Positions 1 to 64,000 of a stretch of 64,000 bases of DNA are shown piece after piece. The DNA comes from Phyllobates terribilis. Its lineage: Eukaryota. The position numbers were made by a program, and so were the translations under genes. Numbering within the stretch: the stretch's first letter is position 1; each line of letters starts with the position of its first letter. The DNA lies in contig NW_027362764.1 of the NCBI RefSeq assembly GCF_046119375.1, forward strand, positions 700,352,001 to 700,416,000, read 5' to 3'. Below the pieces are notes generated by a model. The model worked only from the letters and a program-made list of their open reading frames with translations. It was not told where the DNA came from and made no database searches.

Positions 1-1180
1 ACAGACATACCTAACACAACTTGCCTTTATGCAACATCCTGATCCTAAGATCCGTATTTTGTACAAAACGTTTCTCAAATAGGATTAAGATAATAATTCT
101 TCATGCTGTGCACTCCCTATAATAAAAAAGGAGAACCGCCGTTTTCTTACAAAAAAGGGGTATAGAGGTTTAATGTAGTGCTCACTCCAGAGTGGCAATC
201 TACCTGAACAGATATGGTTGCACCAATGACATCTTTAACCAAACTAAATTAAAAAAAAATAACGGATTTGATAAGGGAGAGCAGCAGTCTTTATATCTTC
301 CTGAGGAATCGGGACTTACATCCAAAATGAGCCACAACAAAAAAACAGACCACTACCAAACAAAAATCTACACGCCACCAGTTTCTGATACGCCAGCTGT
401 GATTTCCATTATTTATAAACCAACATCCCAGTTGATCAGAAAAGTTGGCTTGTGTTTCATCTGTAAAACATATCCCGGGCTTTGCCATTTCAATGTGTAT
501 AGAGACAAACTGGTTTTGGCCAAATTCTTAGTTCTCCAATATCATAATGAGTTACGCAGCAATCCTTTAGATTTGCTAGATTTCATACACTGCATGAAGT
601 TTCCATATTCCAAATTCTGCAGTTAAACAATGTAGAACAAAAATGAACTGACTGAAACCGAATGCTGGTAATGTACTATATACATATTCACAGATTAGCA
701 AAAACCGAACCCTAAAAGACACGAAAAAAATAGTCTGGTGCACTTTGAAAAATAGCAATTTGATGACAGTGTATCAACAGAACAAAGTATATGAGCAATC
801 CAAAAGTCATAAATGAGAAAAAAAAACAAGAACGTTTCCAGGACCTAATATACCTTAAACAATACCAAGTACAGTTCAGCAACTTCCCAACTACTAGCAA
901 AGCCATGTATTGTTCCCGAACCATATCACAAGCTTCATCATACCATTCGCATACACATCAGAAAATGTTTGCGATAAGTGAACAATTCCTAAAACTTAAC
1001 ACTACATTTTCGGTGACAAAAAAGAAACCTCAGTCCCAGATCATTTATATATTAAAAAGAAAATTATAGCTGTCTTCGATCTAAGCTATGTCCCAACTTA
1101 AGGTTATTTTTGCATACAAAGATGATGTACTAGCTATTTGCCAAATAAGTTTGAAGACTTGCTTGGTTACAGGACAAAAT

Positions 1181-1186
1181 TTTAAT
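1181..1186 (-). terminator. Candidate variant polyadenylation signal (ATTAAA) of paralogue A
   Basis: ATTAAA on the minus strand about 185 nt after the stop. A second one lies at 169-174. No canonical AATAAA was seen on this strand in 1-1370. Confidence 0.3.
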
Positions 1187-1369
1187 CGAAATGAACCATA
1201 TAGCACAAGAGTAACTGAAGACAAAACGAGGAATGTGTTCAATAACAAAAATTAGATTCACGTCTTCTTGTGGCCAAATGAAAAAATTTTTTTTTCCAAC
1301 TACTGTTAAACTTCAAACATTTGAGACAGTGGTTAAAAGGAAGCTAAAAACCAAGTCCATCCAGTCCTT

Positions 1370-3325
1370 TCAAATCTTAGTGAGAGACAAACTAATATTC
1401 CGTGATCCAATGGGTCTGTCACTTAGCTCATTCACGGCAGTCATTGCTTCTTCGTAGCTGTGGGTGCAGACTGTAGCGTGCCCGGTGGACATTCCTTTTC
1501 TATTAAATTTTACATCAATGGAATCGGGAATGATGTTATAGCCATAGAAAAAGTCTAAAATTTCTTCATTGGTTATAGCGTATGGTAGGTTTGTCATGCG
1601 TATTATTGCTCCTGAGGACCTGTCAAAGTTTCGGGCAGCAGCCGAAAAAGAATTATTGTAATCATTGTAATTTGCATTTCTGCTGTCAAATCTGTCATAA
1701 GACTCATCTCTACCACCCATCTCCATTGCATAAGAACCACGTTGCCTTTCTGGAGAACTTCTAAATTCCTTACGGTTGTAGTTCTCCCCCATGTAAGAGT
1801 TTTCATTGGCTTCTGGTAGTGGAACCTTCATGTATCCATCTTTATACCCTTGAAACTGTGCCACTGGAGTATTATTGAAAGCACCAAACTCTTTTGCCTG
1901 TTCATCAGAAATACGCCTCAAAAAAACTTCTGTTCCCAAAAACGGTTGACGATTCAATACTTCAGCACGCATAGCTTGTTCTTCGGATTGAAACCTAACC
2001 AAGGCTTCTCCCAAACCAACTCCTTTGTTGTCAAAAAGCAAGAAGATATTATCTTCATGCACAAGAAATCCATCAAAGAATTTTTGTACTTCAATTTTAC
2101 TCACGTCGAAGGGAAAATTCCTTAAGTATACACATCTATTTAGATTAGATGGCTCTGGTCTTGGATATTCCTCATACGTGTCGCGTTGCTGTGGATATTC
2201 CTCATACATGTCGCGTTGCTGTGGATATTCCCCATACGAGTTGCGTTGCTTTGGATGTTCCCCATACATACTTCGCTGTGGTGGATATTCCTCATATGTG
2301 TCGAGTTGCTTTGGCGGGCTTTGGGTTTCATAAGATTCTATTAACTGCAACATCGCCTTCCTAGCAATAGGAAGAATGAGCACATGACGACCCTTTAATT
2401 CTTTTTTGCGTAAAGCAAGACATTTTTCGTATAGTCTCTCACTTTTCAACATGATGAAGCCTTCTCTTGTCCGATTGTTATGCTTATTAAGCAGGAATTT
2501 AATCTGAGAATCTGCCATATCAGGTGCAGAAAAAAAATGCCTAATATCTGGCTTCTGTACTGTAAATGGCAAGTTTTTCAGATGCACATAGAACTGTTGG
2601 TTTTGTGGCGACCTAGATCTTGTTCGGTTCCTCGGTTTGGAGTGTAGTTCACCTTTTTTTAAGGCCTTCCCCCACTTTTCTTCTGTCGATTTCGATATCG
2701 ATATAAACCTATGACCAATATATTCATTGTTAAAACTCAAAGCTGCATTAGCATGTGTTGCACTTGCAAACTTCACTAAAGCAGTTCCAGTCTTAAGACC
2801 ACCTAATCGCAGGAAAAAAACAACTTCAACAACATCTAGGTCTTTAAAAAACTGAATAATATCTTCCATTGTCACGCTGTATGGCAGCCCATAACAAGAT
2901 ACATAGATATCATTAGAATATGTTTCCTTTTTGTCATACTTCGGAACATATGATTCGTTATATTTTGACGCACTGCTTTGATTTCCTTCTTTCTTCGCCA
3001 TTTCCAATCGGTTCATATCACCAGAAGGTGGTACAGCTGGATGCTTTGGATTTTTATTAGTTTTACGGCTTGTTTCCAGAGTACTCTGCATTTCTGTCTT
3101 GCTGCTAAGCGAGAGATTCACATGCAAGTTCTTAATGACGCCTCCAGTCCGACTCATGCCTCGCCTGGCATCTTCATCCGTTGCAAATATGATAAATGCC
3201 TCACCAAGTTTTCCACCAATAATGTGTACTCCTCCATCAGGAATTTGCAAACCAGAAAAGAAATGCCGAATATCAACCGAACCAGCAGAAACAGGGAGCC
3301 CCTGTAAGCGGATCACTACAGCCAT
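1370..3325 (-). CDS. RBM12B: RNA-binding protein 12B (paralogue A), 651 aa, five RRMs, single coding exon
   Basis: N-terminus MAVVIRLQGLPVSAGSVDIRHFFSGLQIPDGGVHIIGGKLGEAFIIFATDEDARR matches the RBM12B RRM1 as I know it. RRM4 (CVYLRNFPFDVSKIEVQKFF...GVGLGEALVRFQSEEQAMRAE) and RRM5 (IRMTNLPYAITNEEILDFFYGYNIIPDSI) are also recognisable. The ORF is intact. A splice acceptor (ttttgttttcag|G) ends at 3351, 25 nt before the ATG. Confidence 0.95.
   Translation of the reverse strand: MAVVIRLQGLPVSAGSVDIRHFFSGLQIPDGGVHIIGGKLGEAFIIFATDEDARRGMSRTGGVIKNLHVNLSLSSKTEMQSTLETSRKTNKNPKHPAVPPSGDMNRLEMAKKEGNQSSASKYNESYVPKYDKKETYSNDIYVSCYGLPYSVTMEDIIQFFKDLDVVEVVFFLRLGGLKTGTALVKFASATHANAALSFNNEYIGHRFISISKSTEEKWGKALKKGELHSKPRNRTRSRSPQNQQFYVHLKNLPFTVQKPDIRHFFSAPDMADSQIKFLLNKHNNRTREGFIMLKSERLYEKCLALRKKELKGRHVLILPIARKAMLQLIESYETQSPPKQLDTYEEYPPQRSMYGEHPKQRNSYGEYPQQRDMYEEYPQQRDTYEEYPRPEPSNLNRCVYLRNFPFDVSKIEVQKFFDGFLVHEDNIFLLFDNKGVGLGEALVRFQSEEQAMRAEVLNRQPFLGTEVFLRRISDEQAKEFGAFNNTPVAQFQGYKDGYMKVPLPEANENSYMGENYNRKEFRSSPERQRGSYAMEMGGRDESYDRFDSRNANYNDYNNSFSAAARNFDRSSGAIIRMTNLPYAITNEEILDFFYGYNIIPDSIDVKFNRKGMSTGHATVCTHSYEEAMTAVNELSDRPIGSRNISLSLTKI
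2162..2311 (-). repeat. Coding minisatellite: 5 x 30 nt encoding a Tyr/Glu-rich 10-aa repeat in paralogue A
   Basis: Units start at 2162, 2192, 2222, 2252 and 2282 (tggatattcctcatacatgtcgcgttgctg-like). They translate to TYEEYPPQRS MYGEHPKQRN SYGEYPQQRD MYEEYPQQRD TYEEYP. Confidence 0.9.
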
Positions 3326-3950
3326 TTTTTAGGGTCTGAACGATTGTCACCTGAAAACAAAAGTGCACAACAGAAAAGGTAAATATATTGTAAAATGAAA
3401 TATATGCACATATAACAAAACATCTGATCTGTGCCTTCTATAGAAATAGTTATCACGCCTATACAAGGACTGTAAATAAAATAAAAAAAAAAATAAAAAA
3501 GCAATGCACACAATCAAATTGGCCCAATTAAATAAATAAGGGACGATGTTTAGGCTTCATGGGAAAGAAAGGGTTAGAAGTGTTAAGGCTTCATGCCTGC
3601 CAGATGAGCCGCTAGAAGTCCAATTACACAGGCCGACCTGGGGCACTAAGAAACCGCTAATCAGTTGCTCGATTGCCATTTCCTGTTGGTTAATAGCCTA
3701 TTTACAAAGGCCAACGGAGCTTCAGATGCGCACTGAAGGATCTGTAAGAGATCAGTGCACAAAAGTGTCAGTCTCTGCAGCGAGATTCCTATTTACACAA
3801 TAAGATGCACTGCTGAGAACAATGATCTAAGATTTCACCCGACGAACATGTTTTGCTGGTTCATGGGGTTATTGGCAGACTATTTAGAATTATTGTGAAA
3901 CAAGCGTTCCTAGGAATGATTATTTTTGATAATTTTGCAATGTACATTAA

Positions 3951-4219
3951 TTACACAGAATGACTTTTCAAACTAAGTCCCGCCACTCATTGCTTCACGG
4001 CAGAGCCAATCATTTAAATACACCTTCCCACCTGCTTGGTTTCCATCCACCTCCTCCCTTCTATGGCTCTATGAAGCCAGAGATGTCAAAGAAGAAGGGG
4101 TGGGGATAGATGGAAACCAAGCAGGTGGGAAGGTGTATTTAAATGATTGGCACCACCATGACGTACCGAGTGCCAGTACTTGGTTTGAACAGTCCTTCTG
4201 TGCTGACAGAGTCTCTCAA
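3951..4219. mobile_element. Kolobok T2-type MITE (gggactctgtcagcacagaatgact family), left end eroded
   Basis: Internal palindrome (cccacctgcttggtttccatc / gatggaaaccaagcaggtggg). Same family as the copies at 30763 and 55433. Confidence 0.7.
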
Positions 4220-4266
4220 GATTTCAGTAATCAGTCTTCAAGTTGTAAGTGTCCCAGCCTACTTAC

Positions 4267-4297
4267 CAGTTTAAAGCCTGAGGCTCTAAGAATTTAG
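4267..4297 (-). other. Predicted 31-nt non-coding exon 2 of paralogue A
   Basis: Minus strand reads tacatttttctttatttttgcag|CTAAATTCTTAGAGCCTCAGGCTTTAAACTG|gtaagt: strong acceptor and donor, no ATG. Confidence 0.6.
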
Positions 4298-4626
4298 CTG
4301 CAAAAATAAAGAAAAATGTAAAATTTTTAGGCCATTAAGAGAAAAAAAAAAAAAATACACTTAAAGGCGAATTCAGTCGCTGTGGATTCTGCACAGCAAT
4401 TTTCAGTACACTGTATGTGGATGATGGGGTTTTTAAAGTCAGCATCCACATGTAGAATAATATCGTTTTGCAAATAAACTGCAGAGTTCCAAGGGATAAA
4501 TGTACCTAAAGTATTTATTAAATAATGCTCCCAAAAGCCACTGTATTCAGACATTATCCTCTATGATATAAAAATAGGATGCACTTCAAAGAAGTTCGAA
4601 GGAGTCCACTTGGAAAAAATTCAACA

Positions 4627-4826
4627 CAAGAAAGACCGCGCCCAATTTAGGTGAAAAAAAAACCAAAGGATCCATATCTTCTGCCATGGACGAGTCTTTT
4701 CCACCAGTCATGCTTGAAAAAGACCTATGGCTTGGTCGAAACGTTGCATCCATGACACAATAAATGGAACCTTGAATTTTTTTTTTTTTTTTTTTGTCAC
4801 CTAAATTGGACGCTGTCTCTTTCTTG
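4627..4826 (+). mobile_element. Penelope-like pseudo-LTR remnant with an inverted duplicated tail
   Basis: About 55-bp inverted arms (caagaaagaccgcgcccaatttaggtga / tcacctaaattggacgctgtctctttcttg) enclose a hammerhead motif, followed by AATAAA and a T-tract. Confidence 0.6.
4710..4749 (+). ncRNA. Minimal type I hammerhead ribozyme motif (U3-A8 core variant)
   Basis: ATGC-TTGAAAA-A-GACC-TATGGCTT-GGTC-GAAAC-GTT-GCAT. Stem I ATGC/GCAT, stem II GACC/GGTC, GAAA core, palindromic stem III AACGTT. Confidence 0.6.
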
Positions 4827-5238
4827 TAATATCCTATATGATATCATTCACAATATCACAAACTGAGAAACAGCAACCGTGCTATCACACCAATAAAGAG
4901 CCCAACAAGTGCATATTGAATGCAGGATCCATGGATTGAGTATACAGCTCTACATTTTGACTGCCGGATCTGAAATATCATTATAGGAAGCACAGTGCCA
5001 GAACGAACTGAAAGTGGACGCGGAGGATTGGATATCCCAATATTCAGACTGACAAATTTCTGTCGATCTGAAAAGCATATAATACAGATTAACATCACTA
5101 GATAGTACCAGTGTAGCATTCAGTGAGGAAAAGGGATCAGCAGCGTTGGCATTTGATGCCATTAAATACTTTGTCAGTGAGCCTCAGGATGTAGCACGGT
5201 TGCTATTGTATTAAAGATACTACGGATTTTGTCATTTA

Positions 5239-5896
5239 ATGCAATCAGCAGCTCAATCTTGCTTTTGTGGCCTCCCCTCTAACACTCTCGCACCCCTCCA
5301 ACCTATCCTAAACGCTGCTGCTCGAAAACTAATCCACCTGTCCCCCCCGCTATTTCCCGGCCTCTCCCCTCTGTCAATCACTTCACTGGCTCCCCATTGC
5401 CCAGAGACTCCAAATCAAAACCCTAACATGGCATACAAAGCTATCCACAACTTGTCTCCTCCATACATATGTGACCTAGTCTCCCGGTACATACCTGCAC
5501 GCAGCCTCCGATCCTCACAAGATCTCCTTCTCTACTGCCCTCTTATCTACTCTTCCCACAATCACATACAAGATTTGTCCTGTGCATCCCCCCTACTCTG
5601 GAACGCTCTTACCCAACATATCATACTCTCACCTATAGTGGAAACCTTCAAAAGGAACCTGAAGACTCGCCTCTTCTGACAGTCCTACAACCTGCAGTAA
5701 CCCTCGCTCCACCATACCGCTGCACTACCAGCTCTACCCTCACCTACTGTATCCTCACCCATCCCTTGTAGACAGTGAGCCCTCACGGGCAGGGTCCTCT
5801 CTCCTCCTGTACCAGTCAGTGACTAGTATGGTTCAAAGAGGATTGCACCCGTTTTTCACATGTAAACCGCCATGGAATAAATGGCACTATAATAAT
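5239..5896 (+). mobile_element. L2-clade LINE, 5'-truncated 3' fragment
   Basis: Translates to an RT C-terminal region (LAPLQPILNAAARKLI...YKAIHNLSPPYICDLVSRY). The 3' tail ccatggaataaatggcactataataat matches the two long L2 copies. Confidence 0.85.
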
Positions 5897-6262
5897 CTGT
5901 GGCAAAGTTGTAGCGAAACTTTTCCACCACATGAGGATTTAAACTAGTAGTTATTTACAATAAACAAAAAAATGGTACATCCACACGTACCACGGTTGAT
6001 GTGGACTTTGTCTAGAGTCTGGTAAGAACAAAGTAGACAATTCTCATCAATGTGGAAATTAACATGTGGTGCGTTTTTTCTTTAATCCACAGCGTATCAA
6101 TTTCAGTTGTGGATAAATCGTGCTTCCTTATTGGATTCAATTGAAGAGTCAAAACCTGCAATAATGCTCATTTTGGATTTTCCTGCAGATTACCCGTGGG
6201 GCTGCAACAAAATCTACAAGTTATAAAACAAGTAAAAATTAAAAATGAAATAAAACACTAGA

Positions 6263-6591
6263 GGGTATGTGTCCACGATCCGTAGCCGCCTGCAGCCCAA
6301 GCGCTGCTGAATAGCGATTTTTTTTTTCACCTGCGGACTTTCCTAGATGTTAATCTATGGAGAAAGTCTACGTGCGGACCCGCAAGAGAAATTGACATGC
6401 TGTGGGTCTGAAAGACGTGCCACATGTCAGTTTCCGCGGGTGATCTGCAGGTGCACAGAGACTCACAGTGGATATGGGATTTCTAGAAATCCATCCACTA
6501 TGCTGTAACATCTGGACGCTGCGGGTTTGACGCTGCATAAACATAAACATGCAGCGTCAAACCCGCAGCGGCTCATCGTGTGCACATACCC
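6263..6591. mobile_element. PIF/Harbinger-type MITE
   Basis: TIRs GGGTATGTGTCCACG / CGTGTGCACATACCC. The interior is similar to 58600-58943. Confidence 0.75.
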
Positions 6592-6834
6592 TGATACTCC
6601 CCTCTTCTGCCATTCTAAGAAATGCGTCCATGCTTGTCCCAGTTCATACTGGCCTCCTGTGGAGAAAGTTTCATTGCATAGGCTTCAGAAAATCAATGGC
6701 TGCAGAGGTTGCATGAAGCAAAATGTCACTACAGGAAGCAAGGGCTTACTGGCAACCGCATGGAAACACGGCTAACACAGCAAAAGCAGAAGAGGGGAGT
6801 ATCTGTTTACACTTGCTGCAGAAGCCACAGGAAG

Positions 6835-9800
6835 ATTATTATTATCATTTATTATTATAGCGCCATTTATTCCATGGCACTTTACATGTGAAGAAGGGGT
6901 ATGTATACATACAAGAACAATTACAATAATCTTGAACACAATGTGACGGCGACTGATACAGGAGGAGCGAGGATCCTGCCCGCGAGAGCTCACAGTCTAC
7001 AAGGGAAGGGTGAGGATACAGTAGGCGAGGCTAGAGCTGGTCGTGCAGCATTATTTGTGGAGTGGTGGTTACTGCAGGTTGTAGACTTGTCGGAAGAGGT
7101 GAGTCTTCAGACTCTTTTTGAAGGTTTCCACGGTCGACGAGAGTCTGATGTGGTGGGGTAGAGAGCTCCAGAGTAGGGGGGGGGAGGGGGGGGGGGACTA
7201 GGTCAGAGATATATGGAGGAGACAGGTTGTGAATGGCTTTGTATGTCATGGTTAGGGTTTTGAACTGGAGTTTCTGGGCAATGGGGAGCCAGTGAAGAGA
7301 TTGACAGAGAGGAGAGGCCGGGGAATAGCGGGGGGACAGGTGGATTAGTCAGGCAGCAGAGTTTAGGATGGATTGGAGGGGTGCAAGAGTGTTGGAAGGG
7401 AGGCCACAGAGCAGGAGGTTGCAGTAGTCGAGGGGGGGAGATGATGAGGGCGTGCACTAGTGTTTTTGCAGATTCATGGTTGAGGAATGTGCGGATCCGC
7501 GAGATATTTTTGAGTTGGAGTCGGCAGGAAGTGGAAAGGGATTGGATATGTGGTTTGAAGGAGAGCTCAGAGTCCAGGGTTACCCCAAGGCAGCGAGCCT
7601 GGGGGACTGGGGACAGTGGGCTGCCATCGACTATGATGGATAGGTCAGTTGGGGGGGTTGAATGAGATGGCGGAAAGATGATGAATTCTGCTTTGTCCAT
7701 GTTAAGTTTTAGAAATCTAGCAGAGAAGAAGGATGAAATAGACAGACATTGTGGGATTTTGGTTAGTAAGGAGGCAATATCAGGTCCAGAGAGGTAGATC
7801 TGTGTGTCGTCAGCATAGAGGTGATAATGAAAGCCATGAGACTATGAGCTGTCCCAGGCCTAAGGTGTAGATGGAGAAGAGCAGGGGTCCTAGAACTGAA
7901 CCTTGGGGGACACCGACAGATAGGGGGTGAGATGAGGAGGTGGTGTGTGAGTGGGAGACACTGAATGTCCGGTCTGTTAGGTATGAGGAGATCCAGGATA
8001 GGGCCAAGTCTGTGGTGCCGAGAGATGAGAGAGTTTTTAGTAAGAGGGAATGGTCCACCGTGTCGAAGGCAGATGACAGGTCTAGGAGGAGGAGGACAGA
8101 ATAGTGTCGCTTAGATTTGGCGGTTAGTAGGTCATTGGTAACTTGGGTCAGTGCAGTTTCAGTAGAATGGTGCGGTCGGAAACCAGATTGTAGGCGGTCG
8201 AAGAGGGAGCAGGAGGAGAGGTGGGAGGACAGCTCAGAATGGACGTGTTGTTCCAGTAGTTTTGAGGCATAGGGGAGAAGTGATATGGGTCGATAGCTAG
8301 ACAGAGAGGATGGGTCAAGGGAGGGCTTTTTAAGGATGGGTGTGATTGAGGCATGTTTGAAGCATGAGGGGAAGACACCAGTTAGTGACAGGTTGAAGAG
8401 GTGGGCTAGGGCTGGGATGAAGATAGTGGTAAGGTTTAGGATGAGGTGGGACGGGTTTGGGTCAAGTTTACAGGTGGTGAGGTGTGATTTGGAGAGTAAA
8501 GAGGAAAGTTGATCTTCCGTAATGGTGGAGAATGTGGTTTTGGAGGAGGAGGGTTGAGTAGGTGTGGGGAGGGGCTGTGGGGGCTTTAGATAAAAGCTTT
8601 GTCTGATGGTGTCAATCTTCTGTTTGAAGAATGAGGCAAAGTCTTCGGTTGAAATAAGAGGAGAGGAAGGAGGCACTGGGGGACTGAGGAGAGAATTGAA
8701 GGTGTTGAATAGTTGTTTGGGGTTGTGAGACAGGGAGGATATTTGAGATGTGAAGTATGTTTGTTTTGCTGCAGTGAGTGTGGACTTGAAGGTAGTGAGG
8801 GACTGTTGGAATGCGATGAAGTGCTCATTGGAGTGGGACCTTTTCCATCTAAGCTCAGCGACCCTGGAGGCCCGTCGCAGTTCTTTAGTTAGGCTGGTGT
8901 GCCAGGGTTGTCTGTTGATTGTGCGAGCTTTGGTATGTGTGAGGGGGGCGACCAAATCGAGAGCTGCAGCTGTTGTACAAAGTGGCAGCAACATCTGCAT
9001 CATGTAAGGAACTAATGTCTGTAAGAGGGAGAAGGGATTCAGAGAGTGAGTGTAGGTCAAGGTGTTTGAGATTTCTGCGAGGGTATGCAAGTTTGTGGAG
9101 TGGGGATTGTTGCCCTGGAGAGGAGAGGGAAGAGAATGTAAGTAGGTTGTGGTCAGAGAGAGGGAGATGTGAGTTAGAGAGGTTAGATAGGGAACAGAGG
9201 CTGGTGAAGATGAGGTCCAGCGTGTGGCCATCTTTGTGGGTGGGTGTGGAAGACCACTGGGTAAGACCACAGGAGGAAGTGAGGGATAGAAGCTTAGAGG
9301 CAGATGAGAGGGAAGTGTCAATGGGGATGTTGAAGTCGCCATGAGGATAGTGGGGATGTCAACGGAGAGGAAATGAAGTAGCCAAGTGGTGAAGTGGTCA
9401 AAGAAAGTGGTGGCTGATCCTGGGGGGCGGTAGAGGACAGCCAGTTGGAGGTTGGAAGGGGAGTAGATGTGCACGCAGTACACTTCAAAAGAGGGGAGAG
9501 TAATTGAGGGCGGCAGTGGGATATGGGTGAAGGAGCAGTTTTCAGAGAGGAGGAAACCTATTCCTCCACCGTGCTTGCCGGTGGGTATGGGAGAGGTGGA
9601 ATCCGCCGTACGAAAGTGCAGCAGGAGAGGCCGTGTCAGAGGGGGTGAGCCAGGTTTCAGTGATGCCAAGGAAGGAAAGCTTGTTGGTGATGAAGAGGTC
9701 GTGAATGTAGGAAAGTTTGTTGCAGACGGAGCGAGCGTTCCATAGAGCTCCTGTTAGGGGGATTGGGGAAGCGGGGGCTGGGCGGATGGGTATAAGGTTA

Positions 9801-10227
9801 GAAGGGTTATGAGAGTTTGGGATAGATCGTGGGTAGGAGGTTTAAGTGACTGTGGGGATGTGGTGAGGAGGGCCAGGATTTGGAGAGATGTCGCCGGCAG
9901 TGAGGAGGAGCAGAGAAAGCGTTAGTAGGTGGGAGCAGGAGAGGGCATTAGGTGGCTGTCTGTGTTTGGAGGCAAAGGATTGTATGTTGAGGAATAGCTC
10001 TGAGGAGGAGGTGAGATGGGTGGGGAGAATGGAGGGAGAGATGAAGAGTTCCTTACTAGGTGTAGGGATTAGGGGTGGTTGTAAGAAGTGAAGGATTAAG
10101 GGGGTGAGGGTGAAAACAAAGACAAACATTGTTTACTGTGACAAAGTATCCAGTTACCTTCAGTTCACTTCAGATTCAATTCAGAATTAATTCATATTTC
10201 TCACACTTCAGCTAATGGACACTTAAG
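6835..10227 (-). mobile_element. Near full-length L2-clade LINE (APE endonuclease + RT, frameshifted) with an N-terminal 2A-like peptide
   Basis: ORF pieces give WNARSVCNKL / GITETWL / GGGIGFLL (APE) and QSGFRPHHSTETAL, LLDLSSAFDTVDH, GVPQGSVLGPLLF, YADD-region (RT). (ATT)n 3' tail at 6835. LLTAGDISPNPGP motif ends at 9869. Confidence 0.92.
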
Positions 10228-10650
10228 GTGCGATCCACACAATTTGGTTCAGATTTGCCTGCAAATACTTACATATTTGCTTCAGAAATTTCCCACAGCA
10301 AGTTGGTACATGTAAATGTACCCTTAAACTGTAAGATTATGGTGAACGTGCGTCCCTAATGCTCGTTCCACAATAGTCTTACAGTGCCAGTGAGCAAAAC
10401 ACTTGTTTATTGGGTGAAATTATATTAGGTGCAACGCAAATGATCGTTGTTCTCAGCAGTGCATCAACCTGTGTAAACACACTGCTCAGTGCGCATCGCT
10501 CTGCCTGTATAAAAAGGCTATTAACCAAGCGCTGATCGGCAAGTTTTAATATAGTTTGCCAAATGATTGACCAGTTTCAGAAAAACCAAGACTTCAAAAA
10601 AAGAACACAGAAGTGCATCAAAACTACCTGTGCTACAGAAACACCTTTAA

Positions 10651-11470
10651 AGGGAATCTGTCAGCAGGTTTTTACTAAGTAATATGAGGACAGCATGATG
10701 TAGGGGCTGAGACACAGATTTCAGTGATGTGTCACTTATTAGGCTGTTTGCTGTTTCCATACAGTGATGGTTTTATCACTAGGAGATTTATCACTGCAGA
10801 GAATAGCTCCCTCTTGCCAAGTGGTCCGACCACGCCACTTCATCTGATAAACAGCTTACTGTCAATATACAAAGCTGTGGTGTGGGCAGCTTGTTGAGCG
10901 CTGCTTCATGTTGCATCTAAAAACTTGTGGCACAGCTGCTGCACTCAGTAAATTAAATGATATGTCGCTAGAATTAGGGTCTGTTTTTCTACATTATGCT
11001 GCCGTTAGAAGAAGTAGTAAAAACCTGCTGACAAATTCCGTTCAAGGGAATCTGTCAGCAGGTGTTTGCGATGCAATCTGAGAGCAGAATGATGTAGGAT
11101 CAGAGAGCCCAATACCAGTGATGTGTCGCTTACTTGGCTGCTTGGGGCAGTTTTGAGGAAATTCCTATGTTCATTGCTGTAGATGTAGCGGTGCTCAGAA
11201 CGCCCACACCCCTGATTGGCAAATTCCTGTGTACACTGTTCACTGTCAGCAAGCTGCCAATCAGGGGTTGGGGGCAGGGTTACACAGATCAGCTGGACTG
11301 CCCGACACACCACATCTAGTACTGCAATGATAATCTCCTGCTGATAAAACACAGATAGTATCGAAACTACAGAAAGCTGCTGAGCAAATGATGCATCCCT
11401 GGAATCCGGCTCTCTGCCCCTACATCATGCTGCCTGCTCTCAGATTAAATAGCAAAAACCTTCTGACAAA
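10651..11470. mobile_element. Two adjacent Kolobok T2-MITEs (agggaatctgtcagcagg family) sharing a TTAA-like junction at about 11042-11045
   Basis: TTAA|AGGGAATCTGTCAGCAGG start, matching aaacctgctgaca terminus at about 11021-11033, and an immediate second agggaatctgtcagcagg start. Confidence 0.75.
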
Positions 11471-11650
11471 CTACAAAGTTTCAGCCAACAGTCTACAGTC
11501 ATACAAAACATCATTGGGAAGAACATGGAAAGAGTGGTAGTAGCGAAAGCAGAAGAGGCAAGCACTATATGTAGATTTACATTCGCTGCTAAAGCACTTG
11601 GGGAAATTCACAGCCCAAACAATCTGCTACAGATTTGCCTACAATACTTA

Positions 11651-12499
11651 GGCTGTGTGCCCACGATGCGTTTTAAGAGTTTCTGCAGCGGCAAAAAACG
11701 CTGCAGAAAAGCTTAAAAAAGGCATGGTAGAAGGTCTGCCATGTCCCCCAATGATAATCCGCATGTGCTGTGCACATGCTGCGGAAATTTCCGCTGTGGG
11801 TTATTATTGCAGAAAAAAACGCAGCACTACCAATTATTTTGCGGAAGCGCTGCGTTTTCGCCGCCATTGACTTGCATTGGACCGCATGGAATCCGCATCA
11901 CTGGATCTGTACATGCGGAATCCAAGCGTTTCAATATGCGGATGGTACCCGGGAATGGAAGAGAGGAGACTCTCTTCCGGACCCGGGTACCATAGTACCT
12001 GTAAAAAAAAGAATAAAGTAAAAAATAAATATTATATTTTTCTTCTGATGGCTCCCGGTCTCCTTGTCCTCCCTTGCCGGCAGATCGCGGTGGACTGAAG
12101 GACCTGCGCTGACGTCATTTAGTCATGTAACGGCAGGTCCTTCAGTGTACCGCGAGCTGCCGGCAAGCCAGGACGGAGCGAATAAAGACTCCGGGGGCCA
12201 TCAGAAGGTAAGTATAGATTTATTTTTTACCATTCTTTGGGGTCACACTATATAAAGCCATGCCGGTTGCATTGATTTATATAGTGTGACCAAGTTGTCA
12301 AGCACTTTCCAAGTGATGCTAAAATCGCTTGGAAAGCGCTTGTCAACCCGCATGCGGAAATGCATGTGAAGAACGCTTCACATCCGCATGTCCCTGGCAG
12401 GAAAACGCATGTACAATCCGCATGCTTTTTTTCTGCCAGGGAGATGCAGAAACGCTCAGGAAAAAATCCAGAGCATTTCTGCATCATGGGCACATAGTC
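11651..12499. mobile_element. Non-autonomous PIF/Harbinger element with TTA target duplication
   Basis: TIRs GGCTGTGTGCCCACGATGC / GCATCATGGGCACATAGTC. TTA flanks at 11648-11650 and 12500-12502. Central palindrome. Confidence 0.85.
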
Positions 12500-13007
12500 T
12501 TACAGTCGAGGCGGAGGCACCATAAAGGGAGTCGGTCACACATCACAGTACAGCACATTAAGGAGATTATATACAGTATTACCAGGATAGATTTAGTATT
12601 TTTTTGTATACTAAAGTACATTCAAGTAACGCATGCAATATACATACGTTTTGTACAAGCAAATGCAAAAATAACATGGAAAAATAAAAATCAACTGATT
12701 CTACTGGGAGTCCGTCTGATTCTAGTGAGGGTCAGGGAAACCCAAGAAATGGGTTTGTTAAGACACAGGGAAAATCCTAAGAAAAAAACTAAGCAGTTAA
12801 GGGGAATAGACTCTCTTTAAGAGTGTAAACCCTCTGCGACATATTCAGTGCAGGTATACTCTTCTTAAAGGGGTTGGCCGGTTCAGACCAATAAGTCTGC
12901 AGTCACTCTGTGTGACAGCAGACTTATGTCAGGACCAGAGGGTATGTATGACTTGTACTTCCAGCCACTTGTACTGAGCGAGGCCACGCCCCATCTAGTG
13001 CACTTAA

Positions 13008-13623
13008 AGGGAACCTGTCACTGTGAAAATGCAGTCCAATCTGCAGGCATCATGTTATAGATAAGGATAAGGGTGTAACCAGCTCAGGCATCCGGAGTCC
13101 AGAGGTACAGAAGACATTCTGGCCAAACGCACAATAAGAAGTAGAAAGGAAGGAATATTCCAGCTTCTGGTAAGTGTAAAATTCAAAAAAATTTATTCAA
13201 ACGTGATAAAATTCAATAATATATTTTAAACGGGGAGCAAGGTGTGGCATGCCATGGCGACGCGTTTCAAACGCTAACTGCGTTCTTCTTCCTGCTAGAG
13301 CAAGGGGAGCTGAGTAGATTGATATATAGTTTTGTGAGAAGAGAGTCAGTACAACCAGAGTTTTAGTAATCTAAATTTCTGCGATTTTGGGTCCAGTGGA
13401 CGGTCGTATCAGTGACTTACAGCTATTTTTACATGCACTCTTATACAAAGCAAACTGTCAGTCACCTATAGGACCACCTACTGGACCTAAAATCCCAGAA
13501 ACAGTGGAGATTTAGATCAAAACAGGTTATCTTTCCTCACAAAACTATACATCACTACTCCGCTCCCCCTGTTCTATAACATGGTGCCTACAGATAGGAC
13601 TGCATTTTCATGATAGGTTCCCT
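13008..13623. mobile_element. Kolobok T2-MITE (agggaacctgtca family) interrupted by a Penelope-like insert
   Basis: TTAA|AGGGAACCTGTCA...TGATAGGTTCCCT|TTAA, with a foreign insert at 13061-13298. Confidence 0.8.
13061..13298 (-). mobile_element. Penelope-like terminal fragment with a truncated hammerhead motif
   Basis: Minus strand reads GGAAGAAG-AACGC-AGTTA-GCGTT-TGAAACGCGTC, followed by an AATAAA-containing tail. It sits inside a MITE. Confidence 0.55.
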
Positions 13624-13707
13624 TTAAAATGTTTGGCCAAACCAAGCGTGCACCAAGCACCTGTACTTGGTTTGAACAGTCATTCTGTGCTGACACACAC
13701 CCTTTAA

Positions 13708-14907
13708 CCCCTTACTGGCCTGTGGCGTATTAGTACGCCCCAGGCCATCACCCCCGGTTCAGCACGAGCTCCGGTGTTGAGTCCGCAGTGAACTGGGCAC
13801 ATGTCAGCTGATTATTACAGCTGACATCTGCCTGCAATAGCCGCGAATGGAATCGCGATCCACCCGCGGCTGTTAACCAGTTAAATGCCACTGTCAATCT
13901 CTGACAGCGGCATTTAACAACGCCGCACCGAAGAGCGGCATTAGCCCCGCCCATTAGTGACCACGTCACGTGATCGCGGGTCATCGATGGGTGGGCATGA
14001 CAACCTGGGGTCCGGAGCAGACCCATGTGGTTGTCATGTCTCGCTTGCTGTGAGTGCCACCCAGTGGTCGGCGCTCATAGCAAGTGAGCATTTCTGCTAC
14101 ACAGAATCGCCTCTGTGTAACAGAGGCGATCAGATAACTGCAGCTTTTAGTCTCCTATGGAGACTAGTGAAGCCTGCAGAAAGTGGAAAAAAATGTTTTG
14201 TTTTTTTTAAATAAAAGTTTAAATCACCCCCCTTTTGTCCCATTCAAAAAAAAAAAAAACAACCCACATACACATTTGTTATTGCCACGTTTAGAACCGC
14301 CCAATCAATATAAAAAAAGAATTAAGCCGATCAGTAAACGGCGTAACGAGAAAAAAAATTCTAAACGCCAGAATTTTGTTTTTTTTGGGTCGTCACAACA
14401 ATGAAATAAAATGTATTAACGGGCGATCAAAACATCACATCTGCCCCAAAATAGTATCAATAAAAACGTCAGCTTGACGCGCAAAAAATAAGCCCTCACC
14501 CGGCCCCAGATCCTTAAAAATGGCGTTTTTTTTAAAGCAAACTTTGGATTTTTTTCACCACTTAAAAAATAACCCATACATGTTTGGTGTCTACGAACTT
14601 GTAATGACCTGGAGAATAAATAATGGAAGGTCAGTTTTAGCGATCAGTGAACGTGGTAAAAAACAACCGTGGAATTGCATTTTTTTTTTTTTTTTTTTTG
14701 CAATTTCACCGCACTTGGAATTTTTTTCCCGTTTTCCAGTACACGATATGGTAAAACCAATGATGGCGTTTAAAAGTACAAATTGTCTTGCAAAAAATAA
14801 GCCCTCACATGGCCATACTGACCGAAAAATAAAAAGGCTATGGCTTTTGGAAGAAGGGGAGCAAAAAACGAAAACATAAAAATGGAAAATGCTCTGTCAT
14901 TAAGGGG
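13708..14907. mobile_element. Non-autonomous piggyBac-type element, 1.2 kb
   Basis: TTAA|CCCCTTA...TAAGGGG|TTAA termini (TTAA at 13704-13707 and 14908-14911). No transposase ORF. Confidence 0.85.
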
Positions 14908-15903
14908 TTAAAAGAGGAATTGAGAGTTTCCACTCCAAAAACCTCTTCGAAAGACTGGGTATACCATGAGGTGCCTCCCCCTCCACTGCCAAAGTTTGTA
15001 CTCCCATTGCATAGTTATAAAGATTTCAAAACGGCATAGAATAACAAAAAAAATGCAACATTTAATTACTCATTAAAGGGAACCTGTCAGGTCAGATAAA
15101 TGTGCGGTGGGTCCCTGGTTGTCTTCTCTTGTGATTACTCATTTTACCTATATCGCCATACTCGATCCCCCATTGCTCCACCCCACACTCCCCATTTACC
15201 TTACACATGTCTATATTGGGGTCTTTTGTGGTGATTGATACTATTTGACTGTATGCATTAAGATATCCAGGTTATTCATTTACATATTAAAAGAGGCAGC
15301 TTATTTTTCATTACACTTTCCAGGTGACTTTGCTTAGCCTCACTTGTGTTGTCTGAATACTTACGTTATTTGACTTTTTACATTTGAATAAAGGGATATT
15401 TTTGTATATTTTTTGGCTTGCATTTTCTTTATTAGTGGTGTTGCTCTGAATGATGCATATGATCCTTATTACATGGATGGTGGCTGTAAGGGGTTTAATG
15501 CTATTAACCGGAAGATTAACCAACATGTGAAAGAGCCCTAATAGCGTTATCCAACCCGACAGATTCTCTTTAAAAGAAACTTCCAGTAAAAAGGCAAGTC
15601 CACAGGTATATATCAGCGGCAGAGAATCCACCAAGCTGTGTGTATTTTTTTTGCAGGTGGTGGGGAATAAAAATGACTATTCAAATTAACAATCCCCCAA
15701 GCACTGCTGAGGAATTGCAAAGACAAGTATATGGCTTTTTTTTTCTTCTTTTTTTGGAACAAGCACTTGCATCGATCCAATATCAAAGACTTGTGATAGG
15801 GTTGCCCCCTATTTACACGTTAAGGACTGATAACTGAAGAGGGTGGTGATGGAAAATGACTGTAGGGACCACCAGCAATCTGAGATCAGGGTTCTCTATA
15901 AAG

Positions 15904-16165
15904 CAGGGCTGTGGAGTCGGTAAGCCAAAATTCCGACTCAATGACTCCCTCCTACATGGCTCATGTTTAAGTGATAAGTTTACTCTAGCACAGATTCATC
16001 TCAGCTAACAGTCTAGACCCTTAGATCAGGAATAGGACATTTCATAACTTTCCCAAATTCTTATGAAAAAATACTCCCCACAAACTGCATTGAACTACTG
16101 TACCCAATTTATTATATATTTTAGGAGTCGGTACATTTTATGACGACTCCACCTCTACAGCCCTG
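15904..16165. mobile_element. hAT MITE (CAGGGCTGTGGAGTCGG TIR family), copy 1
   Basis: TIRs present. 8-bp TSD CTATAAAG/CTGTAAAG. Confidence 0.85.
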
Positions 16166-16650
16166 CTGTAAAGCCCGGTCTTGAATGAATGGTGAATCAG
16201 ATGCACATGCTGACCCTGCACACCATTCACAGTCTGTCGGCCGAAGAAAGAGCACAGTGCTCCGCTATTTACAGCAGTCTCATTGACAATGAATGGGGTG
16301 ATCGTTGATTGTCTGCATCCTCACTCTATCCTAATAGGAGGAGATGGCGTCTGAAAACTGGGACGCCTATTGAGGTGTAAGTAATCACTTACGGATATAG
16401 GCGATACGTTATGTTCATCAGACGACCCCTATAAGAATACGTCTTCAATATTAAGTAACCCCCTTCGTCTGACATGAGCGTTCATTCTACTCTTGGGCAG
16501 TGGCCCCTCATTTCCACACTGACCACTTGGAGACGCTAACGTGATGACTATCGGGAGCCCAGCAAGCATCTGTCCTATCCTAATGGCCAGTAAGGAGCGC
16601 CCAACCACTCTATACCAGCCGTTCGGCACCGGACAGGTGCAGAATGAGGG

Positions 16651-18678
16651 CCAATGTGGCCGTTCTATCACCCCCCCCATAGGGTGGTACCGGCCAATGT
16701 GGCCGTCCTGTCACCACCCCCCCCACAGGGTGGTACCCGCCAATGTGGCCATCCTGTCACCACCCCCCCCACAGGGTGGTACCCGCCAATGTGGCCGTCC
16801 TGTCACTACCCCACCCCCCCACAGGGTGGTACCCGCCAATGTGGCCGTCCTGTCACCACCCCCCCCCCCCCCACAGGGTGGTACCCGCCAATGTGGCCGT
16901 CCTGTCACCCCCCCCCACCACAGGGTGGTACCCGCCAATGTGGCCGTCCTGTCACCACCCCCTCCCCCACAGGGTGGTACCCGCCAATGTGGCCGTCCTG
17001 TCACCACCCCCCCCCACAGGGTGGTACCCGCCAATGTGGCCGTCCTGTCACCACCCCCCCCCCACAGGGGGGTACCCGCCAATGTGGCCGTCCTGTCACC
17101 CCCCCCCCCACAGGGGGGTACCCGCCAATGTGGCCGTCCTGTCACCCCCCCCCCCACAGGGTGGTACCCGCCAATGTGGCCGTCCTGTCACCCCCCCCCA
17201 CAGGGTGGTACCCGCCAATGTGGCCGTCCTGTCACCACCCCCCCCCACAGGGTGGTGCCCGCCAATGTGGCCGTCCTGTCACCACCCCCCCCACAGGGTG
17301 GTGCCCGCCAATGTGGCCGTCCTGTCACCACCCCCCCCCCACAGGGTGGTGCCCGCCAATGTGGCCGTCCTGTCACCACCCCACCAATGTGGCTGTCCTG
17401 TCACCACCCCCCCCCCCCCCCACAGGGTGGTACCCACCAATGTGGCCGTCCTGTCACCACCCCCCCCCACAGGGTGGTACCCGCCAATGTGGCCGTCCTG
17501 TCACCACCCCCCCCCACAGGGTGGTACCCGCCAATGTGGCCGTCCTGTCACCACCCCCCCCCACAGGGTGGTACCCGCCAATGTGGCCGTCCTGTCACCA
17601 CCCCCCCCCCCACAGGGTGGTACCCGCCAATGTGGCCGTCCTGTCACCACCCCCCCCCCCACAGGGTGGTACCCGCCAATGTGGCCGTCCTGTCACCACC
17701 CCCCCCCCCACAGGGTGGTACCCGCCAATGTGGCCGTCCTGTCACCACCCCCCCCCCCACAAGGGTGGTACCCGCCAATGTGGCCGTCCTGTCACCACCC
17801 CCCCCCCCACAAGGGTGGTACCCGCCAATGTGGCCGTCCTGTCACCACCCCCCCCCCACAGGGTGGTACCCGCCAATGTGGCCGTCCTGTCACCACCCCC
17901 CCCCCCCCACAGGGTGGTACCCGCCAATGTGGCCGTCCTGTCACCACCACCCCCCCCACAGGGTGGTACCCGCCAATGTGGCCGTCCTGTCACCACCCCC
18001 CCCCCCCACAGGGTGGTACCCGCCAATGTGGCCGTCCTGTCACCACCCCCCCCCCCCCCACAGGGTGGTACCCGCCAATGTGGCCGTCCTGTCACCACCC
18101 CCCCCCCACAGGGTGGTACCCGCCAATGTGGCCGTCCTGTCACCACCCCCCCCCCCACAGGGTGGTACCCGCCAATGTGGCCGTCCTGTCACCACCCCCC
18201 CCCCCCCACAGGGTGGTACCCGCCAATGTGGCCGTCCTGTCACCACCACCCCCCCCACAGGGTGGTACCCGCCAATGTGGCCGTCCTGTCACCACCCCCC
18301 CCCCCCCACAGGGTGGTACCCGCCAATGTGGCCGTCCTGTCACCACCCCCCACAGGGTGGTACCCGCCAATGTGGCCGTCCTGTCACCACCCCCCCCCCC
18401 CCCCCCCACAGGGTGGTACAAGCCAATGTGGCCGTCCTGTCACCACCCCCCCACAGGGTGGTACAAGCCAATGTGGCCGTCCTGTCACCACCCCCCCCCC
18501 CACAGGGTGGTACAAGCCAATGTGGCCGTCCTGTCACCACCCCCCCCCCCCAGGGTGGTACAAGCCAATGTGGCCGTCCTGTCACCACCCCCCCACAGGG
18601 TGGTACCCGCCAATGTGGCCGTCCTGTCCCCACCCCCCCATAGGGTGGTACCCGCCAATGTGGCCGTCCTGTCCCCAC
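16651..18678. repeat. Minisatellite, about 42 units of about 48-52 bp: ACAGGGTGGTACCCGCCAATGTGGCCGTCCTGTCACCA + variable poly-C
   Basis: Units counted by eye. Local variant sub-arrays: GGTGCC at 17250-17355 and TACAAGCC at 18410-18570. One internally deleted unit at about 17380. Confidence 0.97.
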
Positions 18679-19328
18679 ATACAGTGCCCGCCATCGCCTG
18701 CACATCTCTGGGGCGACGCGCTGACAATAAGGATTCTTAAGAGAGTGCCACGTAGCCTCTTTTCTACTTGGAATAAGGATTTTTCTGACATAGATCCGTG
18801 CTTTCGCCAGGTGATTGGGGTAACCGGGCTCGTGTAAGAGGCCAGAAGGGAGGCACGTGGCAGCCGGCCATTAATGTGAACGCATCCATATAATAAAAGA
18901 GCGCAACACCTGGCGAGCGTCGCCATGACAACAGCGCACATAGTACTCACCAACCGTCCGATGGTCACTATGTCAGCGCCTCTAGGTGCCAGATAAGGCG
19001 ATATAGGCAAAAAAAAAAAAAAGAAGTCCTCTAGAAATGGTAAAAGACGTGTCAGCAAGACAGGAAAGGAGCACAACTATGGGGATTGCTGTTAGAGTAT
19101 CACTACAAGTCCCAGCACAGCTCTCCAGCCACTACCACAGCAGCTAAAAGGCACCAAACACCGAGTACATGAGAAAACGCCACAGGACAGCGCCTCTCAG
19201 AGCTCCGCGCCGGCCCCAGCTGGGAAACAGGCCGCGAAGACTCCGATAACCCCCACACCACCCCCCGGTGCCTCAGAGACCCCCTCCCGCCAGCTGAGCC
19301 AGTGCACCAATAAGTAGCTCGTATTTAC

Positions 19329-19783
19329 CAAATCTCACACCCAGCAACGAAAACAGCGGCCGCCGACCCGAAATTGAAGAGCTTCTAAAATGGCGTCTGC
19401 ACGCTGCTCCGTCCTTGTGGAAAGTCTGGGGCTGAAGCGCCAGTGACGTCACTACTCAGCTATAAGCGTCGCTGACCAGGACGCAGACATTTTGATGGTT
19501 GGCTTCAGTCATTTACTGTGAACGGATAACTCTACTTATGCAGACTATAACAGTCGCATTTCGTTTATTTCTTTCTTTTTTTTGTCTGTAGGGGAAATAG
19601 AAGCCACGGGGGTTTGTTTTTTTTTATTTTTTTTTCCGGGCCTGCGAAACGAGGTGGTGCCCATGCGCAGTTATGAGAGCGCGCAGCATGCTGCCGCCAT
19701 TTTGCTCAGACGTCGTTAGTGACCAGAGCAGCTGAGGGGCCTCCGCCGAGAGCGGAGACCGGACCTGTGCTGTGCAGCTCACG
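19329..19783. promoter_or_regulatory. CpG-rich bidirectional promoter with the non-coding first exons of both RBM12B paralogues
   Basis: CpG/GC-rich unique sequence. YY1-type motifs point outward on both sides (AAAATGGCGTC 19387-19397; GCCGCCATTTTG 19693-19704). Also CRE TGACGTCA at 19444-19451, NRF1-like GCCCATGCGCA at 19659-19669, and central T-tracts. Donors: minus TTG|GTAAAT (GT at 19328-19327) and plus ACG|GTGAGT (19784-19789). Confidence 0.75.
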
Positions 19784-20257
19784 GTGAGTATGCATAGTGT
19801 TATCATCGTGAGGAGGAGCTCGGTGCGGCCTGCAGCTATTGTCCGGGGCACCGCATGCATTTCCTAGCCTTCTCAATACCACAGCCCCGGTCTGCACGAC
19901 ACACTACAAAGCCTGAACGTAAAGGAATTCTTCACCTTCGGGGACAATTGTCTATAAACTTAATTGCACTTATCTGGGGAGAAAAATAATTTTTGCTATT
20001 GGTTTTTATAAAAATGTTTGCTCCTATAGCCTCTGTGTTACACTGTCTATTGCTGGATGCAGAATGAGGTAACTAAGGATCTAACAGTGAGCTAATTTTG
20101 GCAAAACAAGTCTGATTTTTTTTATTTTTTTTGTCTTTTTTCAGAGCTCCTCTCAGTGGCTTCATGACCACATTAAATATGGAAGTGTAGGAAACAGTCA
20201 TTAATGCAAAAAACTGCAACATTTTTACTGAAACCCAATTGCAAAAATAATAACCTA

Positions 20258-20493
20258 TTTTTCTATAGAGCCAACATATTCTGCAGCGCATTACATACAT
20301 TATCATCACTGTCCCCATTGGATCTCACAATCTACATTCCCTATCAGTATGGTCTTTGGAGTGTGGGAGGAAACTTAAGCAAACACAGGGAGAACATACA
20401 GACTCCTTGCAGATGTGTCCTTGGTGGGATTTGAACCCAGGACCCCAGCGCTGCAAGGCTGCAGTGCTAACCACTGAACCACCGTGCTACCCC
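20258..20493 (-). mobile_element. tRNA-derived V-SINE-like element (small internal deletion)
   Basis: Minus strand has A box TGGTTCAGTGGTTAGC, B box GGTTCAAATCC, the V-domain tgtatgttctccctgtgtttgc, and an L2-like tail. Confidence 0.8.
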
Positions 20494-20580
20494 TAAAATG
20501 AAATTTAGCCTGAACTACATTCATTTAAAGGGGTTGTACTGGGACAACCCTTAACTACTTCTGGACTACCCATAGACTTT

Positions 20581-21002
20581 GAAGAGAACTTGTCATGTCC
20601 CAAAACTCTTATTAACCTGCAGATATGGAGTTAATAGCGCTGTAAAGCCGTGCAGCCACCACACTGAAGGCTCATCTACTAGGAGGAAATTAACTTTATT
20701 CCTCCGGGCAGCCAAGGGCTTTCATTCATAGAGGCGCGGCTTCAGTCACTCAATGCTCAGTGAGTGAACGGTGGCTGTAACTGCCCCCTTGCACTGACTG
20801 TCGGCTCGGCCCTGAGCAATGAGTGACTGAAGCCGCGCTGACCACGTCTCTATGAATGAAAGCCCTTGGCTGCTGGGAGGAATAAAGTTAATTTCCTCCC
20901 AGAGTTCAGTGCGGCGCCCACGCAGCTTCATAATGCTATTAACCTGCAGATTGACCCCATATCTGCAGGTCAGTGACTCTTGAGGATGTAACAGGTTGCC
21001 TT
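20581..21002. mobile_element. Palindromic T2-type MITE (tgtcatgtcccc family); another copy at 35662-35935
   Basis: Long internal inverted repeat (gcagccaagggctttcattcatagag / ctctatgaatgaaagcccttggctgc). Ends in ggttgcc-TTTTAA. Confidence 0.7.
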
Positions 21003-21007
21003 TTAAC

Positions 21008-21299
21008 CAGGGCTGTGGAGTCTGTAAGCCAAACCTCCGACTCCTCAATTTCCCAGGCTCCGACTGCACATCCCTGCCTCACTACTGAGCGTGTATATAA
21101 AGTGCAGCACAGATTCATCTCAACTAAAAGCCAAGACCCTTAGATCAGGAACAGAACAAACATTTATAGGACATTTCATAACTTTCCCAAATTCTTATGA
21201 AAACATTTACAGCACATCCTGCATTGTACTACTGTACCCAATGTATTATATATTTTAGGAGTCGGTCCATTTTATACCGACTCCAACTAAACAGCCCTG
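21008..21299. mobile_element. hAT MITE copy 2
   Basis: CAGGGCTGTGGAGTC...CAGCCCTG. TSD CTTTTAAC/CTTTAAAC. Confidence 0.85.
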
Positions 21300-22649
21300 C
21301 TTTAAACGTCTCGACAGTCTGGCTCCTACTCTGCATTGATGTTGTAAAGCGTCCCTGCATAGTAGAGCTGCTACCCGTGATTGTGCGACTAGGGATCAGG
21401 CTGTCTGAAACAACCAGAGTCCCTATAGAGAAGGCACAGGAGGTTTATTATCGTCTGTGCCTTCTTCATCACTATACACAGTGCTAAACAAGCTCTGTAT
21501 GCAGTAATGGGAAGCGCTGACATCACTTCCTCCACCATACACAGCAGTCATGTGATCACTGTGTATAGGGAGGGAGCAGGAGCTGCTGGGTCATAGGAGA
21601 CTCGGACAGCTCTGCTATGCAGCCAGAAGGCTGAATGTCCCCTGTAACTGGGGGTAATAGACCAGCTACAGTTACAAGGTAAATAGGATGAAGATAAAGA
21701 TTTAAATATTGAAATTCCTCTCCCCTAACAAAGGTCTTTTATGATCTGATGGGGGTAAAATGTTTGAAATAAATGAAGAATAAAAAAAAATAAAGTGCCA
21801 CTGTAAGTCCAAATTGCTGTTAATTAGCTCTGGCCCTGTAAAAACAAAAAAAAGTGCCCGATATATAACAATAATTGTTACAGAAAGGGGAACACATTTT
21901 TAAATTATATATTTTAAAGGTTTTTTGTAGTCTTTAAAAAAATGGGAATAAAAGTAATTAAATTTCCTTATTTTTCCACTGATTTTTGCTAGATATCAGC
22001 AAAAAAAAGACAATGTGACATAAAAATGAAGCCCCACATGTGAAAAAAAGAGGCAAAAACCACTTGAATATCCGAACGCGAAAATATTGTAAAGCTTTTT
22101 AAACCACTTGTACGATAAAACAAAACTGAATATGTGCCTGGTCAGGGACTGGTTAAACGGGCCCGGTCTTGAACTGGTTGCATATATTTTTTTCACCTTG
22201 TAAAAGAATTTATGCTCTCCTCCCGTACCGGCACCATTCCAACATTGTTGGTGCTGGGTCTCCCAAGGCTCATGTGACGTTGTTATAGCATGTGAGATGT
22301 GCGGCTCATGGGCTGCAGTGCTCGCACCTCCCCCAGTCGTCTGAAGGAAGTGAGGGCACCGCAGCCTAATATTATTGGCCACAGGGCTCACGTGACATAG
22401 TGTCATGCAAGCCTTGGGCTCTGACATCGCTGGAATGATGCCAATAATAGAGGTGAGTTCAGGGTATTTTTATTTACAAGGTGGAATATAGTATTTAAAG
22501 GAGTTGCCATAGTAGTGGCATAACCCTCTTTTTTTTTTTTTTTTTTTTTTAAGAATAGTCCTTAATAGTGGACAAGAGGTATAATAGGTTTCCTGGGCAT
22601 TCTATACATGTTATGAACATAAATCCCATATAAAAATATGCGTTTTGAG

Positions 22650-22902
22650 CAGGGCTTTGGAGTCTGTATAAAATGGACCGACTCCTAAAATATGTGCTGT
22701 AAATGTTTTCATAATTATTTTGGAAAATTATGAAAGGTCCTATAAATGTCTGTTCTGTTCCTGATCTAAGGATCTCGGCTTTTAGTTGAAATCAATCTGT
22801 GCTGCACTTCACATACAAGCTCAGTAGTGAGGCAGGGCTGGGGATTCGGAAGTCGGGGAAATTGAGGAGACGGTGGTTTGGCTTACCGACTCCACAACCC
22901 TG
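22650..22902. mobile_element. hAT MITE copy 3 (inverted orientation)
   Basis: TIRs present. Perfect 8-bp TSD GTTTTGAG. Confidence 0.88.
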
Positions 22903-22922
22903 GTTTTGAGTATCCTTTTAGG

Positions 22923-23229
22923 CAGGGCTGTGGAGTCGGTATAAAATGGACAGACTCCTAAAATATATAATAAATTAGGTACAGTAGTTCAATGCAGTTT
23001 GTGGGGAATATTTTTCTCATAAGAATTTGGGAAAGTTATGAAATGTCCTATAAATGTCTGTCCTATTCTTGATCTAAGGGTCTAGACTTTTAGCTGAGAT
23101 GAATCTGTACTACAGTAAATTTATCCCTTAAACATGAGCCATGTATGGGGGAGTCGTGGAGTCAGAGTTGGAGTCGGTGACATTGAAATTGAGGAGTCGG
23201 AGGTTTGGCTTCACGTCTCCACAGCCCTG
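22923..23229. mobile_element. hAT MITE copy 4 (inverted orientation), 20 bp from copy 3
   Basis: CAGGGCTGTGGAGTCGG...CCACAGCCCTG. No clean TSD. Confidence 0.8.
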
Positions 23230-23590
23230 CTGGCAACCTCATTCTCCCAAGTCAGGCCGATTACAGAGATACCAGATTTATAGAAGGTTTTTTTTGTAGT
23301 GAAAAAAAGAAACATTCTAAAAAATATATTTATTTTGTCTCTGTTTTCTCAGACCCATAATTTTTTTTCATAGCTTTTATTGGTACCATTTTGGGATACA
23401 TGCAACTTTTTTGTAGTTTTTTTTTATGTTTTTTGGAAGAAAAAAAAACAGCAATTCTGGTGTTCATTTTTTTATAGAATTTATTATATACATAATTCTT
23501 TTTAGGTTTAGGGGATTTAAAAAATATAATACATTTTTTTTATAGAATTATCAGTGCCTGTGATTTATTTGTCTTTTTTTGTGTTTGCAG

Positions 23591-23638
23591 GTTCTTGTAC
23601 AAACATAACTAGCAAAGACTGCCAGAGATATCGTACAG
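23591..23638 (+). other. Predicted 48-nt non-coding exon 2 of paralogue B
   Basis: ttgtcttttttt-gtgtttgcag|GTTCTTGTAC...ATCGTACAG|gtaagg: strong acceptor and donor, no ATG. Confidence 0.6.
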
Positions 23639-25847
23639 GTAAGGCATGTTGGAATGTAGCCTCCAAAAAAAAAAAAATAGTTGTTTGTATATGGAATATG
23701 AACCATCATTGTCCTGGTCATGTCATGGATATGCAGGTGCTTGAGAATGATAGGTGGTACTGCGCATATAGCAAGCCCCCTTTTGTGTGTTCATCACATC
23801 ACCAGGACATATTTTTATACAGTGGAAATAATCCACGTAAATGACTAAAGGCAGTAAAGAATTCTTACAGAAAGCAGTAACACAAAGTGGTGGTCCAAAG
23901 GAAAAGTACTTTTTCTCCTAACTCCATATCTATTTGATGGCATGAACAAAGCTATTCTATTATACTTCTTTTAAAAATTCCTTATCGTTCTCCAACTACA
24001 CTGTCTAACAGCTATTGTATTTTTTTCTGTTTCCTGTCTGATGACGATAAGTTTAAGTATCAATAGTGCATGCTGGGGTACTCAAACGAAGCGTCATCCT
24101 TTGCCTTTGGACCACTCCTTTAAGGGATTTACCAGTGAAAAAATTGTCTGAGTAGCCATTCTCTGTGAAATGAACATTTTGCTTACTTCATCAGTAAGCG
24201 TTTCCAATGCTTTCTGACCTTTTTGGACATCCCCTGTTCTGACCTGAAGTTCAACAGCTCTTGGGAAGGGAGGTCTGGGGACTGCCCATTACAGGGGGTG
24301 AAGACTCATGCAGTGAGAGAGGGAGATACATCGGGTGGGACACATTGTCACCAAAGATGAGGGGAGGTTGAACAAGCTAGTGCAAAGGAATCTGCAGCAT
24401 GAATATCATAGGGGCAGGAAGTAGTTTACAGCCCACAAATGCTGCAGCAAGGCTGACGAGAACGGAGGCTATAAATATGCAAAACAAAATTGCACAAAAA
24501 TTGCTAAAGGGGAAGTGAAGAACATTTTGATTTGATATACAATCTCTTTAAAAGTATTCTCATTTATGAAGTAATGGCATATTATCCAATTATACCATCA
24601 CTCTATGATCAGTGAAGGTCCGTCTCTTGGCATTCCCACCAATGCTCAGAATAAATGCAATGCGGACCTGCACTGGTGGCTCCTCAGGCCCCTGCTCTTT
24701 AGGGGATGCAGCAGTCTTTCCTTGCACAGACATATGACCAATGTATAGTTCTGGTGGAAAAAAGTTAGGAAGGGGCCTCTGTGCAGTTCCTGTTTAATGG
24801 GGTATTCCCATCGCAGCCATTCATGACTAAGGTGGGAATACCAGTCTGTGTGGTGGGCAGGAATATGGAAGAAACAGTGGGTCTAATGCCCTTATAGAAG
24901 GGGATGGGAGTAAGGCCAGTTTCACAAATTTTTATACAGACTGTTATTTCTGCATCAGCCATGGGTCTCCTGACCAGAACTCAGCAGCCTCTTATTTGCT
25001 TATGAGGTTGCTGAGTTTGGCCAGGAGACCCACAGCTAGTCCAGAAATCCCTGTCGTAAAACTCATTCATGTGGCACTGGCCTTATGGAATCAGCTTGGC
25101 ACGTTCTGCTCAGCTGTTTCCATAATTGTGGCCACATGTGGCTGCATATTTACAGGCAGTTTTATGTCGAGCACGAAGAATAGGGTACTGCTCATTCTCT
25201 TGGTTGCGGAGGTTTTAGAGTTCAGTTTCCACCAATCGTAGTTTAAGCTCACAACAAAATATAAAAATGGTCCATTTTTGATCCAGAAAAAAGGGCAACT
25301 TTTCATGTGTGCAATTTATGTGGCATCCATTTTCATACATCATCAGTTATTAAAATGTAAAAGATCAAATACAGTTTCCTATGTATAGGAGAGTCTGGTC
25401 TTAAATACATAAGAAATATTGCATGTTGTTCGTTTTTTTTCAGACATACGTTTCATGATTTAAAAAAAAAAAAAAAAAGTCATGTGAACAGCCCTATTGA
25501 ATAATATAATAATATTGGTCTGAGTTCTCTGGTTTTATTCACGGACAGCACTGGTTCGAAAATTCCCTTTAGTCCAGCATCAAATAATCCAAAAAGCTTT
25601 GGAAAGTAAACCTCAAGAGATTGTCCTTGTTTTTTTGTTTTTTTTAAATTTGGTTTACAACTAAATTTTAAACGTTTTAGCCAGTGTGCCGATCTGTGTT
25701 GTGGTTTTAGTTATACAAGCCACAGCGCTCTGTTGGGTCTATCACACGATGGGAGCAAGCAGTGCCAACTAGGTCCTGTTAACTTACAATAGGGTCTGTT
25801 GGATCACGTATTACTGGTGCCTTACTGTTCATGATTTCTGTTACTAA

Positions 25848-28800
25848 CTATTATAGCTCCATTTATTCCATGGCGCTTTACATGTGAAAAGGTTTATACG
25901 TAATAAAAAAAAATATGTACAATATTCTTGAGCAAAACAAGTCACCGGCTGATACAGGAGGAGCTAGGACCCTGCCAGCGAGAGCTCAGTCTACAAGGGA
26001 TGGGTGAGGATACAGTAGGTGAGGGTAGAGCTGGTCGTGCAGCGGTGTGGTGGAGCGAGGGTTACTGCAGGCTGTAGGCTTGTCGGAAGAGGTGGGTCTT
26101 CAGGTTTCTTTTGAAGGTTTCCAGGTAGGCGAGAGTCTATGTTGGGGTAGAGCGTTCCAGAGTAGGGGGTATGCACGGGAGAAAAGTTGTATGCGATTGT
26201 GGGAAGTGGAAATAAGAGGGGAGTAGAGAAGGAGATCTTGTGAGGATCAGCGGTTGCGTGCAGGTAAGTACCCGGGAGACTAGGTCACAGATGTATGGAG
26301 GAGACAGGTTGTGGATGGCTTTGTATGCCAAAGTTAGGGTTTTGAACTGGAGTCTCTGGGCAATGGGGAGCCAGTGAAGAGATTGACAGAGGAGAGGCCG
26401 GAGAATAGCGGGGGGACGGGGGCGGGTGGATTAGTCGGCCAACAGCTTTTAGGATAGATTCCAGGGGTGCGAGAGGGTTGGAAAAGAGGCCACAGAGCAG
26501 GAGGTTGCAGTAGTCATGGTGGGGGATAATGAGGGTGTGCACTAGTGTTTTTGCAGTTTCTTGATTTAGGAATGTGCAGATGCAGGAAATATGTTTGAGT
26601 TGGAGTAGGCATGAAGTGGAAAGGGCTTGGATGTGTGGTTTGAGGGAGAGATCAGAGTCCGGGGTTACCACGAGGCAGCGAATTTGTGGGACTGGGGAGA
26701 GTGAGCAGCAATTGACTTTGATGGATGGGTCTGTTGAGGAGAGGGGTATTGAGTGAGATGGGGAAAAGATGAATTCTGTTTTATCCATGTTAAGTTTTAG
26801 AAATGTAGCAGAGAAGAGATGAAATAGCGGACAGACATTGTGGGATTCTGGTTAGTAAGGAGGTGACATTGGGTCCAGAGAGGTAGATCTGTGTGTCATC
26901 AGCAGAGCTTTGTTAAAGGGTCACTATTGACTTAGGATTGCTACTTCCTTTAGGTGGCACTAGAGTTCTAGTCCTCTTCCTCTCTGAAGAGACAGTTTGC
27001 TGTAATCTGTGGGGCTCTTTCAGCTGTCCTAGGCCAAAGGTGTAGATGGAGAAGAGTAGAAGTCCTAGAACTGAACTTGAGGGGACATAGACAGATGGGG
27101 GGCGAGATGATGATGAGGAGGTGGTGTGTGAGTGGGTGAGGCTGAATGTCCGGTCTGTTAGGTATGATTAGATCCAAGATAGGTCCAGGTCTGTGATGGC
27201 AAGAGATGAGAATCTGCAGTAAGGGGGAATGGTCCACTGTGTTGAAGGCCGTTCCAGGAGGGGGAGGACAGAGTAGTGTCACTTGGATTTGGCGGTTAGT
27301 AGGTCGTTGGTGACTTTAGTTATGGCAGTTTCAGTGGAATGATGTGGTCGAAAGACAGATTGAAAGTGGTCAAAGAGCGAGAGGACCGTTCAAGATGGAC
27401 GTGTGGTTCAAGTAGTTTTGAGGCATAGGGGAGAAGTGATAAGGGGCGATAGCTAGACACTGAGGATGGGTCAAGGGAGGGCTTTTTGAGGAGGCGTGTG
27501 ATCAAGGTATGTTTAAAACATGAGTTGTTGGTGACTGGATGAAGAGAGTGTTTACGGTTGAGATGAAGACTGGTGAGGTTTGGGATGAGGTGGGACGGGA
27601 TTGGGTCAAGTACAAAGGTGGTGAAATGTGATCTGGAGAGTAGAGGAAAGTTGATCTTCTGTAATGGCAGAGGAGCTGGTTTTGGAGGAGGAGGGCTGAG
27701 TAGTTGCGAGAAAGGGCTGTGGGGACTGTAGGCCAAAGCCTTTTGATATTATCAATTTGCTTGAAGAATGAAGCAAAGTCCTCAGCTGAGATGAGGAGTG
27801 GAAGAAGAGAATTGAAACTGAATAGCTGTTTAGGGTTGTGAGTCAGGGATTATATGAGAGATGAGAAGAAGGTTTGTTTTGCTGCAGTGAGTGTGGACTT
27901 GAAAGTAGTGAGGGACTGTTTGAATGTGATGAAGTGCTTGTCGTAGTGGGATCTTTTTCATCTCTGCTCGGCAACCCTGGAAGCCTGCCACAGTTCTTTA
28001 GTCAGGCTGGTGTGCCAGGGTTCCCTGTTGATTATGCGAGCTTTGGTGCGTGTGAGGGGGGTGACCGATTCGAGAGCTGCAGCTGTTGTGTTATATAAAG
28101 TAGTAGAAGCATCTTCATTGTGTAAGGAACTTATGTCTGCAAGAGTGAGAAGGGATTCAGAAAGTGAGTGTAAATCAAGATGTTTGAGATTTGAGGGTGT
28201 GCAAGTTTGTGGAGTGGGGATTGTGCATCTGGAGAGGAGAGGGAAGAGAATGTGAGTAGGTTGTGTTCAGACAGAGGGAGAGGTGAAGTTAAGAGAGGTT
28301 AGATGGGGAACAGAGGCAGGTGAAGATGAGGGCCAGTGTGTGGCCATCTTTGTGAGTGGCTGCGGAAGACAATTGAGCGAGGACATAGGAGGAGGTGAGA
28401 GTTAAAAGCTTGGAGACAGCGGAGTTGGAAGTGTCAATCGGAGATGTTGAAGTCACCCAAAATGATAGTGAGGATGTCAGCAGAAAGGAAATGCAGTAGC
28501 CGCGTGGTGAAGTGGTCAAAAAAGGTTGTGGCGGGCAGTTAGTGACAGCCAGTTGGAGGGGAAGTAAATGCACACTGAGTGCTCCTCAAAAGAAGTGAGA
28601 GTAACAGAGCGGCAGTGGAATTTGGGTGAAGGGGCAGTTATCTGACAGGAGAAAACCTGCTCCTCCACCATGCTTGCTGCTGGGGTGTGAGAAAGCTGGA
28701 ATCCACCATTTGAAAGTGCAGCTATAGAGGCTTTGTCAGAGGGGGTGAGCCAGGTTTCAGTGATGCCGAGGAAGGAGAATTTGTTAGTAATGAAAAGATC

Positions 28801-29254
28801 ATGGATGTAGGAAAGTTTGTTGCAGACAGAGCGAGTGTTCATAGAGCTCCTGTTAGAGGAAATGGGGAAGTGGGGGCTGGGCTTATGAGTATAAGATTGG
28901 AGAGGTTGCATAAATTTGTGATAGATTGTGGATCGGAGGTGGAAGTGACTGTGGGGATGTGGTGCGGAGGGCCAGGATTGGTAGATATCGCTGGCAGTGA
29001 GGAGGAGCAGAGAACCTGTTAGTAGGTGGGAGGGGGAGAGAGCATGAGGTGGATGTCTGTTTAGAGACACAGGATTGAATGTGGAGGAAGAGAGATCCCC
29101 AGTTCATTATTAGGTGTAGGGATTAGGGTGGTTAATAGGAAGTGAAGGACTATGGGGGTGAGAGTGGAAACAAAAAGAAACATTGTTTAGTGTGACTATA
29201 TATCCAGTTACCTTCAATTCAAATTCTGTTCAAATTCATTGCAGTACACTTAAG
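25848..29254 (-). mobile_element. Second L2-clade LINE of the same family, more decayed, with internal deletions
   Basis: Colinear with 6835-10227, from the 3' tail (ttatagctccatttattccatgg) to the 5' end (ccagttaccttca...cacttaag). APE/RT remnants are present. The 2A motif is frameshifted. A foreign fragment lies at about 26905-27000. Confidence 0.9.
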
Positions 29255-29311
29255 CTGCACTTGGATGGTGCATTGGGAAGACTGATGTCTATGCAGACTT
29301 GGTCCTCACAA

Positions 29312-29580
29312 TATAATAATCTTTATTTTTATATAGCGCTAACATATTCTGCAGCGCTTTACATACATTATCGTTGCTGTCCCCATCGGGGCTCACAATC
29401 TAGATTCCCTATCAGTATGTCTTTGGAGTGAGGGAGGAAACCGGAGAACCCAGAGGAAACCTACGCAAACACGGGGAGAACATACAAACTCCTTGCAGAT
29501 GTTGTCCTTGGTGGGATTTGAACCCAGGACCCCAGCGCTGCAAGGCTGCAGTGCTAACCACTGAGCCACCGTACCGTGCT
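29312..29580 (-). mobile_element. Full-length tRNA-derived V-SINE-like element
   Basis: A box TGGCTCAGTGGTTAGC, B box GGTTCAAATCC, V-domain, and 3' tail gtaaagcgctgcagaatatgttagcgctatataaaaataaagattattat. Confidence 0.85.
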
Positions 29581-30049
29581 AACAAATGCATTCAGGTCTG
29601 AAACAGAGGGGAGAGACCTGTACTCCTCTACTAATACCGTTTTCTCTCTTTCATATATGTAGCCAATATTGGTTTCAGACAAGTTATGGAGTATACTTTG
29701 TGGATTAAATGTGTATTATCAATGTGTTTTTTTTTTTACCTTAATTTTCTAAACTTTTGCATATTTTGACTCCTAATCATGCCTAATAACTTTGCATATT
29801 TCATGTGTGTGTTTTGTAGATGTCATCCATTTAAATAAGTAAATTTGCATACAATTTATGCTAATTTATAATATATATGTGTGTGTGTGTATATAGATAG
29901 ATATATAGATATAGAGTACAGTACATTTTGCCAAGTTATTCTCATGTGAAAATGTTACGGCTGTTTGATTGCTAAAGCTATCATCAAGGTGTTTCCAGTG
30001 GAGGTGGGCAATACAGCGTGTGATTTTATCTGCATGGTTCTGTTACATG

Positions 30050-30385
30050 CAGGGCTGTGGAGTCAGTAAGCCAAAACTTTGACTTCTCAATTTCCATGAT
30101 ACTGACTCCGACTCCCTCATACATGGCTCATGTTTAAGTGATAAATTTACTGTAGCACAGATTCATCTCAGCTAAAAGTCTAGACCCTTAGATCAGGAAT
30201 AGGACAGACCTTTATAGGACATTTCACAACTTTCCCAAATTCTTATGAAAAATTATTCCCCACAAACTGCATTGAACTACTGTACCCAATTTATTATATA
30301 TTTAGGAGTTGGAGTCGGTCCATTTAATACCAACTCCTATTCCGACTCTGACTCCACCAAAATGGACTCCGACTCCACATCCCTG
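30050..30385. mobile_element. hAT MITE copy 5
   Basis: TIRs present. Perfect 8-bp TSD GTTACATG. Confidence 0.88.
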
Positions 30386-30762
30386 GTTACATGTATGTGA
30401 GATGGCTCAGTAACAGTCATTGTGAAGCACAAGACTAAATGTTCATTTACACTGCACTGTCATGAAAGAGCATTCCTAGAAAAGCTTGTTTTGACAATAA
30501 TTACGCTTTCTAAACATTCTGTGGATCACCCGACAAACAAGGAAAACGCTTATTTGTCGGGTGGAATGATCTTTTTGTTTGCAAAATACAGCATTGTGTA
30601 AACGGACCTTCACTGCCAAGGACAATGGCAGTCTATGCACACTTGGCGATCTGTAATAGATTGTTCAGTGCGCATCTGAAGCACGATCTGCCTGCCCTAC
30701 AAACAAGTAGCTGATCAATGGTCATTTAGTGCCGCTAATCGTCAGATGCAAACACATCTTAA

Positions 30763-31469
30763 AGGGACTCTGTCAGCACAGAATGACTGTACAAACCAGT
30801 ACAGGCGCTCAATGCTTCACGGCGTGGCCAGTCATTTATATACATCTTCCCACCTGCTTGGTTTCCATCTATCTCCTCCCTTATCTGACTCCATGAAGCC
30901 AGAACTGTCAATCAAAGAAGGGGGTGGAGATAGAGGGACAGCAAGCATGTGGGAAGGTGTATATAAATGATTGGCTCCGCCATGAAGCACTGAGCGGTGG
31001 GGCTTAAAGGGGTATTCCCATCTCCAAGATCCTATCCCAATTTGTAGTAGGTGTAGTAATAATATTAGCAAATACCTCCAATTAGAAATATATAGTTTTC
31101 CGGATTCGCTATGTCTTTCTTCATGTGCAGGCATTGCAGAACCTTGGGCATCCATGGTTACGACCTCTGGCAACTGTCACTATATCAGTGGTCACAACCA
31201 TGGATACCTAAGGTCCTGCAATGCCTGCACCTTTCTCCACCAATTGTACATTTTGTCACTAAATTAACTACTGTATAACCCACAGTGATAGTTACGTTAG
31301 GTTGAAAAAAGACCTACGTCCATCATAGTGAATCAAAAAAACTATACTAAATTTCTAATTTGAGGTATTTTCTAATATTATTATTACACCTACTACATTT
31401 TGGGATAGGATCTTGGAGATGGGAATACCCCTTTAATTCGAACATGTCATTCTATGCTGACAGCATCCC
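30763..31469. mobile_element. T2-MITE (gggactctgtcagcacag family) split by a nested T2-MITE at 31008-31432
   Basis: Outer ends TTAA|AGGGACTCTGTCAGC and GCTGACAGCATCCC|TTAA. The inner element has about 33-bp perfect TIRs (AGGGGTATTCCCATCTCCAAGATCCTATCCCAA) and TTAA flanks. Confidence 0.85.
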
Positions 31470-31473
31470 TTAA

Positions 31474-32335
31474 CCCCTTCATGACCGGAGCATTTTCGGT
31501 TTTTGTTTTTTGCTCCCCTTGTTCCCAGAGCCATAACTTATTTTTTTGTCTATATGGTCAGGTGAGAGCTTTTTTGCGGGACGAGTTGTACTTTTGAACG
31601 ACATCACTGGTCTTACCGTATCGTGTTCTAGAAAATGGGGGGGGGGGATTCCAAGTTCGGTGAAATTGCAAAGAAAAGTGCAATTTCACAGGTGTTTTTT
31701 TTTTTTTACCACGTTCACTGAATGATAAAACTGACCTGCCATTATTATTCTCCAGGTCATTATGAATTCGAAGACACCAAACATGTATAGGTTCTTTATT
31801 ATTTACGTGGTGAAAAAAAAATCCAAAGTTTGCTATAAAAAAAAAAATTTGGGGTAAAAGTAATTTTCCGAGACCGGTAGCGTCTCCATTTTTCGGGATC
31901 TGGGGCCGGATGAGGGCTTATTTTCTACACGCCGAACTGATGTTTTTATTGATACCATTTTGGGGTAGATCTGATGTTTTGATCGCCCATTATTGCATTT
32001 TATTGCAATGTTGCAGCGACCATAAAAACTTAATTCTGGCGTTTTAGAATTTTTTTTTTTTTTTCTCTTTACGCCGTTTACCGATCAGATTCTTTCTTTC
32101 TTTATATTGATAGATCGGGAGATTCTGAACGCGGCGATACCAAATGTGTGTGTGGGTTTTTTTGTTTTATTTTGAATGGGGGGAAATGGAGGTGATTTAA
32201 ACTTTTATATATATATTATATTATATTTTTAAAAACTTTTTTTTTTTTTTACTTTCTGGTTGCTTAAATAGTCTCCATAGAGACTAGAAGTAGCACTTGC
32301 CTGATCGGCTCTGCTGCATACAGGCGACGAGCAGA
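31474..32335. mobile_element. Truncated non-autonomous piggyBac-type element, inverted relative of 13708-14907
   Basis: TTAA|CCCCTTCATGACC start. The sequence is the reverse complement of the right part of the 13.7-kb element. Confidence 0.75.
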
Positions 32336-32337
32336 AA

Positions 32338-32451
32338 CTGCATTGAACTACTGCACCCAATTTATTATATATTGTCGGAGTCGGTCCATTTTATACCGAC
32401 TTCGACTCCACCAAAATGGACAGGGACTCCGACTTTAACTCCACAGCCCTG
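32338..32451. mobile_element. hAT MITE copy 6 (right half only)
   Basis: ctgcattgaactactgcacccaatttattatat...ctccacagccctg matches the other copies. Confidence 0.75.
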
Positions 32452-33203
32452 ATAACGTCACAGGCCCTATTAAACACCGGATGTGCCAGAATGCTGCAAA
32501 TCTTTATGCTTAATTCTAGTCTGCTTCCTTTTTTTTCTGTATAGATGGCATAGTCTGACCTCTCCTTCACACCCTAGCTGATGGTTGTTTATACACGATT
32601 ACTATAATGTAGTTTTACATGCTTTTAGTGAGTTTTATTATTATTTTGTTTCTGCAATCCTAAAGCTGTGTTTACACAGCAAGATAATCGTGAACAAGCG
32701 TTGTTAAAAAACGCTTGTTCCACCATTATCTTGCTGTGTAAACAGCCTACTGATCACGCAATGAACTTGCAAAGCGTTCGTTCTTCGGGTGAAATGATCT
32801 TTTGCACAGCTCAAAAAATCCACGTTTTCAGCGGCGCATCGTCCTGTGTAAATAGGACTCATTCCTGAAAACTATGGTAGCCTGTAAGTGATCTTTTACA
32901 GATCGTTTACTTTGGTCTGTTTGTGTAAGCAGGCATGTAAACGACCGCCTATCTGTATAGTGTACATTTCTTGTCATACTGTCTCAGTATGTATAAACAG
33001 GCAAGGATGTGGGAGCAAATAAGCAATATTTCTTTCTTTTCTGCCACATGCTTGTGCTATGTATGTCTCAATCACACAGCATCCCATAAAGTAGAAATTA
33101 GCTTTTATTACTGCCGCATATCCATTCTTTTATTGCAGAAAAATTACAGATTTTTATATACTTCTTTTTCCTATCTGCAGGTATAATTGCTGTTGACCTG
33201 AAA

Positions 33204-35087
33204 ATGTCGCTAGTCGTCCGGCTGCAGGGTCTTCCTGCCGTAGCAGATTCCTTTGATATTCGGCAGTTCTTTTGTGGATTGAATATTCCCAGAGGTGGAG
33301 TGTATATCACAGGTGGAAAATACGGTGAGGCTTATATTGTATTTGCAACGTATGAAGATGCCCGTCACGCCTTGAGCCTGTCGTGCCATCTTCTTAAGGA
33401 TTCATGTGTCCGTCTAACATACAGCAGTGAAGAGGAAATGAGACAAGCGCTGGAAATATACCAGATAGGTCTAAAGCCGACAACGAGTGCTCCGTATAAC
33501 TCTGAGGTCAACGCAAGAGGTTATGAATCCTATTTGCCAACGTTTTCATATATTTACTTACATGGCATGCCAATCAAAGCCACAAAGGTGGACATACGAG
33601 AGTTTTTCAAGGGACTCCTGGTGGTAGATGTCTTGTTTTTGAAATTCATAAATGGCATAAGGAATGGAAATGCTATTGTCAAGTTTGGAAGAAGCACTGA
33701 TTCCAGTGAAGGGCTGAAACTTCACCAGATGCCCCTTTGTGGTTCGCCAGTGACACTAAAGCTTTCTAATGAGGTTGAATGGAAAAAGAATGGTGGCGTA
33801 CATATTGATGCGAGGCGGAATTCTCCTCCACCTGTACCTAGCTATGCAAGACGACGGAGCAGAACTAGATCACGATCACCAAGAATTAGAAGAAGAGCTA
33901 GAAAAGGATCACCTTTTGTACGTGAATGCTTTGTGCATATTATTAATTTGAGCTACAGAGCTGAGAAAAGAGATATCAAGAAGTTCTTTTTTGATCTTGA
34001 CATGAAGGATTCTCAGATTACCTTCCTTGTTGACAAAGAAGGTAAAAGGACAAGAGAAGCTTTTGCCATGTTCACAACAGAAAAAGATTACAAAAGAGCA
34101 CTCAACTTGGACAAGGAAACCTTCAAGGGTCACCGTTTAACCATAGTGCCCGTTTCCAAAAAGAACATGAATGTGTTAATCGATCGAATGAAAATGAGAG
34201 TCTGCAAAGATCGCTCTGACAAGAAAAAGTCTCCAAGTCGTTCCCCGCAAGAACGAAGGTACTTATATCTGCGAAATTTTGCATTTGATATCACTAAAAA
34301 GGATGTTAAGAATTTCTTTTATGGGCAAAGTATAAAAGAAGAAGATGTCATTCTGTTAAATGACAGTAAAGGAGTCGGGCTTGGGGAAGCATTGGTCAAA
34401 TTTCCTAGTGAAAAATATGCATTGAAAGCTGAAAAAGATAACAAACAAACATATCTGGGGATTAAAGTAGTCTTAAGCCGCATCAGTGAGGAACAAATGA
34501 AGGCATTAAAGGAGTCCAATCAAGCAGATGAGTCCATGGTTACTGAAGCCGATGACATGCCTGATTTTACTTCAGATTCAACGTTTAATATGGTTACCAG
34601 TGTGAATACACCTCCAGCTCCAGTACAAACCAACGGAGAGGCATCAACGCTGGACTCCAGTGAGGTAGCGCTTCCTTCCATATCGGAAAGTGTGCCACCT
34701 TCAAATAATGAACCGGAATCCAAGGAGAAACCGGAGGAACCGGAATTGCCTCCGAAAGCACAGGAAGTTACTTTGACCGAGAACAATTCTACAGAGGACA
34801 CTGTGGATGACGCCAACGCTGTCGATGAAGAAATGTCCTACGAAGGTGATGAAACCAAGTCCGCTGAAGTAACTTTACTGTTCGTTAGGAACTTGCCCTC
34901 TTCTGTCACCACTGCTGAGCTTATGGACTTTTTTCATGACTACAAAGTGAGCTCTGTGAATCTGAAAAATATTGAGAGAGGCATTGCCACTGTACTCTTG
35001 CTAAGTTACGGGGATGCGATATCTGCCATAAATACCCTTAACAAGAAAGAAGTGGGCTCTAAGCCGGTGTTCCTCAGTTTAATTTGA
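33204..35087 (+). CDS. RBM12B: RBM12B-like protein (paralogue B, more divergent), 627 aa, five RRMs, single coding exon
   Basis: Intact ORF with RRM1 MSLVVRLQGLPAVADSFDIRQFFCGLNIPRGGVYITGGKYGEAYIVFATYEDAR, an RTRSRSP motif before RRM3, and RRM4 YLYLRNFAFDITKKDVKNFF...GVGLGEALVKFPSE. The acceptor cttctttttcctatctgcag|G ends at 33180, 23 nt before the ATG. Confidence 0.9.
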   Translation: MSLVVRLQGLPAVADSFDIRQFFCGLNIPRGGVYITGGKYGEAYIVFATYEDARHALSLSCHLLKDSCVRLTYSSEEEMRQALEIYQIGLKPTTSAPYNSEVNARGYESYLPTFSYIYLHGMPIKATKVDIREFFKGLLVVDVLFLKFINGIRNGNAIVKFGRSTDSSEGLKLHQMPLCGSPVTLKLSNEVEWKKNGGVHIDARRNSPPPVPSYARRRSRTRSRSPRIRRRARKGSPFVRECFVHIINLSYRAEKRDIKKFFFDLDMKDSQITFLVDKEGKRTREAFAMFTTEKDYKRALNLDKETFKGHRLTIVPVSKKNMNVLIDRMKMRVCKDRSDKKKSPSRSPQERRYLYLRNFAFDITKKDVKNFFYGQSIKEEDVILLNDSKGVGLGEALVKFPSEKYALKAEKDNKQTYLGIKVVLSRISEEQMKALKESNQADESMVTEADDMPDFTSDSTFNMVTSVNTPPAPVQTNGEASTLDSSEVALPSISESVPPSNNEPESKEKPEEPELPPKAQEVTLTENNSTEDTVDDANAVDEEMSYEGDETKSAEVTLLFVRNLPSSVTTAELMDFFHDYKVSSVNLKNIERGIATVLLLSYGDAISAINTLNKKEVGSKPVFLSLI

Positions 35088-35502
35088 GTTCTGGTACAGT
35101 TCCCTTGGTAAGTGTTTGCCTTTAGCCATTCCCTATTTCTTAACATTGGGCTGTTTTCACTCTTTTCAATATTAACTTTTATTTTTAAGACATTAATTCA
35201 TTGTACAAAGCGAAATAAGTAGTAAAACCAAGAAGGGGGGTTCATTTATTTCACATTTTTGTAGATTAGGCTACATCTATACATGTTACAAAAGCAGCAA
35301 AGTATCAGTTTGGAAAATAACCTTTCTGATGTAATTTTGGTAGCACTTGCCATTAAAATGGCTTTCATGATCCCTTGCGAAGGATGACATGTTAGATAAT
35401 TGTTCAGTTCTACTTTTTTATGCCTTGCATCTTTAATAGTAGTTTGAAGTTGATTGTGAGCATCACCCTACAAAAGTCTTGTATTTTAAGATTATTAGTC
35501 CC

Positions 35503-35508
35503 AATAAA
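35503..35508 (+). terminator. Candidate polyadenylation signal of paralogue B
   Basis: AATAAA about 415 nt after the stop, followed by a GT-rich stretch (gtttgctgtatgtt). Confidence 0.5.
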
Positions 35509-36458
35509 GCAACGTTTGCTGTATGTTAATACCTGTGCACGTTTCGGTGTCACCTCAGAACTTTATTATGCGGAAAGTTAGCTACAATTAAAAATGGCCT
35601 TTGTAGTAGAGATTTTTTGTTTATAAATAAGCTGTCTATACAGTAATTGTTCAGTTATTAAAGGGAATCTGTCATGTCCCCAAACGCTATTGACCTGTAG
35701 ATATGGGGTTATTATGTGCCAAAGCCTAATTACAGCCACCGCTCACTGTGTACCGAGCAGTGACTGATTCCGCGCCTCATTGAAAGCCACAGGCTGCCGG
35801 GAGGAATAAAGTTGATTTCTTCCTGGTAGCCGGGCTTTCGGTGTGGTGGCCGGGCTGCTTCAGAACACTATTAACCTACAGATTAACCACGTGTTTGCAG
35901 GTTAATAGCATTTGGGGACATGTGATGGGTCGTCTTTAATCTGTAAAAGTCATCTGCTGCACTTTTTGCGACAAACTACAGTACAAAGCCAGTTCATGCA
36001 GTTATACAAAGCCCCGCTCACATTGACAAATACGCATGACCACATTGTATAATGTCCTAGCCATTCCTCATTTAGTTTCCATATTTTGTATCATGCTGCA
36101 ATTAAATCTGAAAAATATATATAATTTTTAATGTTTGTGCCCTCCTACTTTTCATAATTTTGTCTGACTGTAAGACAGCTGGCTGCAAAAGGTGCCTGTC
36201 CTATCTGCAGTAGGACAAAAAGATTAACTAAGCTTCACCCACTCAGTCGTTAATATGTATGATTTTTTCAAACACTGTTTTAGACACCTGCAGAAAATCC
36301 TGTTGATTGACAGTGTTTATCTCCTGTTATTTCTGAATCATGCCAGGTTTAGTGTTTCTTTTCTTTGTGTGTGTTTCAGACTTTAAACTGGTTACCCACT
36401 ACTCAAACAACTCCGTTTCAATCCGCATGTTTGCCCCAAGTAAAAAAAATAACCCTAA

Positions 36459-36612
36459 GGCCACGGCCCCACTGGGAGTGGGGAGCCAAAACCAGGTGAG
36501 GAACAATCAGAGAAAAAGTATAATAGAAACAAGTCACCAATTCTACATTTATCACCCACTCCTGGTTTTGGCTCTCATTCCTGAGAAAAAATACTGATAG
36601 GGGTCCGTGGCC
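36459..36612. mobile_element. PIF/Harbinger MITE (ggccacggcccc family); second copy at 42176-42368 nested in Tc1
   Basis: TIRs GGCCACGGCCCC / GGGGTCCGTGGCC with TAA/TTA flanks. The second copy has TTA on both sides. Confidence 0.8.
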
Positions 36613-39600
36613 TTAAACTCACCTCCGGTGCAGATGACATTACAGCATTGTCGCACTCCTCTCTTGGGGCCCTGTGAATCAAGAGGAAGAGCTGCGGCTG
36701 GCCGGTCACTTCCTCTTGATGTCTGATACTTCTGAAGGTGGGGAGAGTGAAGCCAGCGCTGATTGGGTGCCAGGGTTCATGTCACATAATGTGACGCGAG
36801 CCCTGGGAGAGCAAGAGCCGACATCGCTGTAACGCCATCTGAGTGGAGTGTTACCTTACGTGGGGCAAACATTCTGATTCAGACAGGGTTGTCCGAGTAG
36901 TGGAGAACCCCTTTAAAATCCAGAGCACTTCACAAATTATTTTTCATATATGCAGCTGATCTAACTTGGCGATATAGTGCAGTATTATTTTGCCATGTCT
37001 GGCAGCATTTACTGTGAATAACTAGTATATAAATACTCATGTTTGAGACTTGAGAATTCTGATACCGAAATCTGAATATTATAGCCCTATATTAAAGGAT
37101 ACCTCCAGTTGTACTGAAAAACGTTTATACTGCTGGAGTATACATACTATTTTTTCTATATACAGTGTATAGCAGATTTTGCTTGTAAATAGCAGCATTG
37201 ATTATGCAGCTTTCTGTTTGCATCAGTGCAATATAAATGTGAATTCTACATTGCCCCAAAAGGGACCACTCCATGTTCATGCTGCTATTTTAAAATGAAA
37301 TGCTTCATATTTAGAAAAATTATTATACAGACTACTGGACAATTTTTTTTTTTTTAATGTAGCATTTCAGGTTTGTTTTTTTATTCCTCCTATTTTAGTT
37401 CCCCAGTATATACAATTCAGCTACTATTATTTTTCTATTTAGTATACTTCCCTTCAGTTAAGTCATGAAATCTCATGGTGACCCCTGAGAAGGGGATCAC
37501 CATCACCAGAACTTCCTGTATTGTGAGACTGCCTAGATTGTACCATACACTTTCTTCATGGGTGAGAGAGGGCAGAAACTCTTATCACAGTTACTGATGA
37601 TGATCACATAGCTCCTATCATACTGGAGTAATGTGTTAGATGCCACCTCAGACTCCCTGACTGTATACTTATAATCTGTTAGCTTTTTTTTTAGCACAAT
37701 ATAAAGGAAAGGATAATAACTGTGTCCTCTCAGCTGGTAGGGATGGTATTGACTCTTAACTGGTAAAGGAGAGCACAGAGGAATAAAATGCAGAATGAGA
37801 GCTTGTAATGAAAATGAAGGCTGAAGGGAAGAAAGCAGGGACTGGGCTACAGGGAAATGAGTTCATCATATGAGAAGTGCAGAGTGTGATAGGCAGTCAG
37901 GTGGGGGTTGGAGTGATGGGGGGGGGGGGGGGGGATTGATTTCTTTAAAAGGTTACTCCCATCTGCATGGATGACTATGGTCCGTGTTTGTAAAGACAGG
38001 CACTTTGTAGATCATGCAAAATAAACTTATTGTGAGAGAAAATGACCTGTTGCCAGTACCATCTAGATTGCAGCAGCGTGATACCATAGGTTAGACCACT
38101 AATTAAAAAAAAAACAAAAAACTTCAGTGTGTGGTGAGGGTGGGAGGGATAAGAAAAAAGGCAGTAGATAGAAATCTTCTTTATACAAGGAAACGTGACC
38201 TCCATGTGGTGATGTGGAAAGAAGTGGTTGGCGAGGAGGATTCCTAAGGACACTGGATGAAGATCGTGACCTGCTGGTATACCATACGCTGGCTTGTTGC
38301 TGCTGAGGACAAGGATGTGCTGAAAATTGGCGTTTCTCGAGGAGCGTTGTGTGTAAGTATCTTTGAAAACTTGAGCTTGCAAAACTTGCATCAACTAATC
38401 GATATATTCTCACATTATACCTTTTACAGAGTTGCTTTCCTGTTTATTTACATGCTCACATAATTTAACAGCTCTAGAGAAGTTATTAAATACTATAAAG
38501 TACATAGATGTGCATACATTAGCCTTCATAGCATTGCCTTACAGGGAAGGGCCACCTTGGCCACAAAAATAAAATCAGAAGCTGGAAAAAGTTTTAACCA
38601 TATTGTTTAGATAGGGTAGATATATTGTAGATCATGGTGAAAAATCCACACGGTACTGCAGAACTAGCATATTGGATGAGTATTTAGCCAAATCTCATCC
38701 ACAGACAAACATTTGAGGAAGCACTTAAAGGGGTATTCCCATCTCATAGATTTATGACATATCGACATGATATGCCATAATTGTATAGTAGGTATGTGTC
38801 CTACCAATGGGAACGGCATCTGTCTTTAGAATATAGGGTGCTGATGGGCTTGGCTGTCAGTGCAGAGGTGGTCTGCATTTCTATGAAAATGAATGTGAAT
38901 TCTGACTACTTCTGTGCTGACACCCCTTTTAGAGAGCGATGTGGGCATTGGTGGGACCTATAGCTACTATACTTTTACCACATTTCCTGTTCATATAGCA
39001 TACATTTGTGAGATGAGGATATGTCTTTAAACAGCATGTTACTGACCCAGCAGGGAGTCCTCAGCTAATAAACAGCAGCAATTAGAGGAAAATACTTATT
39101 ACACCTGATACTGATCCACTTACTAATGATTGAACAGGCAGCCAAGATTCGGGTGCATTAAAGAAGTTGTCCACTACTTTTACATTGATGCTCTATCTTA
39201 TGGATAGGGCATCAATGTAAAAGTAGTGGATAACTTTAAGTATATTTGGTACTGTGTTAGTAGAGATTGTGGAGAATTAGAAGAACATGGCTGTTTTATT
39301 CTTTTAAAGAAAAAAAAAAAGTCCCACCAATATCCAGCGGTGGTTTGTGGTATTACAGCTCAGCTCCATTTACGTTGATGAAACTAAGCTGCTATACTGC
39401 TCATGGATAGTTGTGGTGCAGTATCTGGAAGAAAGCAGACATTTTTTTCTAAGTACAATCCAAGCAACTAAGGGCGAATTCACACACTGCCGATTTTGTT
39501 GCAGAAATTCCCACAACTGAAAATCTGTTGGAGTCATCTTCTTGGGGTCCCTTGGCTCATTTAGGTGAATGGAACTGATTTTCAGTTGCAGAAATTTCAG

Positions 39601-41273
39601 CAACAAAATTGGCCTATCGTTTTCCCTGGAGGCGCTAGAAGCACAGCTGTAAGTAATCTTACCAAGTTGTATTCTCTGCTGTTACTATTGCTGAAATACC
39701 AAGAAACATCACCCTGTGATTAAACAACCCAAGCTAGATTAGTTCCCATGGATTATTAGTGTATAGGAATATGAGAATCACTGCCAGGTACCAAGGTCAA
39801 AAGCCCTGTTGCCAAAAAACAAAATTCTGATGTATTGGGTTTGTCACAGGACAGCGGCGGACTCGAAACCTGTAATGGATGTGGTCTGGACCTTACACAT
39901 GATGCTCCACTAGCTGATGTTGCTGACCCAGGATGTCCAGGAATGATAGAACCAAGATCTTAGGCCAACGTGGGATCCTATGCTGGAAAGACATGCAGCC
40001 ATTCAACTTGCAGCACCGATTATTTTAATGGTTGACTTTCTCTTTGAAAATCTGTTTATTAAAAATGATTCTCCTTTACCATAAGCTGTTCATTTTTTTG
40101 GCTTTTTTGCATTGCTTATTTGATGGAACAGAAGTGACAGCACAGGTTTGTACCAAATTATGGCTCCTCAGAGGTCTCCAAATATGCTTTGTCTATCATC
40201 TGCTGTATTATGGAGTTATCCTACCCAAGAATCATTGTCTTCATGGGTTCTTAACTTTGTAATATATTGGCTCACAATGGCCCTGATTCTTCAGCGTTTT
40301 TTCCAGAAATCTGGCATAAAACGCTTGTCTCAAAATGTTGGTGTTTGTATGCCGGTATCGCCCTATTTCACCAAAACTGGTAGAATGGAGGCTTGACGCC
40401 GATGATCATCTATTTCTTGGCGATTTGTGCCTTACCCCAGAAATGTTACTCCAGTCACAATCCGGAGTAAGATTCGTGGAGTGGGCGCAGGGAGGGGCAC
40501 ACTATTTCTCAGACACGCCTGATTCATTAAGAGGTGTGCGACTCTTGAAAAATCAGGAGTGTCTGACTCATGACACACCGCCTCATCAACACAAGTGTGA
40601 ACAGCCCCCTTTCTTGATGAATCGGAGCCAGAGTACTTACTCCCTCTACAAGATGTCTGCCATATCAGAGCCTGAGCAAAGTTTGAGACTTATTGGGCTC
40701 GGTTCACATCTGTGATGTTTTCCACCATAATCAGAAACCATTATGCAGTGCCAGAACCTTTAAGATTACAGTAAACAATGGTGCCTGATTGAACAATGGT
40801 GAGGGCACAGGGTCCTACTGCGGTGAATATGCAGAGTTATAGAAGCAGATGGTGAATGTCAAACTCCTGAGATTTCAACGCTGGACCAGAAGATTATGCC
40901 CCTTCACAGGTGTCTGGTTACTGCTACTAAGAGATGGAAATGGTTTTCCTAAATCGAAATAAGCAATACCATCCGAGACTGGAAATCTTCCTTCGCCTAG
41001 TTCCAATGTGGTTTGTACATGTTTTATTGTGATACCTGCGGGGGATGGATGTTCCTGGACTTTGCAGACATCCTGGTCTTGGTCACCTATTATCCAAAGT
41101 TGCAGTCAATCTATGAAGAAACTGATAGAGCAGATGGCAGGTAAGTGTGGAAATGGTCTGTTGCTGTTGATGAAATGGATGTCTCTCCTGCAGTGGAACT
41201 AAGGTAAGTGTAAATCATGGACTAAGTCTCATCCTGAGACAAAAATTGGAACAGTACATAAACTAAGAATATA

Positions 41274-43399
<2,126 letters not shown>

Positions 43400-43927
43400 T
43401 ATGTGTTATGACACACAACAGCAGAAACTTGTAGGAATAAAAAGACCTTTCACAGCAGCAAGACCGCTAATATGAGGCATACAGGTAAATATAGAAATGT
43501 AAATCTATCACCTGTATACCTATATTAGAGGTCAGATAAGTGCCAGGGGGCTGACAGATTCCCTTTAAGATTTGGTGTGTTCACTTTCAGTGGGTAGGCA
43601 GCATGTGCATCTTCTAGGAGTCCATTTTAGTTATCTGCTAACCTGTCATCCACTTCAGACCTGAAGAGAAAATGGTCCTGTACACTGCCTCAGTGATCCC
43701 ACTAATACATCGGACAAAAATGATATATCTTTTTATCCCATATTTATCTACAGTGGATATTAAGTCTACACACCCCTTTTAAATTGCAAGGTCTTTGTCA
43801 TGTAAAAAAAAATCATACCAAGAAGAATCATTTCAGAACTTTTTTGACTGACTTTTTTATATCGCCCATAATCTGTACAATTTTTAGGTGAAAGACAAAT
43901 AGTTTTTTTAAGTGGAAAAATTAAACT

Positions 43928-44790
43928 ACCGTATTTTTTGGACTATAAGACGCTCCTAGGTTTTAGAGGAGGAAAATAGAAAAAAAAATGTAAGCAAAAA
44001 ATGTGGTCATGATGCCCTGTTAAGGGGTAGGGGCTCTGCTGCTGACACTGGTATAGGGGTAATGTCCCCCAATTCTGTTACTATCCCCCATCCTGGTATA
44101 TATATAGCCCCCTCCTTCCTGTTATACGTGGCCCTCATCCCCATCCTGATATGCATGGCACCCAAATCCCCCATCCTGGTATGCATGGCACCCAAATCCC
44201 CCATCCCTCTTCCTGGTATGTATGGCACCCCTCATGCCTCATCCCTGTATGTCTGGCCCCCTCATCCCAGTATTTATGGCCCACCTCATCCTCGTATGCA
44301 TGGCCCCCTTCATCTCTGAATGTATGCCCCTGATCCCCGTTGCGCTGCACAGAAAAAAAAATAAACAATCATACTCCCCTCCTCTCTCTCCTCCAGCGCT
44401 GTTTCCAGCTCTGTGCCGGAATTGGCACTGCTCCCCACGATGGTACTGTCTGGTGAATATTCATGGCCTTTAATAGCAGGCATGCTGAGCTCAGCAGGAG
44501 CCATGCTGCAGCTACAGTATGCGCGCTATTAGGGAGAATGAATGGTCACTGCTCCCCACGCACGCAGTACCGGCGTGGGGAGCAGTGACTATTCCGGCAC
44601 AGAGCTGGACAAAGCGCTGGAGGGGGAGTATGAAAGTTTTTATTTTTTTTTCTGTGCAGCGTGACGGATGAAGGGGGCCATGCATGCAAGGATGAGGCAT
44701 GAGGGGGTCATAAATACAGGGATGAGGCATGAGGGAGTGCTAAGCATACGAGGATGAGGGTGCCATGCATACCAGGAGCCGGTTATTAAG
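43928..44790. mobile_element. Non-autonomous TA-terminal (Tc1/mariner-pogo-like) element with subterminal 30-bp repeats and an internal palindrome
   Basis: Starts TACCGTATTTTTTGGACTATAAGACGC, with tandem cccccatcctggtatgcatggcac units and inverted arms at about 44370-44640. Right end not found. Confidence 0.6.
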
Positions 44791-45284
44791 GAAAATTAAT
44801 ATGCTTTTTGCTTCCCCCCCCCCCCCATGTGTAGTTTTTTTTCTGTTCTAGTTTCTTTCCCACTTTTTATGTATTTTATTTTGATTTTAATTATATGTCA
44901 ATAAAATTCTATTTTATTCCACTGGCGCTAATCTTCCAATTGATTTAGCCCAGAGAAGACTGCATTGTTTCTGGATTGTGTTGATGTACATCATCTTTGC
45001 ATGATAGTGCTTTCGCTTTCATTTGTGGATTGCACAGCGAACTGTGTGGACAGACAAGGTTTTCTGGAAATATCCCAAGTCCATACAGTGATTTGCACAA
45101 CTAAATCATACCTGTTGGTAATGCAGTGGCGCCTGAGGACCCATAGATCACGAGTATCCATTATTGACATTCAGTCTTGTGCACATGGATTTAACCATAA
45201 TCTCTGAATCCGTTGATATGTGCTGTAAGTGGTGGATATTCAAAGTCTTTGCAATTTTTTGTTTAGGAACATTATTCTGAAATT

Positions 45285-45979
45285 ATAGATGTGACACATC
45301 TAGCTAGCTGCAAATACCACCATTTGTCCAGTTATGGATATAAAGAATCTGTATAATTCGCACTTCAGTAGAGCTGATAAGGCGACAGGGAACGTAGCAA
45401 TAATGTAGACCATGTGCAATTTAATATGAAACTAGACCTAAGATCCACCGAACTGAATAGCCACAGATTATGCCACAAAATATCTGAGCGCATAGAACTA
45501 CGAGGGATTGGCACTTAGCGGACTATTTATATAAAGTGCATAGTGATTAGCAGCATGAAGGATAAAAAAAAAGTCCAGCATTGGGAGGCAATGCACCTTG
45601 TAGTGTCAGTCCAGATCTTGAAGTAATGGCGTTGTCATACAAAGTTTTTCAGTTATACACTCGTGGCCGTCCAAATCCTCAGACTGGGCATCGCTCATTA
45701 ACCTCGTTTTTAGCATGCAGGTTTATTATCACTTGAGCATCTGGACTTTTTTTTTCACCCTTCATGTTGCTAATCACTACAATTTATATAAGTAGTCCGC
45801 TAAGTGCCAATCCCTCGTAGTTGTATGCGGTCAGATATTTTGTGGCAGAACCTGTGGCTATACGGTTCTATGTATGTTGGGTCTAGTTTCATATTAAATT
45901 ACACATTGTCTACATTATTGCTACGTTCCCTAACTGTCCCCTTATCGGCTCTAGTGCAGCCGAATTATACAGATTCTTT
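45285..45979. mobile_element. Fold-back insertion (about 240-bp inverted arms) with a 14-bp target duplication, inside a Tc1 remnant
   Basis: Arms at 45341-45578 and 45741-45980. ATTATTCTGAAATT occurs at 45271-45284 and 45980-45993. The Tc1-like sequence resumes across the insertion. Confidence 0.75.
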
Positions 45980-46637
45980 ATTATTCTGAAATTGTTTTGC
46001 TATTTTTAGATTCAGTTGTTCAGTTTGGTGAACTTCTGACCATCTTTGCTTCTGAGAGACTCTGCCTCTCTAACATGCTCTTTTTCACACACTTATGTGA
46101 CTGACTTAAAAATTGACCCTCCAGCTGTTTTTCATTAGTGACCATTCTTTTCCTGACTTTTGTTAACACTGACCCACATTTTTTGAAGCATATTGCTGCC
46201 ATCAGTTTCTAAATGAGTTAAGTTTTTTTCAAAGGAAATGGGAATATTTCCAACGTCCACCTTCTGACCTGTGTTCTGTTGTGAATAATAATTATCTATA
46301 AGAGATTTCCGGATAATTGCGTTCTGGTTTTCTTTACATTTTATACAGCGTCCTAACCTTTTTGGGATATGAGTTTTATATCTTTTTCTTCCTCTCCATT
46401 GCATCCTCACTTGTTACATCTACTACCATTTCTCCAGACATTACCACATAGTACTGGCCTCTTTGCTGTTAGAGCACCACAAATTGAGGCGACAGCAGGA
46501 AAGCTGCTCAGCATGTTTGTTCTGTCCATCATTGAACACAGGAAAAGGTGGACCCGGCTTTCAGGGGGACCTACATTAAACAATGTATACATAACACCAC
46601 AGACTATTTTTGATGGATGTATTTTGCAAATGTACAT

Positions 46638-47540
46638 TGTTGCAGCGGTTTTTATTCTGACCCAAAGTCAAATATGCCGGATCACCAGTGAGACGAATGT
46701 CTTCTTGTCACATACAGTGGACCACTCCTAATGGAACCCCTTATATCAATCATGGACTTATTTATTGGTCCCTTATACTCAATTACTCATCACTCATGTG
46801 ATTCAGAGATTCTCTTAAGCATACATACAAAAATTCACAAAAACTCACAGCCTGCCTATTCAACCTATGAAATAAGTACAAATTTATAAGGACTGAAGTG
46901 CTCCCTGACACTCCAGTAGCACTGAAAGCCACTTACATAAACACAGCCTATACAGCATTAAACAATGTACTACCAATCCGAGATGGCCACAGCAATAGAA
47001 TCACAGAGATTGCCCCAACTCTGCAGCTCTGCACAATGCAACAAGTTAGTAGAAAGACAAATAATACAGATAATCCTTATCTTAATACAGGCATGAAATC
47101 ACAAAACTCACTGTGATCTGCTTTTACTCAGATATTGCAAGAGTTCCAAGAGATTGAAAGCACAATGACAAGGTGTAAGAATAAAGGCTTCTTACCTTGC
47201 TGCAGCTGGAATTTGAAGTTGCAATCTCTAAGAAAATTCCCACATATGGCTTCTAAATAGGCTAGTTACCGTGGCCCCACGTTGGGCGCCAAAACGGTTG
47301 TAGCTATTTTTGTTCTGACCCAAAGTCAGATATGCCGGATCACCAGTGAGACCGAATTAAGAGATCAGGCCCTCCAATATAATGAGCGCTCAGAGAAAAG
47401 ACCACACTGGTTGTGAGCGAATCAATTTGTTTATTCACACACACAATACTATCTCTTATACCATTTACAAGCAATGCGACTCAATGTAGCCCTCCCTCTA
47501 CCCAGATCATGATGACTTTATTCACCCTGTACCCATAACA
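46638..47540 (-). mobile_element. LTR/endogenous retrovirus remnant: 5' LTR, tRNA-Lys(CUU) PBS, leader with splice donor, and a U5 fragment of a second LTR
   Basis: PBS TGGCGCCCAACGTGGGGC at 47291-47274. LTR of about 250 bp starts TGTTA at 47540, with TATAAG (47460-47455) and AATAAA (47435-47430). A roughly 60-bp direct repeat of its U5 lies at 46638-46700. Confidence 0.75.
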
Positions 47541-47795
47541 TGTTTTTGCAGAAATCAACAGAATATTGCATATGAGATAAGAAGCATAAAATCCTTGGCT
47601 GCGAGACTGATGCTGGATATTTCTAAAGAAAGTATAAAACAGAGAACAGACAGAAATGTAGAGCAGAGAGGAAAAACATTAACCCTTCTATATCAACATC
47701 ATTTGACATACTCTGAGTTTTGAATAATTCTTTACTTGGGACAGACGCTATGATACTCATACAAAATTGGATTAGATGTATGCCGCAATCTTTAA

Positions 47796-48181
47796 AAGAG
47801 TTGTACAGGACTTTTATATTGATGGTCTATTCATAGGTCATCAATGTCTGATCAGTGGTAGTGCGACACACCCTGCATCTCCGCCGATCAGCTGTTCTCT
47901 GGGCTGGCTGAATGTGCCGAGTTGTAGATCTGCCCAGCTCCGTCAACAGAATAGTGGCCATGGCTGGGTACTGCACATCTGCCCCCTACTCAAATCAATA
48001 GGTGGCAGATGTGCTGTAACTGGCCACAGCCAATATGCAGTTGACGGGACTGTGCTGTGCAGTTCAGCAACCCAGCACATCAGGCTGGTACTGGGAACAG
48101 CTGAAGGTGTCAGGTGTTGCACTCCTGTCAATCAGATATTGATGACCTATTCTAAGGATATAAAAGTCCTGTACAACCCCT
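47796..48181. mobile_element. Kolobok T2-MITE
   Basis: TTAA|AAGAGTTGTACAGGACTTTTATA...TATAAAAGTCCTGTACAACCCCT|TTAA. Confidence 0.8.
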
Positions 48182-48483
48182 TTAAAGTTTTGCATAAGAT
48201 GATAGTATCCTGTTGATGGACACACATACCATTATTTGGAACGTTCGAAATCTTTTTCTTTTTTTTTATTTACTGCTCGTCGTTATTGTTATAATTGTAC
48301 TACTAGAAGAACTTTGCATTATGGAAAGTACAAACCGCTTTAGTGTTTATGTAGAATCTGGATAGTGTAGAAGTTGAAGCTAAGTTAAAGCTGGTGGAGG
48401 AAAAAAAAGGGTCCGTCCCCCCCCCCTATTTTGAAAACACTCCCTTCCTTTCCCTGTGACTGAACAACTATCTGTGACTTAAC

Positions 48484-49305
48484 CCCTTCACGATATTTGA
48501 CAAACTTATACGCCAAGATCGGGTAGGGATTCCTGACCATGCATAAAAGCACAGTCAACCACAGTTTTATGCTCTTCTGAAAAGGACACAGCTGAACAGA
48601 GGCTAGACTGTGTCCACAGTAACTCTGGTGCCTCATTATAGTGAATGGACCTCTTAGGGGTTTCATCTAAATTACGTCATTCAGAGATTTAGATGGAAAC
48701 CCGATGTAAGTGCTCAGCGTAAAGCGCAGGATGAATGTGATCCCAAATGTTATGTAAAATGTTTCCAATAAAAGCATCGCATTTCCAAAAAAAAGCCCCC
48801 ACTCAGGTCCGTCAACTGTCAGTGGAAATATAGCAGCTTCCACGTTACTGGTAGTACAAGTACAAAAGCTCTGGAACAGTGCTTTGGCTCCTCGCCCCGC
48901 AAAAGAAATCCAGCAAATGTTTCTCTGTCAAATCCAAATGCTCCCTTTCCTTCTGAGCCCCAGTGTGCCTAAACCAATTTTACTGTCCACATGTTTGGCA
49001 TTTCTGTAGCGATGAGAGCCCGCTTAATTTTCAGGTGCATGTCTCCAGAAGAACGAGCTGGGTATAACACACTGGGCACTAAAATGGCATATTTGCAATT
49101 TTCACTTTATCTACATCCACTGCTGCTTGTTTCTGAAAAACACCCATGGAATCAAAATCATAATTACACCTGTGGATGAATTCCCAGAGGGGTGTAATTT
49201 CCAAAATGGGGTCACTTGAGGTAGGTATTCTGTATTTCTGGCCTTAGGGGCTCTCTGTATATGGAGTCCACAAACTAATCCACGAAAATTTGTTCTCCAA
49301 AAGTC
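48484..49305. mobile_element. Truncated non-autonomous piggyBac-type element (second family)
   Basis: TTAA|CCCCTTCACGA start. The other terminus was not seen. Confidence 0.6.
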
Positions 49306-49699
49306 AAACTTTGTCATGGATTATTATTCAGAATATCACAGGCCGGGAGTCACTCAGAGCCACCCGCTGTGACCTTTGGAGCGAACAGCTCTCTGCTGCC
49401 CCCTATCGTACAAACAATTACACGATTGACCAACAGTTAATGGAAGAGGCTGCCGGCTGTTTGCACTAACAGGTCGGTTATCGGAAAACTAACAGTGAGT
49501 GTATGGTATATACACCTTCGGATTCCAATGTCTGGAATATATGTACATACTCCCCATCACCGCTGTCTCCACGATAACCGCTGACTGCTCGCCGCCACCA
49601 CCAATCCGTTTCAAAAATGATGCTGATGTAAATTGACATATGGGAAAAGTTAGTTTATCAACTATTTTGTGTGATATAACAATCTGATTTAAGGGTTTA

Positions 49700-50112
49700 T
49701 TTGGCCCTCGACACTAGAACCACCACCCCTATATGGAACCATTATTCTGTATGAAGGAGTATGTGGGGCCATTATTCTGTATGGCAGACTATATGGGGCC
49801 TATATTTTGTATGGAGGACTATTTGGTGCCCATAATACTGTATGAAGAACTATGGGGTCATTATACTGTATGGAGGACTATGAGGTCATTATACTGTATG
49901 GAGGACTATGTGGGGCCGATTATACTGTATGGAGGACTATATGGGGCCATTATACTCTATGGAGCACTATGTGGGGCTCATTCTGTATGGAGCACTTTGT
50001 GGATCCATTATACTGTATGGAGGACTTTGAGGGGCCCATTATACTATATACTGGTTGACTTTGTCCAAGTTTTTCATTTTGGCCCTCAGTGCATTTGAGT
50101 TTGACATCCCTG
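49700..50112. mobile_element. hAT-type MITE with about 11 tandem 28-30 bp subterminal repeats
   Basis: Repeated tggggccattatactgtatggaggacta units. Right terminus GAGTTTGACATCCCTG. Confidence 0.7.
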
Positions 50113-51788
50113 CCTTAAAGGGATTGTCCACTTTTTATAGCAAAAATCAATATTTCTGAATATGTCTGTCCATATGATGAGCATGGTACCGGTCAAATGA
50201 TTGTACTGTGATTTTCTATCTGGCTGTCTTTAGAATCTTCCTTACATTGACAAGTTAAGCACCTGTGCAGAAGTGGGGGCAGCCCAGGGGTAAATTGCAT
50301 GGTATAGTGATCATGGCTGCTACCATCTTCATCACATTGAGAGTTGACACATTGTTTGCTTAGTGGGAAGATGAATAGCGGGGGGGGGGGGGGGTGTCTT
50401 TTTTGGCACAGCAGGGATGGCATATGCAGGTATTTATACTTTTCCCAGAAGAGGGTCACTTTTTAGTACCTGTTCCAATTTTTGTCCTAAAAGTGGACAA
50501 CCCCATTCATTATTAATTTCAGAGAAAATCTACTTTGAAAAGCCGGCTGTGGACGAGGCGTCTCAACGGACTAATCCGAGGCATGTCCTTAGCGCCTTCT
50601 CCTCACCTCAGTCCTTTCATTGACACTCAAGGATAGACCTGTCAGTCTAGTGGAGTCAGATGGGGAGAAGCCACTGTGGGCCGGTCTCGGACTAGTCATC
50701 CAAGAAGCATAGTCCCCGGACGACTTTTCAAAGTAGGTTTTCTCTGAAACGCCGTAACGTTTCAGAGTGAAACAATCATGGCTGTAATAAATCAGATGAC
50801 AAGTTTCCCTTGAACATGTGTCAGGAATGGGAAATTCTGTAGGCAACCCATGAAGATGGGCTGCTATACCATAGTTTCTCTTAGACCTCATTTAGATGTC
50901 GGTATTTCACCTACGTGTTTTATTTGTTTTTCACGTATAGAACAACACTTTTGCATTGCTTTCAACAGTGAAAAATACATTCACCGGTAAATGTCATTTT
51001 AACACTTTACTACTTTATCTGCCCATGTGGTGTGTGAGACATGATCAGACACATCCTGTTTCATTTATGGAGGGACTCTGAAAGTCACAAAGCCTATTTT
51101 TATAGGGCCATCAGGCTGCCCTTACTATTGTTAGAGGGCCATCAGCTGTCTATGCTTTGTTGCTCCCATTATTAAGGAGCGGGTTCCCTATACTGTTATT
51201 GCGTATGCAATGAGTGCAAGGCCTGCCTAAAATTTGGACAAACCCCAATACACCTTTGAAGAGACATAGAGGAGGGCCCCAGGAAAAATTTTTTTCCCAT
51301 TATAAGGCAGCGGGTCTCATATAGTGGTAATGCCCATGCAGTGACTGCAAGCGCTGCCCAAGAATTGGACTTACTCTAATATCCCTTTGAAGAGATGTAG
51401 AGGAGGTCCTCATTAAAAAAAATTATTACTATTGTTAAGGAGTGGGTCTCCTATACTGGTAATGCCCATGTACTAAGTGCATGGGCTAAAAAACATTTAC
51501 CCCTAGGGGTATACATGAACATACTGTGTTACATACAGAATGTTAGAGGTAGGCCTCTAAAAACATTTCCTACAGGCATCATAAACACCCTTAAAAATAA
51601 TTATGTGGGTGTTGCATCACGGTCACCCTGGTGATACGGTGGCGGAGGATGAAGAGAAGGAGGAGGACAAAAGAAAATAGACAAAATCAGGAAGCGTATA
51701 CCCATGTCTGGGTGTGAAGAGGTGCATGGGAATAGACCCCTCACCCCCCCCCCCCCACCCCAAAAAAAAAAAGCCACTGGATTTGAGT

Positions 51789-54700
51789 TTATTCCGCTGC
51801 TATCGTCCGGTGGTGTTGAGAAGTCTGGCCCTATCCAGGTGTTGTTCATTTTTATAAGAGTCAGCTTGTCAGCATTTTCAGTTGACAGGCGGATGCGCCT
51901 ATCGGTTATAATGCCCCCGGCGGCGCTAAAAATCCGCTATGACAAAATGCTAGCAGCAGGGCAGACTAGGACCTCCATGGCATATAGAGCCAGTCCTTGC
52001 CACATGTCCAGCTTGAATACCCAATAATTATAAGATACAGAGGAATCACGGAAGACGTTGGTACAGTCGGCAAGGTACTCATTCAGCATCTACCAAAACT
52101 TTTCCCCTCCTTATCAGAGTACCCTGCACATCAGGGCCTGGGCGCTGGGAGGGTCTAAGAAAACTTGTCCCACACATTTGACAGGGTTCTCTTGTCTCTG
52201 CTGCTTTGTATTTGTGTCTCCCTCGCCTGTACTCCTTAGCAGGGCTGTGGAGTCGGTAAGCCAAACCTCCGACTCCTCAATTTCCATGACACCGACTCCC
52301 TCATACATGGCACATGTTTAAATGATAAATTTACTGTAGCACAGATTCATGTCAGCTAAAAGTCTAGATCCTTTGATCAGGAATAGGACAGACATTTATA
52401 GGACATTTCATAACTTTCCCAAATTCGTATGAAAAAATTTTCCCCACAAACTGCATTGAACTACTGTACCCAATTTATTATATCTTTTAGGAGTCTAAGT
52501 TAGTACATTTTATACCGACTCCACCAAAATGGGCTCCGACTCCACAGTCCTGCTCCTTGGTTGTCCAAGGAACTGTGACCTCTACCGTCAGCGTTTTCAG
52601 ATTGGAATTTTTTTTTAAAATTCCGCATCAAAAGCCTTCTGGTACTGCACCATTTTACCAGACCTCTCTGCCGCGGGAAGGAGAGATGGAAAGTTCTCCT
52701 TGTAGCGGGGATCTAGAAGTGTGACCAACCAGTAATTACTGTCTGCCAAAATGCGTACAACGCGATGGTCATGGGAAAGGCAGAGGAACATAAAGTCAGC
52801 CATGTGAGCCAGACTGGTAACAGCCAAGTCTTCCCTGTTATGACCAGGAGGACGACTGTCCATGCTCTCCTCCTCCTCATTCTCCCTTTCCTCAGGCCAT
52901 CCACCCTGAACAGACTATATGACCGTTGTGTCAGTAGTACCGCCTGTAGCGCAGGAAAACCGCTCCTGTTCCTCCTCATCACCCAATCCGTGTTGGGATG
53001 AGATCAGGCTGGGATGTGTGGCGTCACCCTGTATGGTTCCTTGCTCCATCTCCTTGTGCTTGCAATGCCTCCTCTTTAATTGTGAGCAGCGAGCATTGCA
53101 GAAGACAGAGAAGCGGGATGGTGACGTTAATTATGGCGTCCTCACTGCTCACCATCTTGGTGGAGTCCTCAAAGTTTTGGAGGACAACACAGATGTCTCC
53201 ATGCCCACTCCTCAGTTCTTATGTGCGGAGGCTGACCTGAATAACGACAGGCGTCTTGAAGCTGGTACTCAACAACTGTCCTCTGCTGCTTACACATCCT
53301 TCCCAACATCTGCAACGTTGAGTTCCAACACGTGGCGACATCGCACACTAATTGGTGAGCTGGAAGCTGCAAACGCTGCTGAAGCACAGCGAGGGCGACA
53401 AAAGCTGTAGGTGATTTTCGAAAATCGGCACACACGCGGCGTACTTTGACAAGCAGCTCAGTCAGGTAGGTTTTGAGAAACCGCTGAACCACTAGGTTGA
53501 GCACATGGGCCAGGCATGGTACGTTTGTGAGGTTGCCTAGCTTAAGAGCCGCCACCAGGTTCCTGCCATTGTCACACACGACCATGGCTGGCTGTAGGTT
53601 CAGCGGTGACAGCAACAGATCTGCCTGCTCTGTTTCAGCTGTCAACAACTCTTCAGAGGTGTTTTGTTTGTCCCCTATGCATATTAGCTTTAGCAGTGCC
53701 TGTTGCCGCTTGGCCGAGGCAGTGCTGCAGTGCTTCCAGCTGATGTCATTTCGGAGATTGAGGCTGAGGAGGTGGTGCAGGAGTGGGGTAGTGACAACTG
53801 AACGCTGCTCTGGGACAAGCATGTGGACAATGACTGTGATGGTTGCAAGTGTGCAACGACAGATGCAGGGTGGGAGGCATCTGCTCCATGGACAGAGGAT
53901 TGGCGTGCACACATAACAGCTGAACAAGCAGTGGTGTCACCTGCAGACACTGTTTCTGGACCCTGGTATTCGGCCCAACTAGTCGGGTGCTTTGCTGTCA
54001 GGAGCCTGAGCATGCTGGTAGTGGTCAGGCTGGTAGTCTTGCTACCCCTGCAGATGGTGGCATGGCAGAGGGTACAAATGGCCTTTTTGGGGTTATCTAG
54101 ACAGCCTTTAAAAAAGAGCCAGACTCTGGAAGACCTAACACTTGGGCTGGCAACTTCCCTCGTATTGGTGTTTCGGGGAACAGTTGCCCGCCTTGTGTCT
54201 GTGGCCACACCACTGCTTGTTCCTCACTGTTATGGTGCTACGCCTCCCTCCCCCTGTGTGCTCCCATCCTCTCTATGCATGTCACCTTGCCAGGTTGGGT
54301 CAGTGACTTCATCGTCCACCTACTTGTCTTCCACGTACACACCCTGGGCCTCCTCCTGACTTGGTGGCATTTGTGTCTAATCATCAACATCTACCTCTTG
54401 CGACAGTAATTGCACTTTCCCACCGTTGCCTTCGTGTGACCGTGGCTGCTCAAATATTTGGGCATGACTACATGCGATCTCAGCTTGCCCCGCTTGAAGC
54501 AGGCTGGGCGAGAGGCCCGAATCGATAAGTGGAAAAGTGAACAGCTCTTCAGAGTGTCCAAGTGTGGGATCAGTTGTCTCTGGGCACTTGGCATGGTGGG
54601 AGGAAGGAGGATCAGGGTGAGGAATATAATGGTCCAGTCTCACGGCTACTGAGACTTGACCTTGTGGAAGACAGGCAAACTGACTGGGAGCATTAACTGC

Positions 54701-54898
54701 TATCCAACCAACAACCTTTTCACACTTCTATGGCCTCAAGAATGGTGTTCCGTGGCCCCCTAGTAATTGGGACAGGAAGTTAGTTCATCATGATGTGGGT
54801 GTTTGTTGTGCTCCCTTAGCAGGCATAGTTTCATCTCGGCCTCTGCGTTCACCCTCACATTCACTTCCCTGTCCCTTGCCACGCGCCTTTTTTACCAT
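51789..54898 (-). pseudogene. Decayed hAT (ZBED-type) transposase, interrupted by hAT MITE copy 7
   Basis: BED finger SRVWLFF...AICTLC...LTTTSMLRLLTAKHP. Catalytic core VVCDNGRNLVAAL...PCLAHVLNLVVQRFL...CDVATCWNSTLQML. Also TLLDPRYK and the C-terminal hATC segment RLSTENADKLTLIKMN. Multiple frameshifts. Confidence 0.88.
52240..52552. mobile_element. hAT MITE copy 7, nested in the hAT transposase
   Basis: TIRs present. TSD CTCCTTAG/CTCCTTGG. Confidence 0.85.
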
Positions 54899-55432
54899 TT
54901 TAAATGGAGTGTAATATTTGGCCCGCTCCACAAAATGTCACAATTATTACCACAGTAATATGGGATCACGTGTGATGACCAAAGTTTTAGAAAGTGGCCT
55001 TACAGATGTGCTATTTACTGATTTATTGCTATAGGGTATATGCTAAATTTTGTTTTGTTCTTTGGTTGTGTCTATGACTTGGGCATAGTGTGAACGTGCG
55101 CTTACACTTTTGCACATATACCAGTTTTATAGTCCAGCTCAGTTTTTTGGTTTTGAGTGATTGCACAGCAGCTAATCGGAGCACAGAGCAGTTTCCTATC
55201 TGATTCAGTAAACTGCAGTTACTGATCACGACATCTACCACCATTAAAGAAGCTGTACCTGTATGGTAATCGCTTGAAAATAATTATAATCTCAAGTAGA
55301 ATTTTGCTATAATTGGAGTTAATTTTAATTGCTATAGAGCTCTTATCGCTAATCTCGTAGACACTTGTATGTTGAAATCTCATCAGCCTGTGGTTCATGC
55401 TAGAGACTAGTTTCATTCTGACCTTTCCTTAA

Positions 55433-55700
55433 AGGGACTCTGCACGGAACGACTGTTCAAACCCAGTACAGGCGTTCAGTGCATCATGGTGTGGCCAACC
55501 TTTAAGAGCTCCTTTGCTCCTGCTTGTTTTCCCTCTATCTTCACACCTCTTCTTTGATTGACAGCTCTGGCTTCATAAACCAGAGAAGGGCAGAGATAGA
55601 TGGAAAACAAGCAGGTGGGAAAGTGCATTTAAATGTTTGGCCCCACTATGGTGCACTGAGCTCCTGTACTTGGTTGAACAGTCATTCTGGCAGACTCCTT
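55433..55700. mobile_element. T2-MITE (gggactctg family)
   Basis: TTAA flanks at 55429-55432 and 55701-55704. Interior is shared with 3951-4219 and 30763. Confidence 0.75.
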
Positions 55701-57099
55701 TTAAACCTGCTGCCGATTGTTCCTGTCCAAGACTAATCAATCAATCCAGTTGGATTTGTTTTCACGAACAGTGGAAATCTTACAATAAGGCCTACACTTG
55801 CATTGAACGAGGCCAAATGCAGACTAGTCGGCATGTGACCGCATGTATGCAAATCTTATACTTGTACTCGCGCCCCCTCCTCTTCTGACGTCTGCATCAG
55901 AGAATCCTCAAAGTGCGTGATGTGGGGATTCACAAGTCTGCAGACTTGTAATTTAAGACTAGACAGCCCCTTTAGAGATCAAATTCGCCAATTTGATTGA
56001 ATAGAAAAAAAAAGCCACATGGATGTCATCAGTGCTGTCAATGTTACTAATAAGTATAAAAAACATGCCTCGCTGATGGTAAAAAAATGGGGGTACAGAC
56101 CCAAAAACATGAAAATTGATCCTTTTGTCTTGTTAAAGTTAAAGGAAATCTGTCAGTAGGATCAACCCTCCTAAGCTGTCTATATGGGCATGTAGGTCAT
56201 AAGAAGCTGAATAAAATGATAGCTTGATATCTGTGATCTGATCTGTCTTGTTCTAGAGAAATTCACATTTTTCTTAAAATGTAAATGAGCTGTTAAGATC
56301 TACAGGCCGGACATAGATCTCCCTGAGAATCTGCCTCCAGAGATTATTATAAATGAAAGGAGGCATTACCAGTGTGAGACAAGTAGAACAGGAGAGCAGA
56401 CTGTCAGTCACTACATGTCTCACGCTGCTAGTAACGCACTGTTTCATTTAAATTAAGCTCTGGAGGCAGGTTCTCAGGGAGATCTGTGTCCGGCCGATAG
56501 ATCTTAACAGCTCATTTACATATTGAGAAATATGTTAATTTCATTGCAGACATATTCACATTTGTTTCTCCTTGAATGCAGTATGTGAAATCTCTGTTTG
56601 CAGTTTAACTAAGCATTTCTTCAGTTTTTGGGGGGGGGCGAGTGCTTTCTCCCCTCTCTCCCAGACACAGCTAATCACAGTTCGATAGCTGATCTAGCAG
56701 TCTCAAATGCTGGTAACCTGTGATTGGCAGTGTCTAGGAGGGAAGGGTTAGAGCCTTCCCTAAAGAAGACTCTGAAAAAACACAGAGCTGGCCTGCAAGC
56801 AGCTTGAGGAGAAACAAAAGTGAATATCTTTGCAATGGTGTGACGCTGCACAAAATGGATGAGTGGTAGAATAATGGGAGCTCACGGATTTTTACAATAT
56901 ATGTAACTCAATTTTTTGACCAAGTGACAGGTCAACTTTAAAGCAAGGTCTCGCAACTCAAAAAACATTGTGTAGCAAGTTGAACTGTTGGAAAGTGACC
57001 TGTAAGTGAGCTAAAGTAGATGTACAGTGTGTGGACTGTTGTGCCATAAATATTCTGTTTTTATAACTTTTTTTTCCATATTTCCTTTTTTTTTTACAG

Positions 57100-57130
57100 G
57101 TGATAAGTAAACAGCCGGTGATATGGATCT
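57100..57130 (+). other. Candidate 31-nt exon of an unidentified plus-strand transcript
   Basis: tttccatatttccttttttttttacag|GTGATAAGTAAACAGCCGGTGATATGGATCT|gtaagt: very strong acceptor and donor. Contains an ATG. Confidence 0.5.
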
Positions 57131-57296
57131 GTAAGTATTGAACATCGAAAAATCAAGACACAAAGAAAAGGTGGTTCAGACCTCAAAGGGGTTGTCCCAC
57201 AAACATAGTGCTCTTTGAAAATTAATAGATATCAGAATAATAAATTCCATAATTGGATGTGCTAAAAAATGTTTCTGTGCTGAGATAATCTTGTAA

Positions 57297-58943
57297 GGCT
57301 ATATGCACAATGTCCAAAAAAGCTAAGTAATCCGTCTGCCAGCTAATGCAATGACAATCCTGATGCGGAATTTTCTGCTCAGGATTGTCATTGCATTTAA
57401 TTCCGCAGCATGTCCATTCTTTGTAGCGTTCCTGCAGCGCAAAAATGCACAAAAGAATGGCACGCGGGCCGGCCGGGAAAGAAGACTACTTCTCTCATCA
57501 TTGGACTGCCGCTTGCGCTGTTGAAAAAAAAAAGTAAAAATCAATATTAAACACCTTATTCTCACCTGTCCGCCGTCCTCCCGATATCCCCCTGCGACCC
57601 TATAATCTGGTGGCCAGCGGTACATTGACGGGAGCGCGCTCACTCCCGGCAGTGTACATCGCTGCTGCCGGAGACTGAGTTAACCGGAGTTCATCAGTGG
57701 AAGATCAGCTGATGAGCTCCGGGACCTCACTTTACGGCATCTGTGCTGTGTGGGAATGTTTCCACGCATCACTGATGCAGTAAATGTGGTCACCGAGGCT
57801 GATCAGCTGATCTTCAGCTGATGAACTCAGCCAGCAGCACAGCGATGTACACTGACAGGAGTGATTACACTCCCGTCAGTGTACAGTGCTGTCTTCAACA
57901 GCAGTCACATCAGTGATTGATGTAGCTGTTGTAGAAGTGACCCAGATCGCTGTGGAACAATCGCATTACGTCATGACGGCGGACAGGTGAGGGATATGGT
58001 TGGTTGGTTGTTTTTTTACAGGAGACGAGGGATTCGGGAATTAGAAGAATATTAAATTCTTAAAACCATGTGTAATTTTATTTCAATAAAAGACTATTCT
58101 GACCGTGTCTTTATTGAAAAAGCATCGTAAACCTTACTACGGGGTTAGTAATGGGAGCGTCTTGTAGACGCCTCTCCATTACTAACCTGGGCTTCATGTC
58201 AGTCGCCAATAAAAGGCTGACATTAACCCCAACCTTATTACCGCACTTGCCACCGCTACATGGCAGTGGGAAGAGCGAGGATCCATGGCCCCTTCCCTAG
58301 CTATTAATATCAGCCCGCAGCTCTCTGTTTAGCCTTTGCTGGTTAGATTTTATAGGGTGACCCTACGTTAATTTTTTTTTCCGGGGTCCCCCTGTAATCT
58401 AGCCAGTAAAGGCTAAGCAACAGCTGTGGGCTGTAATTAATAGCCAGGAAACATTTTGGCTAATGGCCCCTTCCCCAGCTACTAATATCAGCTCCCAGCA
58501 GTCGGCTTTCCCTCTGCTGGTTATGAAAATGATGCAGGAGCCCACGCCATTACTTTAATTTCATGTGATCACAATCTGGACGTAGCAGCATTTTGGACGC
58601 AGCATATTTTTGCTGCGTCCAAAACGTTGCGTTCTATTGAACGCAGGTAAATCCGCATGTGTTCACTGAACCATGCAGATTTACCGCATTCAGTATTTTA
58701 GTGGTGAAATTTCTGTTGTAGAGACTAGCGACTCTCGCAAGAGAAATTCACATGCTGATGTCCAGAAAGACGTGCCGCATGTCAGTGTCCACGGGTGATC
58801 TGTAGCCTCAGATGCACGCATAGTGGACATGGGATTTCTAGAAATCCCATCCACTATGCTGTAACATCTGGATGCTGCGGGTTTGACGCTGTATAAACAC
58901 GCAGCCTCAAACCTGCAGCGCCTCCTGATTGTGGCCACGTACC
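57297..58943. mobile_element. Composite of non-autonomous PIF/Harbinger elements
   Basis: TAA|GGCTATATGCACA start, central palindrome at 57560-57990, and a right part homologous to MITE 6263-6591 ending CCACGTACCC. Confidence 0.6.
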
Positions 58944-59677
58944 CAAACTCACCCGCAGCATGTCAATTTCTGTAGTGGAGACGCGAGTCTGCGCTGCAAA
59001 TTTTGACCGATTGAAGTGTCAATTACATGCAGTGGATCTGTATGTATTGACAAGAAAATTGTGGCATTTTGGACGCAGCTAAAATACTTAAAAGACTTAG
59101 CGGCTAAACAAACAGCTATGAGCTGTTAATAGCCAGGGAACATGTTTGCACCTTCCTAGGCTAAAAAATAGCAGCCCACTTCCCCAGAAATTACATGAAT
59201 GGGAATGCTAATGAGATTTGTTTAGCTGACACCTAGCCCTTTTGTTTAGTGATGACAACGTGTCAATCAGACCCTTTCATTACTAAGCCTAAGTAAAACA
59301 CTTTATTTGAAATACAAGAGACACATTCTTTAATCATTTAAATTTACCAATATACTCACCCCAGGTCTGAGGGTAATCCAAGGCTTAAAGCGATGTCACA
59401 CGTTTCTTTTTTCAAATATCTTTATTTAGCTCCAAAAAGCATTCGTTGATGTACAAAATCGCATCAAAATCATGGCAAGACGCACGTTTTTTTCTGCAGC
59501 ACTTTTCCTGCCAAGAGATGCAGAAATTTCTGCAATCAAATCCTGAACATGCGCACATAACCTGAATGTGCCCCTACTCTATATTCTTATTTGCTGTGTC
59601 CGACCATGTAGAGCTGCTCCAGTTCATGGTCAACACATATGACTGCTCCTGACCAGGGTGGAAGTATAAGTCACTTA

Positions 59678-61323
59678 CAGTTAGGTCCATATATATTTGG
59701 ACAGAGACATTTTTCTAATTTTGGTTCTAGACATTACCACAATGAATTTTAAACAAAACAATTCAGATGCAGCTGAAGTTCAGACTTTCAGCTTTCATTT
59801 GAGGGTATCCACATTAAAATTGGATGAAGGGTTTAGGAGTTTCAGCTCCTTAACACGTGCCACCCTGTTTTTAAAGGGACCAAAAGTAATTGGACTATTG
59901 ACTCCAAGGCTATTTCATGGACAGTTGTGGGCAATCCCTTTGTTATGTCATTCTCAATTAAGCAGATAAAAGGCCTGGAGTTGATTTGAGGTGTGGTGCT
60001 TGCATTTGGAAGGTTTTGCTATGAAGTAAACATGCGGTCAAAGGAGCTCTCCATGCAGGTGAAACAAGCCATCCTTAAGCTGCAAAAACAGAAAAAAACC
60101 ATCTGAGAAATTGCTACAATGTTAGGAGTGGCAAAATCTACAGTTTGGTACATCCTGATAAAGAAAGAAAGCACTGGTGAACTCATCAATGCAAAAAGAC
60201 CTGGTCGCCCACGGAAGACAACAGTGGTGGATGATCGCAGAATAATCTCCATGGTGAAGAGAAACCCCTTCACAACAGCCAACCAAGTGAACAACACTCT
60301 CCAGGAGGTAGGCGTATCAATATCCAAATCTACCATAAAGAGAAGACTGCATGAAAGTAAATACAGAGGGTTCACTGCACGGTGCAAGCCACTCATAAGC
60401 ATCAAGAATAAAAAGGCTAGACTGGACTTTGCTAAAAAAAACATCTAAAAAAGCCAGCACAGTTCTGGAAGAAGATTCTTTGGACAGATGAAACCAAGAT
60501 CAACGTCTACCAGAATGATGGAAAGAGAAAAGTATGGCGAAGGCGTGGTACACCTCATGATCCAAAGCATACCACATCATCTGTAAAACACGGCGGAAGC
60601 TGTGTGATGACTTGGGCATGCACGGCTGCCAGTGGCACTGGGTCACTAGTGTTTATTGATGATGTGACACAGGACAGAAGTAGCCGAATGAATTCTGATG
60701 TATTCAGAGCCACACTGTGTGCTCAGATCCAGCCAAATGCGGCCAAACTGATTGGTCGTCGTTTCATACTACAGATGGACAATGACCCAAAACATAAAGC
60801 CAACGCAACCCAGGAGTTTATTAAAGCAAAGAAGTGGAATATTCTTCAATGGCCAAGTCAGTCACCTGATCTCAACCCAATTGAGCATGCATTTCACTTG
60901 TTAAAGACTAAACTTCAGACAGAAAGGCCCACAAAGAAAACCGCAACTGAAAACTACCGCAGTGAAGTCCTGGCAGAGCATCAAAAAGGAGGAAACAGCG
61001 TCTGGTGATGTCCATGAGTTCAAGACTTCAGGCAGTCATTGCCAACAAAGGGTTTTCAACCAAGTACTAGAAATGAACATTTTATTTACAATTATTTAAT
61101 CTGTCCAATTACTTTTGGTCCCTTTAAAAACAGGGTGGCACATGTTAAGGAGCTGAAACTCCTAAACCCTTCATCCAATTTTAATGTGGATACCCTCAAA
61201 TGAATGCTGAAAGTCTGAACTTCAACTGCATCTGAATTGTTTTGCTTAAAATTCATTGTGGTAATGTCTAGAACCAAAATTAGAAAAATGTTGTCTCTGT
61301 CCAAATATATATGGACCTAACTG
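59678..61323 (+). mobile_element. Young full-length Tc1-family (IR/DR type) transposon, 1646 bp, TA target duplication
   Basis: About 220-bp TIRs CAGTTAGGTCCATATATATTTGGACAG..., differing by about 4 substitutions and one 3-nt indel. TA flanks on both sides. Confidence 0.95.
60032..61070 (+). pseudogene. Tc1 DD34E transposase with one nonsense codon and a few frameshifts
   Basis: MRSKELSMQVKQAILKL..., GRPRKTT, WTDETK, QMDNDPKH, WPSQSPDLNPIEH. TGA at 60104-60106. Frameshift in the A-run at about 60434-60441 and further slips near the C-terminus. Confidence 0.9.
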
Positions 61324-61392
61324 TATAAGTTAGTATACAGACAAAACAGCAGGTGCTCACAGCTGCTGTTTTCTGAGGTAACACGTTTCTCC

Positions 61393-62145
61393 TGTGATAC
61401 CTCGGCCAGGGCAAGTGTTTCTGCCAAGTGTTCAGCCGTCTGCTAGAGTAGCGCCGGCGCCCCTGCACGTGTCACCTTCCTCCTCCCAGCAGGGACGCCG
61501 ACGTGTTCACTTACCCGCCCACGCTCCTGCGGCATCTGTTTTCTCCCAGAACCTGCATACAGCATGCACATCACCTGGGAAGAATTGCATAGGGTGTGCG
61601 TGCGTGCACTTCCCTGCTTCTTAAAGAGGCCGCACGCACTTCTGAAAATGTCCCCAGCCAATGGCTAGGAGACATTAGGTGCTCAAGACACCCTCCCCAA
61701 ATGGGTGGTGCCTTAGCAGCATCAAATATCGCAGTATAGTCCTGTTACCAGGTTGTAAGGTCCTTATTCCTGTGTTCCCTGAATGTGACTCTGTCTGCAC
61801 GTGGTCCTGTCCATCACGTACCTGAGCCTGTTCTGTTTCTACCTAGCCCCGAGCCTGATCCGCCTTGCCTGCACCTATACCGCTACCCTCATTTGTCCAG
61901 TCTAAACTTGCACCTGTGATCCTGTACCCAAGTCCATCCCTTGTTCCAGTACCTATCCTGCTCGTGCCTGATCCAGCAGCGGTTGTCTAGTTACATCTCT
62001 CGCGTTATCCAGTTCCTGGCCGATCCTGCTTCCCTGCCCCCTTGGGGGTCAGCTGCTGCGGCTCTGCGCTCTGTCCTGGATTAGCACCTGTGTTCAAGTC
62101 TAACCACATCATCAAGGGCTCTAGTGAACTTATAAGTGACTTACA
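61393..62145 (+). mobile_element. Probable solo LTR (Gypsy-type)
   Basis: TG...CA ends, GC-rich 5' half, pyrimidine-rich repetitive 3' half (cctg motifs). No TSD verified. Confidence 0.45.
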
Positions 62146-64000
62146 TAATCTCCTGGCCAGGGGGAAAGCATATATCAATCAAGAACTGGAGCAGCTTTGC
62201 ACGACACAGCCATTACACCACATGGTCACATTTATAAGATTATCTCAGCACAGGAATATTTTTTTAACACATCCAATTGTGGAAGTTATTATTGAAAGAT
62301 TTATTGGTTAAAATGTAGTATGTTTATGGGACAAGTTTGTGTTTTACCAGGCAGTAAGTTGGAAATAAAGATAGGCAGCCACACGAATATCAGTGCGTGG
62401 TCTAAGGCAACAACTTGGTTTCTGGCTTTTTTGGCAGTAGTGCGGCAGGCTGCTCTATACTTGCTGTTCTGGAAAACGGACATAACATAGAATAAATCTC
62501 ATTCAAATACTCAACCATTTGGTTTTTTTTGTTAAGGAAGCTTTGGCCAGGTACACACAAGATTTTTCCATTGTGAAGTTGCAGAAAAATGCTGATTTAA
62601 CCCTTCACATTGAAACTGGTTGAAAATCAGCATGAGAAATTGACAGGCTGTGGATTTACAGCTTTGCAAGGAAGGTCAATATACAGGATGCAAAAGTCTG
62701 CAGCATGTGACTTAGATTTGTGAAATCTCATCCATATGCCTCATGGTATAACCCATTTCCGATTTTATCTCCACAAATCCACAGATAAAATCTTAAACAT
62801 TTCTGACCCATGTGGATGTAATCGTTTAGGCAGAACTCCTGATAATTGATTTGTGCCTGTATTTTTTTTGGGGGGGTGGGGGGAGGTTGAAAAGAATTGC
62901 AAATTTTGAGCTTAAAAAAAAAAAACTACAACTTTTTAAATATTCTGCAACTCACAACACATCTCTAAAAAGTTTGCGGGGGGCTGGGCATTGTGTGGCT
63001 TGAAAAATCTACTTCCATTTAGGTGAGGAAGTGGCTTGAGTTCATTTGACTTCCTGGGGAATAGATAGGCAAGGAAAGCAAATAGTTTATTAAGAGACAT
63101 CTGACTAGATTTATTGCATTTAAAGGGAACGGGTTGGAAACTTTACATCTTAAAACCATTTATATGACTGTGTAGCCCTTTAAAAAATGAGCAAGTCGAT
63201 CTTTTTATGACCTCAAAGCGATGCTCCAGCAGTGAGAAATTGGGCTTTGAACTTTTATATACAGTCGGTAGTCTGAAAGTGCATTGGGGCATAATGATGC
63301 ACTTCCAGCTCCTCAGCCTCACAGCTTTATTCTGTGCCTAGCACCACCCTCCTCAGGATGATTGACAGGTCATTGGCACTGGTAGAAGGTCGAACGGCTT
63401 GTTAATCGGACAGAAGAGTGACAGGTGGAATATATGTGGATACACAATCATCTAAATTGTTTAAGGGGTGTTGAAGTTTTTGCTGTTTCCCTTTGCTCCA
63501 GCTGGCTCAACCCTACAAACTGCATATTAAACGCAGGAACAAGTAAATTCCACCCATTGTCTGACCAGTTAGTGTCAGGAATTTGGCTCATTGCAGTGTT
63601 ACATTATACATATCAGTAATCTCATCATGGCCCACGTACACTGGTGAATTTTGTCTTTCAGGACTTATTCTGCCTTTCATTAGATTACAATGTTGTAAAT
63701 AAATTAATTTTCTAAAGCCAAATGTGTTGTTTCATTTTCTTACATTTAGCTACATATAGACCTCTAAATTCATGTACTGGTGATTATGCATATGTGACTG
63801 CAAGTGTGCAATATGCATACGCCTGGCCACATTCCGACTAGATGGGCAGAGTGAGGACAGGAACAGTCTAGTCAGAATGTGGCTGGGAGTATGCAGATCA
63901 CAAACTTGCAGTCACATGACCGCTCGCTACCAGAGAATCCTCACAGCATGCAGTGCGCGAGATATGGAGATTTCAGCAGTCTGCAGTGAGACTTCACTCG

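What the first reader, a model, noticed from the sequence alone, without database searches (positions are those of the whole stretch)
1370..35087. Head-to-head pair of divergent RBM12B paralogues built around one promoter, with a mirrored three-exon plan
Seen in sequence: two intact five-RRM RBM12B-family ORFs on opposite strands, pointing away from one CpG island. Each ORF lies in a single exon whose acceptor is 25 nt (A) or 23 nt (B) before the ATG. Each is preceded by a predicted micro-exon (31 nt and 48 nt) and a first exon at the island. Established: human has a single RBM12B, head-to-head with TMEM67; mouse has duplicated Rbm12b genes; RBM12 shares its promoter and 5' exons with CPNE1. 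Inference: an old inverted duplication made a co-regulated two-protein module. The proteins are far diverged yet both intact in TE-saturated DNA, which suggests both are under selection, possibly with split roles.
Basis: partly seen in the sequence, partly recalled or inferred. Interest (0 to 1): 0.75.

Follow-up and report, generated by a model that had tools for sequence, protein, structure and literature searches.

The report
Frog RBM12B paralogue pair, shared promoter
Two old, diverged copies of the RNA-binding gene RBM12B sit back to back in this poison-frog-like genome and are both transcribed outward from one ~300-bp promoter; this is a sound gene annotation and an example of a known kind of arrangement, not a new mechanism.

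Summary
ORF A (1370-3325, minus, 651 aa) and ORF B (33204-35087, plus, 627 aa) are intact, collinear RBM12B-family proteins, 32% identical to each other.

Spliced transcript contigs from four runs in two studies show both genes starting in one CpG-rich region:
- A exon 1 is 19329 to about 19427 (minus).
- B exon 1 is at or before 19725 to 19783 (plus).
- The start sites are therefore about 300 bp apart.

B has the predicted three exons, including the 48-nt micro-exon at 23591-23638. A's exon 1 is spliced directly to its ORF exon, so the predicted 31-nt micro-exon (4267-4297) is skipped in every assembled form. It is conserved in Eleutherodactylus coqui with its splice sites.

A maximum-likelihood tree puts the duplication on the anuran stem, after the split from salamanders. 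Both copies are under purifying selection (dN/dS 0.38 and 0.34 against E. coqui).

The head-to-head layout and four promoter motifs are conserved in E. coqui, and the layout probably in Xenopus. In Ascaphus the copies lie in tandem on one strand, so an "inverted duplication" origin is unproven.

Orthologues of both copies are already annotated in many frog genomes, but I found no paper describing the pair. It is a new member of a known kind, of modest interest.

The parts
1370..3325 (-). Coding sequence of paralogue A (651 aa). It is the conservative RBM12B copy, orthologous to genes annotated as RBM12B in Dendrobates, Ranitomeya and other frogs.
   Evidence: Intact ORF. Best hits are dendrobatid RBM12B at 72-77% identity. 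It sits in the A clade with 100/99 support. dN/dS is 0.38 against E. coqui.
3326..3350 (-). 25-nt 5' leader of A's ORF exon. The acceptor AG lies at 3351-3352 on the minus strand.
   Evidence: Sequence read. The RNA loose end at 19327 continues with the reverse complement of this leader plus the ATG in all four runs. The region is conserved in E. coqui (86%) and X. tropicalis.
2162..2314 (-). 30-nt tandem repeat inside CDS A. It encodes the decapeptide repeats (E-E-Y-P-Q-Q-R-D-x-Y type) of the linker between RRM3 and RRM4. B has no such repeat.
   Evidence: Tandem repeat, translation, gap in the A/B alignment.
4267..4297 (-). Predicted 31-nt micro-exon of A, with TTTTTGCAG before it and GTAAGT after it. 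It is not included in the assembled A transcripts and may be an alternative exon.
   Evidence: Located. Conserved with its splice sites in E. coqui. Skipped in the contigs of all four runs.
16671..18678 (.). 49-bp minisatellite of about 42 copies inside A's 16-kb intron. It is GC-rich but CpG-poor and is not part of the promoter island.
19329..19427 (-). Non-coding exon 1 of A. The donor is TTTG|GTAAAT, and the exon is spliced directly to 3350.
   Evidence: Minus-strand contigs of 2204-2357 nt cover 19327-19419/19427 in X1, X2 and X16. All four runs have the loose end that runs into ORF-exon A. An Illumina adapter at 19418 in X2 marks a 5' end of a fragment. The exon holds no ATG.
19428..19724 (.). 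Shared bidirectional promoter core. It holds a CRE (AGTGACGTCAC, 19443-19453), a conserved 40-mer (19464-19503), an NRF1-like GCCCATGCGCAG (19659-19670) and a YY1-like GCCGCCATTTTG (19693-19704).
   Evidence: The interval lies between the outermost contig ends of A and B. The four blocks are conserved in the same order in the E. coqui spacer. A 21-nt mirrored element at 19387-19407 / 19683-19703 is 86% complementary. The factor names are motif resemblances from my own knowledge, not tests.
19725..19783 (+). Non-coding exon 1 of B. This is the minimal extent; the true start may lie a little upstream. The donor is CACG|GTGAGT.
   Evidence: Joint 19782->23590 (cut +1, GT..AG) in X1 and X2. X15 carries a loose end CTGTGCAGCTCAC before 23590. 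The 5' limit is derived from the X2 bin depth.
23591..23638 (+). 48-nt non-coding micro-exon (exon 2) of B.
   Evidence: Joint on its 5' side. The loose end behind 23641 equals the leader of ORF-exon B in X1 and X15. Conserved with both splice sites in E. coqui.
33181..33203 (+). 23-nt 5' leader of B's ORF exon. The acceptor AG is at 33179-33180.
   Evidence: 80% conserved in E. coqui.
33204..35087 (+). Coding sequence of paralogue B (627 aa). It belongs to the fast-evolving anuran-specific copy, subclade B1.
   Evidence: Intact ORF. Orthologues are Ranitomeya imitator at 82%, Anomaloglossus at 75% and E. coqui at 68%. B clade support is 100/100. dN/dS is 0.34. Eight runs of the same organism hold 100% of the sampled words of 33181-35600.

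Best explanation
The region holds two functional, divergently transcribed paralogues of the RNA-binding protein gene RBM12B.

A is the conservative copy. B belongs to a second, faster-evolving lineage that arose by duplication on the anuran stem. B later duplicated again in hyloid frogs; the window carries B1, and B2 lies on another chromosome in relatives.

Both mRNAs start in one CpG-rich nucleosome-sized region. A starts at about 19427 and runs leftward. B starts at or before 19725 and runs rightward. The ~300 bp between them carries CRE-, NRF1- and YY1-like motifs that are conserved in Eleutherodactylus coqui.

Each gene has non-coding 5' exon(s) and its whole coding sequence in one terminal exon. 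A is exon 1 plus the ORF exon across a 16-kb intron. B is exon 1, a 48-nt exon and the ORF exon.

Shown here: the structure, the splicing, that the two starts lie about 300 bp apart, the age of the duplication, purifying selection on both copies, and conservation of the layout in E. coqui.

Inferred: the shared promoter couples the expression of the two proteins. They have also divided or diversified roles through their different linkers. A has Tyr/Pro/Gln/Arg decapeptide repeats. B has an Arg/Ser-rich stretch and a long acidic linker.
For: - ORFs and homology.
- RNA, from four runs in two studies: a GT..AG joint 19783|23591; a loose end behind 23641 that equals the ORF-B leader; minus-strand contigs over 19327-19427 whose continuation equals the ORF-A leader plus ATG; introns empty of contigs except at repeats; an adapter at 19418.
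- All introns are GT..AG and no 5' exon contains an ATG.
- Careful ML tree: Anura A+B 100/99, A clade 100/99, B clade 100/100, each clade holding Ascaphus, Discoglossus, Xenopus, pelobatoids and neobatrachians, with salamanders outside.
- dN/dS against E. coqui: A 0.38 (bootstrap 0.29-0.50), B 0.34 (0.27-0.43), dS about 0.53. Eight of the ten RRM modules score 0.11-0.28, with A's RRM2 at 0.49 and B's RRM5 at 0.39. Linkers reach 0.9.
- E. coqui: B on the minus strand at 119,217,859-119,219,688 and A on the plus strand at 119,239,670-119,241,568 of CM069426.1. They are divergent, 20 kb apart, with no other called gene between them.
- Micro-exons, acceptor regions and four promoter blocks are collinear with E. 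coqui.
- X. laevis has two inverted, near-identical first exons about 830 bp apart that match the N-termini of B-type and A-type models.
- X. tropicalis has an RRM gene head-to-head with an A-type copy, 9.7 kb upstream.
Against: - Contigs cannot give true transcript starts, strand or abundance, so the ~300-bp distance is an upper-bound estimate and co-regulation is not measured.
- The runs are labelled 'RNA?' only. Their RNA nature is inferred from the spliced contigs.
- A's conserved 31-nt exon is unused in the contigs, so A's isoform set is incomplete.
- In Ascaphus the paralogues lie in tandem on one strand. The shared promoter is therefore not a feature of all anurans and is not needed to retain both copies.
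- The Xenopus evidence is indirect. P0031 and P0041 were not on record, and the 756-aa X. tropicalis neighbour was not identified by sequence.
Confidence: 0.87

Rival explanations
1. There are two adjacent but independently regulated core promoters. The genes merely abut inside one island, and the layout is a neutral leftover of a rearrangement with no coupling of expression and no joint function.
For: - Ascaphus keeps both lineages intact without the head-to-head layout.
- Each direction has its own YY1-like element next to its own start.
- No quantitative expression data were obtainable, because contigs give no levels.
Against: - The ~300-bp spacer, with the same four motif blocks in the same order, is conserved between this frog and E. 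coqui, while the remaining ~30 kb of spacer has diverged almost completely.
- Both mRNAs are present in the same four samples.
- Divergent starts less than 1 kb apart are generally co-regulated. This is established knowledge on bidirectional promoters and was not tested here.
Confidence: 0.2
2. The pair arose by a tandem (direct) duplication on the anuran stem, each copy with its own promoter. An inversion then brought B head-to-head with A in the ancestor of pipoids plus neobatrachians. This rivals only the reader's 'inverted duplication' origin.
For: - Ascaphus has B, A1, A2 and A3 all on the plus strand within 325 kb.
- Apart from a 21-nt YY1-like element, the two arms of the window locus show no mirror-image homology outside the ORF exons.
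- Tandem duplication is the commonest mode of gene duplication (general knowledge).
Against: - With only Ascaphus on one side against Xenopus plus hyloids on the other, parsimony cannot polarise the change. Ascaphus could carry the derived inversion.
- X. laevis shows an inverted repeat of the first exons, although its roughly 90% identity points to a recent event or gene conversion.
Confidence: 0.5
3. B is a decaying or silent duplicate, an ORF intact only by chance in repeat-rich DNA.
For: - B's stem branch is twice as long as A's, 0.36 against 0.18.
- Pfam recognises fewer RRMs in B.
Against: - B is spliced from three exons in RNA contigs.
- dN/dS is 0.34, and no bootstrap value exceeded 0.49.
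- Intact orthologues exist across Anura.
- B's RRM1 has dN/dS 0.11.
Confidence: 0.01

Closest known systems
RBM12B of amniotes (single gene; mouse has the recent duplicates Rbm12b1/Rbm12b2)
   Same: The multi-RRM architecture is collinear, with the conserved N-terminal module MAVVIRLQGLP... The whole coding sequence lies in one terminal exon behind non-coding 5' exon(s). A is 39-44% identical to turtle, bird and mammal RBM12B over its full length or its aligned part.
   Different: Anurans carry a second, much older and more diverged lineage (B, about 32-35% identical to A and to amniote RBM12B). Some carry a third (B2). The mouse duplicates are a separate, recent event; they are named in the papers, and their recency is from my own knowledge.
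COL4A1/COL4A2-type paralogue pairs, and H2A/H2B histone pairs, on a shared bidirectional promoter (from my own knowledge)
   Same: Two paralogous genes lie head-to-head with transcription starts a few hundred bp apart in one GC-rich promoter, and the arrangement is conserved over long evolutionary time.
   Different: In those systems the two products co-assemble in fixed stoichiometry, which explains the linkage. No interaction between RBM12B-A and RBM12B-B is known or tested. The linkage is also absent in Ascaphus.
CPNE1-RBM12 promoter and 5'-exon sharing (PMC2568002)
   Same: It involves a member of the same RBM12 family, with its coding sequence in one exon, whose expression is tied to a neighbour through a shared promoter.
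   Different: CPNE1 and RBM12 are unrelated genes on the same strand that share a promoter and non-coding exons by alternative splicing. Here two paralogues on opposite strands share only the promoter region and no exon.
Xenopus rbm12b gene family ('RNA binding motif protein 12B gene 2', 'gene 3', as named in database records)
   Same: X. tropicalis 'gene 2' (P0031) and X. laevis P0029 fall in the B clade. P0040, P0041 and P0049 fall in the A clade. The first exons are mirrored in X. laevis.
   Different: Xenopus has several A-type copies and different annotated first exons. Identity to the window proteins is only 40-47%.

Membership tests
RBM12B protein family | Full-length collinear homology to RBM12B orthologues and placement inside the RBM12B clade | tested here: met
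   Both proteins hit annotated RBM12B proteins over 100% of their length: A at E 1e-143 to turtle RBM12B, B at 4e-101. Both nest within the batrachian RBM12B clade.
RBM12B protein family | Several RRM domains | tested here: met
   Pfam RRM_1 scores 103 bits for A as a whole and 78 bits for B. By module, A has four above the cut-off. B has three above it plus one at 18.6 bits. The fifth module is recognisable in each protein only by alignment.
RBM12B protein family | Coding sequence in a single terminal exon preceded by non-coding exon(s) | tested here: met
   RNA contigs splice non-coding exons onto acceptors 25 and 23 nt before the ATGs. No upstream ATG is present.
Bidirectional-promoter gene pair (divergent starts less than 1 kb apart) | Opposite strands, divergent orientation, no gene in between | tested here: met
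   A exon 1 is on the minus strand and B exon 1 on the plus strand. Nothing lies between them but 297 bp.
Bidirectional-promoter gene pair (divergent starts less than 1 kb apart) | Transcription starts less than 1000 bp apart | tested here: met
   The outermost contig ends are 19427 (A) and about 19725 (B). Contigs can only underestimate exon 1 length, so the true distance is at most about 300 bp. Exact starts need CAGE.
Bidirectional-promoter gene pair (divergent starts less than 1 kb apart) | CpG-island context | tested here: met
   CpG o/e is 0.66-0.91 at 18.5-20 kb with GC 0.49-0.58. The E. coqui counterpart has o/e 0.9-1.2. This is a weak island by mammalian criteria.
Bidirectional-promoter gene pair (divergent starts less than 1 kb apart) | Correlated expression of the two genes | tested here: inconclusive
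   Both mRNAs are present in the same four samples.
Co-assembling paralogue pair (COL4A1/A2 or H2A/H2B type) | The two products form one complex | not testable with these tools
   No interaction data are available. This needs co-immunoprecipitation or a similar assay.
Inverted (mirror) segmental duplication | Mirror-image homology of the two arms beyond the genes, and an inverted order in the earliest-branching lineages | tested here: inconclusive
   Only a 21-nt mirrored element was found at the promoter. Ascaphus has the copies in direct orientation. X. laevis has mirrored first exons, but they are about 90% identical and so look recent.

The most novel reading that the evidence does not exclude
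The A/B pair is a stoichiometrically coupled two-subunit RNA-binding module. On this reading, B captured the antisense side of A's CpG-island promoter through an inversion after a stem-anuran duplication. The linkage has then been kept for roughly 200 million years in pipoid and neobatrachian frogs because the two proteins act together. A would supply Tyr-rich repeat linkers, and B an RS-like and acidic effector arm. This would be an RNA-binding analogue of the COL4A1/COL4A2 or H2A/H2B pairs.
Probability: 0.12. Interest if true: 0.55.

Novelty: new member of a known kind. Interest (0 to 1): 0.33.

Why it matters
The work gives an RNA-supported gene model for both genes in a very large, repeat-rich frog genome, including 16-kb and 9.5-kb introns and a 48-nt exon that gene predictors tend to miss.

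It shows that anurans have two ancient RBM12B lineages where amniotes have one. Frog 'RBM12B-like' annotations therefore hide a clean A/B (and B1/B2) orthology that should be reflected in gene names.

It also offers a natural test case. The head-to-head pair in Xenopus and hyloids can be compared with the tandem pair in Ascaphus to ask whether a shared bidirectional promoter constrains the divergence of paralogue expression. RBM12B itself is poorly understood, so a lineage with two subfunctionalised copies in an experimental model (Xenopus) could help to separate its functions.

Tried and rejected
1. I first took the GC-rich block at 16.5-18.7 kb for the promoter island. It is a 49-bp minisatellite with low CpG o/e and lies inside A's intron.
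2. Blocks at 13.8-14.9 kb conserved with E. coqui were considered as A's promoter. They were rejected because their sequence looks like a shared transposon (TTAACCCCTTAA-type ends) and the RNA places A's exon 1 at 19.3-19.4 kb.
3. The candidate A donor at 18955 (GTTG|GTGAGT) was rejected. The RNA uses 19329.
4. Ranitomeya imitator loci for both genes returned no DNA because the file was too large. dN/dS therefore used E. coqui only.
5. X. tropicalis P0031 and X. laevis P0041 are not on record, so head-to-head gene models in Xenopus could not be confirmed directly.
6. A short-word BLAST of the micro-exons, first exons and promoter core against the Xenopus and Ascaphus loci found only poly-T noise.
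7. The search of earlier findings for RBM12B / TMEM67 / CIBAR1 gave nothing. TMEM67 and CIBAR1 synteny could not be tested, because no protein was available to query and long ORFs in 35-64 kb gave only transposon domains.
Exons were handled one at a time by reference. The only concatenation was a local check that no ATG spans the 5' exon junctions.


Full report
**What is in the sequence**

The window holds two long intact ORFs of the same family on opposite strands. ORF A is 1370-3325 (minus, 651 aa). ORF B is 33204-35087 (plus, 627 aa). They align end to end at 32% identity, E 7e-96.

Pfam RRM_1 scores 103 bits for A and 78 bits for B. Scanned module by module, RRM_1 passes its cut-off in four of A's five collinear modules. 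In B it passes in three, with a fourth at 18.6 bits. 'Five RRM' is therefore a statement of homology, not of five independent Pfam calls.

The linkers differ:
- A carries decapeptide repeats encoded by a 30-nt tandem repeat at 2162-2314.
- B lacks them. It has an Arg/Ser-rich stretch and a long acidic linker before the last RRM.

**Identity and age**

B's nearest relatives are proteins annotated 'RNA-binding protein 12B-like':
- Ranitomeya imitator, 82%
- Anomaloglossus, 75%
- Bufo, 70%
- Eleutherodactylus coqui, 68%
- more distantly, the X. tropicalis protein named 'RNA binding motif protein 12B gene 2', 40%

A's nearest relatives are 'RNA-binding protein 12B' of Dendrobates tinctorius and Ranitomeya (72-77%), then all other frogs, then amniotes at about 40%. 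The genome is thus a dendrobatoid frog.

I built two maximum-likelihood trees: a quick one of 81 proteins and a careful one of 54 proteins, under LG+C20+F+G4 and rooted on Latimeria. Both resolve anuran RBM12B into two clades. Each clade contains Ascaphus, Discoglossus, Xenopus/Rhinophrynus, pelobatoids and neobatrachians.
- A clade: 100/99
- B clade: 100/100
- the two together: 100/99
- salamanders as their sister: 98/95
- caecilians outside, with duplications of their own

The duplication therefore happened on the anuran stem. B's stem branch is twice as long as A's (0.36 against 0.18). Inside B, hyloid frogs have a further split. B1 contains the window's copy. B2 comprises 700-800-aa proteins of Phyllobates, Dendrobates and Ranitomeya on another chromosome.

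**Transcription and splicing**

Eight runs of one organism hold 100% of the sampled words of B's ORF exon. I laid the contigs of four of them, from two studies, on 18700-24699. That stretch was chosen to include the CpG-rich region and to avoid the minisatellite.

The runs are labelled only 'RNA?'. They behave as RNA: contigs are spliced at GT..AG, introns are empty apart from repeats, and one loose end is an Illumina adapter.

For B:
- A joint links 19783 to 23591 in X1 and X2 (3807 nt skipped, GT..AG).
- X15 shows the same exon-1 tail as a loose end before 23590.
- In X1 and X15 the sequence behind 23641 continues with TAATTGCTGTTGACCTGAAAATGTCGCTAG, which is the leader and start of ORF B at 33181.

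For A:
- Minus-strand contigs of 2204-2357 nt cover 19327-19419/19427.
- In all four runs they continue, beyond 19327, with the reverse complement of A's leader plus ATG.
- A's exon 1 (19329 to about 19427, donor TTTG|GTAAAT) is thus spliced across a 15,978-nt intron directly onto the acceptor at 3350.

The 31-nt unit at 4267-4297 has good splice sites and is conserved in E. coqui, but no assembled form includes it. Contigs drop rare variants, so it may be an alternative exon. The 'mirrored three-exon plan' is confirmed for B only.

No 5' exon contains an ATG, so the ORF ATGs are the first in both mRNAs.

**The promoter**

The outermost contig ends leave 297 bp (19428-19724) between the two genes. 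Contigs can only shorten first exons, so the true starts are at most that far apart.

The stretch at 18.5-20 kb has CpG o/e 0.66-0.91 at GC 0.49-0.58. The neighbouring GC-rich 2 kb (16671-18678) is a 49-bp minisatellite with CpG o/e 0.33-0.43 and lies in A's intron.

Aligned with the middle of the E. coqui spacer, four blocks are conserved in the same order:
- AGTGACGTCAC, a full CRE palindrome
- a 40-mer at 19464-19503
- GC(C/G)CATGCGCAGT, NRF1-like
- GCCGCCATTT followed by ACGTCGT, YY1-like

A 21-nt element including AAAATGGCG inside A's exon 1 is mirrored by the YY1-like block next to B's start. The transcription-factor names are motif resemblances from my own knowledge, not tests.

**Conservation of the layout**

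In E. coqui, B lies on the minus strand at 119,217,859-119,219,688. A lies on the plus strand at 119,239,670-119,241,568 of CM069426.1. They are divergent, 20 kb between the ATGs, with no other called gene in the spacer. Outside the ORFs, only the acceptor regions, the two micro-exons and the promoter blocks are alignable, and they are collinear.

In X. laevis, the first exon of the B-type model has a near-identical inverted copy about 830 bp away. That copy matches the N-terminus of A-type models. In X. tropicalis, an RRM gene starts head-to-head 9.7 kb upstream of an A-type copy. These Xenopus data are indirect, because two look-ups failed.

In Ascaphus truei, B and three A copies all lie on the plus strand within 325 kb: 72.827, 72.862, 73.106 and 73.151 Mb. 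The head-to-head layout is therefore ancient (pipoids plus neobatrachians) but not universal. The data cannot say whether the original duplication was inverted, or tandem and later inverted.

**Selection**

Nei-Gojobori estimates against E. coqui:
- A: dN/dS 0.38 (bootstrap 0.29-0.50)
- B: dN/dS 0.34 (0.27-0.43)
- dS is about 0.53 for both, so it is not saturated.

Most RRM modules are more constrained than the linkers. Eight of the ten RRM modules score 0.11-0.28, with A's RRM2 at 0.49 and B's RRM5 at 0.39. B's RRM1 is the lowest at 0.11. Some linkers approach 0.9, though others are as constrained as the RRMs (0.15-0.43). B is not a decaying copy.

**What is known and what is new**

Orthologues of both genes are already predicted and named in about 15 anuran genomes, so the genes are not new. 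Full-text searches found no paper on frog rbm12b paralogues or on their arrangement. The one relevant paper describes CPNE1-RBM12 promoter and exon sharing (PMC2568002).

Paralogue pairs on a shared bidirectional promoter are a known kind; COL4A1/COL4A2 and H2A/H2B are examples from my own knowledge. I file this as a new member of that kind. It has a useful natural contrast in the tandem Ascaphus arrangement, and it is of modest interest.

**Limits**

- Only the one read-laying run used contigs. Starts, strand, abundance and the use of A's micro-exon remain to be measured.
- Synteny with TMEM67 and CIBAR1 could not be tested.
Exons were treated one by one by reference.

Noticed in passing
window 16671-18678: A 49-bp minisatellite of about 42 copies, 89% matching, with consensus CCCCCCCCACAGGGTGGTACCCGCCAATGTGGCCGTCCTGTCACCCCC. 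It begins about 650 bp downstream of A's exon 1 donor, inside A's first intron. It keeps all three plus-strand frames open for about 2 kb, which produces spurious 665-727-aa ORFs.
   Followed up: partly
window 7813-9669 (-): A 619-aa ORF with a reverse-transcriptase domain (RVT_1, E 3.6e-25). It is a retroelement inside A's 16-kb intron, in a strongly GC-skewed stretch (6-10 kb). A second GC-skewed stretch at 26-30 kb in B's intron 2 was not examined.
   Followed up: partly
window 20300-20500, 20900-21300, 22900-23300: Parts of B's intron 1 have contig word depths in the thousands to tens of thousands in all four RNA runs, with many odd joints. These look like highly expressed or highly repeated transposon families, not B transcripts.
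   Followed up: no
window 53693-54208 (-) and 60604-61005 (+): ORF fragments with a BED zinc finger (hAT-like, E 4e-4) and a DDE_3 transposase domain (Tc1/mariner-like, E 2e-14). ORFs of 110 aa or more in 35-64 kb showed no host gene, though short-exon genes would have been missed.
   Followed up: partly
L009 (X. laevis CM004476.1) 9050-9230 (-) and 9940-10110 (+): Two inverted copies of a ~180-nt segment, roughly 90% identical by eye, each ending in the same donor (CAGAG|TAAGT). Each encodes the N-terminal peptide annotated for both B-type (P0029) and A-type (P0041, P0042) proteins. Such high identity between first exons of paralogues that split on the anuran stem suggests gene conversion or a recent local inverted duplication.
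   Followed up: partly
L009 22507-23591 (-): A third RBM12B-like coding remnant, 28-38% identical to B- and A-type proteins depending on query and segment. It lies about 7 kb downstream of X. laevis B in convergent orientation and is not called as a gene in that annotation.
   Followed up: no
Proteins P0018, P0021-P0023, P0010, P0013, P0027: Hyloid frogs have a further B-lineage paralogue, B2. In the dendrobatids it is 700-800 aa, with long branches, and in Ranitomeya it is on a different chromosome from A and B1. In the other hyloids it is 509-660 aa. Ranitomeya imitator also has two A-type models (P0123, P0125) on the A/B chromosome. The family is more dynamic in frogs than current names show.
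   Followed up: partly
P0017 (Spea bombifrons, 1062 aa): This annotated 'RBM12B' matches A over 100% of A's length at 49% identity and also matches B. Given its length, it may be a fused gene model of two neighbouring paralogues.
   Followed up: no
window 19368: A C>G difference in A's exon 1 in the contigs of X1, X2 and X16, probably an allele. X15 has no contig call at this site.
   Followed up: no
window 4627-4826: An earlier first-stage note (s1-241595) reports a minimal hammerhead ribozyme in a Penelope-like remnant here. It lies in A's intron about 330 nt upstream of the 31-nt micro-exon in the direction of transcription. I did not examine it.
   Followed up: no
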